DNA of 63,329 bases, the filler included, from Perkinsus chesapeaki ATCC PRA-425 (Eukaryota > Protista > Perkinsozoa): assembly GCA_013115145.1 (NCBI GenBank). It is 8 parts of 8 records of this genome, joined end to end, with 100 filler letters (N's around TTAATTAATTAA, not from the genome) between each part and the next. Parts side by side here need not be neighbours in the genome. Positions count along the whole stretch, not along the records: positions 1 to 21,354 come from JAAPAO010000597.1; positions 21,455 to 27,389 come from JAAPAO010001118.1; positions 27,490 to 49,982 come from JAAPAO010000578.1; positions 50,083 to 54,817 come from JAAPAO010001232.1; positions 54,918 to 58,570 come from JAAPAO010001372.1; positions 58,671 to 60,394 come from JAAPAO010001811.1; positions 60,495 to 61,870 come from JAAPAO010002003.1; 1 more part is not named here. One strand, 5' to 3'. The notes under the pieces were generated by a model, which worked only from the letters and a program-made list of their open reading frames with translations, made no database searches and was not told where the DNA came from. A program made the position numbers and the translations under genes. Positions 1 through 63,329 of this stretch are shown here, in pieces. Position 1 is the first letter of the stretch, and each line of letters starts with the position of its first letter.

Positions 1-355
1 GGATATTCCTGTCGTGAAGGGTAAGACTATGGCTGCTGATGACTTCTTCGAGGGTCAGGGCCGTACTGATGGTGCTCTCACTCCCTGGTATAATGAGCAG
101 GATAAGATCGACTTCATCCATCGTCTTCATGATGCTGGTGTTCGCAACATCGAGATGGAGAGTGTTGCTCTTATGGGTTTCTGCCAGCGTGCCAAGATCC
201 CCGCAGCTTGCGTATGTGTGACCTTGGTGAACAGGTTAGAAGGCGATCAGATTACCTCAACTAAGAGGCAGCTCGCCAAATACAACGAGTACTCAATTCG
301 TGTTGTCAGCAATTACATTGCTACCACTGAGGCTAAGACTGCCGCCACTCATTAA
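1..355 (+). CDS. Uridine phosphorylase, 3' part of upstream tandem copy (runs off window start)
   Basis: Nearly identical to 1602-1956 (4 substitutions seen); DDFFEGQGRTDGA and NIEMES motifs. Confidence 0.9.
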   Translation, partial: DIPVVKGKTMAADDFFEGQGRTDGALTPWYNEQDKIDFIHRLHDAGVRNIEMESVALMGFCQRAKIPAACVCVTLVNRLEGDQITSTKRQLAKYNEYSIRVVSNYIATTEAKTAATH

Positions 356-1038
356 ATGCTGTTGTATAGTTTTTTACTACGCGTGGGACATCGCTTCCAC
401 GAGATCTTCCTTTCTGTATAAAGAATAATTTATTGTCCAGGATAACAGACAGTGTTTGATTGTTAATAGGTGGCGTGCCATTAGAACTTCCCATTGATAG
501 ATCAACTGTACAACAACAATTTTGCTGCCGAGACAGATGTTCCGCCGCGGTGCATGCAGGAGCTTCTGCCCTACCTTACAATAAGTTCCGGTATTGCTTC
601 CTCTTCAGCAGTGTTAGCCGTATTATCAATCTTATCCTACGAACATCAATTCACTGACTCGCGACCTGGGTCCCTGAAGTCCGCATTACGCGGCTGCTGT
701 GTATCTGAAAACTATCGAGTGGTACGCCGTGAATCATTCTTGTGATTCTTGTACAGCTGAGTAAGGTTGTGCTGTGGAATTAGTCCTATCCCTGTGACTA
801 GACAGGAATACAAGGCTGACTGTTTACTCATAGGTCTTTAGGATGGCAGAGAGACGCCTATTCGGGAACGTAGACTCCCACCTACGGCTATTCATACGCT
901 TGCCAAATGCGCAGGGAGACGGCTAATTGTGTTCTGCTTAGCGAAATTGACAAAGCTAGGCTAAAGTGCTAGCAGTGCCTTGTACGATACCCTGAATACC
1001 ATACTCACATTAAAGTGTTCATATCAAGTTTATCGAAG

Positions 1039-1956
1039 ATGTCGACCGCTTCTACCCCTGCTTCCAGACATAATATTTCCCCTTATGCTCAAGCTTTGAC
1101 TTGTGATCATTACTATCATCTCGGTCTTGATACCGACATGGATCTTAAGGCCCTCTTCGGTGATGTTAAGTACTTCGTTATGATGGGTTCTCCTACTCGT
1201 GCGGAAACCTTCGCCGAGGTGATGGCTAATGCCTTTGTGGAGCAGGGCCTTCCTAAGCCTACTGTAATGCGTCTTGGTAAGACCGAGCGTTACAGTATGT
1301 TCAAGTGCGGCTCCGTCGTCTCCGTTTCTCATGGTATGGGCGGTCCTTCTCTTCATATTCTCATGAACGAGGTTTGCAAGCTCTGTAACCATGTTGGTAT
1401 TATTGATACCGTCAAGTGGATCCGTCTTGGTACTTCTGGTGGTTGCGGTGTTGCTCCCGGTACCGTTGTCTGCACCACTCAGGCCATCAACGATGAGATC
1501 AAGCCCTGCTGGAGAACCGTGCAGCTCGGCAAGGTCTTCGAGATCCCTACTGATGTCCTTGATATGCAGTTTGTTGATGATATCATCGCCAGTGCCCCCG
1601 AGGATATTCCTGTCGTGAAGGGTAAGACTATGGCTGCTGATGACTTCTTCGAGGGTCAGGGCCGTACTGATGGTGCTCTCACTCCCTGGTATAATGAGCA
1701 GGATAAGATCGACTTCATCCATCGTCTTCATGATGCTGGTGTTCGCAATATCGAGATGGAGAGTGTTGCTCTTATGGGTTTCTGCCAGCGTGCCAAGATC
1801 CCCGCAGCTTGCGTATGTGTGACCTTGGTGAACAGGTTAGAGGGCGATCAGATTACTTCAACTAAGAGGCAGCTCGCCAAATACAACGAGTACTCAATTC
1901 GTGTTGTCAGCAATTACATTGCTACCACTGAGGCTAAGACTGCCCCCACTCATTAA
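1039..1956 (+). CDS. Uridine phosphorylase (eukaryotic UPP-type), intronless
   Basis: ATG at 1039; SVSHGMGGPS, RLGTSGG, FFEGQGR and NIEMES motifs of the PNP/UDP family. Confidence 0.93.
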   Translation: MSTASTPASRHNISPYAQALTCDHYYHLGLDTDMDLKALFGDVKYFVMMGSPTRAETFAEVMANAFVEQGLPKPTVMRLGKTERYSMFKCGSVVSVSHGMGGPSLHILMNEVCKLCNHVGIIDTVKWIRLGTSGGCGVAPGTVVCTTQAINDEIKPCWRTVQLGKVFEIPTDVLDMQFVDDIIASAPEDIPVVKGKTMAADDFFEGQGRTDGALTPWYNEQDKIDFIHRLHDAGVRNIEMESVALMGFCQRAKIPAACVCVTLVNRLEGDQITSTKRQLAKYNEYSIRVVSNYIATTEAKTAPTH

Positions 1957-2164
1957 CTCTTGTTGTAAACTACTTCCCCTCTTCTTGTATTACAGTGTCT
2001 ATGCTAATTGTATTACATAATAATTTCAATGTTGGGACTCCCGTCCCGAGGTTATAAATTAACCTTCTGCTATTAAATGACTAATACAGTCGATAAGTTT
2101 ATGCTTTTCCTCAACCGAATTATATTGTGTTGTTCCAAGTGGTGTAGCGGGAGATCTAAGGGAA

Positions 2165-3653
2165 ATGCAAGTGGAATCAAGAGCTCAAGTTGAATCAGTC
2201 TCTGTTATGTTGTCAACTTCTACGAATCTTGTAATTGATGTGTATTATGTCGACTTGCTACACTGGTCATATACAGTAGATGAGCCTTTGGTGGCGGAGT
2301 GTCGTAAAGAGCTCTTGCCTGATACTGAGAACCGTAAGGTGATAGTCTATCGGCTTGTGTTGGTCTGTTAAGGAGGTTTCTCGAGGGAAAGTTGGTATGA
2401 AACTAGTCTATATAAAAAGCCGAAGACCCCGAGACAGGGTATCTTTGTTAATTTCAGTCCATCGCAGTGTTCTTGAGTCAACACAGAGTTTTCGGCGAGA
2501 GGTTGACCGAGCTAATCGGATCTTATACAGAATTATTGGCGGTACCAGACATCCCTCAGGTTGATCAATACGTCCAAGAGGTAGATAAGAAGATGTGTCT
2601 AGCTAGTCGGTTGCTACCTCGTTACATAGTAAACAAAGTCACTGGTGTGCCCTATGAAAAAGTTAGTGTATTAAATAGGGGAAGAAACGACATGGGCATG
2701 TAGCAGACAGGGTGTCCCGGGGAAGTGTAGAGCCTCGTAGGTTCAAACCAGCGTACGGTCCTCCGTTCCACACTCCTATAGATGACACTCTGAACATCTG
2801 GGATGCCTACCCCAACTTTAGCATATCTCATGACAGCGGTGTCGTCTGCATGGGGGTAATAGGGCTCCTTTGGGGAGACGTCGTCAAGTTTGTCGGAGCA
2901 GGTTAACCCTGTGTACGGTGTAGGGGTCGATATCCAAACGATAAGCCTTCCGCGGATCTACAAGTCGGCTCGAGAGTTTGTGGAGGATATGCGGGCAGAT
3001 GTGTTAAGTGAGGATGAATATAAGCTAATAATGAAGGACAACGACGATAAGGGTGTTCTGAGAGGGTAATACGGTGTGGACCACTGCTGGTAAAACTCAG
3101 GGGTCGAAGAAATATCACTAGTGCGTTCGAATGGGCTCTTCCCTATTGATGCCTTCAACGGCTTGGAAGTTCTAAGGCGGAGACAAGGCGTCCTTCGACC
3201 ATGTAGCGGTGACTATTGGGGGAGCTTGTTAGATTCTTTCGGATATGGACAGCGAAGGAGTCCTATCAGAAGTGTGTGGGCCTCGGTTTTGCCTTACCAA
3301 TGACGGAGCTAAGGATTGATCCCGGTGGCGATGTTTTACGCCTATATAACGGCAAGGTGATCAACACTGCTCTCGTTTGGCAGTTGAAGCCCTCTTTGTT
3401 TTAGTGGGTACCCCAGGGACGTCATTTCCGACTCGAACGTTTCTCACTGGAGCAGGGTGATGGTATGACAGAGATAGTCGGTTGTGCGTGCTTGGGGGAG
3501 CTAGCCCTATGTGACCCTTCCTGGACATCCTACCGTCCTCGGAATTGGCCATCGCCTAGCGTAGAGGGAGGAGCCTACTCTATTAGTATCAACCTGCATC
3601 ATTTGGATATGTCTCAGGATATCTTATCAGGCTATCATTTGAGTAATTCCTAG
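2165..3653 (+). CDS. Sfp/AASDHPPT-type 4'-phosphopantetheinyl transferase, multi-exon (ends approximate)
   Basis: Exons encode CLASRLLPRY, PNFSISHDSG and FRIWTAKESYQKCVGLG (WxxKExxxK motif). Confidence 0.78.
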
Positions 3654-4026
3654 GCCTCTATTACATTATCTTGGTAGTGTTACATTAATGGGGGCAAAGA
3701 GTGTGGTGAGTGGTAGGATTTCTGTGGGATTGCCCCCTTGTAGATGTGTAAACATACGGGCTCTGCTGCTGGTAGTTTGGTAGCTCTGTTGGCCCCGCTA
3801 GCTACCATGAAGCTTAGAACTCTATATCCGATTTAACGGCGAGTCAGGTGACTCCCTCCTGAGGTGTCTACTTGCCAATATGAGCATCATATGATATAGA
3901 ATGTATTCCAGTGAGAGGTAGTGTTCCAGTAGTACAGTCTTGCGCGTAAGAATTAGGTCAGCTCACTCTGTTATTGTCTTCAAGTTGTCTTGTTTCTCTT
4001 ATGCCTAACCGCCTCTAGTTCCCTAT

Positions 4027-5739
4027 ATGGGCCACATCCCATCTCGACCATTGATGTCTCATAGTAACTCTTCCATCCATCAACCGTCACCCCTACCTTC
4101 GACTCTGTACGGTGCGATAAGGTATGGTAGTGTTGGGGAGATAGAGGAGCTCATGGAGGAGGAGGGCGTGTCAGACATGGCAGCCTTGGAGGACCGTACA
4201 GGCCTCACTCCGACAATTCTTGCTGCCAAATTCGGTAGGGCGGATGTCCTAGGTAAATTTCTGGACTATGGCATGCCAGTCGTCTCCAGTATGGGGGTTA
4301 CTACGCCTCTATTAGAGGCCCTTGGTCGAGGCAAGTGTGACTGCGTCGATCTCTTGCTGAACAGATGCCCTGAACTACTGGGCATCAGCAGCGCCTTTGG
4401 TGGCATAACACCGCTGATGTCCGCTGTAGCTGGAGGATGCGCACATTGCCTTGGTGCGGTGCTCAAGGGTATTGATGGTGGCCAGGAGGCTACCAATCGG
4501 CTTCCTGGTGGGGAAGCGGTATCCAGTATGGAGATGGCTGTCTGGATGAGGCGAGAGGATCTGGTCAGGTTACTACTGGAACATGGAGTGGCGCCTGATA
4601 GGCAAAGCGTTGTAGAGGCAGTCAGACTCCAGGACTACGGCCTATTAATGCTGCTACTAAGCGCTCTCCCCCAAGCACCAAATGAGGCATTGGACGCGGC
4701 CGTGGCAGAGGCCTCTAGGGCTCCTGGAAACGCCCCACTTATCTCTCGCCTGCTGCATAGGCACGGGGCTCGGGTTACACTAGACGCTCTTAAAGCTGCT
4801 TGTGAGAGCAGTACAGCCATTATACTGTTGGAGAATTTCGGTGACTTTTGTAGTAGAGTGAGTGTGGAAGAGTGGACCAGAGTTTTGGCGGCGCACGTTG
4901 CCGAATCGGCAGTGTTGGACGTGTTCTGGTCGTGCCTTACCATACCGTATGCGGCGAAGTTGAAGGCATTGAACATTGCGGTGAAGAAGGATGCACCTAG
5001 AGCAGTTGTTAAGGCAGTGGAGTACTTCCATAGGAACAACTGTGATGATAAGGGTACAGAGGCACGGCTGTTGGTGCGGTCAGCGGAGTGTGGGGCTACT
5101 AGATGCCTGTATTACCTATTAAGAGACTATGCTACTATATCGATATCCCTACCGAAGATCAGGTTGAAAGTGGTGCCCAATACTTATGTTGATGCTTTGG
5201 AGCGAGCAGCCATGAATGGCCATCATACGGCAGTGGACATGCTTCTCAATAATGGATGCATAGTTACCGAGACAGCTCTCGTAGCCGCTGCGGTCGGGGG
5301 CTCGGAGGCCTGCCTTCAGCGGTTATTGTTCTCGGCAGATATCAAGGAGTTGAAGGATCGGTCTGGATGGTGGCACCAGTCTCTGCTACTGGTCGCCTAT
5401 GAGGGCAGAGTCGGGTGCGCACGCGTGCTGTTGTCGTTGTGGCCGGACAAAGCAGCGGAGAGGATTTCCCTAGGGGATGGCGGGAATGCTGCCCCACTGA
5501 GTGTGGCGGCTTGGAGGGGGCATGCTGAGCTAGTAGAGCTGTTGGGCAAATACTGTAATTGGAAGCAAAAGGCAAATGCCTTGGAGGTGGCAGCTTATAT
5601 GGGGTATCCTAGAGTGTGCGAAAAGATACTTCAAGCTCTACCGCAGCCACTCCCTGGATGGGCCATGCCTAGACAAGTTAAACATGAAGGTATCAAGAAG
5701 TGGCTGCAGGACTGCACCACTATGGAACTGATAGGATAG
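4027..5739 (+). CDS. Ankyrin-repeat protein, single exon
   Basis: 570-aa ORF with repeated TPxxxAA...G motifs (GLTPTILAAKFG, GITPLMSAVAGG, APLSVAAWRGH). Confidence 0.87.
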   Translation: MGHIPSRPLMSHSNSSIHQPSPLPSTLYGAIRYGSVGEIEELMEEEGVSDMAALEDRTGLTPTILAAKFGRADVLGKFLDYGMPVVSSMGVTTPLLEALGRGKCDCVDLLLNRCPELLGISSAFGGITPLMSAVAGGCAHCLGAVLKGIDGGQEATNRLPGGEAVSSMEMAVWMRREDLVRLLLEHGVAPDRQSVVEAVRLQDYGLLMLLLSALPQAPNEALDAAVAEASRAPGNAPLISRLLHRHGARVTLDALKAACESSTAIILLENFGDFCSRVSVEEWTRVLAAHVAESAVLDVFWSCLTIPYAAKLKALNIAVKKDAPRAVVKAVEYFHRNNCDDKGTEARLLVRSAECGATRCLYYLLRDYATISISLPKIRLKVVPNTYVDALERAAMNGHHTAVDMLLNNGCIVTETALVAAAVGGSEACLQRLLFSADIKELKDRSGWWHQSLLLVAYEGRVGCARVLLSLWPDKAAERISLGDGGNAAPLSVAAWRGHAELVELLGKYCNWKQKANALEVAAYMGYPRVCEKILQALPQPLPGWAMPRQVKHEGIKKWLQDCTTMELIG

Positions 5740-5829
5740 TAGCATTATGGGCTGAACGACTATTATCACTTAGTAGCATTACCTTGCACTAGTCACCGTC
5801 TTGGGTTCTTCGGCGCAGGGGGTTTGGGG

Positions 5830-8800
5830 ATGTCTTGGAAGTTTTACAGTATGCCTTTAGAGCCATCGGACCTTACAGTGCATCTACTGGGGCAGGACAC
5901 GGCCCAGCCTCGAGGCCAAGATGAGCCCAAGTTTTTCAGACTACCGAGTCATCCAAGATACTATAATCCCTTCCAAACCCTAACACACTGCGGACGGTAG
6001 TACAACTGGGGGGGGGGGGAGGAGGAATAACATTGCCGGAATGGGCAACTCCTTGCCGTTCGTCGGTAGCAGCCAAAGTGGCTGTTATGTTTCTCCCGGA
6101 ATAGAGCGTTCATAGTAAGGATTGTAGCTTTCGTTTCCGGTGCCTTGGCGGATAACAGTGGGATGTGGGGAGACACGGTGTGGTAGTGGAGGTGCGGGTA
6201 GAATATGAAGGAGGGAATGGTTTATCATCACAATGCAATTGGTGGTCGTAGCCTTTAGAGTGAAGAAGTCGATACCGTGTTGTCAGGATTCAACCGCAAT
6301 GCTGTAGACGCCTAAATGATTTGGCCTTTAGATACGAGAAGTTGAAGATTATTCTTTTTACTATTACTGGTATAGCACCACTACGATTAATGATAATATT
6401 AACACTCGGAGTGCTTGGTATGATACCAGCTAAGTTGGCTCTAGTGGGGATACCTTACCATGCCGATCAAGATAGCATGCAGCCGCCTATAACAGCCTGG
6501 TGGCGAAAGGCATTGGTAAGAATAAGGGAGATACGGTGGGATTATCTGTGGGAAGATAAATTCCAGTACGCTCGATAGGACTCTAGTGTGTCTTCAGAAA
6601 TCACATGACGAATGCTGTAGCCTATATCCTCCGGAAAGCATTTGATAGGGTGAAATCTGCGGGTCCTCGTTATTACTGTATATCAGATACACTTCATGCT
6701 GATGTGGGTGAGGATTATCCTATTCATAGCTGGCTTCTATTGGGTTAAAGTTGAAGGTCAGGCGGACCCTAATACCAGAATATACGTATCGTCGCATCAT
6801 TCCATCTGGGATACCCTCTATCTAATGTAACCCCTCCAACCATTGTGTGCTAATACTGTCCCCTTTTGCCCCATAAGGTACTATACAGGCTGCTGTGAGG
6901 CGGCTAAGTCAGACATTTTCGACGTTCCGGTGCTGGGAACATATATGCGAGTGCTCAGTGCATTGCCCATAGACCGCAGAAGTAATATGCCCTCGTAGTA
7001 GCTGTTGCTCATCGAGATGGTTCAGCCGATGTTGGGCGCGAAACAGCACGATATAACATCAAGGAGAGGGCCCTAGACCGCCGTTATCCACCATTGGTGG
7101 TATTCCCTACAGGGACTTGTAATAGCATTGTTGGAGTAGATTGGATTGAGTGTTGTTGTCATTATGGCAGGCAATAATATACGTGAAATGACAGAGTTCA
7201 AGACAGGGGCATTTGATACAGGATTCCCGGTACTAATGACCGATTACTCGCTCCTTTGGATTTCGCCGCCAGTCGTGTTCCTGTTGCACTACAAAGAGGA
7301 GGTTGAAAATAGCACGGTGTCTTATGCGTTATAGAGAGTCACTGCGTCTTAACCCCTCAAGCATCGCCAGAGGAGAAATGTATATAGTAATCAGTTTTAT
7401 GGCACTTTATGGTTAGGTTCAACCAATAGGGATATCCTATCCTTGCCGTCATAATGATTTATATCTCGATGATAATATACTACTAGTTCTATACCGTACT
7501 CTTTGCCAATTCATCAACTTTGAGACCATAACATTCCTCCCACTACAGTACCCTACTCGAGAGCAACAGGCGGACCCAGCCGTCTACGCCGAGAATGTAA
7601 GGGTAGGGGGAGGCATATGTCGACGACGGCGGCGGTATTGTCAGGTTCGGCAGCTTATGTGCAGTCAACTAGGGCGTCTACCGGTCCCGTTTGTATTCGA
7701 GGATGAGATGCTTCGTACCGCATGTGTTAATAAGAAGATGCCTTTGTGTCAAACAAGGCTGATGATGCAGGACGTTTTTAGAGAATTCGGCACAAGTGAT
7801 AGGATACTGGAGTTCTGGGTAGGCCTGGAGGGGATGGAAGGGGAAGTGACGTGAAACTGCCCAGCAGGGGGTCATCTGTCAATCTTTTAATCGTCGAAAC
7901 ACTCACCGTATACCTGCACCTGAAATGTGACACGGGCACGCGCGGCCAGCTGAGCGCGTGCGTGCCAAAGATCGAAACTTGTCGTCTACTTTGTAAAGCT
8001 CATTTATGATTAGGTGGATAAGCTGCATACGATGGATGTTGATGGTGATGGGTTAATATCGGTCAATGATATCAAGGACAAGTTCACTCTTGACCCTCAA
8101 GGAACCAAGTGCGCAGAGGACCTCCTCAACCTACTCAAGCAGAACGATCCTGTCAACGATAAGGGAGTGCCAACACAGGAAGGCCAGCAGTGGGGAGAAC
8201 TATCATGGTAGTAGGGGACGACGTATGGTGGCTGTAGATTGTAGATTCACAAACGTCTATCGCGCAGCAGCACAGTTGGACGAGGAGGCAGCCTACACGT
8301 TGCTGTCCACTGCCTGAGGGTTTCGAGTCGATTTTGTAACCCTGTGACCGGAGCCGTCTCCGTTAGTCTATTAAGACCCCCTCTATGAGTTATATAGTAT
8401 GTGTAGTTCTCTTAATAGTCCTTTGCTATATATAAATCAACAACAGCACCATAGTCGAAAGCCTCTTGGCTTTGGTGGATAGACGTCACTAAAATGAAAG
8501 CCATGAACCCAATCTTCGACTACTCTGTAGAATGGACGGCGGGTTTAAGGTTCCCTATCATTCAGGTACGCTAAGATCGCTGGAGGATCACCGCCATTGC
8601 CCAAGCGCCCCAAGGACAAGTACAGTCCTAATGCTTTGGGGGTGCATGAGATTATACCTATGCTGTTGGTTCTTTATAATGCCAGTAGGCTTGATGAGAG
8701 GTAGGATGGCTAATGATGGGTACTACCTCTCACTCCGTCTGGCACTTAGTTATCGGCAGCCTTTGGAACTTCTCTATTCCGCGTTCAATTTTACACTGCC

Positions 8801-9051
8801 AGTAGCTGTACTAGACGAACACGAGCTTGCATCTACGGTAGTGGGGGTATCTTTAGGTCGGATTAATGTCATATGATCGATTTCAGATACGCCAGGAATT
8901 GAGCAAATATATACCAGATCTTTTTACTCCTCCTATTCCAAGGAGAAATACAGTTTCTACCGTAGCCAGTCCGTCGGCCAGCGTAGCCGACGGAAGCTCT
9001 CTAGACGGGGACAGCAGCAGCATAAGCCCGAAGGGCCCTGAAGTTGTGTGA
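5830..9051 (+). CDS. LPCAT-like lysophospholipid acyltransferase with EF-hand, paralog 1 (multi-exon)
   Basis: YNPF, SHHSIWD (HxxxxD), PIDR, FPTGT, FKTGAF and EF-hand DVDGDGLISVND; 3' exon LELLYSAFNF aligns with LECLFRAAFEM of paralog 2. Confidence 0.8.
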
Positions 9052-9385
9052 TGTTGGTGGCTCCGTGGCTGTGATGGAAACTATAAAGGCTGTTCAAACC
9101 TATATGTTTCTTCTTCCCCTTCTCTTTCTTCTCCTTTGGGTGGGTTATTCTTTCTTTGAGTTTTCCTGCTGTTCAGCTGCCTTCAACCACTGTGTGCCTT
9201 TAGTAGTATGTTGTGTTATTCCTGGGCATCAAGGGTCATTCCTGTACGGTAGACTACTTAGGCTTGAGGGGACGCCCTTCACATGACGCTATATAAGGCC
9301 TGCTGCAGTAGCTGGATGGGATGAAGCCTGACCGAGTGCCCGAGCCACGGTGTAGGATAGCACCCTCTCTGCAGCTTTGTTTTTT

Positions 9386-11814
9386 ATGTCCACTCCCCCA
9401 ACATTGATAAACGGCGAAAATAGACCTTCAGACGGCGGTAGGGAGCGGAAGAGCAACCTCGTGGCGTCAGATGAGCAACTTAACGTGAGTCGACCGGGCC
9501 TCCAGCTCTAGTGGGTTGAGTCACTCAACTTGACTTATTGTCACTTATTCGACTTAACTGGAATCTTGCCAAAGGGAAGGCATTAAAAATTCTCGGAAGT
9601 GTATGTGGGATTATGAGTGGATAAAGAGGAGCTGCTTGAGATGGTCGGTAAAAGCCTTTGATTTATTCAGAACCCTTTTAAGTTCGATACAAGGCCACGG
9701 TACACGAACGCCTTCCTACCATTGACAGAGTACACCACGTAAGAATGGTCATCATCATCGACTGCTGCTGTTGTTCTTGTTGGGTAAAAGGATGTCTGCT
9801 CTCAGTTACGAGAAGTTCAAAGTGTTCCTCTTTACCGTTACTCTCATTGCACCTATCAGGATTTTCATTATAGTACCCCTTCCTCCCAGCCGGGCCGTCA
9901 TGCTATATAAGCTCGTTTAGGTTTTCCTTCTTATCATTGGTGTGTGTATGGCTAAGGTGGCATCTATAGGCCTACCGCCTATAGATGACGCCATGGAGTT
10001 ACAGCCTCCTATAGACAGCAAGTGGCGAAGATTCATAGTAGGTTGATTGGCGCTCTATTCCCTCGAGTGATGTTGGCAGGTTTTCCTTATGCGTATTGGT
10101 ATGCGATGGATAATGTTCCTTGCCGGCTTTTATTGGGTCAATATAGAGGGTTACTATGACCCTAGGGCCCGTATCATTATAAGCACTCATCATTCAATAT
10201 GGGACACTATCTACCTTATGTAGCATCATCATCATCATAATCCCATCCACACACCATTGCTGCTGTTATTAGGATTTATACTGGATGCTGCGAGGCTGCC
10301 AAGGCAGACCTCTTTAAGGTGCCTATGTTAGGGAGCTTCCTCAGGTCCCTTAACGCCATGCCAATCGATCGGAGATGTAAGAATCCCTCCTCCTCCCCCT
10401 CACTTGTCATTTCGGCATCAGGTCCCGAGGCACGCAGGGCGGCTAAGAGGAATATGAGAGCTCGCGCATTAGACCCCAGATATCCCCCAATGATTGTTTT
10501 CCCTACAGCCACGTGTACGTCATCCTCGCTTTACCTTCTTATCTATTTCGACTCAGGCAACAATAGTCGACAATTATCTGCCTTCAAGGAGGGAGCTTTC
10601 GATTGTGGCGTTCCTGTAAGCCTTGAGTGCCTCCATTTAAAGCGACCATATCCCCGCGGCTCAGATACAGCCAGTTGGTCTGGAGTACCCAGCTCGTCAT
10701 AATGATATATTTGCCCTTAAGAACATGGCGTGGGTTTTCTACTGGAGCTGTTGTCAGTTCGTCAACTTCCACACTGTCCGCTTCTTGCCTGTGTATACCC
10801 CCAGCGAGGCCGAGATAGCCAGTCCTTCTCTCTACGCACAGAATGTGAGTCTCATCCTCCGAGCCTCCGAAATTGGACTGTTGGACAGGTTCGGTCTCTT
10901 ATGTGTACAAAGCTGCAAAGAGAGGCCGTGCCGTATGTGTTTGAGGATGAGCTTCTTCGAATAGTTTGTCGTGATAATTTCATGCGAGTGCATCAGCATC
11001 GTATAATGATGAAGCAAGTCTATGAGGAGTTTGGTATCAGCATGCACTATGTGGACCATTGGGTACGTCTACTGTACAGCGCCGCTCTATACTGTTATTG
11101 TGGTCTTTGCTTGGCAGGTAAAACTATTGCATCGTTTGGACCTCGACGGTGATGGTCTACTGTCGATAAGCGACGTTCAAAAGTCGCTAGTCCTCAGCAG
11201 TGATTCAGATGAGATGAAAATGCTAAAACGGATATGGGCAGTGTTGAAGGTCGATGAGAGCGCCGATCCCAAATACGAGGATATCCCCGCGCCTATGAAC
11301 AAGGCACTGACTAAAGATGGCAGCTGGTGCGGCATGGGGAAGTCAGCCAACTTTCAGTGGTTGTGGTAGGTATGACTATTTCTCTGGCGGCAACCCTCCA
11401 GTGCCCTCGCGTCCATTGGATGAGATACCCGGGGACTTGCTCGCCATTCACGACATAGTGCCAGCGTTCGTGGTTGTCTTCAGCCGGAGAGAAGATGCGG
11501 TTGAAAAGTAGGTACACCATTCGGAAGATAACTGTCATTCGATACGCAGGCGACGTGATGGTCTAGAGTGTCTCTTCCGAGCGGCATTTGAGATGTCCCC
11601 AGAAGACTTCACTACCGAGGAGCTTCAGGATCAGGTAAGGCTCTTGCGATCGCCCAAGGATTGAAGATAAGCTGGCTCCTGATTAGTTGCGACAAAAGCT
11701 TACAAAGTATCTCCCGACCATCGGCACGCCACCGCAAAGGCATGGCTACAGGAGCAGCGACGCCAGCAGCGGAAGAAATACATCTTAGGCGATGATGATT
11801 TGCAGATGGAGTAG
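9386..11814 (+). CDS. LPCAT-like lysophospholipid acyltransferase with EF-hand, paralog 2 (multi-exon)
   Basis: QNPF, THHSIWD, AMPIDRR, FPTAT, FKEGAF and EF-hand DLDGDGLLSISD; exon layout parallels paralog 1. Confidence 0.82.
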
Positions 11815-11879
11815 CATATTCTAGCCCCCCTATTCAGTGATTCATTGCGGTATATTTGTTAAACTGTCTGGTAGAGATG

Positions 11880-12474
11880 AGGTTCACCAACCGACAAGTG
11901 TTGTGTTCAAGTCACGAGTTAATCGCTGCCCTTCGGGAGAGACCACATGAGTTGCGGAATGTGTCCGTGGTTCCTCAGCTACAGCCAACGCTACGCAACT
12001 TTGCATTGAAGGAGGGACACGTAACCTGCCGTCGCACGTTCACGCAAAGTCCACAGCTGGACACCCGTAGACTTTCCCCGCACTTCGCTTCTACGCACAA
12101 GTGGTGCTCCGCGTTCAAGTCGGGGAGGGGGATATTGGTGAGATATCTTCCACAAGTGCCCAGTGTGCTCGCACACTGTAGGACTAATGGCCAAGCCCAA
12201 GATTCCCGCTCGGCGGGCGAAAAATACTTTGTGTCATGTATATTCACATTCGACTCATTCTCTATCTCTATTCTAGTGCGGTATCCGCCACCTCTCCCTT
12301 TTCTTTTACCCACCCACACCCACCCACGGACTCTCTGGTACTGTGGTTCTCTCTGACCGGGTCACCGGCCCACAACGTTATCCTGGACAACTTGTCCACA
12401 GCCCCACGCCCAGCTTTCGGGCTTCGCATCGGCTGCACTCTTCCTAGCGGTAGATCAATAATTATCCCATGCAC
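11880..12474 (-). CDS. Possible small hypothetical protein (spliced)
   Basis: Consecutive minus-strand ORF segments with plausible GT-AG joins; no recognisable family; extent uncertain. Confidence 0.28.
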
Positions 12475-12861
12475 TATTCTATTGATTTGTGTTAGGGCTG
12501 TGTGCTATTAGTCAGATGGGAAGATATTCACCGGAACTGCTAGCGGTTTGAACAACTCATGCGATATGCATTAATCAAGTTGATTGGCTTTAACTTGCCT
12601 GATATCACTTATAAACCAAACAAGTCTGTAAGGCATGATGAAATTACTATTATTAATAATACAATAATGGAAACTACAATAATGGGACTGTTTAGTACAT
12701 GCCGCCGGTCAAAGGCAGACGTTGGCGTTGGTTAATAGTTCTACCAATAACATCACGCTCATCTAGTACTAGAGTGTTCAACGGCGGTCGTAATGATTCA
12801 TCATACGTTTGTCGTATACTCGACGATGGAGACCGATAGGGATCTGAGGAGAATAACAACA

Positions 12862-15800
12862 TCAGTTCGCCTCGACCAGATCGACCTCACCGTCATCAGC
12901 CTTGTGGTCTCCGCGGCATACTGGGCACACAAAACTCGTGCACTCTGGCGAGACATGAGCGCATTTTTGGTGGTACCATTTGTCGCACTTATCGCAAGTG
13001 ATCCAGCTCTCAGTGTCGGTATGCAACGTAGTAGGGACGTTACAGATCTCACACATATCGGTATAGACCTGAGCAAAGAAAGTAAAGGACAGCGAGCAAG
13101 GGACTACGTACTGTCATGAAATGCCGACAGCACTCCACTAGATAGAAGACTCTCATCTGCAAAGTCGATTGGATGTAGTCTTCAACTGGAGGGGCGATCA
13201 CAACATTATCAGCAGCGTGAGGGAGAACCGGCGTGCCCGGTGGGAACTCTGGTGACTCAAAGATATCCAAGCACCGCTGCCCATGGCCGGACCAATACTC
13301 CTGCAATCCAATCATTATTATTATGGACCGTGGAGGTTTCCTACTAGAGTTCGCCTATCCCCAACCCAGGGCCGTGGCCGTGCCTTCTCTGGTTTGAGGT
13401 TGTGCACCAAACACTGGGCCCGCACCCGCCAATCAAATGCTGCCTCTATGGCTGTCACAACTCTGGACTTCAAACGAACGCTCAGAGGGAGGCCATCGAC
13501 CTCCAACAGGACCGCCTGAAATTGTCGTCCGGTATATCACAATGCAGCTTGGTGGTGCTTACCAGCAGGTCATCGATGGTGGTATTCCTAGTGGGCTCTT
13601 TCTCCTGCTCCGCTCCTCCATCAGTGCCATCACTCTTAGAGATCTTAGCTAAATCCAACTCCCAGCTCTCATACTCATGGGCGGCCGACACCAATGGGTT
13701 AGAGCGCGTCGCTGAGAAGAATGAGGGTAGAATGTCTCAGACAGGGTATGCCTTACCGGTCGGGTTGGGCACCAGAACACAGTGCTTATCGAGGACGCTC
13801 CGCACTCTTGACATTGTTTCCCCGATGAGCCATCTAAGCTCTTGGGTCTCCTCCATCTTGAGCCGGACTCTCGAGGAGTAGGCCAGCACTGCCAGGGCTT
13901 CGGACACTAAGCCAGAATGGACATAATAACACCCATGCCGGCTTACTTGTAGACTTTGCCCGCTTCAGTCGCGTCCGGAAATTCACCTTCTCGGACTCTC
14001 GCTGTTCTGCTGCCATTTCGGAAAGTGCCTACATACGTACTCCATCATTCGACATGGCCAATAGTAAGCCTACTCGTCTTTGCTGTCGAATAGCTTCTTC
14101 GATTGGTGCCCGTGTATGAGATACTGGTGGAGCATTCCAAGGCGCCATGTCGAGGATCCTCAAGGATAGAGGCAAATCCTCCACCACAGCCGCCGGCTCG
14201 GGTGACTTCTTGCTTTTCCTGGTGACAGCTGCTGCCTTGCTGCTGAGGGTGCTCGGCAAGAGCGCGGTGTAGAACGGCAACGGGAAGGCATAGTCGGGAG
14301 GCTTATGGTGACCGGCTGGAGGAAGCCTCTCTTGCTTGCTATATCCCTCCAGAGCCTTATCGATCACGTGATCGATATCTGGGTCTACATCTCCATTGCC
14401 AATCTGCTCTTGATAGTCGCATGCTTTAAGGACTTGATTGATTCGGTCCTGATAAGCCTCGGCTTCGGTGACCTCCTTGGATAGTCGCTTCAAGAGATCG
14501 CCGTCACAGGAGAAGTCCATACCTTCCAGCTCCGACAACAGAGGGTTGCTGCCGTCCCCGTCGGGAGGGCTATCATCCAAAGACTAAAACATAATACAGT
14601 CAACCTTTCTCTTAGTGGCATCTCTCGCAGTCGCAGAAATAATAATGTTAAGAACTAGTAATAATACGTTATCGGAAGAGATGTCCGAGAAGTACGAGCA
14701 ATGCTATCTCTTAGCTTCGAACAGCTGCTATATAAACGACGTCCAGGTTGCTGTAATAGAGATTCCTTCCTAGAGGTCTTTCATTTACCACACTCCACCG
14801 CCGCCGCCGCCCCAGACCTACCATAGGGGTCTGCTGCTTGGTAGCAGCAGTCGATGTCGGTGGGGCATGCACGCTCTGACATATATGCCTGGCCTCCTCT
14901 AATGTACAGTTATCCTTCTTAAATGCCTCTCTCAGTCTGCTGTTATCATTCCGTGCTCGAAGCTCAGATGCCAGCCACTTGTCTATTCCAGTCTGTACGT
15001 AAAGGGCCTTTCCCTCAGTCGCCAGCTGGGACAATATCTCTGAGTGGTCCATGGCTTCGCTAGAGTCGGCGCTCTCTGCCACAGTCCGAGCCTGGTGGCT
15101 GGCCTTGATTGCCTCCATTGCCCTTCTTAGGTGCTCCTTAGCTGCCCCTACCTGCGAAGTTAACGAATCAAAATTAAGATGTCAGCATTGAGCACCGACA
15201 TGCTTGTTCAGCGCCACACACTCCTCGCTCTTGTTGATGATCTCCCTAGTAAAGCCAGAGTCATCACCCTCCTCGGGCGGCAGAGTCGCACGAAGTATCT
15301 CCTCAGCAGTCTTCAACATAAGATGCTTCCGCCGAGACCGTCGGCTCTGCAGTAGGGCAAGCCATTGGTCGGCCTCGAAGGTGGCTCGCTGCGTCGCCTC
15401 CGACCAGGAGAACTCGACCGCCAGATGGGTCCGACGGGCAACGTGCTTTCTCAGAGCGGCAAGGGAGAGGTCGCCCACGGGAAGGTGGAGCATCTTATCA
15501 AGGTCACTCTCCCAGTCCTGTAAATCCTGAGCCGCCTTCAACACACCAGAGATGAAGCCAACCTAACAGACTGGTCACCATGGCGGCAGGGGCCAAAAGC
15601 AACCTCGGTACCTGCTCTAGGAAGCCAATGCTGACCAGGCTCATAAGATCCTCATCGGCTTTGATGTCAGTAATGTAGGCATCGACCTCGACACACTGTG
15701 GCTTCTCGGCGTCCGGCAATGGGCTCTCGTTGTCATCCCAGTGGAAGAGGTCCTTGGCTCTTCCTTGCCATTCGGTGAGCCGACTAACCAGCGGTCGGAT

Positions 15801-18788
15801 GGTCCTGGTGATGGACAGTCAATAATAGCAACTGCAACCACCTACTTCTCGAAGCTGACAGTGGCACAGGGGCACTCATCAACACGCCGGAGGAGGTCCA
15901 ACAGGTCCCCGAAGAGCGAGGCATCACCGTTGCACTCCCCGTCGTGGTCGAGCTTCATTCGGCCAAGGAGGTCGCCAGTGGCCTTCTCCAGCTCCTCATT
16001 GGTTGCCTCGATTGCCCTAGCACTCTCCAATGGTCCATCCAAAGATACCAGCACTTGGCTGCACTCAAACAGGACAGCCTCAACCTCCGTCCAGTAGGCT
16101 AACGGCCGAGTCGAGGCCACCCTGGGAAGGAAGGTCAGCCCTTGAGGCTCGGACTAGGTGGTGATTAACTTACGCAGTAACATGCTTCGCTCCGCTAAGA
16201 ATCGCTTGCATTATCGCAATAACGTCCCATTCACCGCCTATGCCTTCTTTGATAGCCCCGCTCTGGGTCACTTCAGTGGGATGACTAGGTCTCCGATTGG
16301 GCCACCCAAAGAACCAGGATGGCAGGGCCGATGCAAGGTACTCAGTAGCCTGGTGGGAGAGCCAATCAAACACTTCGATAAGGCTACTGGACCGACCTGG
16401 CGGATCGCTGCTAGAGTGGCCTCTGGAAGGGCACTGCTGTCGTTAAGGACAGCGAGCTCCTCTCGTGTGGATACCATGGCCTTCAGAGCAGGAGGAAGGT
16501 CGGCATACAAAGCCTCCACTTCTTGCATCGACACTGGCATCTGAGATCAACTTCCCTCGGGCCGCCGTCGCCGGCAGCAGCAGCATCGTCCTTCTTACCC
16601 CAGCGCCTTCGGTAACAATATTTCTCACTCTATTAGCCCACACCTCCTCTCTGGCTGCACCAACAAGGACCTTCAAATGCTCCTCTGGATGGGCACCTGC
16701 GATGCCTCCAGATAGGAACTTGGACAGTAATGACACGAGTCTCTTAAGGATCGCAATTGGCCGAGGGAACTGACATGGAGCATCTGCTGTACGCGGGTAG
16801 CTGGGACTAGTATCGGACCCTACCTGAGCCTCTCGAACTGCATCCCTAACCTTGCTCTGCCATTTCCTCGTCTTATCTATGACAGTCTGCACGTCCCGCT
16901 CCAGGGTGATATCCCTCAAAGACAAGCTCTTCACCCGTTCCATCAAAGCCTCCAACTCTTCCAAGCCCGGCAGCTCATCCGCTCGCGGCTTAACCTCGTC
17001 GTTGAACTTCTCCACCAGACCAGTAAGCTCGCCAAGAATGGCCAGGTCACCATCCTCCTCCTCCTCTGATGGAGTGCTTGGAGCATCCTTCCTCCGTCGC
17101 TTAGGTGTCGGCGGCGACTCCGATCCCAGCCGTTGGACAGCCTTCACCCTATCCAAGGCTGCCAGTGCATCTTGTGTCCATTCCTGACATGATGCCACTG
17201 CTTTGGTGAGCTCCTCTATCTGCTGAGTAAAGTCGATAGCCTTGGTGACATCCGACTCCATAGCCTCCTCCACCACAAGTTGACCATCGGATGCCGTCGG
17301 ACAGACCTCGCTGTTCCTCTCGAGTATGAGCAGCCTCTGGACCTTCCTCAACCACTGTCGCCCTTTCCGTATCAACGCCTCCAATTGCTGGGCGGCATGC
17401 GGCACACAAACCCTCGGCAGATCAGAATGTTCCTCCAGCAGGAGAGTGAGCTCATCCAGGGTCCCTCTCGCGGCCAGGTCCTTCTCGTCCGGCTCTCTGC
17501 CATGTTGAAGGGCCGTATCAGCCTTCAAAAAGCCAGTAGCTCGATCCTGCCATGCCCGACCAGCTGTTCTAGCCTCCAATAGGGTCCTGAGCTCCAGACA
17601 GTGCTGTGGGTCTAATTTATCGGTGGCGTTGTCGTCGGCGAGCAAGTGCTCCACTGTACTAAGCGGCAGCTGGGAGCGTCTGCCATGCAGCTTGGTTTGG
17701 GCTCGGGAGGCCCACTCACTGATGGTGACGTGGTCTCTTAGCCGATCAATCTTAGGTCCGAGGTCGACGTCCATGCCCTCATCCTCGTACAGGACGATCT
17801 GGCATGACTCGAGGCAGTTGGCTTGCGTTGCCTCTCGGAGCTTCTCGGCAAGGAGCCGAACAAGCTCCTGTTGTTGAAGCAAATATCTGAATAAACGAGT
17901 GCCCAACAGCGGAGCGAAGCACGACAAAGCACCTCATCTCCGGCTCGGGGACCACTCTCAAGGCAAGGCCCTCCACCACCAAGTCTCGCAGCGTCGGCAG
18001 TGACATAAGATTGTCGTTTGGCGCCGGTTTGGCAGCCCTCACCTTCATGGCAAATGCCTCGGCCTTCGTTACCATCTTCTGTACATCAGTGACCTAACAC
18101 CACCAAATGCAAATAGGATCATCGGGCTCATCCCCACCTCCTTATGAAGTGAGCCAATGCCTCGGTCCAAGGACCGCCCCTCTGTGAGTAGCTCCTGAGC
18201 CTCTCTTATGCCCATCTGTCGACTACTAGATGACGCGGCTCCCTCCCCCAGTAGTCTCCTCGCCTTCACCGTCCACTGTTCTAGCCTGTCTACTTCATGC
18301 TTCAGGACGTGCACTTCCATAGGCTCCCAAGGCACGCGCTTTCGTGAGCTTTCAGATGCCAGTGTAGCAGCTAGGTTGCCTTCTTGAGCCAGCTCCAAGG
18401 CTTGGGACGGCAAAGCGAATGGCGGCTTTGGTTTTAATTTCTCGTCAGCCAGGCGGATGACCCTGTCACAACTGACCTTGGCCAGCGGGCCCAAGTGCCC
18501 TGGGACTAGGCCTTGTACCATGACTGTGAGGTCCTCGTTGGCCGGCATCGCCAAGCTCGGCTGCGTGGAGCCCCCTCTCTTGGCAGCAACAGGTGGATAA
18601 TGGTCTCGTGACCGGGATGGCGGCAAGACTGATGGTACAACGTTGAAGTGTTCGTGGCGCGTTCTTTTATGCGGTAGTAGGCGGATGTCGCCGTCCAGTG
18701 GTGGCCGATGGTGATGATGATGATGTTTCGACCGCGGGGTCGATCGGCCATCTATAGTAGTGGTCTCAGTAGAGGATACAGACGCCAT
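12862..18788 (-). CDS. Large nuclear protein with PLU-1-like helical repeats and C-terminal PHD finger (multi-exon)
   Basis: Terminal C4HC3 CEIC...CDKCDKWYHQKC...CPVC; repeated W-x3-A-x2-L helices (EQWTVKARRLL, RQWLRKVQRLL, FDWRVRAQCLV). Confidence 0.72.
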
Positions 18789-19253
18789 TAAAGACTACCC
18801 GCTCAAAGTGCGGGCTCAACTGGAAGGAAATATAAATAGCGTTTCGAAGGGCAGCTAACCGATGCGGAACTGGGGCTCGTCGCGCGCGCCCGATACACGC
18901 TCCAGCACGCTCCGAACCACCACTAGTATGAAGGATAGTGCCCTTCAAACAAGTTAAGAAGTCCCCCTCCCCGATAGAGCAGCGCGCAAATAAGCAATGA
19001 GGAGCTGTATAGTAGAAAGCGAGGAGCTACATCGGGGCCTAAATGGGTGCATAAAGGGGACCACCGAGCGCAACACCAACCTCTAACAAAGGCGAACGAT
19101 AATAATAAATGGATAACAGGACATTATGCTACAACTCACTCAAGAGTATTCAAATCAGTTCGAAGAAGAAGCAGCTCCTTCAGCGGCATCAACTGCCTTG
19201 TTGTCGTCAAGCCGCCGCTGATTCTTAGGTGGAGGGCCTCTCTGAAAGTGTTA

Positions 19254-19949
19254 TCACTGACAATATCCATCAACGTCGTCGACAGTCGCGCCGGAGGTCA
19301 CCTTGTCACCTTCTCCTTTATGATGTCGCCGATGTTGGCCACATTCCTTCCTCTTCCCAGTAGCGGCACCATCTTTATTTCCCTCACTCCCCTCATCAGA
19401 TGACGATGAGGATGAGGATGATGACGACTCGCCGAAGGGCCTTGGTTTGCGATAGATACAACACTTCTTTGACTTCTTTCGTTTCATATTCTCATTGTCG
19501 ACCGTACCTGGCAATCTCTATCCTCGACAGCAGCCGGCTCATGGTATAAGGCGACTGTTCAAGCAGCATTCCAGGGGTCCCTCACGATGCGAAAAATGTC
19601 CATGTATTCCCCCTAGCGTTAAATGGCCGCGTTACTAGGTCCCGCTGCCAATGTATTTAAGTGTGCGCCTTTTCATTTGCTGTGTTCTGTTCTAAACATA
19701 CAGCGCAAGACTAAATAATAACAGGTCCGAACACCACTCCGCGTTTCACTCGGACAGCGTTAATAAGGTTGCTATCGATGAGCAAGCGGAGACTGATAGC
19801 TGCTGCTGGTGCTCACCTTCTGCCCAGTGAACGTTGTGCTGCTCATCCTCATCCTCCTCACTCCCTCGAATCGACAGAGTCACTGTTGTGGTGTTACCCG
19901 TTTCTGTGGTCGTGGTCGTCGCAGAGGATGTTGCTCCGCTCAACGTCAT
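19254..19949 (-). CDS. PPP1R11: Protein phosphatase 1 inhibitor-3 (Ypi1/PPP1R11); exons 19949-19817 and 19507-19254
   Basis: Spliced [26 protein letters not shown] followed by a Ser/acidic tract. Confidence 0.92.
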
Positions 19950-20572
19950 GATGTTATATTACCTACAGAGGCAGCATCAAACGGTATCACTTTATAACTC
20001 AACCAGTAGGGGGACATCAGACTCATAAGCAGCAATATAGTGACGATTCTATTATCAATGGTCTCACATCTGACGAGATACAACAGCAACGACGCTATGA
20101 TACTTTCAAGTACAGCAGACCTGGTATCAACATGAACAAGCCTGTGCGATTATAGACTAGATTATTAACAGACAACAATAAGACTGGCAACTCTTAGAGA
20201 GCCGCCGCTTTGGTAGTAGCTTGGTTCAACACCTTTGCCTTGACAACCTGGCTGCGGAGGGGGGACTATTTTACAGGAGCCAATAAACAGTGAGCACACT
20301 TCTGGTGGACTACTTAATAATAGAAGAGCAAGTTCCACCCTTACGGACCAGATCTGGTATTACCTCCATTGCGAACGAAACGACAAATAAGCGCCGGGGA
20401 ACTAATCGACGCAGTAGTAGTGCCCTCTACCATCCTTCCCTACTAAGAACGAATAGTAGCTCGACAGCAGCGGCGAGTAGAAGACCAATAAGGCGCTGTG
20501 GTGGGATAGGTCGAAGAGATATAAACATAATAGCAGCATGGTGATTACATAAAATAAACGATACACGGTAAA

Positions 20573-20857
20573 TTATACAGTAGTGACGACCGAGTCCCGA
20601 GGCTGGGGAGTAGGTTGCTCATCTTTACCATAATAATCGGATATTTTGATCTCACGCTCGACAACGATCCATCGACGACCAACCAGACCGAAGACGGCAA
20701 TGAGGCTACCAACGATAATGATGCTACCGACAACTACACCACTGAGGTGCCACACCAGGGCAGTAATAAGAGCGGCAACGGCAAAGCTGACAATAACTAA
20801 TAGCCAAAGAACCAATAACACAACGGCTGCTGTGAAGGTTATATGAAGGCGCTCCAT
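20573..20857 (-). CDS. Small hydrophobic membrane protein (may have further 3' exons to ~20170)
   Basis: ATG at 20857; two long hydrophobic stretches; no family recognised. Confidence 0.42.
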   Translation of the reverse strand: MERLHITFTAAVVLLVLWLLVIVSFAVAALITALVWHLSGVVVGSIIIVGSLIAVFGLVGRRWIVVEREIKISDYYGKDEQPTPQPRDSVVTTV

Positions 20858-21354
20858 GGTAGGGGGAACGAAAAGGGAAAAGTTAACAGAAATGCTGCAC
20901 AAGAAATGTCTATCAATCTCATTCCTCTAGCGGTTAGCTATATATTAGGGAGAGATCTAATAGAGACAGTGCGACTAGCCGGTACCACAACAACCTCGAA
21001 TATATCCTAAAGCACGACTATAATAAGAAATCCATCGACAACTGTGATGAGAAGCCGAAGTCCGTGAAGTAGTGCTGGGTGACAGAATCGAAGCTAGCTG
21101 TTGTCACAGAACTTGTGCCAAGATATGACGCTAAGCGGTTTGGAAGGGAAGGCTCGGACGCAACAAGGTTGAAGGGTAGAAATACTAGATAGATATGAGC
21201 AAATGTTGCCAAGGTAATACTAACAATAATTTTACATCAACTAAAGCGATACTCGATTGACTTCGTCTTCATCGCTGCTCTTAGTGTAGATGCATGACGT
21301 TTGTATATCTGTGATACTTCGCTTCGCTCATGCGAGCGCGGTTTCATTTCCGTT

Positions 21355-21454
21355 NNNNNNNNNNNNNNNNNNNNNNNNNNNNNNNNNNNNNNNNNNNNTT
21401 AATTAATTAANNNNNNNNNNNNNNNNNNNNNNNNNNNNNNNNNNNNNNNNNNNN
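21355..21454. other. Assembly linker (44 N + TTAATTAATTAA + 44 N)
   Basis: Six-frame-stop spacer at 21399-21410. Confidence 0.98.
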
Positions 21455-22318
21455 GGTTCTGTCAAATGGGATGGATTGATGATCTGTTAAATGGAGATGA
21501 AGCACGTTGAGTTTCACGGCGGACATCGCATCGACTGTGCGTAGGAGAGCACGCAGTGAGATGAAGTGACGTGACACATCCACCATGACTCCTCGATGCT
21601 CGAATGAGGGCCAATCGTTCAGAGAGAAAGGAAGGCCTATGCCGGAGATATGACAATGACCATCTCCATGACAGTTTATCAGTTGGGTGAGGGACTCCAT
21701 TCCTCGAATTGCACCGACCCAGCTCTCAGCTGTGATGGTGCAACATACATTATGATTAGATTCACCATCGTGGCACATATCCATCGAAAGCTCATATGCC
21801 TCAGAAAGTCTTTCTATGGCTCGAGCATCAAATGAGCTTTCAGGAAAGTCTATCCGGATATTAGTAAGTTGTAGGGTTCCTACAACTTCACTGTCACGAC
21901 CTTTGCTGGTAGTTCGATAGAGAAGTCGTTCCCGAAAAGCCCTGAACTCTGGCCGTTCATCTATGTCAATGACCAAGCTCGGCGACAATGTGATGGAACT
22001 CGCATTGGGGTGGCCCATAGACAGACGCTTCGGCTTGGGCCACAGTCTGAGCTTCTCCGAAACGACCATAGTCTGATCGTCGGGCTGGGGATTATGTTCT
22101 CGAATTTCGGCCGATGATCTCGCAGTGCTGGTAGCAGCCGAAGGATCAAGGAGAGCGATAAGAGCGAACCTGATCGAGATATACCGTTGCTGTGTTTTTA
22201 GAATGATTGGCGACTGATTCTTAACCACTTACCTCGTAATTTGGCCAGAGAGCAGAATGCGGAGGGCGGCGGTGATAAGGGCAACTCTGCTGGTAAAACG
22301 AGTCGTGAAAATCATCAT
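21455..22318 (-). CDS. Beta-hexosaminidase (GH20), 5' part, cut by contig end
   Basis: LWPKP; DWPSFEHRGVMVDVSRHF; LNVLHLHLTD; short signal-like first exon from ATG 22318. Confidence 0.9.
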
Positions 22319-22751
22319 GAAAACGAGCGAGGACAACTCAAACCAAACAACAATGAACACCCTTCACTCCAAGAACAGGATATTGACCGATTGGATTGTA
22401 ATAACGGTACAGTGCAGCTGGGCGGTCATCTCACATACAGCCGTAGCGCTGTACACATCGATATTAAAGTCAACTTGACTTGGTCAAGTTGGAGCGCCAC
22501 AAACGATATGAACGGGGGAGAGCGGACGTCGCTAGACCCTGGAGGCTAGAATGTTGAGGGTCTTTAGAGTGTGGAAAGAGTGTCGTTTACTTCAGTAGTA
22601 CCACTTCTGTGAGCTAGGAGCTCAGAGCCTACACCAAGGTAGAACACAAAGTCCAAGGGATGATAGAAAAAATGCAATATCAAATATGGCTCGGTAGAGC
22701 GCCTATTAGAGCAATGACAGAAACTTTAAGACCATCCGTGGTGTTTCATTA

Positions 22752-23679
22752 TCATTGTTTGAATATTAAGCAGCCGAGTTTGACTGGGGCCAACACCACA
22801 AGTATCAACGTCTCAATGAATACGTAGAGGAGGGTAATACTGAAGATAGCTAGCATTAGACGAGGGATGATACCGACAGGTAGGACCTGGTGATGCCAGC
22901 AAAGGGCAGCAGAGCGAAAACATGATATACTTACAATTCTTGTTCCGAAAACATGGGCATCAAGATATTCTTGAACGGCCCGGAAGAGGAGATCGGAATA
23001 AGACTCTCCAGAAGACAAGCGCTCAGACGTTTCCGGAAGTACAGCAAGGACGGCATTCTGGGAGAAGATTCAGGAAATCGGAGAAGCTATGAGCTTACAG
23101 ATGTTGCCGAGATGAGGGGAGCAGTTATGTTCTTGGTGGCCGATAGGATCCTGGTGGATGCCACCATGCTGAGCATATTATCAAAAACTTCCTCCAGATT
23201 GACATCAGTGAGCAGCTTGCGTCGTCCCCCACCCTCCGCTACTTCGCAGGCTGAAGGCGTCCTTGCTCAGGTCTACCTCGACTGTGGCCTACCTTGAACT
23301 CGCTCTTCCAGGTCCTGCATCGTCGATTCTAACTCGTTAAGGGTGACTATCTTCTGATTCAGTTCATTATGCACTGCTCCTAAGCTATCTGCATGTGTGA
23401 GTGACATAGCCTGCAAGGAGAAGATGGTCGGGAGTGTAGGCATTACTACGCCTACTTCTAGATGTTTGGTGAGATGAGAGACTTGTGCGTTCAATGCTTC
23501 ATTCTGAACAACACACTTCAATAAGGATCAGCACAGTAGTCAAACCGGTCTACTTGAGCCCGACATGCCCCTAGTTCAGTGGGCTTCGTAACGGCACTTT
23601 CAGGAACCCCCTCGGCTTGGTATTCACCGAAGCTGCTGGCTAAGGATAAAACGAGTACAAGCATGCCAGTGTACAACAT
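22752..23679 (-). CDS. Hypothetical protein: signal peptide, coiled coil, C-terminal TM (multi-exon)
   Basis: MLYTGMLVLVLSLASS start; heptad-rich exon; hydrophobic last exon. Confidence 0.5.
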
Positions 23680-23729
23680 AGGGGTGACCGGGATGATATA
23701 GAAAGCTGAGAAATACTGTGATCGCCGCC

Positions 23730-24335
23730 TTACAAAAACTCGATGCCAGAGAAGCAGGAAACAACCTCGGTAATCGAATGGCCACCGATACCCCTCCAAC
23801 TGAGGTAGGCATTCCACCCAACATCAACGATACAGTCCCAGGTGGGCCTGGCCGCCGGGAGGATCTTCTGGACTACTGTGAAGTTGAATGCATCGGATGG
23901 AGGCCACACGAACCACGAAGCCAGATAGGCTTCGGCCCACTTTGTCTCGGTCGCCTCGCGAGCACGGCTGATAGATTCGCTGAACGGTTGACCAAGTAGG
24001 AGCCGGTGGAACATCGTGGACAGAAACAGAAACGATGGTACAGATATTGGCATGTAAATGAATTGCATAGCCAGCACCTTCCGACTTACCACTCGAAAGG
24101 TAGGCTTCGTTCCGATGTGCTTGTCGAGTGCGTTATAGAAGACAGTCAAAGGCACACCATTGAAAAGTGGACCACACAGCGAGACGGCCGCTATCCTCGC
24201 CTTGTCGATTTTTTCACTTTTCTCGGCTTTCTGCGCGAACCAGTCACTCAGGGCGAAAAACAACAGTGATGAAGCCGAGTTGGCGAGCACCGGTGATCTT
24301 TGGTATACGCGGGCCAAGGCAGCAGCCACCACCAT
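23730..24335 (-). CDS. Mpv17/PMP22 family membrane protein, copy A
   Basis: LANSASSLLFFALSDWFAQ; WFVWPPSDAFNF; WNAYLS. Confidence 0.88.
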   Translation of the reverse strand: MVVAAALARVYQRSPVLANSASSLLFFALSDWFAQKAEKSEKIDKARIAAVSLCGPLFNGVPLTVFYNALDKHIGTKPTFRVVSRKVLAMQFIYMPISVPSFLFLSTMFHRLLLGQPFSESISRAREATETKWAEAYLASWFVWPPSDAFNFTVVQKILPAARPTWDCIVDVGWNAYLSWRGIGGHSITEVVSCFSGIEFL

Positions 24336-24464
24336 TGGCAGAAAAATACTAGGAAAAGCATCGCTCTAGGAAAAGCATCGCTCTAAGGTGTTCTCCCCAA
24401 CTCCTTTGTGAACGCTACACGCCATCAGGGATATTAAACAGTAATTACACATCTGTCATGATGA

Positions 24465-25085
24465 TTATTTAAAAACTTCAGTTAGTGAGTGCCCCCCTAT
24501 ACCTCGCCAACTGAGGTAAGCATTCCATCCTACCATAATCACACCATCCCATGTTGGCCGGGCGCTGGTCATTCGCTTTTGAACGATGGTGAAGTTGAAA
24601 GAGTCGGATAGAGGCCAAACGAACCAAGATGCCCAATAAGCTTCCTTCCACCGAAGCCGTGTCGATTCCCAAGCTTCCGAGCATGCCACACTCGGCCGCT
24701 GTCCCTTGAGGAAGGCGTTCAATGACGATGATAAGAAGATGAAGGCCGGGACAGAGAAAGGCATGTAGATGACTTGCATGAAGATTATCTTACGAGATGC
24801 AACCTTGAGGCTGTGGCCCGATCCAAGGACCCGGTCTAACACTCGGTACAGTTGTGTGAGGCATACACCACTGAGAAGTGGGCCACAGAGAGCGACAGAT
24901 AACACACGGCATTTGTCGGTTTTTCTATCAGTAGTTCCGTTGCTCTCTGCCCGCTGTGCAATGAGATCACTGAGACCGTAGCAAGTGAAGGAAGTCACCG
25001 AGTTAGCCAGCATCGGCGATACAGCGTAGATCTGTTTGATGCTCGAACGGAGACGCGCACCAAGCCGAGGGTACGAAAACGCCAT
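24465..25085 (-). CDS. Mpv17/PMP22 family membrane protein, copy B
   Basis: LANSVTSFTCYGLSDLIAQ; WFVWPLSDSFNF; WNAYLS. Confidence 0.88.
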   Translation of the reverse strand: MAFSYPRLGARLRSSIKQIYAVSPMLANSVTSFTCYGLSDLIAQRAESNGTTDRKTDKCRVLSVALCGPLLSGVCLTQLYRVLDRVLGSGHSLKVASRKIIFMQVIYMPFSVPAFIFLSSSLNAFLKGQRPSVACSEAWESTRLRWKEAYWASWFVWPLSDSFNFTIVQKRMTSARPTWDGVIMVGWNAYLSWRGIGGHSLTEVFK

Positions 25086-25197
25086 TATGGCAAACAGCTA
25101 ACACTACAAACTCCTACCTGCTTCAACTCGAGCGTTGATTGACTACATGTAGAAACTGTATTCTAATTACATCCCGTATGATCAGACCTCATGATGG

Positions 25198-27373
25198 CTA
25201 CCCTGCACAAGCCCTCGACGAAAGCCTCTTCATTTTGGCCCGCCCAACTGCCAGTTGCTTTTTCAGCGCGTATTCGACAGCCTTAGAATGACCCCCGATC
25301 GCCAACTTCTCCTCAATGGTGCGAGTCTGAAACGGCCAAGAAGTTGCCATTATGCAACCAAGCCGCTTCACCTCCTCCTCGAGTGCGGTAGCACCACCCT
25401 CTGCCATAGTGAGGTCATCTTTAGCTGGTTGAGGAGGTACTGTGCCGCAGCGCTTGCGCAAGCATGCTATAATAGCCGAAGATCCTTGGCGGATAACAGC
25501 CTGCCCACGACAAGACCCACGGTATATTATTGGCAAGTGTCGTTACCTGTGGAATGGATCGTATCGGGTTGCCATCGATGGTGAGAGTTTTCAAAGCCGT
25601 TGCCCGTCCAAGGGACGGAGGCAATTTATCAATACTGTTATTGGACAGCAGTAGAGCATTGAGACCTACGGGAGGGAGTCACGAGCAATGCGGCCCCTCC
25701 ACTAGCGCCTACTGGGCAAGCCAGTCGGGAGCAGCCATTCTGGGATATCGGCCAGGCGGTTGTCGGACAAGTCCAAGAGGCACAGTTCATCATGGGGTTG
25801 GATTGGTGGAGGCAAGAAGGTCCAACTCATGATGCTGCAGTTGTTTGCTCGGAGCTCCCTGAGCTTCGGACTGTTCGCCAAAAGATTCCTGGGCAGGTGC
25901 ACAAGGTTGCGGTTGCAGCTGAGATCGACCGACAGCAACTGTGGCAGGGAAATATCTTCCGATAAGATAGCGATGTTGTTATAGCTGATGTCGAGCTCTT
26001 GGAGGACCGAGAAATCCAGTCGGCCCACAGACTGGATGAGATTATGGCTCATCACCAAACAGACCAGAGTAGGGTCACTCCGTAGAGAGACAACCTCGGA
26101 TATGTTGTTGTTGCTCAAGTTCAAGCGAGTCAGCGATTCAGCCATACCGACCGCCTCCGGTAACGAGGGCCCTAGTTCATACCCGGACAAGTCAAGGCGG
26201 CCATTGCCAAGGACGGCAGTCCGAACTGCAGTGAGAACGGCTTTGTCGGCTTGTTCACTATCACCAGGGCATCCCTCTGGTTCCAGCCTTTCCCGGAGCA
26301 ACTTAAGAATGGCAGCGCTTCCTTGACGGAGCACGCTCATGGGGATATTGTGGATGGGATTGCCGTCCAATAGAATCCTCCTGAGAGAAGGGAGAAGACC
26401 GAGTTCACTGGGAACTTTCGAGATGTCGTTGTTGCGGAGGTCTAGGGTCGATAGGTCAACAAGCGTCGTCATGCTCTCTGGGATGTCGTCAATCTTGTTG
26501 TTATCGACAAGCAAAGTCATTAAGCCCGATGGCAGTGACTCACGGCTATTCTGCGTCCGTATCGAGTTGTACGACAAACACAGAGTGGCACATTTATGGC
26601 TGATTTTAGGCCAGCTGCTCAGCTTATTGTAGCCCACGTTCACGCTGACAAGGTCGCCGCAATTGCGCAGATCCGGTAGGTCTGTTATACGGTTGAAGGC
26701 TAGATCGAGCTCTTCGAGATGCCTAAGCTCCTGTATGCCTTCCACAGATACAAGCTCGTTGTTGCTGGCTGCTAAGATTTTAAGGCCGCATGGCAGTGAA
26801 GTCCGCAAATCGCTGAGGCGGTTGTGATCAATAGAAAGCGACTGCAAGTTGGGCAGAGACTGCGCGAAACCATCAGGTATCTCGCGCAGATTGTTGTGAG
26901 AAACCATCAGTTCCACAAGGGAGCTACACACAGATCGCGCTACAGGCAGCGCGACGATCGCGTTCCTTATCAAATGCAGTGACTTTAAATTTTCCAACTC
27001 TAGCAGACTAACGGGGACATCCTTGAGCTGGTTGTGATCAGCCTTGAATACCCGACAATCTGGCATGCATTGAGCGAGCTCGGAGGGGATAGCTTGGAGC
27101 AGATTCTCCGACAAGTCCACTTTTTCGACAGTGTGACACTCCCACCATTTAACGCCATCAAGAGTGACCGTATCCAAATGTAGGATTTCTTCAGGGACCT
27201 GAGAGGCCTCTCACAAGGCAGGACTAAGCAATAAAAGTTGGAACTCTCGGTGACCCTATCGCCTAGAGTATAAAAGTGTAGTAGCCAATCTATTTATCTG
27301 CCAATCACACTCAACCCACTGTTAAGATGTTCCGTTCATTCTCTTGACGCAACTCGTTGATGGATGCAGGCAT
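25198..27373 (-). CDS. Leucine-rich repeat protein, LRRC40-like (multi-exon; start uncertain)
   Basis: Many LxxLxLxxNxL repeats; KWWECHTVEKVDLSEN N-cap; two LDGNPI...GS.AI...LR.R caps. Confidence 0.82.
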
Positions 27374-27389
27374 AATGAATGAGTGAGTA

Positions 27390-27489
27390 NNNNNNNNNNN
27401 NNNNNNNNNNNNNNNNNNNNNNNNNNNNNNNNNTTAATTAATTAANNNNNNNNNNNNNNNNNNNNNNNNNNNNNNNNNNNNNNNNNNNN
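27390..27489. other. Assembly linker
   Basis: TTAATTAATTAA at 27434-27445. Confidence 0.98.
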
Positions 27490-27673
27490 ATGCTAGATCA
27501 CGTAATAACTCACGTCCACGAAGCTGCAGAGAGTAGTCGAGCGATTTGGTCGTACAAATTCCGTCCCAATCTTTTACGGTAACGAAATCGACTAAACGCT
27601 CGTCAATTTCAAGGATCTCAGCTAATTGCGCTTTAGTGAGCTTACCTGTGTCTGTCGAAGGCGTAGTTGGCAT
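27490..27673 (-). CDS. 5' fragment of an unknown protein, cut by contig end
   Basis: Open from ATG 27673 to the gap (MPTTPSTDTGKLTKAQLAEIL...). Confidence 0.3.
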
Positions 27674-27893
27674 GTGTAAGAGGAGGGTTGTGCAGCGGGT
27701 TCTCCACCAAAGATGTTAACACGACAATCCAAGTATGTTGGACATCGATTAAAAGGGCGTGCGCCCAGTGCAACAGTTCGGTGGCTTGGGTATCCTCCCA
27801 CTAAGCTTGAAAGCCGTAGACTTCCCTTTAGTAATTTAGTGGCGCATTTTGGAGATGTTCGCTGCTTCTTCTTCGTCATCATCCTCATCGTCG

Positions 27894-30105
27894 ATGGCAG
27901 CACAGCAGAAGGTGGAGAGAGCAGTTCCGTGGGTTGAGAAATAGTAAGGGGATCGTTGGCATGCGATCGACCTGGATAAATATCTTTCACTTTTAACCTC
28001 TGAAATATCTTTCATTCTCAACCTCTGAAATATCTTTTACTTCCAACCTCTGAAATATCTCTCAGGCGGAGTTGATAGTAGTTTGTATTTTGCCTCTTCT
28101 ACTTTTTTCCTAACAACTTCGACATTTCTTTTCAGTCGACCAGCTAAGGTGGGAGATTTGGCCCATCAGCCCGAAGTGGTCAACGCTCTAAAAGAATCCG
28201 TTGCGACTGGGAATGTAAGCCCCGAGAATTGAACCAAGGACCTTCGGATCGTCAGCCAGCTTTCCTTCCCAGTTGCCCCATTTACTCTTCTACGGCCCGC
28301 CTGGAAACGGCAAGACTTCGGCGATATTGGCGCTGGCTCGGGACATGTTCGGTCCGGATTTGTGGAGAGAGAGGGTCCTCGAGTTGAACGCCTCTGATGA
28401 GCGCGGGATCGACGTTATTCGAGATAAAGTTAAGAAGTTCGCGCAGGTAGGGACAGCTAGAGGTGTCGGTAAAAGGTTTTGTGAATGCAGATCAGCGTGC
28501 GAACGGTTGCGCCAGGAAGCGGAAGAAGCGTCCCGCCGTTCAAGATCATTGTTCTTGATGAAGCGGACTCTATGACGAAAGATGCTCAGGTAGAAAGGTA
28601 TTTTCGAGGTTGATTGGGATGCAGCTGTCAGGCGGCGCTAAGAAGGATCATTGAGAATTACACTCAAGTGACACGCTTTTGCATAATTTGTAATTACGTG
28701 TCGAGGTGAGGGGTGAATCAGAGGAGAAAGCGGTATGAGATTTAATGCAGGATAATTGAGCCGCTTCAATCAAGATGCGCTAAGTTCAGATTTGAACCAG
28801 TAAGCCGGTAACGGGGAGAGCTTGTTGATCATTTGCCGGCAGTCATTGCAGTAGATAACCAAACTTGTAGTGATTTGGGACTTTAATCTGAGTGTGTTTA
28901 GGTCACGTGTTTCGGTGGCGTAATATTTTTAATATAATAATAAGTTTTATAATAATTATATTAGGAACGGTTCGGATTTTTACGTCATATTGAAATGCTT
29001 GCGTCGAGCCTCCAACAGACTTCCCAGGGGTAGGGGGATTCGGACGAAGCTTGGCAGAATTACGAAATATCTCGCTATTAGTTTCCCTCTTTCAGTTGTC
29101 TGATGCATCACAGCAAGGTAGACTTGAGTACATTGCGAAGTGTGAAGGAGCTAAGCTCGGGGATGGCGCGATGAAGGCGTTGCTGGAGGTTTCCCATGGA
29201 GATCTGAGAATGGCTATAAATATCCTACAAATGGTAAGATACAAAGTAGCTCAGCTTTCGGACATTTTGATCGATTTCGCAGGTATCGTCGTGTTTGTCG
29301 GCTGATGAAGTTGGTGGAGTCGTCACCGTTCAAGACGTTCTCGAGGCCAGTGGGGTACGCGGCGGAGCGAAGCGTTTTGTGTTTACCTTTTTTGTTCTAG
29401 TCGGTCCCCGAAGAAGTATCGGCAAGGCTACTAAGCGGGTTGAGGGACCTGCCGACCGGCGGCAAGGATTCCTGGCAGAAGGTTGTGACTCTTTGTGATG
29501 AGCTGGTCCTCCGCGAAGGTTATAATTGTATGCAACTTGTCGAGCAATTGGAGAGGAGGATTGTGGCGGCGAAGGACGGCGAATTGACCGACTTGCAGAA
29601 GGTAATAACGAGGAAAAAAATACGCTCTGATTTTTTCGAAGCTTTTCTGGGAGAAATTTTTGAAAATTAAGAGTTGTTAGTTTTGTGTTGTTGGATCCGA
29701 TACATTGGGCGTCTTTATGGAACGTACACTCCGGAGGTTCGTTTGACTGTAGACTGTCCCGATCATTCTGTCTAGTATTACTAGGTTGATATATATCATT
29801 ATGACGACCTTTCCGTTCGCGATTGATGAGCTTCCACTTGCCCTTGTGTTTCTTCAAGACGTACCTTCCTCAGGCGAAAATGCTCCGTTGGCTGGGTGCG
29901 GAGGACTACAGGCTTCGATCGGGTTGTGATGAGAGAATAGGACTCTTGAATTTGGCTGTTCAGTTGAGAGATATACTATTACACCCGACGGCTGGAGGAT
30001 CCGGGCTGAGGCCGGAAGGTAATCTTGTAATCTTGGCAAATCTAGCATTTTCTCAACGGTGCGTCTCTTCTTCACTAGTTCGGCTGTACTTGACTCTGTA
30101 TAGAG
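27894..30105 (+). CDS. RFC4: Replication factor C small subunit (human RFC4 / yeast Rfc2), multi-exon; 3' end approximate
   Basis: [60 protein letters not shown]. Confidence 0.93.
27980..28065 (+). repeat. 25-bp minisatellite (~3.4 units) in RFC intron 1
   Basis: Units ATATCTTTCACTTTTAACCTCTGAA / ATATCTTTCATTCTCAACCTCTGAA / ATATCTTTTACTTCCAACCTCTGAA. Confidence 0.9.
28219..28260 (-). pseudogene. tRNA 3'-half-like relic filling RFC intron 2
   Basis: Reverse complement reads CTGACGATCCGAAGGTCCTTGGTTCAATTCTCGG (variable loop plus B-box-like); stems broken. Confidence 0.55.
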
Positions 30106-30299
30106 GGATGAAAGGATTTTATTTTCCCCGCAATTCCATAATTTTTCGATCTTTTCCAAAAATATTTTCTGTCAGTTCGCTTGTTGAGGTTGAAAGTATC
30201 TTTCCGTTTCAGATGCATATCTTTGCAGTTGAGGTCGAGCTCGGTCAAATGCATGATTCAATTACAAGGAGAGTTTCAAAGCGAATGTGGCGTTATTTT

Positions 30300-30335
30300 G
30301 CGGTGTGGGAATCGAACCAGGGACCTTCCGATGTC
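30300..30335 (-). pseudogene. tRNA 3'-half-like relic
   Basis: Reverse complement reads ATCGGAAGGTCCCTGGTTCGATTCCCACACCG; 21/24 identical to the 28219 relic. Confidence 0.55.
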
Positions 30336-30412
30336 TATTTTGCCGTTTGTGTTGGTATGAGATTTTTTCCGTTTTAGTATCAGTTTTTCTTCTTCCTCTT
30401 TTATCTGCATAA

Positions 30413-30985
30413 ATGACTCGCGGTAACCAGCGTGATAAGGATCGTCAAAGAGCCCTGCAAAGGAAGGAAAAGATGTCGAAGGGCGGCACTAGCCAAATTG
30501 AAGCGAATCAGAAGGCTTTGGGGGTCATTTGCACGGTAATAATGCCGGGCATGGGATTCGAACCGGCGCTTTGTTTCATTCGTCTGCAGCCTCCTGAGAT
30601 ACGGCCGAAGTTTTGGTTTACCTTGCGATTTGGATATAGTACTATAATTGTTAAATTTGGCAAGAAATATGTAACTTTTATTATTTCGCACATACCCTTC
30701 TTGTATGGCTCGTACGTTTGAAAATGAAATACAGGTAATGTTACGGTGCATTGAGCCGAGATATCTGCGTTGGAAATTAGGGACAGAGTTCGCAATAGAG
30801 AGATTGTACAGAATCATTCCCCGTGCTACTTTCCGGTAGAAAATTGGTTCCTCCTGTGTTAGGTTTGCCGACAGCAATTTATGGTTACTCAAAAGCGAAG
30901 CCAACTGGAGCAGCATATTCAGTCGAAGCACGACGGCAAGAAATCGTTTGAAGAGTGTTTCCCAGGGTGGCATGGGAAGAACTGA
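30413..30985 (+). CDS. SERF/4F5 plus C2H2 zinc finger small protein (ZNF706-like), 81 aa; exons 30413-30535 and 30863-30985
   Basis: MTRGNQRDKDRQRA...CTVCRQQFMVTQKRSQLEQHIQSKH...FEECFP. Confidence 0.9.
30543..30570 (-). pseudogene. tRNA T-arm/acceptor-like relic at the start of the SERF intron
   Basis: Reverse complement reads GCGCCGGTTCGAATCCCATGCCCGGCA, with a perfect GGTTCGAATCC B-box. Confidence 0.45.
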
Positions 30986-31012
30986 TCCTCGCCTGGCTCA
31001 CCACCTGGCCAC

Positions 31013-31780
31013 TTGTTGTTCAGGAGATATCGACTACACTGCAATTCTCTTTACCATTATATACTCGGGCTTGTGTTGGGGATGGTATCTTTTTCGGATG
31101 GAAAATCTTCAGAGTGCGCATTTTGCGTTGATCATTCATTTATAGCTTTTGTCAAGAATTTGCAGCAAGTGAACTTTCTTGAAGAGAAACCCGAAAATTT
31201 TCCAGGTGTCCGAGGAAATCTTTCTGGAAATTTTCCAGTTCGAGGAAATTTTCTGGGAAATTTTTCAGTTTTCCTTTTCAGGTAAATTTCTGTGATTATG
31301 TACCTACGTCACTTTCCGACTCTGCCGGAGTATCGACCATTGATGGCCTCGCTGATGGTGCCTATCATATTTGCTCTGTGGTTCACTTTCACGGATTTTA
31401 CGGGAAAAATAATGTAAGGATAATTTCGTGGCGCAGCGGTCATTTGATTTTAGGAGTTTTTGTGGAGCGGTGATGTATGCGTTTATTGAGTCTACTTATC
31501 TGACCTTTCATGAGGGTGAGTGGTATCTTAGGTTGAAGTGTGCAAGATGCATAAATGGTACATTGGTCAGGTCATTTCCATTCCTCATTTGCCCAATTCT
31601 GGTGCAATATATGGTATAATCCTATAGTAACCGAGGTCTATCGCCGACATGCCATACCAGCTCTGACGAATTTACTGGTGGAGAATTCCCAGTTCTTCCA
31701 GGCTCACTTCGGAGAGGATCCGCTTGTCTTGGTAATAATTAGGCTTCGTCCGACTCAAGGAAGGAAACCTTTCTAGGGTT
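31013..31780 (+). CDS. Hypothetical Cys-containing, possibly secreted protein (multi-exon, extent uncertain)
   Basis: Exon-like blocks ECAFCVDH, VNFCDYVP...HICS, SFCGAVM, FWCNIWY separated by GT-AG segments. Confidence 0.35.
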
Positions 31781-33067
31781 AAGACTCGGCTTAGGTGCTA
31801 GTCACGTTGGTCGGACTCGAGGTCCATGTTTGTGTTGTTTTTGTATTATACAGTATCCTTTATATTTATCTTGTTCCGTATCACGCTGTGGTTCTAGGAT
31901 TCGTGAAGTGTCCACTTTTGAGCCTCCGGCGGGGGTGTGGAGGAATGTTGAATATCTTCAGTAGGAATGTATTTAATCTTTCGCTTATAATAGATTTTGC
32001 GTGAAACATTTCTAAATATCTGAGGTCGAAGCGTGCAAGATGCAAAACAGGTTGATTGTCTGCTGTTTTCTCAGGCATCAGTTCTGGCCGTCTGCTTGAT
32101 GCCTCTCAATATCTGGTGTTTAGAGGTCGTTCAAGGCTACCTAATTATATTCCTCTACGGCAAGAATATCGCCTGGGACTACTCTTACAGTAATAATTAA
32201 CGGAGAGAGCGGTATGAGGAATATAAAGAGTGCAAGGGGGACAGAGTTGCACAATTCGGGACAACTGCACACAATACACTAATTGAGCATAAAAGCCTCT
32301 ATACCGTATCTTACATTTTTGAACCCGTTCAGTGTGAAATAGGAAATCGTATCTTTTTCTTCAGACTATTACGGTGAAAGGCTGTGCCCATGGTTCACTT
32401 GTAACAACGTTTCTTTCTAACAGTTTCGACTTGGCAAATTGCCCGGGCAGCACCAGGCAAGGCGGAATTATTTCCAATGATTCTGCCGATGACAAACGCA
32501 TTGGTCAAATAAAAAGAATTATAAGAATCTTGTCTTGCAAAATCATTAGTATTTTGCTTATATTTATAATTGGACGATTCGCTTTGGCGGTTTACTGGCA
32601 AAATTTAGCACGCATCCTCAGCGTCGTAACTTTCCAGTATATTCAAAATTGAGCTTGTGAGCAATCAGCAGAACATGTATAGTTGATTGCCGGTGTAAAA
32701 AGCGCTCGCCATTCTGATCGATTTGGTATTTTAGGCAAGTTTGCAGTGATGCACGGCAACTGCAACTTGACGATGTTCCCCGAATGGTTGGCGTTTGGTC
32801 TGATTCTGGAGAGAATCTATTGGCCTTTTATAGTGCCATTTTTTGAGGGAAGAGTTGTTGGGGTTGCCCAGCATGAATACGGCATTTGGTTCTGAAATCG
32901 ATCAGCTGGGCGAGCGCTAAATGCATGGAGATATTTGGTGAAGGATATATCTTCTTGATAGCACAGTATCTTGTTGATTGGAGGATGTATGGTGTTGATG
33001 GGGGAGTATCTTAGGTTGAAGGTGGTAAGATACAAGATAGGTCAAGTTGGTGGTGTTTTTCTCTTTA

Positions 33068-34198
33068 ATGGCGCATCCGTCCCTGGATATTGACCTGCTT
33101 CGAGGCCTTGCGGTGACTTCTTCCAGGAATTCGGATTCAACATCGAGTCGAGATATTTGGGCGACGGACGAGGCGCTTCTGGCGGGCACTGAGGTTCTTG
33201 ATCTCAATACTGCAGCTTGCGCAGCGGCAAGATTCTACTCGGACAAGGTTGACTACTGCGAGTGCATTTACGATCAAAGATTCGACCGGTTACGCACTGC
33301 GAAGGTTTTGAGCCCTCCAGAGTTTGCTAAAGCGTGGCTACGGGAAGGACCGGCGGTGGAGGTTCCGGGGTTTGGAGAGTGCTATCCTGTCGAACCGTTC
33401 GAGTTCGAGTTGGGCGAAATCTCGCGAGTGCGGTGCTGCTGGTGCCAAAAGAGTATCTTATGTTTGGTGCCGGGAAGCCTTCTTCGAGACCATGTCGAGT
33501 CCAACTTCTGCTTGCCGCGAGAATCTTGCTCCCGCACTCTGAAGGATTTAGGAGTCGTTGCTATCGAGGGCTACGTGGGCCTTCGAGGGTGGGAAGAAAG
33601 TGATTGCTCGGTTGCTGTTTTTGAAGCGATCGAACGAGCCTGGCCGGGCGACATGTCCCGAGGGTTGATAGGGCGCCTCGAGGCTGATCAGAAATGGAAC
33701 GATATGTCGGCTTATTGCGTGCGGTCTGTCCAGTTCCGTGATGATGATTCTGACCCAATTGCGCAGTTGGCTAATCGATGCTTCAGCGGTCGGCGTGAAA
33801 CTGCCGAGCAAAGTGAACGATGGGCGTCCCGGCGACTGCGAGAAGGTCTGGCTAAGCACAAGTCTGGCGGAGATCTGGAGGAAGCGCTCGTGTACTACGA
33901 TTCAGCTCTGGAGCTTGATCCCAACCACGCGGACGCTTTGGTGGCGAAAGGGGCGGCGCTGACGAGCCAGGGAAAGTACAACGAAGCTATTAAGTGTTTC
34001 GATAGAGCACTGAGGGTGCGGCCTGACCATGCGAATGCGGCTAAGTATAGAGATATCGCACAGAGAAGAATGGGAGCGGGAAGATCTTCAGTGTCGTCAT
34101 CGTCGAGGAGCAAGTCTGTTATTAGTATAAGTGATGATGATGAGGAAGAGAGAAGAAGACATAAGCATCATCATCATAAGAAGAAGAAAAGACGATAA
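33068..34198 (+). CDS. TPR protein, TTC14-like C-terminal TPRs, single exon
   Basis: ALVYYDSALELDPNHADALVAKGAAL...AIKCFDRALRVRPDHANA; basic His/Lys/Arg tail. Confidence 0.82.
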   Translation: MAHPSLDIDLLRGLAVTSSRNSDSTSSRDIWATDEALLAGTEVLDLNTAACAAARFYSDKVDYCECIYDQRFDRLRTAKVLSPPEFAKAWLREGPAVEVPGFGECYPVEPFEFELGEISRVRCCWCQKSILCLVPGSLLRDHVESNFCLPRESCSRTLKDLGVVAIEGYVGLRGWEESDCSVAVFEAIERAWPGDMSRGLIGRLEADQKWNDMSAYCVRSVQFRDDDSDPIAQLANRCFSGRRETAEQSERWASRRLREGLAKHKSGGDLEEALVYYDSALELDPNHADALVAKGAALTSQGKYNEAIKCFDRALRVRPDHANAAKYRDIAQRRMGAGRSSVSSSSRSKSVISISDDDEEERRRHKHHHHKKKKRR

Positions 34199-34465
34199 TT
34201 TGAGCTAGTTTGTATCTTCCATGCTTCAAGCTAAGATACTCTCTGTATTATTCTCGTAGGAATCACATCTGCCCGTTCACCGCTCTACCTCGTGGTGTAT
34301 TATTTTCATCGAACCTAACCCCCCTTTGTATCTTGCATGCTTCAAGCTAAGATGCCAGCACCGTACAATTTCTGTCCCCATTATTGTGTGTTAGTTGAAC
34401 CACTGCTGGAAATGAGAGCCCTTCTTGCGAAGTCGAATAGTTGACAGTTTTTGAATCTTCCTAAA

Positions 34466-36953
34466 ATGGCTAGAGAATCTTCAGCCCCAAAAGATGGCGA
34501 GGTACGCTCGTTTACCTTCAACGTTTTTACTTTTAACCTCTAACGTATCATTTGCTCTTAACCTCTCAAGTGTCTTTTGCAACGTATTTTTTACTTTTAA
34601 CCTCTAACGTATCTTTTACTTTTAACCTCTAACGTATCTTTTGCTTTTAACCTCTAACGTATTCTTTACTTTTAACCTCTAAAGTATCTTCTACTTTTAA
34701 CCTCTAACGTATCTTTTGCTTTTAACCTCGAACATATCTTTTGCTTTTAACCTCTAACGTATCTTTTACTTTCAACCTCTAACGTATCTTTTACTTTTAA
34801 CCCCTAACGTATCCTCAGGTCAGAGTCACTGCGGTAGGTCGACTTACACCATATGTTAGATATGCTATTAGATTACTTAATGAGGAAGATAGGGACACAA
34901 TCCAGGTAAGGAGTATCTTTGAACTCTTCATAGTGCGTAACAGTGGTATCTTTAATCCTTCATAGTGCGTAACAGTGGTACCTTTAATTTTCCGTAGTGC
35001 GTAACAGTGGTATCTTTAATTTTCCGTAGTGCGTAACAGTGGTATCTTTAATTTTCGTAGTGCGTAACAGTGGTATCTTTGATTTATCTGTAGCGTAGTT
35101 GCATAACAATAATAATTCTATATAATCCTTGGCAATGATATCTGCAATTCTTTATGGTGCGTAACAAGGGTCTCTTTGGGTCTTCACAGTGTGATAGTGC
35201 TCGGCAGTGTCATCTTCAAATCTTTGGTATCTTCAGTTCTTTATAGTGCGTGACAGTGGTATCTTCAAATGTTCATAGTGCGTAACAGTGGTATCTTCTA
35301 TCAGATTGTTGCATCGGGTCAAGCTATTCCTAAAGCAGTTAATGTTGCTGAGACTCTTAAAAGAAGATATCGCGGGCTGTACCAGGTCACTGAGGTAAAA
35401 TGATATCTTAGCTTCAACCATGCAAGATATGTCTGAGCTCGTTTCAGTTGTCAGCAATTGAATTACAAGAGAATCCTGACACAGAGGAGCGCAGGCCCGT
35501 CGTAAGCACTTGCCGCTATTCTTCACTTTATTACTTTTTTAGGGGAAGGGCACGACGACTCGCAAGGTGTCTCTAGCCACCATTACTATATCGACTAAGC
35601 CGCTCGACTCTAGCAAGCCAGGTTACCAAGATCCTTTGCCCGATTCTGAAGTTGAGGAATATTCCGATGACGGGTATTAATTTTTCCAGATGTTGCTGGT
35701 GTTTGTAGTTTCGTGGTGACTTGATGTTGATTGTGTTTGTTAGGTCGGACGATGCATTTGAGAGGAAGCCAAGATACGGCAAGGGGAGGAAGGTAATGTA
35801 AAATATCTCTATTAAGGGGTGGCTGCGCAGCTGGAGAGAGATCTTGCTCGATGACCGCGCGCCACTAAATTGCTATTGCTCCTTATTTCATACGCTTATT
35901 TTTCCTGCTCTAAGATGGTGTTATTATGATAGTTTAGATGGAGATATTAGAGAATAGAATGATGGATTAGTAAATAAGACTCATGATTATATATTAAAAT
36001 AACCGTGATAGTTGGAACGGAGAAGTCGGAGGAATGTTTTAATAGTAACATATTTTATATCGAGATTCTCGTTATACTCTGCATGTGATATTAACATTGT
36101 TCAACTATCCACAGGAGCTGTCCCACGAGACTTACCGGTTGATCGAGTGCAATTATTTGTTGTTTTCCAGGGGTTCGGCAAAGGTGGTCCTCGCTACAAC
36201 TCGTGGGATTACTACGATGATGGTTACTATTACTATTATTATCCGGTCGGCAAAGGGAAGGGCTGGGCTCCAATGAACGATTATTATTACGCACCGAGGC
36301 CACAGATGGGGAAAGGAAAGGGAAAAGGATGTAATATGTGGGAGACACACAGTGGTTAGTTGATCGTAGTGGAAAAAGGCATCGGAAGTTTCGATGCTTT
36401 TCCGACTTTTTTGTCATATTATGTAGATGGGATACTCTGTAATAGTATCATCAGCACGATACAGTACTCATCTGGGATATGTCAAGGGCAATACGTTTTC
36501 GACTATCTTTCCCGGGGGCGGGAATCCTGGGAGTAATTGCCGGCAAGAGCGGTTGTCAACATTCGAGGATTTCAGTTCTATGGGGTGTTCAGCAACATAG
36601 AGTATAATATAGTTAACCGGCATAATTTATATATTATTTCATATACAGTGGTTTATTATTTATTTATTATATTGATTTACAGAACTTTCGATGACTTTAT
36701 TTTTTATAATTGCTTTACGTTATTTTGATACTACATTCGTCGATTGTCTGAAGTTATTCGGAGGTGAATCCTAGTTTCGTAGTGTTGCTCAGTTTTTCAT
36801 CGTCAAAACATGTTTCTCTCGGCCACATAAACATTCGAAATGCTGTGAATCAATCTTTTGTATGTTGCTGAGTTTCATCAGTTGTGTAGGACAGCATTTC
36901 CTGCCCTTTCAGATTACTACGGAAAAGGCGCCCCCAGAGCTCGTATGTGGTAG
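34466..36953 (+). CDS. ALBA: Alba (Rpp25-like) nucleic-acid-binding protein with Gly/Lys/Tyr tail, multi-exon
   Basis: Spliced VRVTAVGRLTPYVRYA, IVASGQAIPKAVNVAETLKRRYRGLYQVT, RKVSLATITISTKPLDSSKPGYQDP; splice phases checked. Confidence 0.88.
34520..34812 (+). repeat. 25-bp minisatellite (~11-12 units) filling Alba intron 1
   Basis: Consensus GTATCTTTTACTTTTAACCTCTAAC; runs into the acceptor at 34818. Confidence 0.95.
34913..35298 (+). repeat. ~32-bp minisatellite filling Alba intron 2
   Basis: Consensus GTATCTTTAATTTTCCGTAGTGCGTAACAGTG; 5 tight units plus several degenerate ones; ends at acceptor 35304. Confidence 0.93.
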
Positions 36954-38170
36954 TTAAAGTTAAAGTAGAAGTGACGATTTGTTGAGATGAGCGGAGTGAA
37001 GCGTAATGCGTTTTCAGATATTAGATGAAGGCCGTGGTACCTAATGAGATAATAAAATGGGACCTTACCAGAATAAGCTTCCAGAATAATGCCGAGGGCT
37101 TTGAGTTTCGTCAGTCATCACGAACCGCGGAAGTGTAATTGACAGTCTCCCTCAAAACGCACAGGTTGTACGTACTGTAAAGATAGTGGTAACTTATCAC
37201 GAAGATTTTTGGGGTCGCAATACGTTGAGGGGAAGAACTTACCTAAAACAGACTTCCACGAGACTCATGGTGAACCACCAAGCGCTATGTGCTGCTGCAA
37301 AATATTGTTATGTACATAAATTACTATCCAAAGCGAGTTCTAAACTTGATGACTGACGCACCCGAAATACAGTACCTTCGAGCTTGCAACAATAAGTACA
37401 TTCATGGGCTAGTTATCTGGCTTTTCTGCTGTTGGTATCGATAGCGGACCACCGCCACATACCGTGCAGTGCCGAGTAGACATGTAAATAAATGTATATA
37501 TAGAACAGTGGTATCATAGGAAAGGACAGGACCCGACTCCGGCTCGAACTGTACCAAACGGGTCTCTTGCTAACAAAGTTTCTCTTCAGTATCACCGATA
37601 CAGCGATACGTCGGGGCTAGTTTATGTCTCTGTCACCTTCATATCTTGTCTAAGTTAAGATGATACTAGCCGACCGAGGTAGATAGGACTGCTGGATGAG
37701 CTGGGCCGATAGGGTTAACGCTTCAACAGCTTTATCGGCTTCACAGTCGATCTTTGGGGAAAAGAAGACAAGTCGAAATATCTTCCCACACAAGGAACAT
37801 CACGGTCATCTACGGGGAAGATGGTCATAAACGACCTTATATTGGAAATTTAATTGGCAACTTGGGATCCACAAAAAATATAGTAGGGAGGGCGACATAC
37901 TCGGTGTTTGAATGTACAGTGTCTTATCCTTTATCAATACAACAACTTTGTCCAAGCACCGTCCAGCACTCGTGCCGATTGTAGATTACCATTGCTCTTT
38001 TTCGGGCAAGTGTTCTCTGTGAACACTAGGGCACTATTGAATGACAGCATTTAAGGGCAACTTTCGTTGACAGTCTAAATGACGGAGAGCATGTCATCCT
38101 TTCAGACACCAACTTTCAATTGATACACTCACTCTGTATGAAATATTTCCATGCCCCACTTAAGAGGTTA

Positions 38171-38208
38171 CCGAAACCCGAAACCCAAAACCCGAAACCC
38201 AAAACCCG
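38171..38208 (-). repeat. Interstitial telomere-like heptamer tract (TTTYGGG)5
   Basis: Plus strand AAACCCG AAACCCA AAACCCG AAACCCA AAACCCG. Confidence 0.75.
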
Positions 38209-38739
38209 GAGGAAGATCATTGGTTTTCCACGCCCCATATGGTTACAGAACAGTCGATATGTTACCAATAATCATTCATCTTGACAAATTGAAAAATAAT
38301 GTGCCTTAAGGAAAGCGGTAAACTAAGGACCGTTAAGGACCTCCTGAAGAGATTCAGTTCACAGTCTTCAAGTTACATGCCGAATGCTCCACACATCACT
38401 CGGGGCTATCTATACGCACTAGTGCTCAGTTATATAGTGTTGCGGATGGACTCGGGAAGATACTGTGTTACCAACCAAAAGCTACAAAAATGAAACTGAA
38501 GTGTCATAGGTCTGTAAGGCCGTAACTGATCTCGATGAAAAATGGAGTCTAATACAGCGGCTGATGACAAAAATATAATACGGGCAAGCATCTCAAAGAG
38601 CTCGCCAAGAGGACATATCATCAGACATCGCGTCAACAAGTGCCGTAGATAACGGCGCAAACGGTTATCTGTGCGATACCGTTTATTTTACAAAATATGG
38701 GAATATAATAACGACCTATGTATTTACATAGGGAACCAT

Positions 38740-39725
38740 TCAGTAGTCGAAGAGAACGTGCTCATTGACGTGGAATGGGTTACCAAGGAAGTCGCTGGAA
38801 TTGGTGTCGACGTCATTGCTGAGTGCAAATAGCAGTGACAATAGTTCGATCGAATCACAGTCATCGAAGTCCACTGGGGCCAGGTCGGGAGTTGTCGACA
38901 CGCTTGTACAATTCTCGTTCATCGATGGTCTCGATTCTTTGAACATTTCGGGTCTGGAAAACTCTTGAACAGTCAAAGGTCTCTCAACGCCTTCAACGAA
39001 GACCATAGGGGAGTATATCCCAGTCAGATTTTTCGCCGAAACGGTGCCAACTCTGGTCCTTCTGAGGTACTCCAAATTGGAGTGAAGCCCTTGAACGTGG
39101 GCCAACGAAACCTGGAAAAATGTGCAATGTCGTTCTCGATGGTCTGAGTTACCTCTGCGAAGACTCGATTGCTCCTCGTGTGCTTCTTATACTTGTGGAG
39201 ACATGCGGTCTCAAGGAATGCTCTGCACACTTGCGGCTCGCGAAAGTTTATGAATGCGTAGCCGACATTGCAGGACTGCTTGCAGTTGGCTGGCAAGTAG
39301 AAGAAGTCAAACCTGTGGGGAACGGATCAAATAGATATGGAAAAATGAGACTCACGAGCCTTGGAAGAAATCCAAAGATTCGGCGAGTTCATCGAGCAGT
39401 TCAGCGGGCGTGTAAGCGTAGGGAATGCTCCTCAGCATGACGGTCGTGGGGGAGGTGGAATTGACCGAACTGGCTTCTTGCTCGGAGACCGACTTGTCGC
39501 CAACGCGGGAATGGCGAAAGTTGAACTGGGAAAAACGATCAATCAGGTCCGCCATTAACACATTTCTGTCAGACTTACCCTTTTTGGAACATCTTTGTGG
39601 TCAAGAACGAGGGAACCGGCCTTCCTTCGACCGCTGTGGATCGAAGCGTGTCTTTGAGGACCTAGATAAAGCGATAAGTGACAGTAATAGGGAAGGAGGC
39701 TACCGGGGGAAGAGTGGCGACGCAT
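38740..39725 (-). CDS. Mei2-like RRM3 RNA-binding protein, multi-exon
   Basis: TTVMLRSIPYAYT, CNVGYAFINF and SLAHVQG match the Mei2 C-terminal RRM. Confidence 0.88.
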
Positions 39726-41034
39726 TCGAAGCGAGGGAAGCAGATTACAAAACAACTGAAGCCCATATGCGTTCCTGATGAACTGTGAACATTGATTTCG
39801 CGATAAAAATAAACCGAACCATTTGTACGGGAGAGCGCGAGTGACGTTACAGGGCAGAGCGAAGAACGAGATTGATTTGTTGGCCCCGAGAGGGCGTCAC
39901 GCCTTGCACACGCGTACGGCATTTGCAAAATCGGCTCGCCCGTTGAAACGCTGCGTGTGCTACTCATCGGCCTGGAGATGACGCAGTGCGGAAGTCATAT
40001 AAGCATTCAATGCTTATAATACATTGGGCCTTAAGGAGGTGGGTACCAAGGGTGTGGAACTACTATGATACCCATTGAGATGTTACGCGAAGGACCTTCT
40101 TAGGGAAAGTTTCACTCGCTAAGTTAATATAAAGTAATTAATAGTCGATGACTACTTCGCTTCACAGTCCCTAAATAGATGGGTCAGGAAATACTGCTAT
40201 CAGAACATGTCTTATACTGCGAAATAAGTCGAGTTAGTTGCGACCACTCTTCCTCAATCGTTGGCCATAAAGACGACCATCCAAGACTGGGGGGCTGCAT
40301 GGATGTCTTCTTTATGCGAACTGTGAGGGGAAATAAAGATACATTGAAACGATACAAGTATTTCACACGGCAAGTGGCGTGTAATCAACTTCATAGATAA
40401 CCGCTTCTTGAGGTGTCGCAGGATCCATTAAACCTGGCAGACCGATCCACTAAGGATTGGTATAATAAAAAGATTTTGCTAAACTTCATAGATTTCTTTG
40501 TTACGCACTGTGAAGGTTTTAAGGTATCTTTCGAACGCACACTAATCAAGCGACATGTGTTCACCGAATCTTGCGTTCTGCCTGAAGAGCAAGATTCAAC
40601 CTCGGATACGCATTTGCATATGGAGCGGTTTCGAAGAGGATCTTGGTCTCATTAAATGCTCGAAGAAGTATTCAAAAGGATTTGCCAGTTCAAATAAATA
40701 TAGCAAATATCTTTCTCTTTTTTAAGAAAAACTGCCTTTCGTTTGAGTGGTTCAATCACAGACTCTGCACTTGTCCTAAAATATGTTATCTCCTCTATAA
40801 CGGTTAGAAGTGGCGCCTCCCGAAAAATGGCTTCACAAGTGTGTATTATAAACTATTATTATAATATAATAATAGTTTAAATTTTAATCTACTTTTGTGG
40901 CAACTTATTTTTTTCTTAAAAATTATTTTCCAATACCCGTATCTTTTCCCTTCTTCGTCGATTGTTTTTACTGAATGTTCTTCGACCCCGAAGCCCCGAA
41001 GTGTTAATCGAACCCAGTTGGTAGTTTCTTTTCA

Positions 41035-44000
41035 ATGAGTTATAAGCCGAAGACGTCACCTGCATTTTTCGGGCAAGCAGGGAAGCTTTCCCGGAAGCAT
41101 GGTTCTGATGTCCAGTTGATTAAATCCCTTGTAAGGTTCCATCTTCGGTGATAAGGCAAAAATAGATTGAAGTTCAAAAAATATAAAATTAATCTATCTT
41201 GATGAAATATCAATATCGACTTATTTTTAAAAGTCCCAAATTTATTCCGTAAAAATTGGATGGAAAATTTTTAGTTTTTTTTAAAAAAAATTTTTTACTT
41301 TCCTTGAATTTCATGTTAACGATGCTGAACTTGCAGTTCTTCAGATTCTTCCGCGGATTCCACTGAAATTTGCGGACTTTTTTCCGATAAATTTTCCGTT
41401 TTCCTCACTTTTGGCGGAAATTTCCCAGATTTTTTGCGTGTCAGGCGACCCCATTGCTGACAGAAACTCCTTGTCTGAAGCGTGACAGGCTTCCGGCATT
41501 CTCGCCGAAGAATTTCAGACGCCAGCTTGAAGCTTGGATACCCCTCATATCGGTTTTGAAAAGATACTCTCGAGGTTACATCAAGAACGACCTTATGGGA
41601 GGGATCACTTTGGGACTGATTACTCTTTCCCAAAGTATCGCACATGCCAACATCGCCCATGTCGGCCTCATCAACGGTCCCTATTCCTGCGTGTGGCCAG
41701 TTTTAGTGTAGGAATCTGGAAAAAACGATTCGCAGAGCAATTTTCAGATACGCGATTTTTGGAACGTCCCCTCACATGTCTGTCGGAACAGGTGCCATGA
41801 TGGCGTTGATGACTGGGGAGCATGTCGCCAAGATTCCCGATTTGGAAATTCGTAGGTTTTCCGCGGGTTCTACGTCGTTGTTATGTATTTTTCCGAAATT
41901 TTCCCCGAAATTTCTCGAAAATTTGGTGTATTTTATGGAGGGGTTTCTGGACTGTTGAGGGTTACTCATCACAAACAGTGTTCATTTTCACACAAAATTT
42001 TCCCCAATTTTCAGGAACCGCTATGGGCTGCCAACTCGCTCTCATCACAGGCTTCGCGATGTGCTTGATGGCTGCCTTGAGGCTTTCATTTTTGGTCCGC
42101 TTCATTTCTAGACCGGCGCTCTCCGGCTTTGTAACAGGTAAAAAATATTTTTTCCGGAATTTTTTCCTGGAAATTCCCTCTCAGGTGCGGCCTTCGTAAT
42201 AGTCGCGTCGCTTATGAAGGATTTTTTCGGGCTTCATCGAGTCGACAAAGGAGTCAATTTTTTCCAGAACATGTTCTACGTCTGTGTCAGCCTTCACACG
42301 GTAGAAGTTTGCGTGCTATCGGCTTCGATTTTTTCTCAGGCCTCCCCGGCAGTTACGTTGCTGAGTGTTCTCACTATTGGGATCATAAACGGGCTGGCGC
42401 GCTATCGGAGTCGACATCGGGCCATCGAGTTTATTGCGGGATTTAAGGAACTCGTGGCAGGTTATATAGGGGAGGGGCGAATGGCGGCAAAATTGTGGGG
42501 GAATTTCCGTGTTTTTTGGGGGAAAAGGTTCAAGTGTGTGACATTGGAAAATGTTATTACAACGCTATTGTTTAATACGGTTTATCGGATGGAAATCGGC
42601 CTTGCTCCTGTGTAGATCATTCGGCAAAGAGTGGGAGTCGTAGAACTGACTCGGACCTCGCTTCCATTCGTTTTGCATAGTCTGTATCATAAGACGCATT
42701 CTGGTATCGTTTACCTTCCTTGATCTATTAAGATTGATGAATCGTTCAGTGGGGGGAAGCCGGTTGGTGTCGTCAGTTTTCGTTGCAAGGGGATGCTTCA
42801 TCACTTTTACCTGTTCTTCAGTCACATAATATCTTCAAGCTTGCCGATCACTGAATTAGCGAAACCTGACCACATCCTTGCTTGGCGACCCATCGTGGAT
42901 CGTAACGTACTCTCACAGAAAAATGCTTTTTCCTCGCTGTAGAGACATCTTCTTGTTGCCCGGGAAAGCATTTCCGCGCAGACAGATAAATCTTGTTTGG
43001 GTGCTGAGCTTTGAAGCTTCAGAGTCGAGTGGAATTTAAAGAAACTCACTGGCCGACTCGGACAGAGAGTTTCAGATCGTTGTCATGTAAACATGCGTCC
43101 TCCTCGATAAAAACCAGTATTGTGGTGCTTCGCTCCAATGAAATGAAGAAATTACTGTGGTGTGCATGATATTCGATCATAAGGCTCCCACTGCCGCATG
43201 CCGGACTTCGAGGGGCGTCCGTAGTTTTCGTTATGTATTCAGTCACTAAGGCTTCAGATTTTCGCTAGTGGATTTCATGCCGTTGCCTGTTTTGAATTCG
43301 TTGGTTTTTGTACACTCGTTTTTTGGTGAAGAAGTTTATATGTAATGAAATGAGCTTCGCAAAGTGGCATCGCTGCGGTGTAGGGACTTTATAAGATGAC
43401 TTTTCGAGATTTGCATCCTTTGAATTAGACCGTCGGTTCTCGGTATATCAGCCCGGAATGTCCTTGCACGGGATAGGGACATTCACTTTCGGCCCTGGGA
43501 GTCCCACGTCTGGAGTGGGAAATTCCCACTTCGCGCGATAGTGGCAAGTGGCGGGTCACCGTAGAGATACGTAAGAGGTAATCGGCCCAGTGTCAGTAGC
43601 TTAAATAGTATGATATTACTGAGCTTAAGTAGCTTTATGCTACTAGTCAGAGTAGTCTACTCTTTTATGAGGCTTGTAATAAAGAACTCAACTCTCTTCT
43701 ACTGTTAACGCCTCCCTAGGAGGCCGAATGACGAAGATACATCCCAGTAGCTCATCTCCCCTTGGCAAGTCTTCTCGGTGTAATCTTTTCCGGAAATAAT
43801 GAGGCCCAATTTTCCCATAATTTTCACGTATTTCAGTCATCGTCGCAACGGCATTATGTTTCTCGATGTCGCTGGTTTACCGTCAGAAGCTCCTGGCCAG
43901 CTTTGGTGATGATTCAGGTTGGGAAGACTTTATACCTCATGTAGGTCTTTGCGGGGAAAATCCGGAATCGCGCAGGCTTTTGTGGACTTCGAAGGCTATA

Positions 44001-47000
44001 AGGATTGGGGAAATATTTAAGAAAATTTTCGGAAAAACTAGGAAATTTTGTGGAAAATACAGAGCATTCTTTAATGAGCCTTGGATGGTTTTTTCTCTGA
44101 ACTTAGAGTGAGAAATTTGCAGTTGCCAAGTGACAGGAAGTTTTCGGTGATTTTCAACGAAAAGAAAGCAGGAAAATTGATATATTTTCTCTGTGTCAGG
44201 TAGGTTCGGTGCCTTCTGGCCTTCCGTCGTTCCAACTTCCACCTCTGAACAATCTGTCTGGAGTCGCCCCAAGTGGGGTGATGGTCGCGCTGATGTGTTA
44301 CATTTCAAGTTTCGCGGCAGCTAAAAAATTTGCTATTGTTGACGGGTAGGCTGGAAAAAATTTCGGGAAAAATATCTTTGTCAGGTATGAAATTCACGCA
44401 GGAACGGAGCTGGGAGTTATGGGGGTGGCCAATGTTGTGGGTAAGGAAAAATGGGAAAATTTCCCGAAAATTTGCGGAAAATTTCTGGAAAATCGCACCA
44501 GGCGCCAATTGGGGCCTTGAGGGCGAAAATTCAAGTTCGAAATTGTAGTTGGAGTAGAACGAGATGCTAGCTGTAAACTAGAAAATATCTCTATTGATAC
44601 CTTGCCCAGGGTATGACATCGCTCTACGCGCTAGGAATGTTTTATCAGGATCCGTTTTTGGTGCTTTTCCAGTGCAAGGAGGGCTTTCGCGAACCTCCAT
44701 CAGCCATTACATCGGCGTTAAGACTCAGGTGACTCGGCCAGAAATTTTCCGGAAAAAATCTGCCCTTCAGGTTGCCGGAATTGTTGCGGCCCTGATTGCT
44801 ATCGGTGGACTGACGTTTTTAACGTCTTTGATGTAAGTGGGATTTTGCAGATGAGAGACTCATCTGAGATCGGGTAGAGAGTCGACAACGTGTATTTCGT
44901 CACAGTGGAAGTTCTCAGAAATGGTCTCCCGGTAGTCACTTCGGAGTAGGTTCGTTAATATCGCGATTTTCTTCCGAGAGTTGTAGTGATAGCAATCTCG
45001 GGAAAATAATAATTCTCGGTCACATCTCAAGTTGATTGCGACGCGTTTTTGGGCTTCTTCGTATTGTCCGTCGGATGCGAGGCACACTTGGAATTCCATT
45101 GCGATATGTATTCCTAGTCGGAAACGAAATACCGAACTCAGTCTCCCACGGTTCAGCATCTGGGGTTCCTATAGGTACTGGATCCCAAACGCGGCGCTGG
45201 CTGGAATAATAATTTCGGCGACACCTCACTTGACGGACTTTGATCTCGCCAAGTGGCTGTGGAGAAACTCTAAGCGAGATTTCGCGGTTTGGTCGGTCGC
45301 AGTTGGAGGTGAGAATTGGAGCGGTCTTGACTTTGGAAGAAATGTCTTTTTGCAGAATTGGTACAGTAACGGCCATCTAGTGACAGTTGAACTCATTGGA
45401 TTATATTTATAATATTTACATATAAAGATATATCAATATAGATATCAATAATAATATAATACCTATAATATAATATAATAATAATACAACACTCTCAACA
45501 GGCCCCTGGTCCAACAATCTCGTTCGTCCTTCTTTTGATAAACGGTTTCGTTCTAATGCATTCGAAATATGCGAAATCCTGCACATTTGACATTCCACGT
45601 GGAAAATCTAAAAATTGAACTTACGAGGCCCGTTGAAAGTTCAACGGTCTCTAGATGGCAGGTACTTTTCAAATTTCGTGTTTCTATTTGTCGAAATGGA
45701 AAAGTTAGGGAAAGAACTGATTTGCATGACAGTTTGGGTCACACTGTAGATTGTCCTGAGAAGGGAGATGCGCTAACCTGACATATAAATGTGCTAGGAG
45801 CCAACCAAATTCATCGTTGTCAGGCACTCTCCTGTTTGGCCTTCTACAGGGTGTGTTCCTGGCGGTGGTGTTATCTGTCACTTTTATGATTCAAAAAATT
45901 GCTACACCTCCGACGAACGCAATGGGCAGGTGAGGGATGGTTTGATAGCTCTGCCGAAAATTTCCGATTTCGGACAAATTTTAAAAATTTTCAAGTAGGG
46001 TCCTGAGGCAAGGTATCGTTGTATTGTTCAACGTAAGATAATATGAAAAGATTGACTCCGGGGAAATACGGTAGTGGCAAGTTGAAGCCACTAGTCATCG
46101 GAAATCGTCGAGCCGTCAAGACTCGTCGAGTGTTTCGAGGCCCGAGGAGGAAGGAGCAGATGATGACGATTAAGGCCAGTAGCCTTAGAGCAGGAAGACG
46201 TGATTGTTGTATCATATATTTGCTCGTTATTAAGGACCATTTCAATCGAGTCATCAGAAATCGTGGATCAGCGAAGCCTAGTTCATGATGTAGTGAATCT
46301 TTGCGGACTCGATAAAATCAGGCAACGAATCACCGGTGATGTGGACTGGGAAACTGGGACGGGAAAAATAATTGAGAAAAATAGAGGAAATTTAGAAAAA
46401 CTTAAAGTGCTGCTGGCAGGCTATCGAACGGGCATTGGCGAGCTCTTGCGTATTGGCCGAGACAGGCGAAGACGGTTCCGGGTCTGTTGGTTTTCGGAAT
46501 CAATGGTCCTCTGCTATTCGTAAACTGGGAATTCGTGAAAGACCGGTACGATTTTCTACTGGTGATTTCTCCCCATTTTTCCATCGGTTAGGTTGCTGCA
46601 AACCGAAAGGAAATATAGCCGGTATTGTGGTAAGGCGGTTGAGGCTGTTGTGATACAAATGACTGGCGTACCATTTATTGACGCAACCGCAATTCAGGTG
46701 AGACTGCAGGAAATGAATGATAATAATGTATCTGAAAGTGAGGCTTGATATTGAAATTTGGCCACCCAAGAAGTTGATTAATCTGCATAGGTCTGAGATC
46801 TTTTGTGAAGTTGACTTTGATGTTTGATATCATCTGGTATTAGTCTTGTCACCAAGAGTGTAACTCGCACAGTGTTGTGGTGAGGGTCGTACTACAGTCA
46901 ACTTTTGCGACTGTTGCACAACAAAACAGGAAATGAAACCGATCGAACCGATCAGTTAGTTAAATAGTTTCCTCGAATGAAGAATCTAGTTTAGTCTGAT

Positions 47001-47843
47001 CTTATATGTGGCGTCAATAGTACCGCAGCGCTAGTGCGTTCCCGATTCTGAAGTGTAGGTTATTTCTTCAGGGACTCGAGGAACTCGCGATAGAGTTTCA
47101 TGGCAGAGGAGTGGCTCTGTGGTTTGCTGGGTCGCATGGATCCGTTCGAAGGTTGCTTGAAAATGTTTTGGTAGAGCGCGAAATAATTGAACAGAAAGGT
47201 GAGTCTTCTCGCCCTGGTATTGTAAGTTCTTTCGTCTTCTTTTCCTCGATTTTTACGAATCGATCACGTGATCGATTGGGATTTCTCACGACATTGTCGT
47301 CTTCAGATTTGGTGCAGCAAGTCGAAGCCGTTGTGCAGCAGGCGCTGAGGCAAATAAGTCTTCCGGTCACCACACATGTGAAAAACTCCGACAAAACCGA
47401 CAGAAAGAAACTTCTTTCAGGCGGCGGTGGTGATTCAGCGTTGGTGGAGAAACAGACGGCAGCAACGTCTTCAGGAGGAAGGTGACAGTGGTGGCAACAG
47501 ATATATAAATGTAAGAAAGTTCATACAACTTGCATTTTCTAAAACGGCAATTTGGCCGGGGGTATGAGCAGACGAGATCGGGGGCGAGATCTCTTGCCGC
47601 CTTTCCCGAAATTTTCAGGCTTTGCTGAAGGTTTTTGTGACTGGTAGAATTCAGGTCGGTTGGGCTATTGATGACGATACGATTGAGGAGATGTATCGAA
47701 ATCGATCGCTTAAAGTTGTTCCATCAACACCGGATCTCGTGGCAGATCGAAGCCCGTCCAGGCGAGGCGGGCCGCCGGAGATTCGATATGAAAGGCGACC
47801 TGGTTATGTCTCATCGATGCGAAGGAGCAATTCTATTGTATAA
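41035..47843 (+). CDS. SulP/SLC26 anion transporter with STAS domain and C-terminal IQ-like motif, multi-exon (start approximate)
   Basis: DLMGGITLGLITLSQSIAHANIA, FGTSPHMSVG, ISRPALSGFVTG, GSVFGAFPVQGGLSRT; STAS PGLLVFGINGPLLFVN and GVPFIDATA. Confidence 0.9.
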
Positions 47844-48423
47844 ACGTTTCAGGGAATCTGTCCAGCTTTTCGAAGGATCTTTTTTGATCGGTTACAATTG
47901 GTTTCATTCTCTTTTTTGTTGAGCAACAGTCAAAGTGGAATATCCTATCTCGACGCGTGCACTTCACGCACGTTCATTCCTTAATATTGGTAAAATTCCA
48001 CCCAAGCCTCAGTAGCGGCAATTGATCGAAGGTAAGAAGAATCAAACAGAGACGAAGATTTCATCATTGCTCCTCCATGGCCGGAGGGGAGAAGATAGAG
48101 AATATGATCCCAGTGAACAGACTATATCAAAGAACACGTTTAGTCACAACAGAACGTATGCCATTTATCTTGTTCGTTTTGGATGACCTCCTAGCGAGGT
48201 TCATCTTCGGTCAGCCGAGCCCAGTTTTCCTCGTAATTTCTCGAGGCCACCGATGAGCCCCTTTTACTGAACGGTTTCATGCGATTAATGACAAAACACA
48301 ACAAGAACAGATGACTATGATAACTGAGACTCAAACCGATAGTGATAACTTATCTACTAATAATAACTGATATATCGTGAAGGCGTTTGGCGCCAAGCAG
48401 GATTCTACTTCCTATTTTATAAT

Positions 48424-49590
48424 TCATTCTTTGACCTCATATGGATTCACCAAATAAGCGTGACCAGGGTGCATTCTCTTAATATTAAGATTCTTCACGA
48501 ACTCGCTCAGAGGCTCCCCCTTGAACGAGCATCGGTATATAGCAGCACACAATGGTACTTGTTTCTTGATCGGAGCGTCACCGATGGCATCAACGATTTC
48601 CAGCAAAGTGAGAGTGCCTTGGAGCTTCTGGCCACCAAGCAGTTCACTTTCGATGTCTTCCCAAGACTTCTTTCCACCAGCCTTAGCGAACGCCTCCGCG
48701 CAACGACGGTTTCGACCACCGAAACAAGTAGCAATTAAATCACCAACGCCGCAGCTTTCGAAAAAAGTTTGGTCGGGAACAGCCGGATAGATGTACTTGA
48801 TGATTTTACGCATCTCTTCAAGACCAATACGTAACACTGCAGCTTTGGAGTTCGTACCGAGACCGAGACCGTCGCAGAAGCCAGCACCAATAGCTATGAT
48901 GTTCTTGACCGCGCCGCACATCTCAACGCCTTGAACGTCTTCAACGTGATTCACACTGAACATGTCGCTATCGAAAAGGTTCTGCAAAACCACCGCTGAC
49001 TTGCTGTCGTGGCATCCGAGCGTCGCCTCGCAAAACTGGTCTTTGGCAACTTCGATGGCAAGATTCCCACCCATGAGCACCGCGACCGTCCTCAACTGTG
49101 GCAGAGCCTCGCGGATGATGTCACTGCAAAGAACGATCTTGCTCGAGCCGTCCTTCATAATCTCACGGTCAAAACCGCCCTTAATGAGAGACACCGCAAT
49201 CGCATCTTCACGAACACAATTTTTGATCTGCTCCAGGACCTTCGGCAAGAACTGATGGGGCAGCACGAAAATAAGAATATCGGCACCGGTGACGGCCTCC
49301 TTGAGATCTGGCACCGCGACGATATTTTCCGGTAAAGCGATGCCTGGCAGATACTTCACATTCTCGTGCTTGGTGTTGATAATCGTGACAAGACTCTCCT
49401 TTTTGCCTTCGAGCTCGACTTGCTCGTCAAATACCCACATACGAATCTCGTCGTCGAAATCGTCGTTCTCCAAAGCCCTGATCGCCACGAGGCGCGAGAC
49501 AGTTGAACCCCAGTTGCCGCTGCCAATCACGGTAACCCTGCGGGGGTACCTGGTAGGGTCGGGAGAGATGGACCTTTTCTCGGTGAACAT
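48424..49590 (-). CDS. GPD1: Glycerol-3-phosphate dehydrogenase (NAD+), single exon
   Basis: VIGSGNWGS, HENVKYLPG, SLIKG, GAVKNIIA, GVGDLIATCFGGRNRR, GQKLQG. Confidence 0.97.
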   Translation of the reverse strand: MFTEKRSISPDPTRYPRRVTVIGSGNWGSTVSRLVAIRALENDDFDDEIRMWVFDEQVELEGKKESLVTIINTKHENVKYLPGIALPENIVAVPDLKEAVTGADILIFVLPHQFLPKVLEQIKNCVREDAIAVSLIKGGFDREIMKDGSSKIVLCSDIIREALPQLRTVAVLMGGNLAIEVAKDQFCEATLGCHDSKSAVVLQNLFDSDMFSVNHVEDVQGVEMCGAVKNIIAIGAGFCDGLGLGTNSKAAVLRIGLEEMRKIIKYIYPAVPDQTFFESCGVGDLIATCFGGRNRRCAEAFAKAGGKKSWEDIESELLGGQKLQGTLTLLEIVDAIGDAPIKKQVPLCAAIYRCSFKGEPLSEFVKNLNIKRMHPGHAYLVNPYEVKE

Positions 49591-49982
49591 TTTTCGAGAT
49601 GAAATCTGAAAGAGACTTTCGAATAGGAACGCTAGAATGAAGGTGGCACACCGCGCAGCACACAAAAACTGTCCCCTTTCAAGGAGGCACTAAAATACAG
49701 CTCCTCCTGGTGCTGTGAGAATTGAAGAGACTTCAGTGGACTTAAGAGCAAGAATCATTAACAATTTTCGGGCATGAGCGGAACTAAGCAATGAATTTTC
49801 AGAGTCTCTGAGGCAGAGATGGAGAAAGCCTACTTCCCGATGGCGCGCGTACACAAGGCTTGCACGCATGCGCAAAAGGATCGAGGAATCATTCAACCTA
49901 AGAGGATGGAAGTTTGATAGGAAATATGTTACTAGTGATACGGAGGAGGAGATATAATAGAAAGGAGTTTGATAGGAAATAT

Positions 49983-50082
49983 NNNNNNNNNNNNNNNNNN
50001 NNNNNNNNNNNNNNNNNNNNNNNNNNTTAATTAATTAANNNNNNNNNNNNNNNNNNNNNNNNNNNNNNNNNNNNNNNNNNNN
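49983..50082. other. Assembly linker
   Basis: TTAATTAATTAA at 50027-50038. Confidence 0.98.
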
Positions 50083-50120
50083 CTCTACTTCATTAGTCTT
50101 CTTTTCAAACCTCAACCGCC

Positions 50121-51174
50121 ATGCGTTCAGTTAGGGGTGACAAAGCAACACATACGTGCGTTATCTTTATTCCAAAATCTTTTATGACGATTCAGATATT
50201 TTCGATTATACGGAGGCTTACATCAGCGCGTATTCTATTACCGCTTGCCTCATTGCTCTGTGGGTCGATTTATGAGCCGGAGTTATCTCCACCGGTTTTT
50301 ATTCATTAATTTTTTAGTAAGCAAACAAGCTGCTGGTGCCCTCCTGCGTAAGCAGCTGTGATTATGGACGATTTCATCTCAGACAAGTTGCTTGGAACAG
50401 ATTCGTATAGTCTCAGATATAATCGTACTCCCATTTTGTGTGAGTGCGTTTTGTCGCAGCGCACGTCCGCCCTTGCTCGTCTGGACAACACGCGTGTTTC
50501 TGCTCACTTTGATTCCTCCATGGTCCGAAGTGAACGGGCTATAGTGAGGCCCGGAATATATACAGGGTGTTCCAATTTGTTATGCAAATCATTATTGAGT
50601 TTATCATATTTGATAATTCATTTATAAATGCAGGTAAATCAGACTATCACAACAGGAAGCTGCAGGTGTCAGTTTCCGTCGATGAACGGGTGGAAGTATT
50701 AGCACCTCAGCTGGATTTATTCATGCAATGGGAACTTTGGTGAGTTGACAGTATCGTGAGGAAAGCGGAATACCCATTTGTGGCCATTTGTCAGTTACAA
50801 ATTGTTAGGGGCGCTCCATATGTGGAAGAGAAGATTCCAAAAAGGTTCATTATTGACGATTATCCAAGTTTTCCACATCGTGGCATGCTTATCGATACCG
50901 GAAGGCATTATCTTCCAATGGACATTGTTAAGGAGAATTTATATGTCATGGCTTTTAACAAGGTATTTATAAACTCAATTAATATTTGATTAACCTATCT
51001 CAGATGAATGTTCTTCATTGGCGTTTAACTGATGATATCAGTTTTTCATTAGACCTCCCACAATATACAAATTTACAAAAAGGGAATCCATCTCCTGTTA
51101 CATATGTTTCATTTTATTGCTTTATCTGTTGAAGGTACTCGAAAGAAGAAATTATTGATTGGCATTGGAAGTAA
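50121..51174 (+). pseudogene. Second GH20 beta-hexosaminidase, 5' half, apparently truncated (start approximate)
   Basis: IDDYPSFPHRGMLIDTGRHY; MNVLHWRLTD (Arg where His is usual); YSKEEI then TAA at 51172; no catalytic barrel exons found downstream. Confidence 0.72.
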
Positions 51175-51188
51175 TACTTCCGGAGTAT
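51167..51188. mobile_element. Hairpin-type excision footprint, inferred TSD GGAAGTAT
   Basis: GGAAGTA + ATACTTCC + GGAGTAT (1 mismatch). Confidence 0.7.
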
Positions 51189-51326
51189 CGCTGTACAGCC
51201 ATATACGTATCGCCTGATCAACAGGAGAGCAGATTAGCTCGAAACCTTCGAGTCGAAAGTGCGGTCATAAACGTCATTATCGATAGATAGTAAAGCCCAG
51301 ATAGTTAATCTGATAATATTATTATA

Positions 51327-51580
51327 TCACTTATGATCATGGGACACAAAGGTCCCGCGGGATCCAGTAACGTGACGGAAGTTAGTCACGCCACGGCCCA
51401 AAGAGTTATCCAGACCATACTCGCGGCAGGCCACACAATAAGCGGTAGCAGTTAACTCGTCAAATCTAAGCCGTACTTCTGCAGAGATAATGGGGGAATC
51501 GCGGGGGGTAACCACCCTTTCGTACACCAGTGGACTCTGTGTCGGATTCGCGATGATGGATCTGATGAAACGGTCACCTT
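51327..51580 (-). mobile_element. Relic TTF/BED-type zinc finger, possibly from a hAT transposase
   Basis: LRFDELTATAYCVACREY...GRGVTNFRHV...SHDH resembles the WLxYxxxxDxAFCxxCxxF...GFxNWK...H pattern. Confidence 0.4.
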
Positions 51581-52229
51581 GAGAGTCAGTGAATTAAAGA
51601 ATCATCTATTACTTTATGCTTTCCTGAGCTCTCCGAGCTAGTAGCCATTGATAGCCTCATTGAGACGTGTTTCTGAAGCTTACCCATGGTTACCCAGGAA
51701 TGTGGTTTCGACCTTTCTTGAGCTCGCTTCCTCCACGCCCCAGTGCTGTTAGACGACGAACTGCTGGCTGCTCGGAAAAACCGGTCTGCACTGGCTTGCA
51801 AAGTCGGCAACTCCTTGTCGTGTCGCTTCTGAATCAGAAGTTCTGATTCTCCTCTCGCTAACGCTTCTTTGCCCAATGGGCAATGCCCATCCCCCGGTTG
51901 ACATGATCAGGAGAATGATCAAGGTTACGATTAGTCGCATCAACTGCGGCAGTTGAACTGCCTCAATGAGAAGTGATATGCTTCCTTGAAGGGAGTCGCT
52001 TCCATGTAGATGAACCAAGTGAACGCAATTAACGCACACGTACAACGGTCGCGAGTCCCGCTCGCCAATAATGGTGGGTACCTTCCGGGGCTGCCCGGCC
52101 ATCGCCAGGTAACGCCGGGTAACGCCGGGTGAAGCCCTGGGCCGCCCGGCGGTTGCCGGGTTGCCGGGTGGGCTGCGGCGCCACGAATCCATCGTGTCGG
52201 GTCTTAGTGAACCACGCCTTATGAGCACG

Positions 52230-53507
52230 GAAAAGACCGCCTCTCAGATTTCGTCAGGCAGGAGAATCGTCGCACATTGCTCCGCCTCTTGTTCCACGAG
52301 TCTTTCCATCTGATCGTATCAGGCTGATACCCTTCTGCACTTCCCAATGGTACTGTGAGGGGCCGCCAGTGGCGGCCCGCCACATGTACTTTGGAAGTAC
52401 TACTGATTGACTTCTTTGTTAATGTTCTCGTTAGGCTCAGACCTTTCGCTTTCGTTTCTCTATTCATCCCTGCTTCCTTACCAGATTGATTACCCTGCTT
52501 TCGTACCGCAGCATAAATATACATATCCTTTGCCTTCCGCGATTGAACAACAAGTGCTGTCACAAAGAACTCCCCCACATCCAATTCCAAAAAGTCGGCA
52601 AGGCTGAAGATTATTCGTTGGTGACGTAGCGTGCATGCGAAGAAAACTTCCGTTTTCTGACACCTGCAGCTTTTCCACGTGATATGACTCATATCAGTAC
52701 TCATATCATATGAGTACTGGTTTTACTAGTAATATGGTCCTAACATGCTTATACTTTCATTACACTTTTGTATGCGGCTTGAAGAATCAGAGTGGTACAG
52801 CTGCAGTTGAGGCGGTTGATAAGGTTTGCGATATGGTTGATACTATGCATAGGCTTAGAAGTGATGGTGGATGTCACTTTACCTGCAAAGCCTTCAAGAC
52901 GATGTGTGAACGCCAAGGAATTCAGCATATGGTCGTGAATCGTTATAGCCCTTTCCAGAACGGTATTGCTAAGCGTGCCGTGGCCGGCTTGAAGAAGACC
53001 TTTCGCCTTTTCCCGGATGTGGTCAAACAAGAAGGTAAAGGTTCTCAATGGTTTTCATTGTTGGCTGGTGCTACACGTCGACTGAATGATAGACCTTTCC
53101 TTGGTCACGTTCCCTTCGAGGTATTCTATGGACGACCTCGTGAAGAGCAACTACGCTACGCTGATACGGATAAGATAGAAGCACCCCCTTCGCTACAAGA
53201 CCTTCAACATGATAGAGCCGCAGCTAACGAAGATTTCGATCTGCATTAGCAGCATAGACTTCCTGTTCGATCCTATCAACCCAGAAGACTAACTTTGAAG
53301 CCGGGGCGACTGGTGGTCATTTATCGCTCTACTACCAAGCCTGGACTGGTTATACTGGCGGTTCTGTGAAAAAAGTAGTTTATCAGGTTTTGTATTGGTG
53401 TTGATGTTCATCTCCGCCCAGCTAAAGATCGGTTAGAGAAGAAATAATCGGAAGGTCCTAATGATTTCGTTGAGCATGTGAAGAATCTTCGCCCTTACTA
53501 TGCTTGA
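52230..53507 (+). mobile_element. Decayed Ty3/Gypsy-type pol (integrase) of an LTR retrotransposon
   Basis: RLRSDGGCHF (D), PFQNGIAKR (catalytic E replaced by K), PFEVFYGRP, HVKNLRPY; frameshifts; 5' limit approximate. Confidence 0.88.
52680..52719. mobile_element. Double-hairpin excision footprint, inferred TSD GATATGAG
   Basis: TGATATGA-C-TCATATCA overlaps CAGTACTCATAT-C-ATATGAGTACTG. Confidence 0.88.
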
Positions 53508-53531
53508 ATTGGTCGAAGAGGGGGTCGGATG

Positions 53532-53795
53532 TGATGCCTGCACAATTATTGTCCCCTTGATCTATTTTACCTAAGCTATAGCGTGCGCTGTAGCTTGGTG
53601 TCGATTCCCAATTGTGGGTGAGAATCACTTCGATTTTTATTTCCCTTTTTCCATGTCCGATTTATTGAGTACAGTTCCAAGAGGGCGAAACAGCAGATGA
53701 CCCGTTTAACCAACTGGACTAACGCGAACCTTCAAGTTTGACTTTCTTCGTCGGATTATGCTTGAAAACGTCGTATTAAAGTCTACCAAACATCA
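53532..53795 (+). mobile_element. Candidate 3' LTR (TGATG...CATCA) after a polypurine tract at 53515-53524
   Basis: GAAGAGGGGG follows the integrase stop; 5-bp inverted ends; ATTAAA near the 3' end. Confidence 0.62.
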
Positions 53796-53925
53796 TGCGC
53801 TTCGCTCCGCATATTCCACTCAATCGGGTAATCAACATTCGGGTTATTTCAAGGTTACTTAACCTATCTATTATCTCATACCAGGTTTCTAATAGGCCCA
53901 GCATGTTCTGTGAATGTAACGACAA

Positions 53926-54162
53926 TGGACGAATGGCTATTGGACGAAAAGGTCATGTACGAAACGCGCATTGTCAGCATATCTTTGCGTGAAGCAACCA
54001 TGAACGAAACAATCGTGGACGAAACCTTACCTGGACGAAATAAATGAGTACGAAACGAGCGCAATCACAGTGGACGAAACGATCCTGGATAAACTGCGAT
54101 TTGGGCGAAAAAATCTTGGACGGAACATGCCATGCCATGGACGAAACAGTAATGGACGAATC
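53926..54162 (+). repeat. 15-bp-period array with conserved TGGACGAAAC core and variable 5-6 bp spacers
   Basis: Cores at 53926, 53941, 53956, 54001, 54016, 54032, 54047, 54071, 54086, 54102, 54117, 54138 and 54153. Confidence 0.9.
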
Positions 54163-54817
54163 GCGGTACACCCGACCGAAGGTACTGGACTATGCCCAAA
54201 GCGCTCCTGAGACCTTCTATAGTCTCTGGCAAGAGCAAGCAGGACTGAAGCTTCTGCACATTCTCATCGGTCGTGCGCCAGCCGGTGGCTGACATGTGCA
54301 TATCGCACATAGTGACAGTAGTTGCAACATCCTGGGTCTTATGCAAGGGCAAGTTGATGCCAATCCGCAAGAGGTAATTGCGGACATTAGTTAAACGAAG
54401 ACGGCAGTGCTCCTCGTTCACGCCCCAGAGCATAATGAAATCAAAATAGCAGCAGACACCGCAACCAGCCAGATCTGGCTTGCCGATAAGAATAGAGAGA
54501 GCTAGCTGAAAGTAGTTCTGCCAATAGGCTGGAGGGCACTTGAGGCCCTGTGGTAACATCTCAAAATGATGAAACTCGTCAACGCCAGTAGTACTGGCCC
54601 AGTACGGATCCCCATGATTCGGCCTCCGTTCTTTCCCACATCTTCATCTATATGGACCTGGTAGAATGCATCCTTGCAGCTATGAATGTCTATGACAGCC
54701 AGGTATGAACCGGAGGGAATGTTGGGGACACAGGCAGTAGCTTTATGTTGGAGTTGTTACCACCACGAGGAAGTTCCAGCCTGGCATTGAGATTCCGAAA
54801 GTCACATAGAAGTCGAA
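54163..54817 (-). mobile_element. Decayed Ty3/Gypsy-type reverse transcriptase
   Basis: RLLCDFRNLN, KDAFYQV, MLPQGL, CYFDFI (YxDD degraded), LRSALGIVQY; frameshifts. Confidence 0.9.
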
Positions 54818-54917
54818 NNNNNNNNNNNNNNNNNNNNNNNNNNNNNNNNNNNNNNNNNNNNTTAATTAATTAANNNNNNNNNNNNNNNNNNNNNNNNNNN
54901 NNNNNNNNNNNNNNNNN
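54818..54917. other. Assembly linker
   Basis: TTAATTAATTAA at 54862-54873. Confidence 0.98.
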
Positions 54918-55159
54918 AACTTTTGGAGTGTGTTCGGGTTTCGGGTTTGAGTATTCCTCCCGCACTCCCGTGTTCGATGGGATTTTACGTTCCTACAGCG
55001 GCAGTAGTGCTATCGGTTGACTGCCTCGCTTTCACATCACCGTGGTATACGGCATGACTCCACAACTCAATAAAATTATTCTTTCCAAGCTACTATGATA
55101 CGTCAGGCATGCCACTAATCCCAATTGTTAAACTTCGAGCGGGTGAGTCTCTCTCACAC

Positions 55160-55862
55160 GCTTGCTTCTAGGGCCTCAAAGGCCGCTAGTGAGAGGTTGG
55201 CTCCGGCTTCGTCCGACTGTATCAGTTCAAACGGTCTGAGGATAACACTCTGCGGCTCCAGATATTCCTGATAATATTTTTACTCAACTTTCGCCATGCA
55301 CCCAGTAAGCTGCTTGTCAATAATTAAACGGCGACCATCTCTAGCGACCCGGCAAACTCGACCGTCGAGCCATTGGTGTTTAGAGGCGCTCCAGTACTTC
55401 ACAATCTACAAACGGGATGTCTCGAAGCGTCGAAGAGCTTAATAAAAGCACCTCGCCAATACAAAACGTCTGGCCATTTACAGTAAACGTCTCCGCACGG
55501 GAAAGAGGGTCCCTCGCCGGTGCCGTCGAACTTTCGTCGCCCACAGGTGTGGCATCGTTGAGGACAACACAGTGCGCAATATCTTCCCCTTTCACAGAGT
55601 CGGTCAGCAGCTCCTCATCAGCCAAGCGACCAGCGGCAAGGAGCTCCCCGATGGGAGAGTCACAAACCTCCGGCAACCGTTGGCTCAAACTAGTCTGATT
55701 GCCCGGGAAGTATCGGCCTGATTGCTGGCCAGCACCAAAGCCAGGAGTAGCAACACCGAAAGCGGGAGTAGCCACGGAATCTGAAGAGGGCCTATACAGA
55801 AGCCCATGCTTGAGTCTTGGGATTAGATTGCTCAAACCGTTATAGTTGAAGAGACTTCGCAA
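55160..55862 (-). pseudogene. Decayed coding sequence of unknown family
   Basis: ORF 55862-55380 continues in the same frame past two stops (HQWLDGRVCRVARD..., EYLEPQSVILRPFEL); limits approximate. Confidence 0.4.
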
Positions 55863-56699
55863 TGGCTGGGTCGGTAATCAAAACGATTTACAAAGGTCTA
55901 AGGATTCCTCAAAGCCACTCCGAAGCCACTCGAATCAGATTACACAAGTCGATCAACTTTAGCTTTTAAAAAACAGGAGCCTACGAAACTACTCTTCAAC
56001 AATCACAACCCACCTCCTCCTCGGCAGACCGCTGGTGCCGTCCGGGCATGCGCGTTATGTGGCATTTGTCGAGCCAGGCCAAGTCTTATTCCCTGCCCGG
56101 CCATTTCTCGTTGACGCGTGCTCATCATCTCATCCACAAACGTTGCCTGCTGACCAGCTGTGTGCACCCTCGAAGCCAGAGGCCGCCTCTGCTGCATTCC
56201 TCGCAGCGCCGCTTTTTGACGAACTCGCGGAGTGTTCTGAGGACTCGCCTAATCAAACAGCAATCATTCTAGCGCGCCATGAAACTCCCTACATGAGCTG
56301 GTAGTGCCCGTGTGAAAATCGGTGGAAGCTCGGTGGGAGCAATAGGCAAGCTGAGAGGTGCCGATTCCAGCCGGGCCCGCTCTTATTAACTACCTTGGCC
56401 TTGTGCCAACACTTTGAGGACGCTGCCCTGCATGCTGTAGCCTATACCTGGCCTTGCCCAGCCACTTTACTAGGATAGCACTGGCGGGTGGTATCTACTC
56501 TAAAAGGTGCCTATGGATGCGGTACGCGCTGAAAGGCTGCAAACAGGTTTTCGTGAGAGAAGAATCGACAGGAGGTTTAAGTAATCATGCCATTCTATAT
56601 CGGAGTTCAACTACGGAGGTTCTAATACATCACAGTTATGTACATCACGGTTCTGTGACGATACGTGAGCTTCAACTCAAGTCCAACATACTACCAAGG

Positions 56700-56981
56700 C
56701 TACCCATGGGGCCCTACAGGCCACACCGTGCCCGAAGAAAAAGGAACCGCCGCTGCCCGCCTCACTACAAGCTCTTGCCTCTTCGAGTCCCCCTCTACAA
56801 TTCGTATAATGTCTCTCAGTACATCCACACTCCTTTCCTCCGACTCAACACCCAACTCAGCCAACTGTCGTCGAAGTTGGAATGCCTCCTCACTGGATCC
56901 CCCAGATGAGTTGTCGCTCAACAGCAAGTCATCTCCCCTCTCCGCCGGTTGGTATGTCGATGATGACGACCCACAACCCAT
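56700..56981 (-). CDS. Hypothetical protein with MGCGSS dual-acylation N-terminus
   Basis: True ATG start; Gly2/Cys3/Ser6 pattern; 93-aa ORF, possibly a first exon. Confidence 0.4.
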   Translation of the reverse strand: MGCGSSSSTYQPAERGDDLLLSDNSSGGSSEEAFQLRRQLAELGVESEERSVDVLRDIIRIVEGDSKRQELVVRRAAAVPFSSGTVWPVGPHG

Positions 56982-57599
56982 AACGGCTCAGAACAGTAGC
57001 AGACATGGAAAGGAACTGAAAACGATGCCACTGAAGCCGATCGGTCCGATCGTATTTGATAACGCTATGATTAACTAAACCGATCTTCCCTCCAGCCAAG
57101 CACCAGAAATATCGCCTGGAGTATATTCTCTCCGTTCTGAGATCGGGCTGATTTGATAATTCCTAGCTTGACCAGCGCAAAGTTCCGCCCAACATACCAA
57201 GCTTTATAACCAAGCGAAGTTGACGCGTGGAGGGAAACTTATAAGCTTAACAACAACAAGTCAACTACGCCAACAGTTGGAGCATCGCGGTCTTCGTAGT
57301 ACTAGCAGGCTGTGCTTTGTAGATAGCACGCAGACGTGCAACTGCCATGGACCGGAGCTTTGCCTCGACCTTATTGTCGACATCGGCCGGTATGGTGGTT
57401 AATAAGCCCCATAGTGCCCTGAGAATATTAAAGATGCGAATGAGAGCAACAAAGTTGACTGGTAGTGTATGTCACATATAGTGATCTATTATTATACTAG
57501 TTATATAATATTTGATAAAAAGGATTCAATAACCTAATAAATGCCATGAGCATCCGATCAATAGTGATGAAAATTCTCCGACACATTTATGATGTATTA

Positions 57600-58570
57600 T
57601 GGCATGGCGCACTTCCAATAACCTAATATCGCCCCCACAAAAACCAATTTTACAACTTCTTTATAACTTGTTTTTCCTCAATAATCAAACTCCAACATTG
57701 GAGGATTTCTGTACATCCGCAACTCCCGACTCCCGTTCGTTTCATCACACAACCCGCCGCTGTCCCCCTCCTGACCCGTCACTACCTCACATGGCCCTCA
57801 TCGTGCTCGAGTGCCAAACAGTAGTACTTCCGCGCATCGTCATTTCTGATGGGAAAAGTCACGAGCGTCTTACCAAAAAGCGGCGGCCTACTCTCCAGCG
57901 CTCGCCAGCAACTCGGCATAAGTAATGATATTGTAGAGGCTGTGAGGCATCGCCAATAGGACCTACCGAAACAGTGACGATTCTCGCCCAAAGCACGAGC
58001 TACCTCCTCAAAGCAGAAGGCAGCCTGTTGCATCTGACCCTGAGACGCATAAGCCATAGTGAGCTCCTGCCAGACTTCCGTGTCGGTCTGGAAGTTTGCC
58101 ATATCCTTCGAAAGCTCCTCGACACCAGCGGCAGAGCAGGACTGTGAAATGCCATGGAAAAGAATATCAAGTTTGTTCAGTAGTACCCCAGCCTCGCCTA
58201 GCTTAGCGGCCAGCTTGCGCTTCTCGGTAACCATATCGTCGCTCGCCTGTTCCATTATTCCGCCGTACTCTTCCACGGCACCGTCGTAATCCCCACGAGC
58301 CTCGTTACATTGCCCAACCTGCAAGTGCCCTTAACCCGCCCTAACGGAGAGGCTGCTCCTACTAAACGTTGGACTCTATGAGAATTAGGGAAGCGCTTCT
58401 TCAAAGCCTTCAAGCAGTAGGCGCTCCAGTTGTCCGCCCCAGCTTGAAGGGACGCTAGTAGCACTTGTTCGAGGATCTGTGCTGGAGATAAAGCCTTGAA
58501 AAAACAGAGTCCTACCGGCCATTTTTCATCGCCCAACTTGCCAGAGTATTTGGTTAGTAACACCGAGCCG
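57600..58570 (-). CDS. EMC2: ER membrane complex subunit 2 (TTC35), 5' end cut by gap, 3' end approximate
   Basis: EQVLLASL...LKKRFPNSHRVQRL; WQEL...AAFCFEEV; ARKYYCLAL. Confidence 0.88.
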
Positions 58571-58670
58571 NNNNNNNNNNNNNNNNNNNNNNNNNNNNNN
58601 NNNNNNNNNNNNNNTTAATTAATTAANNNNNNNNNNNNNNNNNNNNNNNNNNNNNNNNNNNNNNNNNNNN
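58571..58670. other. Assembly linker
   Basis: TTAATTAATTAA at 58615-58626. Confidence 0.98.
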
Positions 58671-59515
58671 ATCGTGATGCTTGTCAACTTGGTTGTCTTG
58701 AACACGGTGTGCTGGGGTTATTGGTGGTTGCTCGGTTTCTGGTAAAAGACAGCATGTTTCAGCTTTCTTTAGCGGAAGTACGATGAAGCTCGATGATATA
58801 TCAATCTGGTACTATTAAGGTATGATATTTAATTACTGTTTATTGTTTTGCCGACTGTGTATCGTTCCTGGTTGTAGAAATCGTTCGTTCTCAGTTTGGT
58901 TATCTACGCTCCTGGTTTAACCTCGCTACGTAGTGTACGATGCTATTTTAAGTATTGATTCAATGGTTTCACTGTATCGGTACAATCGCTATTGGTTTCT
59001 GTACGAACAACCTCATTTTGTTGTCGCTCATGCGCAACTACTATGTAAAGAAGTAACCCTAAAGTTCTTCTAAACGTTCACTCGAATCGTTATAGGCGCT
59101 AGAAATGCCTCTACTTCGATCGTAACTTTCATCTGTTTCATCTTACAAGTGTTTTTCCGAGGGAGTGAGCTTTTGTTGTTGAGTTGTGTAAACAGTGGAG
59201 ATTGTCGAAGTTAATGATGCTGGGTTGTGCTTTCCTTGGAAATGCTTGTGACAGTAATGGTGTGACGTAGATCCAGTGGATCTGACATCGTATGCTTTAA
59301 AGCATCTACGTCGCAACCGCAGCTGACATTTTTTGGCTGAGGGTCAAACGTGAGGTTCGGTGGCCGGTTGGTTAGTGTTATTGGCTCTCTTGCGGCAAGT
59401 CGCGTGTTCGTTCCGTGGCTGGTCAATTTTTACAATTTCCTTCGTTAAATTAAGGCGAGCGAGGTAATTTCAAGGCGTGAGGTGACCTCGCTGAGATCTT
59501 GTAGTGGTGACACGC

Positions 59516-59843
59516 TGTGCTGCCCATGAACGTTGTCACTCCTAGAGACAATAATAGAGTTTTGTTGATTCGTTACGACAATGCTAGTTGTTGTATCTTA
59601 GTTTCATTTTTCCACCGACTATTGTTGATAGTAGTTCAGTTAGCCGTCCGCGTACTAGGAGCGCAACAGGCCGTATTTAGACGAGTATAATTGTGTACAT
59701 ACGTACAACTGTGGGAGTAATCGCTCACGCTACAATGATAAGCGCACTCCATCTTAATCGATACTCATCAGACAAGAGAATTAGGCTGACATTGTGGCAC
59801 ACAACGTGCCTACATCTAGTGGCGCACAAAGCAGCCCTGCACA
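59516..59843 (-). mobile_element. Candidate 3' LTR (TGTGC...GCACA) of the adjacent minus-strand element
   Basis: Preceded on the minus strand by purine tract AAGGGGGGCGAA; 5-bp inverted ends. Confidence 0.5.
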
Positions 59844-59948
59844 GCATTCGCCCCCCTTGCCACAATGGGCATTAAACAGTAATATTGGAGAACTAATGGG
59901 GGCTACAACAAAGGTTCAAGAATCATAAGATAGCCACACGATGTCATA

Positions 59949-60394
59949 TCAGTCTTGCCTGCCAATTCTGCGGAGGGCTCGCCGCAGATCCATGACATCT
60001 AATTCACCGGGGCGACAAATCGACAACCTTGATACGTGTAGTATCCGGGTGTCACCATCACTAGCCACCTTAACTTTCCGGTATAGCCCGTAGTCACCAT
60101 CGGAATCTTTCGTCACCAAGCCATGCTTATTACTAAGGAATCCAATGACTCTCCATCTACGCTCGCTATATGGCGTCTCATTAGTCTTAGACAATTGATG
60201 ATCATACTTGGTCATATCACGGATCCTTACTATAGCGCCTGGATATAGCTGATGCTTGGTGGCCTCTACCAGCTTGGTCTCAGCGTCCTTAACAGACTTA
60301 TCTACCAGCCTTTTCCATTCAGGGCCTCAACATTTAGATGTAACATATCATTAGGGATTCGTCCTGTTGTTGAATGGACCGAGCCATTATAGGC
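59949..60394 (-). mobile_element. Retroviral-type integrase C-terminal relic
   Basis: AYNGSVHSTTGRIP, PGAIVRI, WRVI and HVSRL; one frameshift. Confidence 0.72.
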
Positions 60395-60494
60395 NNNNNN
60401 NNNNNNNNNNNNNNNNNNNNNNNNNNNNNNNNNNNNNNTTAATTAATTAANNNNNNNNNNNNNNNNNNNNNNNNNNNNNNNNNNNNNNNNNNNN
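60395..60494. other. Assembly linker
   Basis: TTAATTAATTAA at 60439-60450. Confidence 0.98.
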
Positions 60495-60644
60495 ATGTAG
60501 CCGTTGCTTCCTAACCTTAATGCTCCTCGCCTCTTAGAGGCTTTACCGAGAAGGAAGCGCGTCTTGACAACACTTTTGTTCTTCATAACGGCATGTTAGT
60601 CGTCAAGAAAAACGTGTAAAACAGCGTTTCTGCTATAATTCACG

Positions 60645-60666
60645 TTAGCTCAGAGCAAATTGCTCT
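60645..60666. mobile_element. Hairpin-type excision footprint, inferred TSD TTTGCTCT
   Basis: TTAGCTC (1 mismatch) + AGAGCAAA + TTGCTCT. Confidence 0.68.
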
Positions 60667-60877
60667 ACGACCAAATACATACTCAACTTTTCTCATTTTT
60701 CTCTGCCAACAACATACATACTGGGCTAGCTGTGCTACCAACTCATCCACTACCGACTCGGACAGTACTATCAATTAGTCTACTTTTACTCCCGCTCATA
60801 TTCCTCGCGCGCATTTCGCGCTATAATGTAACTTGTATAATGCTCGATGTAACTCGCTTGGACAGCGCTATTATATA

Positions 60878-60995
60878 CGAAAACAGCAGAGGATTAAAGA
60901 ACACTTGGAAATTCCAAGTGCTCTTTAATCCTCTGCCGTTTCCGAGTTCGCCGCGATTATGTATTCCAAGTTGGAATACATAATCGCGGCGAACT
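60878..60995. mobile_element. Twin long palindromes forming a double-hairpin excision footprint, inferred TSD CTTGGAAT
   Basis: Arms 60886-60910 and 60912-60936 (24/25, extending to 30/33); arms 60945-60969 and 60971-60995 (25/25). Confidence 0.92.
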
Positions 60996-61099
60996 TTGGG
61001 TAAAATAGCAGTCGTGGTTACATAAGAGCACATGCATTTTTTGATAAGAGCGTAGCTGCTCTTTTGACAGCACGGTATATTTTATTAGCCTATCTGCCG

Positions 61100-61137
61100 T
61101 ATCTAGGCTAGATAATCTAGATCAGCTAGACTAGCTG
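61100..61137. mobile_element. Two nested excision footprints, inferred TSDs TATCTAGC and TCTAGCTG
   Basis: TATCTAG + GCTAGATA + ATCTAG + AT + CAGCTAGA + CTAGCTG. Confidence 0.72.
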
Positions 61138-61446
61138 GAGCAGTATAGGCCCATCTACATCGCTGAAATGGTAGTTCGTGTCCGTGCTACGGACGCGGAA
61201 CTCCGTGGTTTCCACTGGACGCCGTCCAGGAAAGGGAGAGGGGCAGAGGGCTGCTACAACGTCGTCGGCAGTGGAGTCGTAACTAACCTGGGACGTGCCT
61301 GACCGGTTGGTCGCCCCACTCGATGAAGAGCTGCCCACAGTCTGTGGGCCACAGAGGAGTTTACCGATGAGGAACTAGATAAGCTGTTCGAGCTATATAA
61401 AATTGGAGAAAATTGGTCAACCAATGCCGACGTAGCACACTATCAG
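61131..61446 (+). pseudogene. Disrupted exon of an unknown gene
   Basis: Removing a TAAC duplication (~61280) and the 14-bp footprint gives one frame LEQYRPIYIAEM...DEELPTEEFTDEELDKLFELY...HYQ ending at a GT. Confidence 0.62.
61334..61355. mobile_element. Perfect 22-bp excision footprint, inferred TSD CCCACAGA
   Basis: CCCACAG + TCTGTGGG + CCACAGA. Confidence 0.9.
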
Positions 61447-61466
61447 GTACCGCATCCACTGGCATC

Positions 61467-61503
61467 ATTGTGCGCTGAGCCTCAGCGCACAATCACGCTG
61501 AGG
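61467..61503. mobile_element. One-sided excision footprint, TSD CGCTGAGG
   Basis: ATTGTGCGCTGAG-C-CTCAGCGCACAAT, then CA, then an intact CGCTGAGG. Confidence 0.82.
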
Positions 61504-61870
61504 CAATGCGCTAAGCCTCAGCCGCCTAGGTGAAATTGTGTGCTCGGGCATTAGTCTTCGGGTGCGGTGCGTATCCTGCAATGCCGGGCCGGCATACATA
61601 TCACCGAGCGAAAGGGTCTCTATGAAGTGGTACTGGTCCTCAGCAGCAATAAAAAGGATTCATTGTTTAATAATGGAAAGAGACTCACCAGCCCTCTGAA
61701 GCGACATAATTCATCTCCTATTAGATAGTTGTGTCTCCAGGCAATATATGATGTATAATGTATAATGTAGTGAAAACCGACATTCTAATAACCGAATTTA
61801 TTATAACTAGTATGCTTGACACGTGAGAGGTTCGATGGGTAACCCAACACCCACGGCAAAACCGTTTTGT

Positions 61871-61970
61871 NNNNNNNNNNNNNNNNNNNNNNNNNNNNNN
61901 NNNNNNNNNNNNNNTTAATTAATTAANNNNNNNNNNNNNNNNNNNNNNNNNNNNNNNNNNNNNNNNNNNN
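61871..61970. other. Assembly linker
   Basis: TTAATTAATTAA at 61915-61926. Confidence 0.98.
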
Positions 61971-63257
61971 GGCTTCAGAGAAACCGGCTGTAGAAGAGTT
62001 GGCGCCCTTGACACCGTCGCCCATAACCAGTAGGACATATGGCTGAGATTTAGCCCAACTAACCGCTTCAGCGTGGGCCGCTCTCTGCCGATTGTCGTTA
62101 GTGGAGAGCCTCTGATCAGATGCCTGCCAAACCTTGTCGCGGATATCAGAGCGACGCGGAGCATTAACGCTTGCTACACAGGTATCTGCACAGCATACAT
62201 CTGATAGGAGACTTAAAATTGTGACGGTGTCAGAGCTACCATCAAAGGGTAACCTAAGTTGCCAATCCAAGTGGTGCCTCTCGGGGTGTTGTTGACGGGC
62301 CGAAGAAATGACGTCCCGAACTAGCTGTACCTTCAAGTCTCGCGGTACAGGCTTCAGCACGGAGTCGATGAAGTGAGTGTTTTGGTCAAAACATTGGCAC
62401 GCACCCGTATCAGAAGTTGTGGTACACTTATGGTCAGTACTGAGATGAAGAGTGCGGATATCTCTAAGCTGGTCGATGTACTGGTCTATGTTGGCTGCGC
62501 CAGGAAAGGTAAGCTTAGCCACACGCTTCTTCACCTCATTACGGACCGCTTGAGCAGAGCAGAACTTGTCCAGGAGGATGCCCTTCAGTGAAGCCCAGTT
62601 ATGGCCGACTGTTGGTGAGTCGATGTGTCTGGCGGCCTCGTTGACGATGGTAGAGAGAGGTGATAATGTCTCTAAAAACTTCTCTATGACAGGAACTTTG
62701 ATAGAATCATATGGACAAAAACGTCCATCCTCACCCTTCTCTCCGAAGTTGGCTGCCAAAAACAAAGCTTCCATCCTTCGATAATGTATCGCAAGCAGTG
62801 ATGCATCATTGAGAGTTCGTGATGAGACTGAAAGCTCTGTCACATCACTCATTTTTGTAGGAGTGGAAGTCGACGGGCCATTAGATGTTGCTTTTGCCAG
62901 AGCATCGGCAAAAACAGTAGCCAAAGAAGTGACAGAGTCATTATAGGCAACCAGTGGTAGATCAGTAGGAGCTTGAGAGTTAGCTTGATGAGATGAATCG
63001 CTAAGTAGACAATCAATCTTCGAGGAACATGTACCAATGAGATCTCGATAATGTGCAATCTCAGTCTCCAGTGTACTCTCACGTTCTTGAAGTTCTAAAA
63101 AACGCTCGTTGTCGTCCTCGTCGTAGGCCTTGTCCAGTTCAGTGCGGACCTTGGCAAGTTCTTGGACCTTCTTAGTCCTTTGAGTTCGGCAAGTGCCGCG
63201 AAGCTTCGTGAGCTCGGACTGGGTGTCGGCGTTGTTGATATCAGCAGCTGTCACCAT
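61971..63257 (-). mobile_element. Gag-like ORF of an LTR retrotransposon, uninterrupted, cut by contig end
   Basis: Intronless >420 aa; N-terminal coiled coil; NWASLKGILLDKF and YIDQLR resemble retrotransposon capsid motifs. Confidence 0.62.
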
Positions 63258-63329
63258 GTTTAGTCTTCTTATGAGTATAGACTAAAGAACACAATAACCA
63301 CCAAACTAGTATATAATCAAATATACGAT

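Follow-up and report, generated by a model that had tools for sequence, protein, structure and literature searches.

Features of the analysed window

The analysed window comprises 63,329 nucleotides from Perkinsus chesapeaki ATCC PRA-425. It is not a single locus but consists of eight contigs joined via linkers of the form N44-TTAATTAATTAA-N44. A GPD search returned relatives at 43-55% only, none of the best 120 bearing a Perkinsus name, and it was a PNP search that placed the lineage. A GH20 gene, a sulfate transporter gene, a GPD gene and relics of a reverse transcriptase and an integrase accompany a series of palindromic insertions, which are referred to as scars in the following. Most of these follow a 22-base rule, T[1-7]+revcomp(T)+T[2-8], in which T is an 8-base word and the net gain is 14 bases (+14). 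Scars and palindromes are listed without strand.

51826..51847, perfect +14 scar, T=CTTCTGAT
51869..51890, perfect +14 scar, T=TTGCCCAT
51941..51962, perfect +14 scar, T=CAACTGCC
52362..52383, perfect +14 scar, T=GCCGCCAC
54584..54605, perfect +14 scar, T=GCCAGTAC, within the reverse transcriptase relic
61334..61355, perfect +14 scar, T=CCCACAGA
12377..12398, +14 scar with 1 mismatch, intergenic
22467..22488, +14 scar with 1 mismatch, upstream of the GH20 gene
43642..43663, +14 scar with 1 mismatch, within an extended non-coding gap of the sulfate transporter gene that is probably an intron
51167..51188, +14 scar with 1 mismatch
51238..51259, +14 scar with 1 mismatch
60645..60666, +14 scar with 1 mismatch
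61100..61137, overlapping pair of +14 scars (61100-61121 and 61116-61137)
9515..9536, probable decayed +14 scar with 2 mismatches
49798..49819, probable decayed +14 scar with 2 mismatches, upstream of the GPD gene
52309..52330, probable decayed +14 scar with 2 mismatches
59477..59498, probable decayed +14 scar with 2 mismatches
61208..61229, probable decayed +14 scar with 2 mismatches
61574..61595, probable decayed +14 scar with 2 mismatches
52681..52714, long-P scar (+26), T=GATATGAG, arms of 8 and 12 with a 2-base overlap (CA), at the start of the integrase relic
60879..60995, long-P scar (+66), T=CTTGGAAT, with its core at 60904-60977, a perfect right arm of 25 and a left arm of about 32 that has 3 mismatches
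61467..61503, one-sided long-P scar with an arm of 13, the whole CGCTGAGG kept on the right, followed by complex repeats
39998..40018, odd-centred palindrome with an arm of 10 and no exact partner, possibly a one-sided scar
40849..40879, odd palindrome with an arm of 15, of A+T-only type and low complexity, with no convincing partner and outside the class

Three further features lie in the contig that carries the 54584 scar.

52683..53246, + strand, integrase (rve) relic, adjoining the +26 scar
53925..54173, - strand, high-copy foldback element end with terminal GGGTGTACCG and 13 subterminal repeats of the TTCGTCCA type, abutting the reverse transcriptase relic; candidate MULE whose other end lies outside the window
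54174..54817, - strand, reverse transcriptase relic (RVT_1), carrying the 54584 scar

The foldback end is the sole element end visible in the window, and it is MULE-like rather than hAT-like. A scan of metagenome contigs for this end gave 0 matches.

Enrichment of palindromes and the 8-base rule

Odd-centred palindromes with perfect arms of at least 7 bases occur 40 times in the window, compared to about 4.7 in order-3 Markov controls, and those with an arm of exactly 7 occur 28 times compared to 3.7 (Poisson 8e-16). The first-pass annotation had stated that equal enrichment of even-centred palindromes would speak against its reading; even-centred palindromes (spacer 0) with arms of at least 7 show no comparable enrichment (9 vs about 4.4 in the control). 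Sites obeying the 22-base rule at k=8 with zero, one, two, and three mismatches number 6, 8, 6, and 10, compared to 0, 0, 1.25, and 4.75 in four controls. The perfect 22-mers begin at 51826, 51869, 51941, 52362, 54584, and 61334, where only one had been reported before. Perfect matches to the corresponding rule at k=5, 6, 7, 9, 10, 11, and 12 are absent from the window, as are k=9 sites with up to 2 mismatches, and k=7 sites with one and two mismatches (1 and 5) compare to 0.25 and 5.75 in the control. At k=4, 10 perfect matches were found, a count without a matching control. Eight exact pairs of odd-centred palindromes obey the 8-bp rule, compared to none in 8 controls, and exact pairs at k=7 and k=9-12 number 0 in the window. 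Perfect-match, pair, and mismatch-class counts thus confine the enrichment peak to k=8, as predicted by the 8-bp rule proposed at first pass.

The 22-mers at 61334, 51167, 60645, and 9515 were found as originally described. The supposedly interrupted form at 61100 consists instead of two overlapping 22-mers (61100 and 61116): the right copy of the first scar contains the target of the second, and a single substitution at the common base 61121 accounts for both mismatches. An order of events can presumably be read from this nested pair. Six odd palindromes had been credited with arms of at least 10 bases, which holds for five perfect ones (39998, 40849, 52695, 60945, and 61467), whereas the perfect arm at 60886 measures only 9 and extends to 30 with 2 mismatches. 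The 8-bp rule, likewise ascribed to these palindromes, applies exactly to 52695, 60886, and 60945 only; the partner of 61467 has one mismatch, and none that is convincing exists for 39998 or 40849. The +26 and +66 scars fit the same 8-base rule exactly, and the predicted retention of long P-nucleotides is evident from their arms (8 plus 12, and about 32 plus 25). The palindromic pattern is confirmed, and it is stronger than the first-pass annotation had it.

Distribution and age of the scars

The total of 22 scars omits the palindrome at 40849 and the poly-T/A palindromes at 41275. Sixteen of the 22 are located in two small contigs, and the density is about 0.35 per kb across the window and 5 per kb in one contig. 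None lies inside recognised coding sequence, which amounts to 14.5 kb or 23% of the window; here P = 0.003 overstates the avoidance because clustered scars are not independent. A gain of 14 bases was expected to shift the reading frame, and the frame does change across the 54584 scar in the reverse transcriptase relic; scars may persist mainly outside working exons because of this frameshifting effect. Mismatches are graded from 0 to 2, in keeping with mutational decay, and this gradient together with the nested pair points to scar-forming events spread over time. A search for relatives of one frame from the scar-dense contig gave no match.

Empty sites in paralogous contigs

Sequence of the window was found in one sequencing run (X1) among the matches listed, with no RNA run among them. 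The scar-bearing contigs of this run have depths of 77-339 without differences, and their scars are identical letter for letter. A paralogous contig (depth 358) lacks exactly 14 bases at the 54584 scar (junction 54585), and another lacks exactly the 66 bases 60905-60970, so that 60904 joins 60971; one 8-mer, the predicted one, remains at each site. The insertion is thus absent in both scars (2/2) that have a diverged paralogue among the matches listed, which bears out the view of the scars as insertions on a single 8-mer, on the evidence of two contigs from one run that may be the window's own source. Filled sites, with an element at a scar, were absent among the matches listed (one run's contigs, 6.1 kb of the window compared).

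Probable excision via flank hairpins

In the best explanation (probability about 0.8), the palindromes are scars left by a cut-and-paste transposon, most likely a hAT element, whose insertion duplicates 8 target bases and whose excision forms hairpins on the host flanks. The transposition-and-repair process suggested at first pass is supported by the k=8 peak, the even-centred control, and the two empty sites. The scar geometry is fixed at 7 bases, 8 inverted bases, and 7 bases, each of the two palindromes being centred on the base complementary to the one that would adjoin the element. This is what flank-hairpin excision, by hAT and also by MULE transposons, predicts when the two opened hairpins pair along the inverted copy of the duplicated target. 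In this pathway, an 8-mer would be duplicated on insertion. Excision would nick each flank one base in, converting it into a hairpin with one unpaired tip base, and a host nuclease would open each hairpin at least 8 bases from the tip, leaving long 3' tails. The last 8 bases of both tails would be exact complements representing the inverted target, which could anneal and be filled in with a net gain of 14. Alternative annealing via the 6 inner bases would restore the site invisibly, and tails joined beyond the target would result in longer scars, such as +26 with 2 shared bases and +66 with little or none.

Short footprints of the Ac/Ds type are not enriched in the window (0-4 vs 0.7-1.5 at centre distances 0-6). 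Therefore, the +14 product dominates the visible scars, and repair here differs from that in most tested hosts. No transposase was detected by Pfam among 38 long ORFs plus 362 shorter frames, in a window that contains 708 frames of at least 45 aa, and four weak candidates from a window search for TIR elements with an 8- or 9-bp duplication were rejected, none being convincing. The idea that classical end joining was lost in Perkinsus, forcing annealing, is not supported, as P. marinus is scored with Ku70, Ku80, Lig4, MRE11, and RAD50 (PMC6635534 Table S1).

Comparison with known systems

The excision chemistry itself has long been known. Ascot-1 in Ascobolus immersus and V(D)J coding joints likewise yield non-random footprints in which opened hairpins contribute P additions, but Ascot-1 represents a single locus, and V(D)J recombination is a programmed somatic event with short coding-joint P additions. 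According to PMC5873905 and PMC1978519, Ac/Ds in S. cerevisiae, Arabidopsis, and Candida albicans resembles the present scars in that it duplicates 8 bp and leaves P-nucleotides and odd-centred palindromes whose centre complements the element-adjacent base, with joining by microhomology (85-100% in PMC5873905). Ac/Ds footprints at one site are described there as mixed and often short, whereas unrelated sites here have one +14 outcome using the whole inverted duplication. The arm of about 32 also contrasts with arms of up to 20 nt in yeast and with the short footprints of Ds in Candida, where the longest P measures 3 nt (PMC5873905).

Hermes, a hAT transposon, has an 8-bp duplication and the target preference nTnnnnAn (PMC10512250) and makes flank hairpins, as cited in PMC5499845 and PMC1978519. 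Across the 16 target words, 15 of the 32 bases at positions 2 and 7 match T and A, respectively, compared to 8.4 expected (p=0.0095 for one of four tested positions). The bias is weak, the motif being followed at most only partly (11 of the 16 words break it at one or both positions), and the window contains no Hermes-like transposase or end. T4/A5 occupies 2 of 32 positions, and the target profile is therefore not Buster-like, the preference being nnnTAnnn for Buster and none for Ac. The T2/A7 bias leans towards a hAT rather than a MULE source.

Alternative explanations

As a variant within the best explanation, the same chemistry might be performed by a foldback MULE of the Muta1/Phantom type such as the 54173 element, which we regard as rather unlikely. 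The long TIR end at 53925-54173 with its terminal motif and 13 subterminal repeats is MULE-like, its terminal GGGTGTACCG is 8/10 alike to the Muta1 terminal motif, and its depth of up to 1881 vs about 135 is about 14 times single-copy, with loose ends at 54174; its connection to the scars is that of a candidate only. Muta1, an Aedes aegypti MULE of the Phantom group, forms hairpins on its flanks, duplicates 8 or 9 bp of target, and has a similar motif and subterminal repeats (PMC5499845 and PMC5225508). Mixed duplications of 8-9 (to 10) bp would be expected of such an element, and both lengths, 8 and 9, are produced by the MULE families of Aedes (PMC5225508), whereas scars of 9 or 10 bases number zero. 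Muta1 also excises precisely in more than 90% of events in yeast, and it has little target preference. Dada, which targets small RNA genes with duplications of 6-7 bp, is excluded as the source because the scars have 8 bases at unrelated words. Merlin makes 8-9 bp duplications, but its P. marinus relics are without TIRs or TSDs and the Merlin paper reports neither hairpin nor footprint; this source is unsupported rather than excluded. The scar densities, together with the finding of an element at none of the scars, would also suit, in place of a resident transposon family, a domesticated or hit-and-run transposase that inserts and removes short DNA, with scars accumulating and filled sites almost never being fixed. 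This is improbable, since ordinary DNA transposons (Dada and Merlin relics) are present in P. marinus, and the absence of elements says little because the window is small and its contigs are short, contigs being liable to end where an element lies.

Replication template switching, in which forward, inverted, and forward copying proceeds transposon-free, produces the identical order of pieces, and the scars do cluster in repeats. Template switching predicts variable lengths and offsets, however, whereas the scars have one length with both one-base offsets fixed, and the long scars obey the 8-base rule too, which makes it very improbable. Chance, or an artefact of assembly or amplification, can be practically dismissed: run X1 with its identical scars may be the assembly's source and palindrome 40849 is of low complexity, but 14 perfect or 1-mismatch sites stand against 0 in controls, the scar-bearing contigs have depths of 77-339 without differences, and the scars show decay by mutation and avoid coding sequence.

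Implications for perkinsid genomes

Excision of a transposon via flank hairpins remains the preferred reading. No genome-wide natural record of such scars was found in the literature, where published footprint figures may show the +14 product; the empty-site tests and the candidate element end are new here. A role as a genome-wide mutagen, as first proposed, is an extrapolation from a 63-kb window. Tentatively, and with considerable doubt, perkinsids might share a genus-wide route in which hairpins are opened far from the tip and the whole inverted target is annealed despite Ku and ligase IV, leaving a large share of past excisions as a legible +14 scar; in its boldest form, a hit-and-run or domesticated transposase would scar several species with almost no filled sites.

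In finished genomes, excision footprints normally escape recognition because they are too short or mixed. A 22-base scar of fixed form needs only a pattern search to be found and would give the count, target profile, and relative age of past transposon visits even at element-free sites, so that a usually hidden excision rate becomes measurable in a wild genome. The scars also inform on hairpin opening in an early-branching alveolate, and they represent a steady source of frameshifts as well as presence/absence markers between isolates.

Word-length specificity of the palindromes

The window holds 40 palindromes that have a single-base centre and perfectly paired arms of at least 7 bases, whereas order-3 Markov controls give about 4.7. 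Arm length 7 carries the excess (28 versus 3.7), and no other spacer between 0 and 8 peaks like the one-base centre. The first-pass annotation had proposed an 8-bp rule for the form T[1..k-1]+revcomp(T)+T[2..k], with k being the length of the target word T. This was borne out, as the form is perfect six times at k=8, while zero perfect sites are found in the window at k=5-7 and 9-12. When all three copies are scored at k=8, there are 6, 8, 6, and 10 sites with 0, 1, 2, and 3 mismatches, respectively, versus 0, 0, 1.25, and 4.75 in four controls. Sites with no more than 2 mismatches, 20 in all, are counted as +14 scars; the 10 sites with 3 mismatches were left out.

Hairpin pairs, defined as two centres at any distance up to 100 that follow the exact word rule, number 8 at k=8 versus 0 in eight controls, with distances of 7 (six times), 19, and 59. 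At k=6, there are 2 pairs versus a control value of 0.25, and none at k=5, 7, and 9-12 within the same distances. Centre distance 7 is represented by 8 sites versus 1.1 expected, and short footprints with centre distances of 0-6 are not enriched (0-4 each versus 0.7-1.5). Six long palindromes (arms of at least 10 bases) had also been assigned to the rule; three of them belong to exact pairs, whereas 61467 is one-sided and 39998 and 40849 lack a convincing partner.

Empty sites in sister copies

52681-52714, +26 scar with longer arms
53925-54173, foldback terminus
54174-54817 (-), reverse transcriptase relic hosting the +14 scar at 54584
60879-60995 (core 60904-60977), +66 scar with longer arms

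One public sequencing run (X1, contigs only) was found to carry window DNA. Among the matches listed, scars 51167-52714 are present in X1 without differences. X1 may be the source run of the window and is therefore not independent proof that the scars exist; even in that case, paralogues inside X1 are a valid comparison. The reverse transcriptase relic has a diverged copy of higher depth in which exactly 14 bases are absent at 54585, and a diverged 6-kb contig on 60495-61870 jumps exactly 66 bases, from 60904 to 60971. At both gaps, the flanking bases join as the single predicted 8-mer. Since these sister copies lack the 14 and 66 bases and retain one 8-mer, short and long scar classes alike are insertions on a single-copy word. 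No filled site was present among the matches listed for X1 contigs on 50083-54817 and 60495-61870.

The frameshifts ascribed to +14 scars are evident at 54584, where the motif DAFYQV on one side of the scar is read in another frame than LPQG on the other. In the +66 scar, the left arm (60879-60943) has 3 mismatches, all T versus C in one direction, and the 25-base right arm has none; later flank conversion or a collapsed assembly could account for them.

Distribution of scars and host genes

The 22 scars are spread unevenly, with 9 in 50083-54817, 7 in 60495-61870, and 6 in the remaining 56 kb. None lies in the 14.5 kb of recognised coding sequence (Pfam matches and long ORFs, an incomplete exon list). 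The exon run of a second GH20 (hexosaminidase) copy, 50570-51170, ends just short of the scar-rich stretch. In one contig, 51831 is joined directly to 52139, skipping 307 bases with three scars (short side 44 bases). The integrase-relic contig 52342-53722 has a depth of 76.9, about half of the ~135 in its neighbours, and is possibly on one haplotype only. At 61135-61450, exon-like text crosses scars 61208 and 61334 with shifting frames; it has no Pfam or protein match and is possibly a decayed gene. An open frame of more than 429 aa at 61971-63257, cut by the contig end and without Pfam match, gives the impression of a retroelement gag.

The window consists of eight contigs with N44-TTAATTAATTAA-N44 linkers; its genes are intron-rich, and the small contigs hold retroelement relics. 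Uridine phosphorylase (1039-1956) is 67-70% identical to P. olseni, P. chesapeaki, and P. marinus proteins and at most 55% to other proteins among the matches listed, except for a 96% match from the window's own organism. Judged by this one protein, the host is a Perkinsus relative and probably belongs to none of the three named species. The uridine phosphorylase copies at 1-352 and 1039-1956 are tandem, intronless, and 99% identical over 300 bases. Named relatives outside Perkinsus are mostly Peregrinibacteria and Gracilibacteria (~50%), and a horizontal gain is possible. Glycerol-3-phosphate dehydrogenase (48424-49591) is intronless, with dinoflagellate-type top matches (about 50-55%) and no Perkinsus-named protein among the best 120. 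Mpv17/PMP22 paralogues stand in tandem at 23730-25085, 711 bases apart. Apparently intronic arrays of 25-base and 32-base units occupy 34517-34866 and 34912-35297, and similar 25-base units recur at 27952-28087. Two contigs share an identical 18-base even palindrome built around CACGTG (14358-14377 and 47258-47277); this may be coding chance, because both copies can read Arg-Ser-Arg-Asp-Arg.

Proposed scar formation and probable source element

Excision-footprint chemistry is already established. In published Ac/Ds footprints, each palindrome has the complement of the element-adjacent base at its centre. These footprints arise when hairpins form and the ends are joined; their arms reach 20 in yeast, and 85-100% of the events in yeast and Arabidopsis show microhomology (PMC5873905, PMC1978519). 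For the window, the scar sequences suggest that two 8-mer copies would be required before fold-back, supplied by insertion and gap filling. Hairpins opened at least 8 bases from the tip would then give two 3' tails ending in exact 8-base complements, and annealing of these ends would yield +14, whereas a rival 6-base overlap would restore the site with no visible trace. Opening far from the tip is presumably a better match to Mre11-type processing than to Artemis. Loss of classical end joining is not supported as a cause of the scar pattern, because P. marinus has been scored positive for Ku70, Ku80, Lig4, MRE11, and RAD50 (PMC6635534, Table S1); a passage of a CRISPR paper (PMC8062965) contains nothing on such a loss.

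Scanning 38 long ORFs and 362 shorter frames against Pfam gave no transposase; the window has 708 frames of at least 45 aa, and gene-filled stretches were set aside. Among the 16 best target words, 15 of 32 positions carry T at position 2 or A at position 7, versus 8.4 expected (p=0.0095), and central TA is avoided (2/32). These words appear to lean toward the Hermes pattern nTnnnnAn (PMC10512250) and away from Buster. By contrast, the sole element end in view is the high-copy foldback terminus with 13 subterminal repeats, whose terminal motif at 54173 is 8/10 like that of Muta1 (PMC5499845). Muta1 forms flank hairpins and 8- or 9-base duplications, whereas no 9-base scars were found in the window; its excision in yeast is mostly precise, and the element has little target preference (PMC5499845, PMC5225508). 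The terminus adjoins the reverse transcriptase relic, which another contig carries on with different sequence at 54174, and had no match in the metagenome contigs searched. Reported Perkinsus elements include Dada of P. marinus, which duplicates 6-7 bases at its sites in tRNA genes (PMC3706591), and P. marinus Merlin ORFs without recognisable ends (PMC8101967); a MULE survey leaves Perkinsus unmentioned in its main text (PMC6446971). Taken together, a hAT element is the favoured source (probability about 0.6), a MULE is rather unlikely, and the remainder falls to other or domesticated cutters.

A literature search found no genome-wide natural record of such scars and no Perkinsus report, although key papers lie outside that search and absence from print is unproven. 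The two empty-site tests, the exact long-arm class, the nested pair of scars at 61100-61137, and the candidate element end come from the window. The scars are real and represent an unusually uniform form of a known footprint.

Follow-up and report, generated by a model that had tools for sequence, protein, structure and literature searches.

In plants, budding yeast and Candida, the footprints of Ac/Ds elements contain P-nucleotide insertions whose central base is complementary to the one that adjoined the transposon end, and hairpins formed by the flanking DNA have been given as their cause (PMC5873905). The longest arms reported for these footprints measure 20 nt in yeast and 3 nt in Candida (PMC5873905), and Ac/Ds-type opened ends are rejoined by end joining, often via microhomology (PMC5873905, PMC1978519). 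Hermes generates 8-bp duplications with the pattern nTnnnnAn (PMC10368747). In Arabidopsis, a 598-bp inverted repeat that formed beside Ds has been attributed to the formation and opening of hairpins in hAT excision (PMC1978519), and the MULE Muta1 goes through a flank hairpin of 43+43 nt with no offset, makes 8-10-bp duplications and excises for the most part precisely (PMC5499845). Because excision scars in natural genomes are usually too short to be recognised, their repair chemistry has been studied almost only with reporter constructs.

Here, we describe a natural locus of Perkinsus chesapeaki ATCC PRA-425 at which palindromic arms of 33 and 25 nt surpass the longest reported experimental ones and for which a paralog shows the ancestral empty site. 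The window, i.e. the whole stretch of DNA of 63,329 nt, holds the locus in the piece 60495-61870 (JAAPAO010002003.1; 1376 nt, 0 N), which was the object of the analysis. The twin palindromes found there are real, and we consider it likely that they are best read as the repair scar of an excised hAT-type cut-and-paste transposon.

The twin palindromes and their target

The original prediction described two adjoining palindromes, each centred on a single base and paired over 24/25 to 30/33 and over 25/25 positions, and recomputing the pairing gave the same result. In palindrome 1 the first 9 nt pair perfectly, the first 25 positions give 24 pairs and the full arms, of 33 nt, give 30; palindrome 2 is paired throughout (25/25). 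The two meet at 60944/60945 without microhomology (0 shared bases). When the 1376-nt piece was shuffled 2000 times, no perfect arm exceeded 12 nt, and 5-6 nt was typical. Folded as single-stranded DNA, the segment 60870-61003 has a free energy of -55.5 kcal/mol (z = -16). The coordinates of arms and centres are listed in Table 1, together with the further footprints of the piece.

The mismatches of palindrome 1 are all of one kind, as had been noted (T>C): in 3/3 cases the inner arm has C (60942, 60937, 60922) instead of T opposite an A of the outer arm (60880, 60885, 60900). The change may have been from G to A in the outer arm or from T to C in the inner one. A RIP-like origin and polymerase error were both considered, and neither fits the sequence contexts. 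Palindrome 2 has no mismatches.

Both palindromes had been said to rebuild one 8-bp target, and CTTGGAAT was indeed obtained from each side, once as the end of the left arm plus the complement of the centre of palindrome 1, and again as the complement of the centre of palindrome 2 plus the start of the right arm. Since the target is present in both flanks, it was duplicated. With the target bases numbered C1 T2 T3 G4 G5 A6 A7 T8, the first half of the top strand consists of the left flank forward to 7, the complement of 8 and the complement of 7 back to -25, and the second half of the complement of 26 back to 2, the complement of 1 and the sequence forward from 2 through the right flank. The centres, A60911 and G60970, are complementary to those target bases that an inserted element would touch. 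By our own arithmetic, a 6-nt overlap together with two complementary centres would occur by chance with a probability of ~1.5e-5.

This geometry has two features expected of hAT elements, namely an 8-bp duplication that can be reconstructed from both flanks (for CTTGGAAT, with the same 8-bp geometry in the other eight footprints of the piece) and odd palindromes centred on the complement of the element-adjoining base, corresponding to a nick 1 nt into the flank. CTTGGAAT also fits the Hermes-type pattern nTnnnnAn. The other eight inferred targets for the most part do not, a point against the hAT reading; this preference varies among hAT families. Snap-back synthesis, in which the strand would prime on its own fold-back, was rejected as an origin of the palindromes, as a one-base centre leaves no loop.

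Authenticity of the DNA and the paralogous contig

Logan contigs from four DNA runs (X1; X2-X4), which represent two samples and two studies, extend over 60538-61870 and show 0 differences from it. Zero differences across the contigs of two studies make a fold-back chimera of one library unlikely. More generally, an assembly or library fold-back artefact is extremely improbable: perfect palindromes are typical of chimeric fold-back reads, and both samples are flagged as possible sources of the analysed DNA and may be the same strain, but the contigs were built independently from the four runs and carry the locus at full depth, and chimeras do not yield small internal 22-nt motifs of the same geometry. 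No further run contained the locus at even 5% of sampled words in the run index, and an exact-pattern scan with the left arm gave no match in metagenome or prokaryotic genome collections.

One further related contig was found in both samples, with a length of 6063 nt in X1 and 5024 nt in X2-X4. This paralogous contig shows 11/64 differences from the locus over 60841-60904 and then 14/113 over 60971-61083, and it passes over exactly the 66 bases in between (60905-60970), with no letters separating the two blocks. The predicted addition of 66 bp thus corresponds exactly to the number of bases missing from the paralog. Deleting 60905-60970 in silico yields ...AAAGAACAC/TTGGAATACATAATC... (the slash marks the joint). 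The empty site that had been foreseen, ...AAAGAACA-CTTGGAAT-ACATAATC..., is therefore matched by a homologous site with a single target copy as expected for hAT excision, although the comparison is with a paralog and not with an allele, and the joint bases of the paralog probably differ within TTGGAA, since the aligner found 3 rather than 6 ambiguous letters at the joint.

As the paralog skips these 66 bases, the outer arms are the old flank and the inner arms are additions built from the local flanks. Furthermore, the paralog is ~15% diverged from the locus (12-17% by block), whereas the arms differ from each other by 0-9% (5% overall for palindromes 1 and 2), and the palindromic additions are therefore younger than the duplication. 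Judging by these alignments, the site appears to have once carried a single copy of the target, with the inner arms arising after the two copies diverged. It is very unlikely that the paralog instead represents the derived state, in which old palindromes lost 66 nt by slippage between the TTGGAA repeats. Six-base direct repeats do flank the 66 nt and palindromes are known as deletion-prone, but arms 0-9% apart are at odds with loci that are 12-17% apart around them, the 14-nt motif described next would need the same loss, and the origin of the palindromes would be left unexplained.

A second footprint, at 60645-60666, could be compared in the same way. The 30-nt loose end of the paralog and an exact match to 60660-60679 align to the locus with one gap only, which measures exactly 14 nt and lies at 60646-60659, and this footprint is thus also missing from the paralog. 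Between the homologous blocks, the segment 60680-60840 comprises 161 letters at the locus vs 377 in the paralogous contig, i.e. a large indel or a replaced segment. In X1, the locus contig (60538-61870) has a relative depth of 339, its paralog one of 107 and other neighbours 74-86; in X2-X4, locus contig and paralog are about equal (129 vs 124, 154 vs 129 and 39 vs 48). This contrast between samples may reflect a difference in copy number, or short unitigs may have distorted the depth.

The paralog also bears on the idea that what was inserted is a MITE-like mobile element, of double-hairpin or foldback type, or a gene for a hairpin RNA, as the two adjacent stable hairpins might suggest; we regard this as scarcely credible. 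A foldback or MITE-like element would bring sequence unrelated to its flanks and occur in several copies. The inner arms, however, are reverse complements of the local flanks, which the paralog has as well; no other copy at >=80% was found in the runs, and the only related contig lacks the inner arms. An RNA gene could draw on matches to microRNA precursors in Rfam, but these were only generic matches to the hairpins at 20-31 bits, far under gathering scores of 66-87 (best match 31.4 bits vs a threshold of 86). No contig from the two RNA runs of the species lies on the stretch, which is no proof of absence.

The piece 60495-61870 is non-coding DNA. A tRNA scan of the piece found none, and there is no ORF of more than 107 codons, with no Pfam match for the ten longest. 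The G+C content rises from 41-44% to 52-60% across 61100-61700, where no ORF or protein-family match accounts for the rise. At the start of the piece, 60495-60571 is part of a multi-copy repeat, with a summed contig depth of 970-1620 vs 75-340 for its neighbours, and several further contigs agree with it over 60495-60567 and part from it at 60567 or 60571. The repeat may be a transposable-element end beside the footprint-rich stretch; its terminal bases fit neither an LTR-like nor a hAT-like end.

Further probable footprints of the same geometry

The 1.4 kb around the twin palindromes are rich in smaller structures of the same kind. One-base-centred palindromes with arms of at least 6 nt number 13 against 0.36 expected from dinucleotide shuffles, none of which reach this value (0/2000; maximum 5), and the majority have an arm length of exactly 7 nt. 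Even palindromes with arms of at least 5 nt are absent, and there is only one with arms of at least 4 nt vs 6.1 expected, a depletion seen in that 1996/2000 shuffles have as many or more.

Six of the structures share a 22-nt form with the order 1..7, 8', 7'..2', 1', 2..8, i.e. an 8-bp target into which its complete reverse complement has been inserted, for a gain of 14 nt, vs 0.007 expected per shuffled sequence. Even when the existence of the palindromes is taken as given, four motifs have no more than one mismatch, vs ~0.03 expected by our own arithmetic; the motifs with two mismatches are individually weaker. Two more footprints of the piece obey the same rule but depart from this form, one being a classical 8-bp duplication and the other a gain of 23 nt (Table 1).

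Table 1. Elements of the twin palindromes and further footprints in the piece 60495-61870 (mismatches of 22-nt footprints are per 14 constraints)
Feature	Position	Strand	Description
Outer left arm	60878-60910	+	Ancestral left flank; ends with target bases 1-7, CTTGGAA (60904-60910); paralogous contig aligns over 60841-60904
Palindrome 1 centre A	60911	+	Complement of target base 8 (T); the T is directly visible at 60977 in the right-hand copy
Inner arm 1	60912-60944	+	33-nt P tract, the former bottom strand of the left flank; reverse complement of 60878-60910; absent from paralog
Inner arm 2	60945-60969	+	25-nt P tract, reverse complement of the right flank; absent from paralog
Palindrome 2 centre G	60970	+	Complement of target base 1 (C); the C is directly visible at 60904 in the left-hand copy
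Outer right arm	60971-60995	+	Ancestral right flank; begins with target bases 2-8, TTGGAAT; paralog aligns over 60971-61083
22-nt footprint	60645-60666	+	TTAGCTC-A-GAGCAA-A-TTGCTCT; target TTTGCTCT, reverse complement inserted, +14 nt; 1 mismatch; absent from paralog
22-nt footprint	61100-61121	+	TATCTAG-G-CTAGAT-A-ATCTAGA; 1 mismatch (one centre off)
22-nt footprint	61116-61137	+	TCTAGAT-C-AGCTAG-A-CTAGCTG; 1 mismatch; overlaps right-hand target copy of the footprint at 61100-61121
22-nt footprint, weaker	61208-61229	+	GTTTCCA-C-TGGACG-C-CGTCCAG; 2 mismatches, both in left copy
Classical footprint	61236-61251	+	GAGAGGG-G-C-AGAGGGC; 8-bp target duplicated, both inner bases changed to their complements; 0 mismatches, 0.027 expected per shuffle
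22-nt footprint, perfect	61334-61355	+	CCCACAG-T-CTGTGG-G-CCACAGA; 0 mismatches
23-nt-gain footprint	61473-61503	+	CGCTGAG, centre C, 13-nt P tract, filler CA, intact target copy CGCTGAGG
22-nt footprint, weaker	61574-61595	+	TCCTGCA-A-TGCCGG-G-CCGGCAT; 2 mismatches

The unit of these motifs is well defined. When the motif was generalised over target sizes n = 4-15 and compared with shuffles, n = 8 gave 1/4/6 matches at <=0/1/2 mismatches with 0.000 expected, and clear enrichment was restricted to this size: at <=2 mismatches, n = 6 was weak (4 matches, 0.92 expected), as was n = 7 (2 matches, 0.10 expected), n = 5 was not enriched and n = 9-15 gave zero. Duplications are of 5 bp for Transib/RAG and usually of 9 bp (8-10) for MULEs. 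A MULE/Mutator footprint was rejected, as there are no even palindromes with arms of at least 5 nt and no motifs with n = 9-11, and so was a Transib/RAG-type footprint (5-bp duplication, even P-nucleotide palindromes), as n = 5 is not enriched and even palindromes are missing.

Together, the nine footprints (the twin palindromes and eight more) occupy 181/1376 bases, or 13% of the piece, and the rule that the centre is the complement of the adjoining target base holds at 15/18 of their centres. Eight of the nine require that the hairpin be opened ~7 nt or more from the tip, in agreement with the suggestion that hairpin processing is unusual in this organism. At 61100-61137, which is rich in CTAG, two 22-nt footprints overlap: the left target copy of the second (61116-61122) falls in that on the right of the first (61115-61121), which looks like two hits on the same few bases. 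The very end of the piece holds the odd palindrome CAAAAC-C-GTTTTG (61856-61870), which could be a tenth footprint cut by the contig edge.

Could such structures arise with no transposon, by short-range template switching in replication or repair, with a polymerase that moves to the opposite strand and returns, copying what lies nearby in inverted order? Both template-switch mutations and inverted triplications have been described (PMC7954356; an Aspergillus flavus preprint), the 22-nt motifs are formally miniature inverted triplications, and the piece has an excess of local micro-duplications, with 23 short direct repeats (>=6 nt within 40 nt; 60495-61870) vs 9.3 expected and a shuffle maximum of 19. 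We nevertheless consider this explanation unlikely. It does not account for the fixed 8-bp unit, with clear enrichment at n = 8, weak at n = 6-7 and none at n = 9-15, and priming by fold-back would need a loop, for which a one-base centre has no room. In the twin structure, two separate inverted copies follow each other in exchanged order (from 8 back to -25 and from 26 back to 1); two opened hairpins account for this directly and one switch-and-return does not. The classical footprint at 61236-61251 contains no inverted sequence.

Examples of the short direct repeats are AAAATTGG-AG-AAAATTGG at 61399, TTTTCTC-AT-TTTTCTC at 60688 and a 7-nt tandem at 61751. The short direct repeats of the piece do not obey the hairpin rule.

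Proposed excision mechanism and comparison with known systems

Given the observed geometry and recurrence of the scars, their restriction to 8 bp and the empty ancestral site, we find that the best-supported reading is the repeated insertion and excision of an element that makes 8-bp duplications and leaves flank hairpins with a 1-nt offset, and we hold this to be quite probable. The excision through hAT hairpins that had been proposed for the twin palindromes gains support from a geometry that matches the centre rule of Ac/Ds (PMC5873905), together with the empty site.

At the twin palindromes, a cut-and-paste transposon with an 8-bp duplication would have inserted at CTTGGAAT and later excised. 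As in the hAT mechanism, excision would proceed via covalently closed flank hairpins with a nick 1 nt into the flank, and the tip base of the hairpin on each flank would be the complement of the base lost to the element. The hairpins would then be cut far from the tip, 33 nt away on the left and 25 nt on the right. On both sides the centre reads as the complement on the top strand, which suggests that each hairpin was incised on the strand that runs 5' to 3' away from the tip. Such a cut would turn the former opposite strand into a long 3' tail, and the two tails would be joined tip to tip, with no trimming and no microhomology, and then filled in, giving +66 bp.

A commoner outcome in the piece may be that the tails anneal and the remainder is trimmed: if both hairpins were opened at least 8 nt from the tip as 3' tails, these would be complementary over the eight target positions, and annealing through these 8 bases would lead to the 22-nt motif (+14 nt). 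Opening beside the tip would lead to the classical footprint. As for the enzyme, we suggest an MRX-Sae2-type incision beside a Ku-bound end. In vitro, MRX-Sae2 cuts the 5' strand beside a Ku-bound end at a distance of ~30-35 nt (PMC5795780), which the putative opening distances of 33 and 25 nt resemble.

Two further points, besides the target preference, count against the hAT reading. Nine cycles of insertion and excision in 1.4 kb are a very high density, and repair does not usually join two long 3' tails at their tips when they share no microhomology. The density might come from an element close by that hops locally, or such scars might be abundant throughout the genome. It is conceivable, if rather doubtful, that the non-coding DNA of this organism is carpeted with recognisable hAT footprints, and that cycles of insertion and excision, together with hairpin opening far from the tip, are a major source of new sequence and hairpins. 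If true, past excisions could be counted throughout the genome by means of the 22-nt inverted-target signature, which would also record the distance at which the host opens hairpins; for this we suggest an MRX-Sae2/Ku-type incision 8-35 nt from the tip.

The finding of smaller scars under one 8-bp rule provides a simple signature by which historical excision could be measured across a genome. Excision repair can also make long perfect palindromes and stable hairpins de novo, from which fragile sites, foldback elements or hairpin RNAs can develop.

Other systems share parts of this picture. Template-switch mutations and inverted triplications likewise re-copy local sequence in inverted order and thereby make new hairpins, but they predict no fixed unit, whereas here the unit is 8 bp and the centres obey the rule of the transposase nick. 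The MULE Muta1 and Transib/RAG also excise through flank hairpins (PMC5499845); the offset-free hairpin of Muta1 would, however, give even palindromes, and those described here are all odd, with clear enrichment only at 8 bp. The inverted repeat beside Ds in Arabidopsis is, like the twin palindromes, a long inverted repeat derived from host DNA, but it adjoins a resident element and has been explained by an aberrant distant cut, while here both flanks are involved, the arms are moderate and no element is left.

The closest resemblance is to Ac/Ds, Tam3 and Hermes, with which the locus shares the retained 8-bp duplication, the complement-centred palindromes and the chemistry of flank hairpins offset by 1 nt. 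Unlike in Ac/Ds footprints, where the reported maximum is 20 nt (yeast), arms of 33 and 25 nt occur here on both sides at once. The untrimmed tip-to-tip join also sets the locus apart from the footprints of Ac/Ds, Tam3 and Hermes, as do the gain of 14 nt with an inverted target as the main product and the occurrence of nine footprints in 1.4 kb. Long palindromic hAT footprints are already known from experiments, and the scar described here is of a known kind, with record arm lengths and an unusual density. What is distinctive is the combination of two-sided arms of 33/25 nt, a natural paralog with the empty site, a dominant 14-nt product and nine footprints in 1.4 kb.
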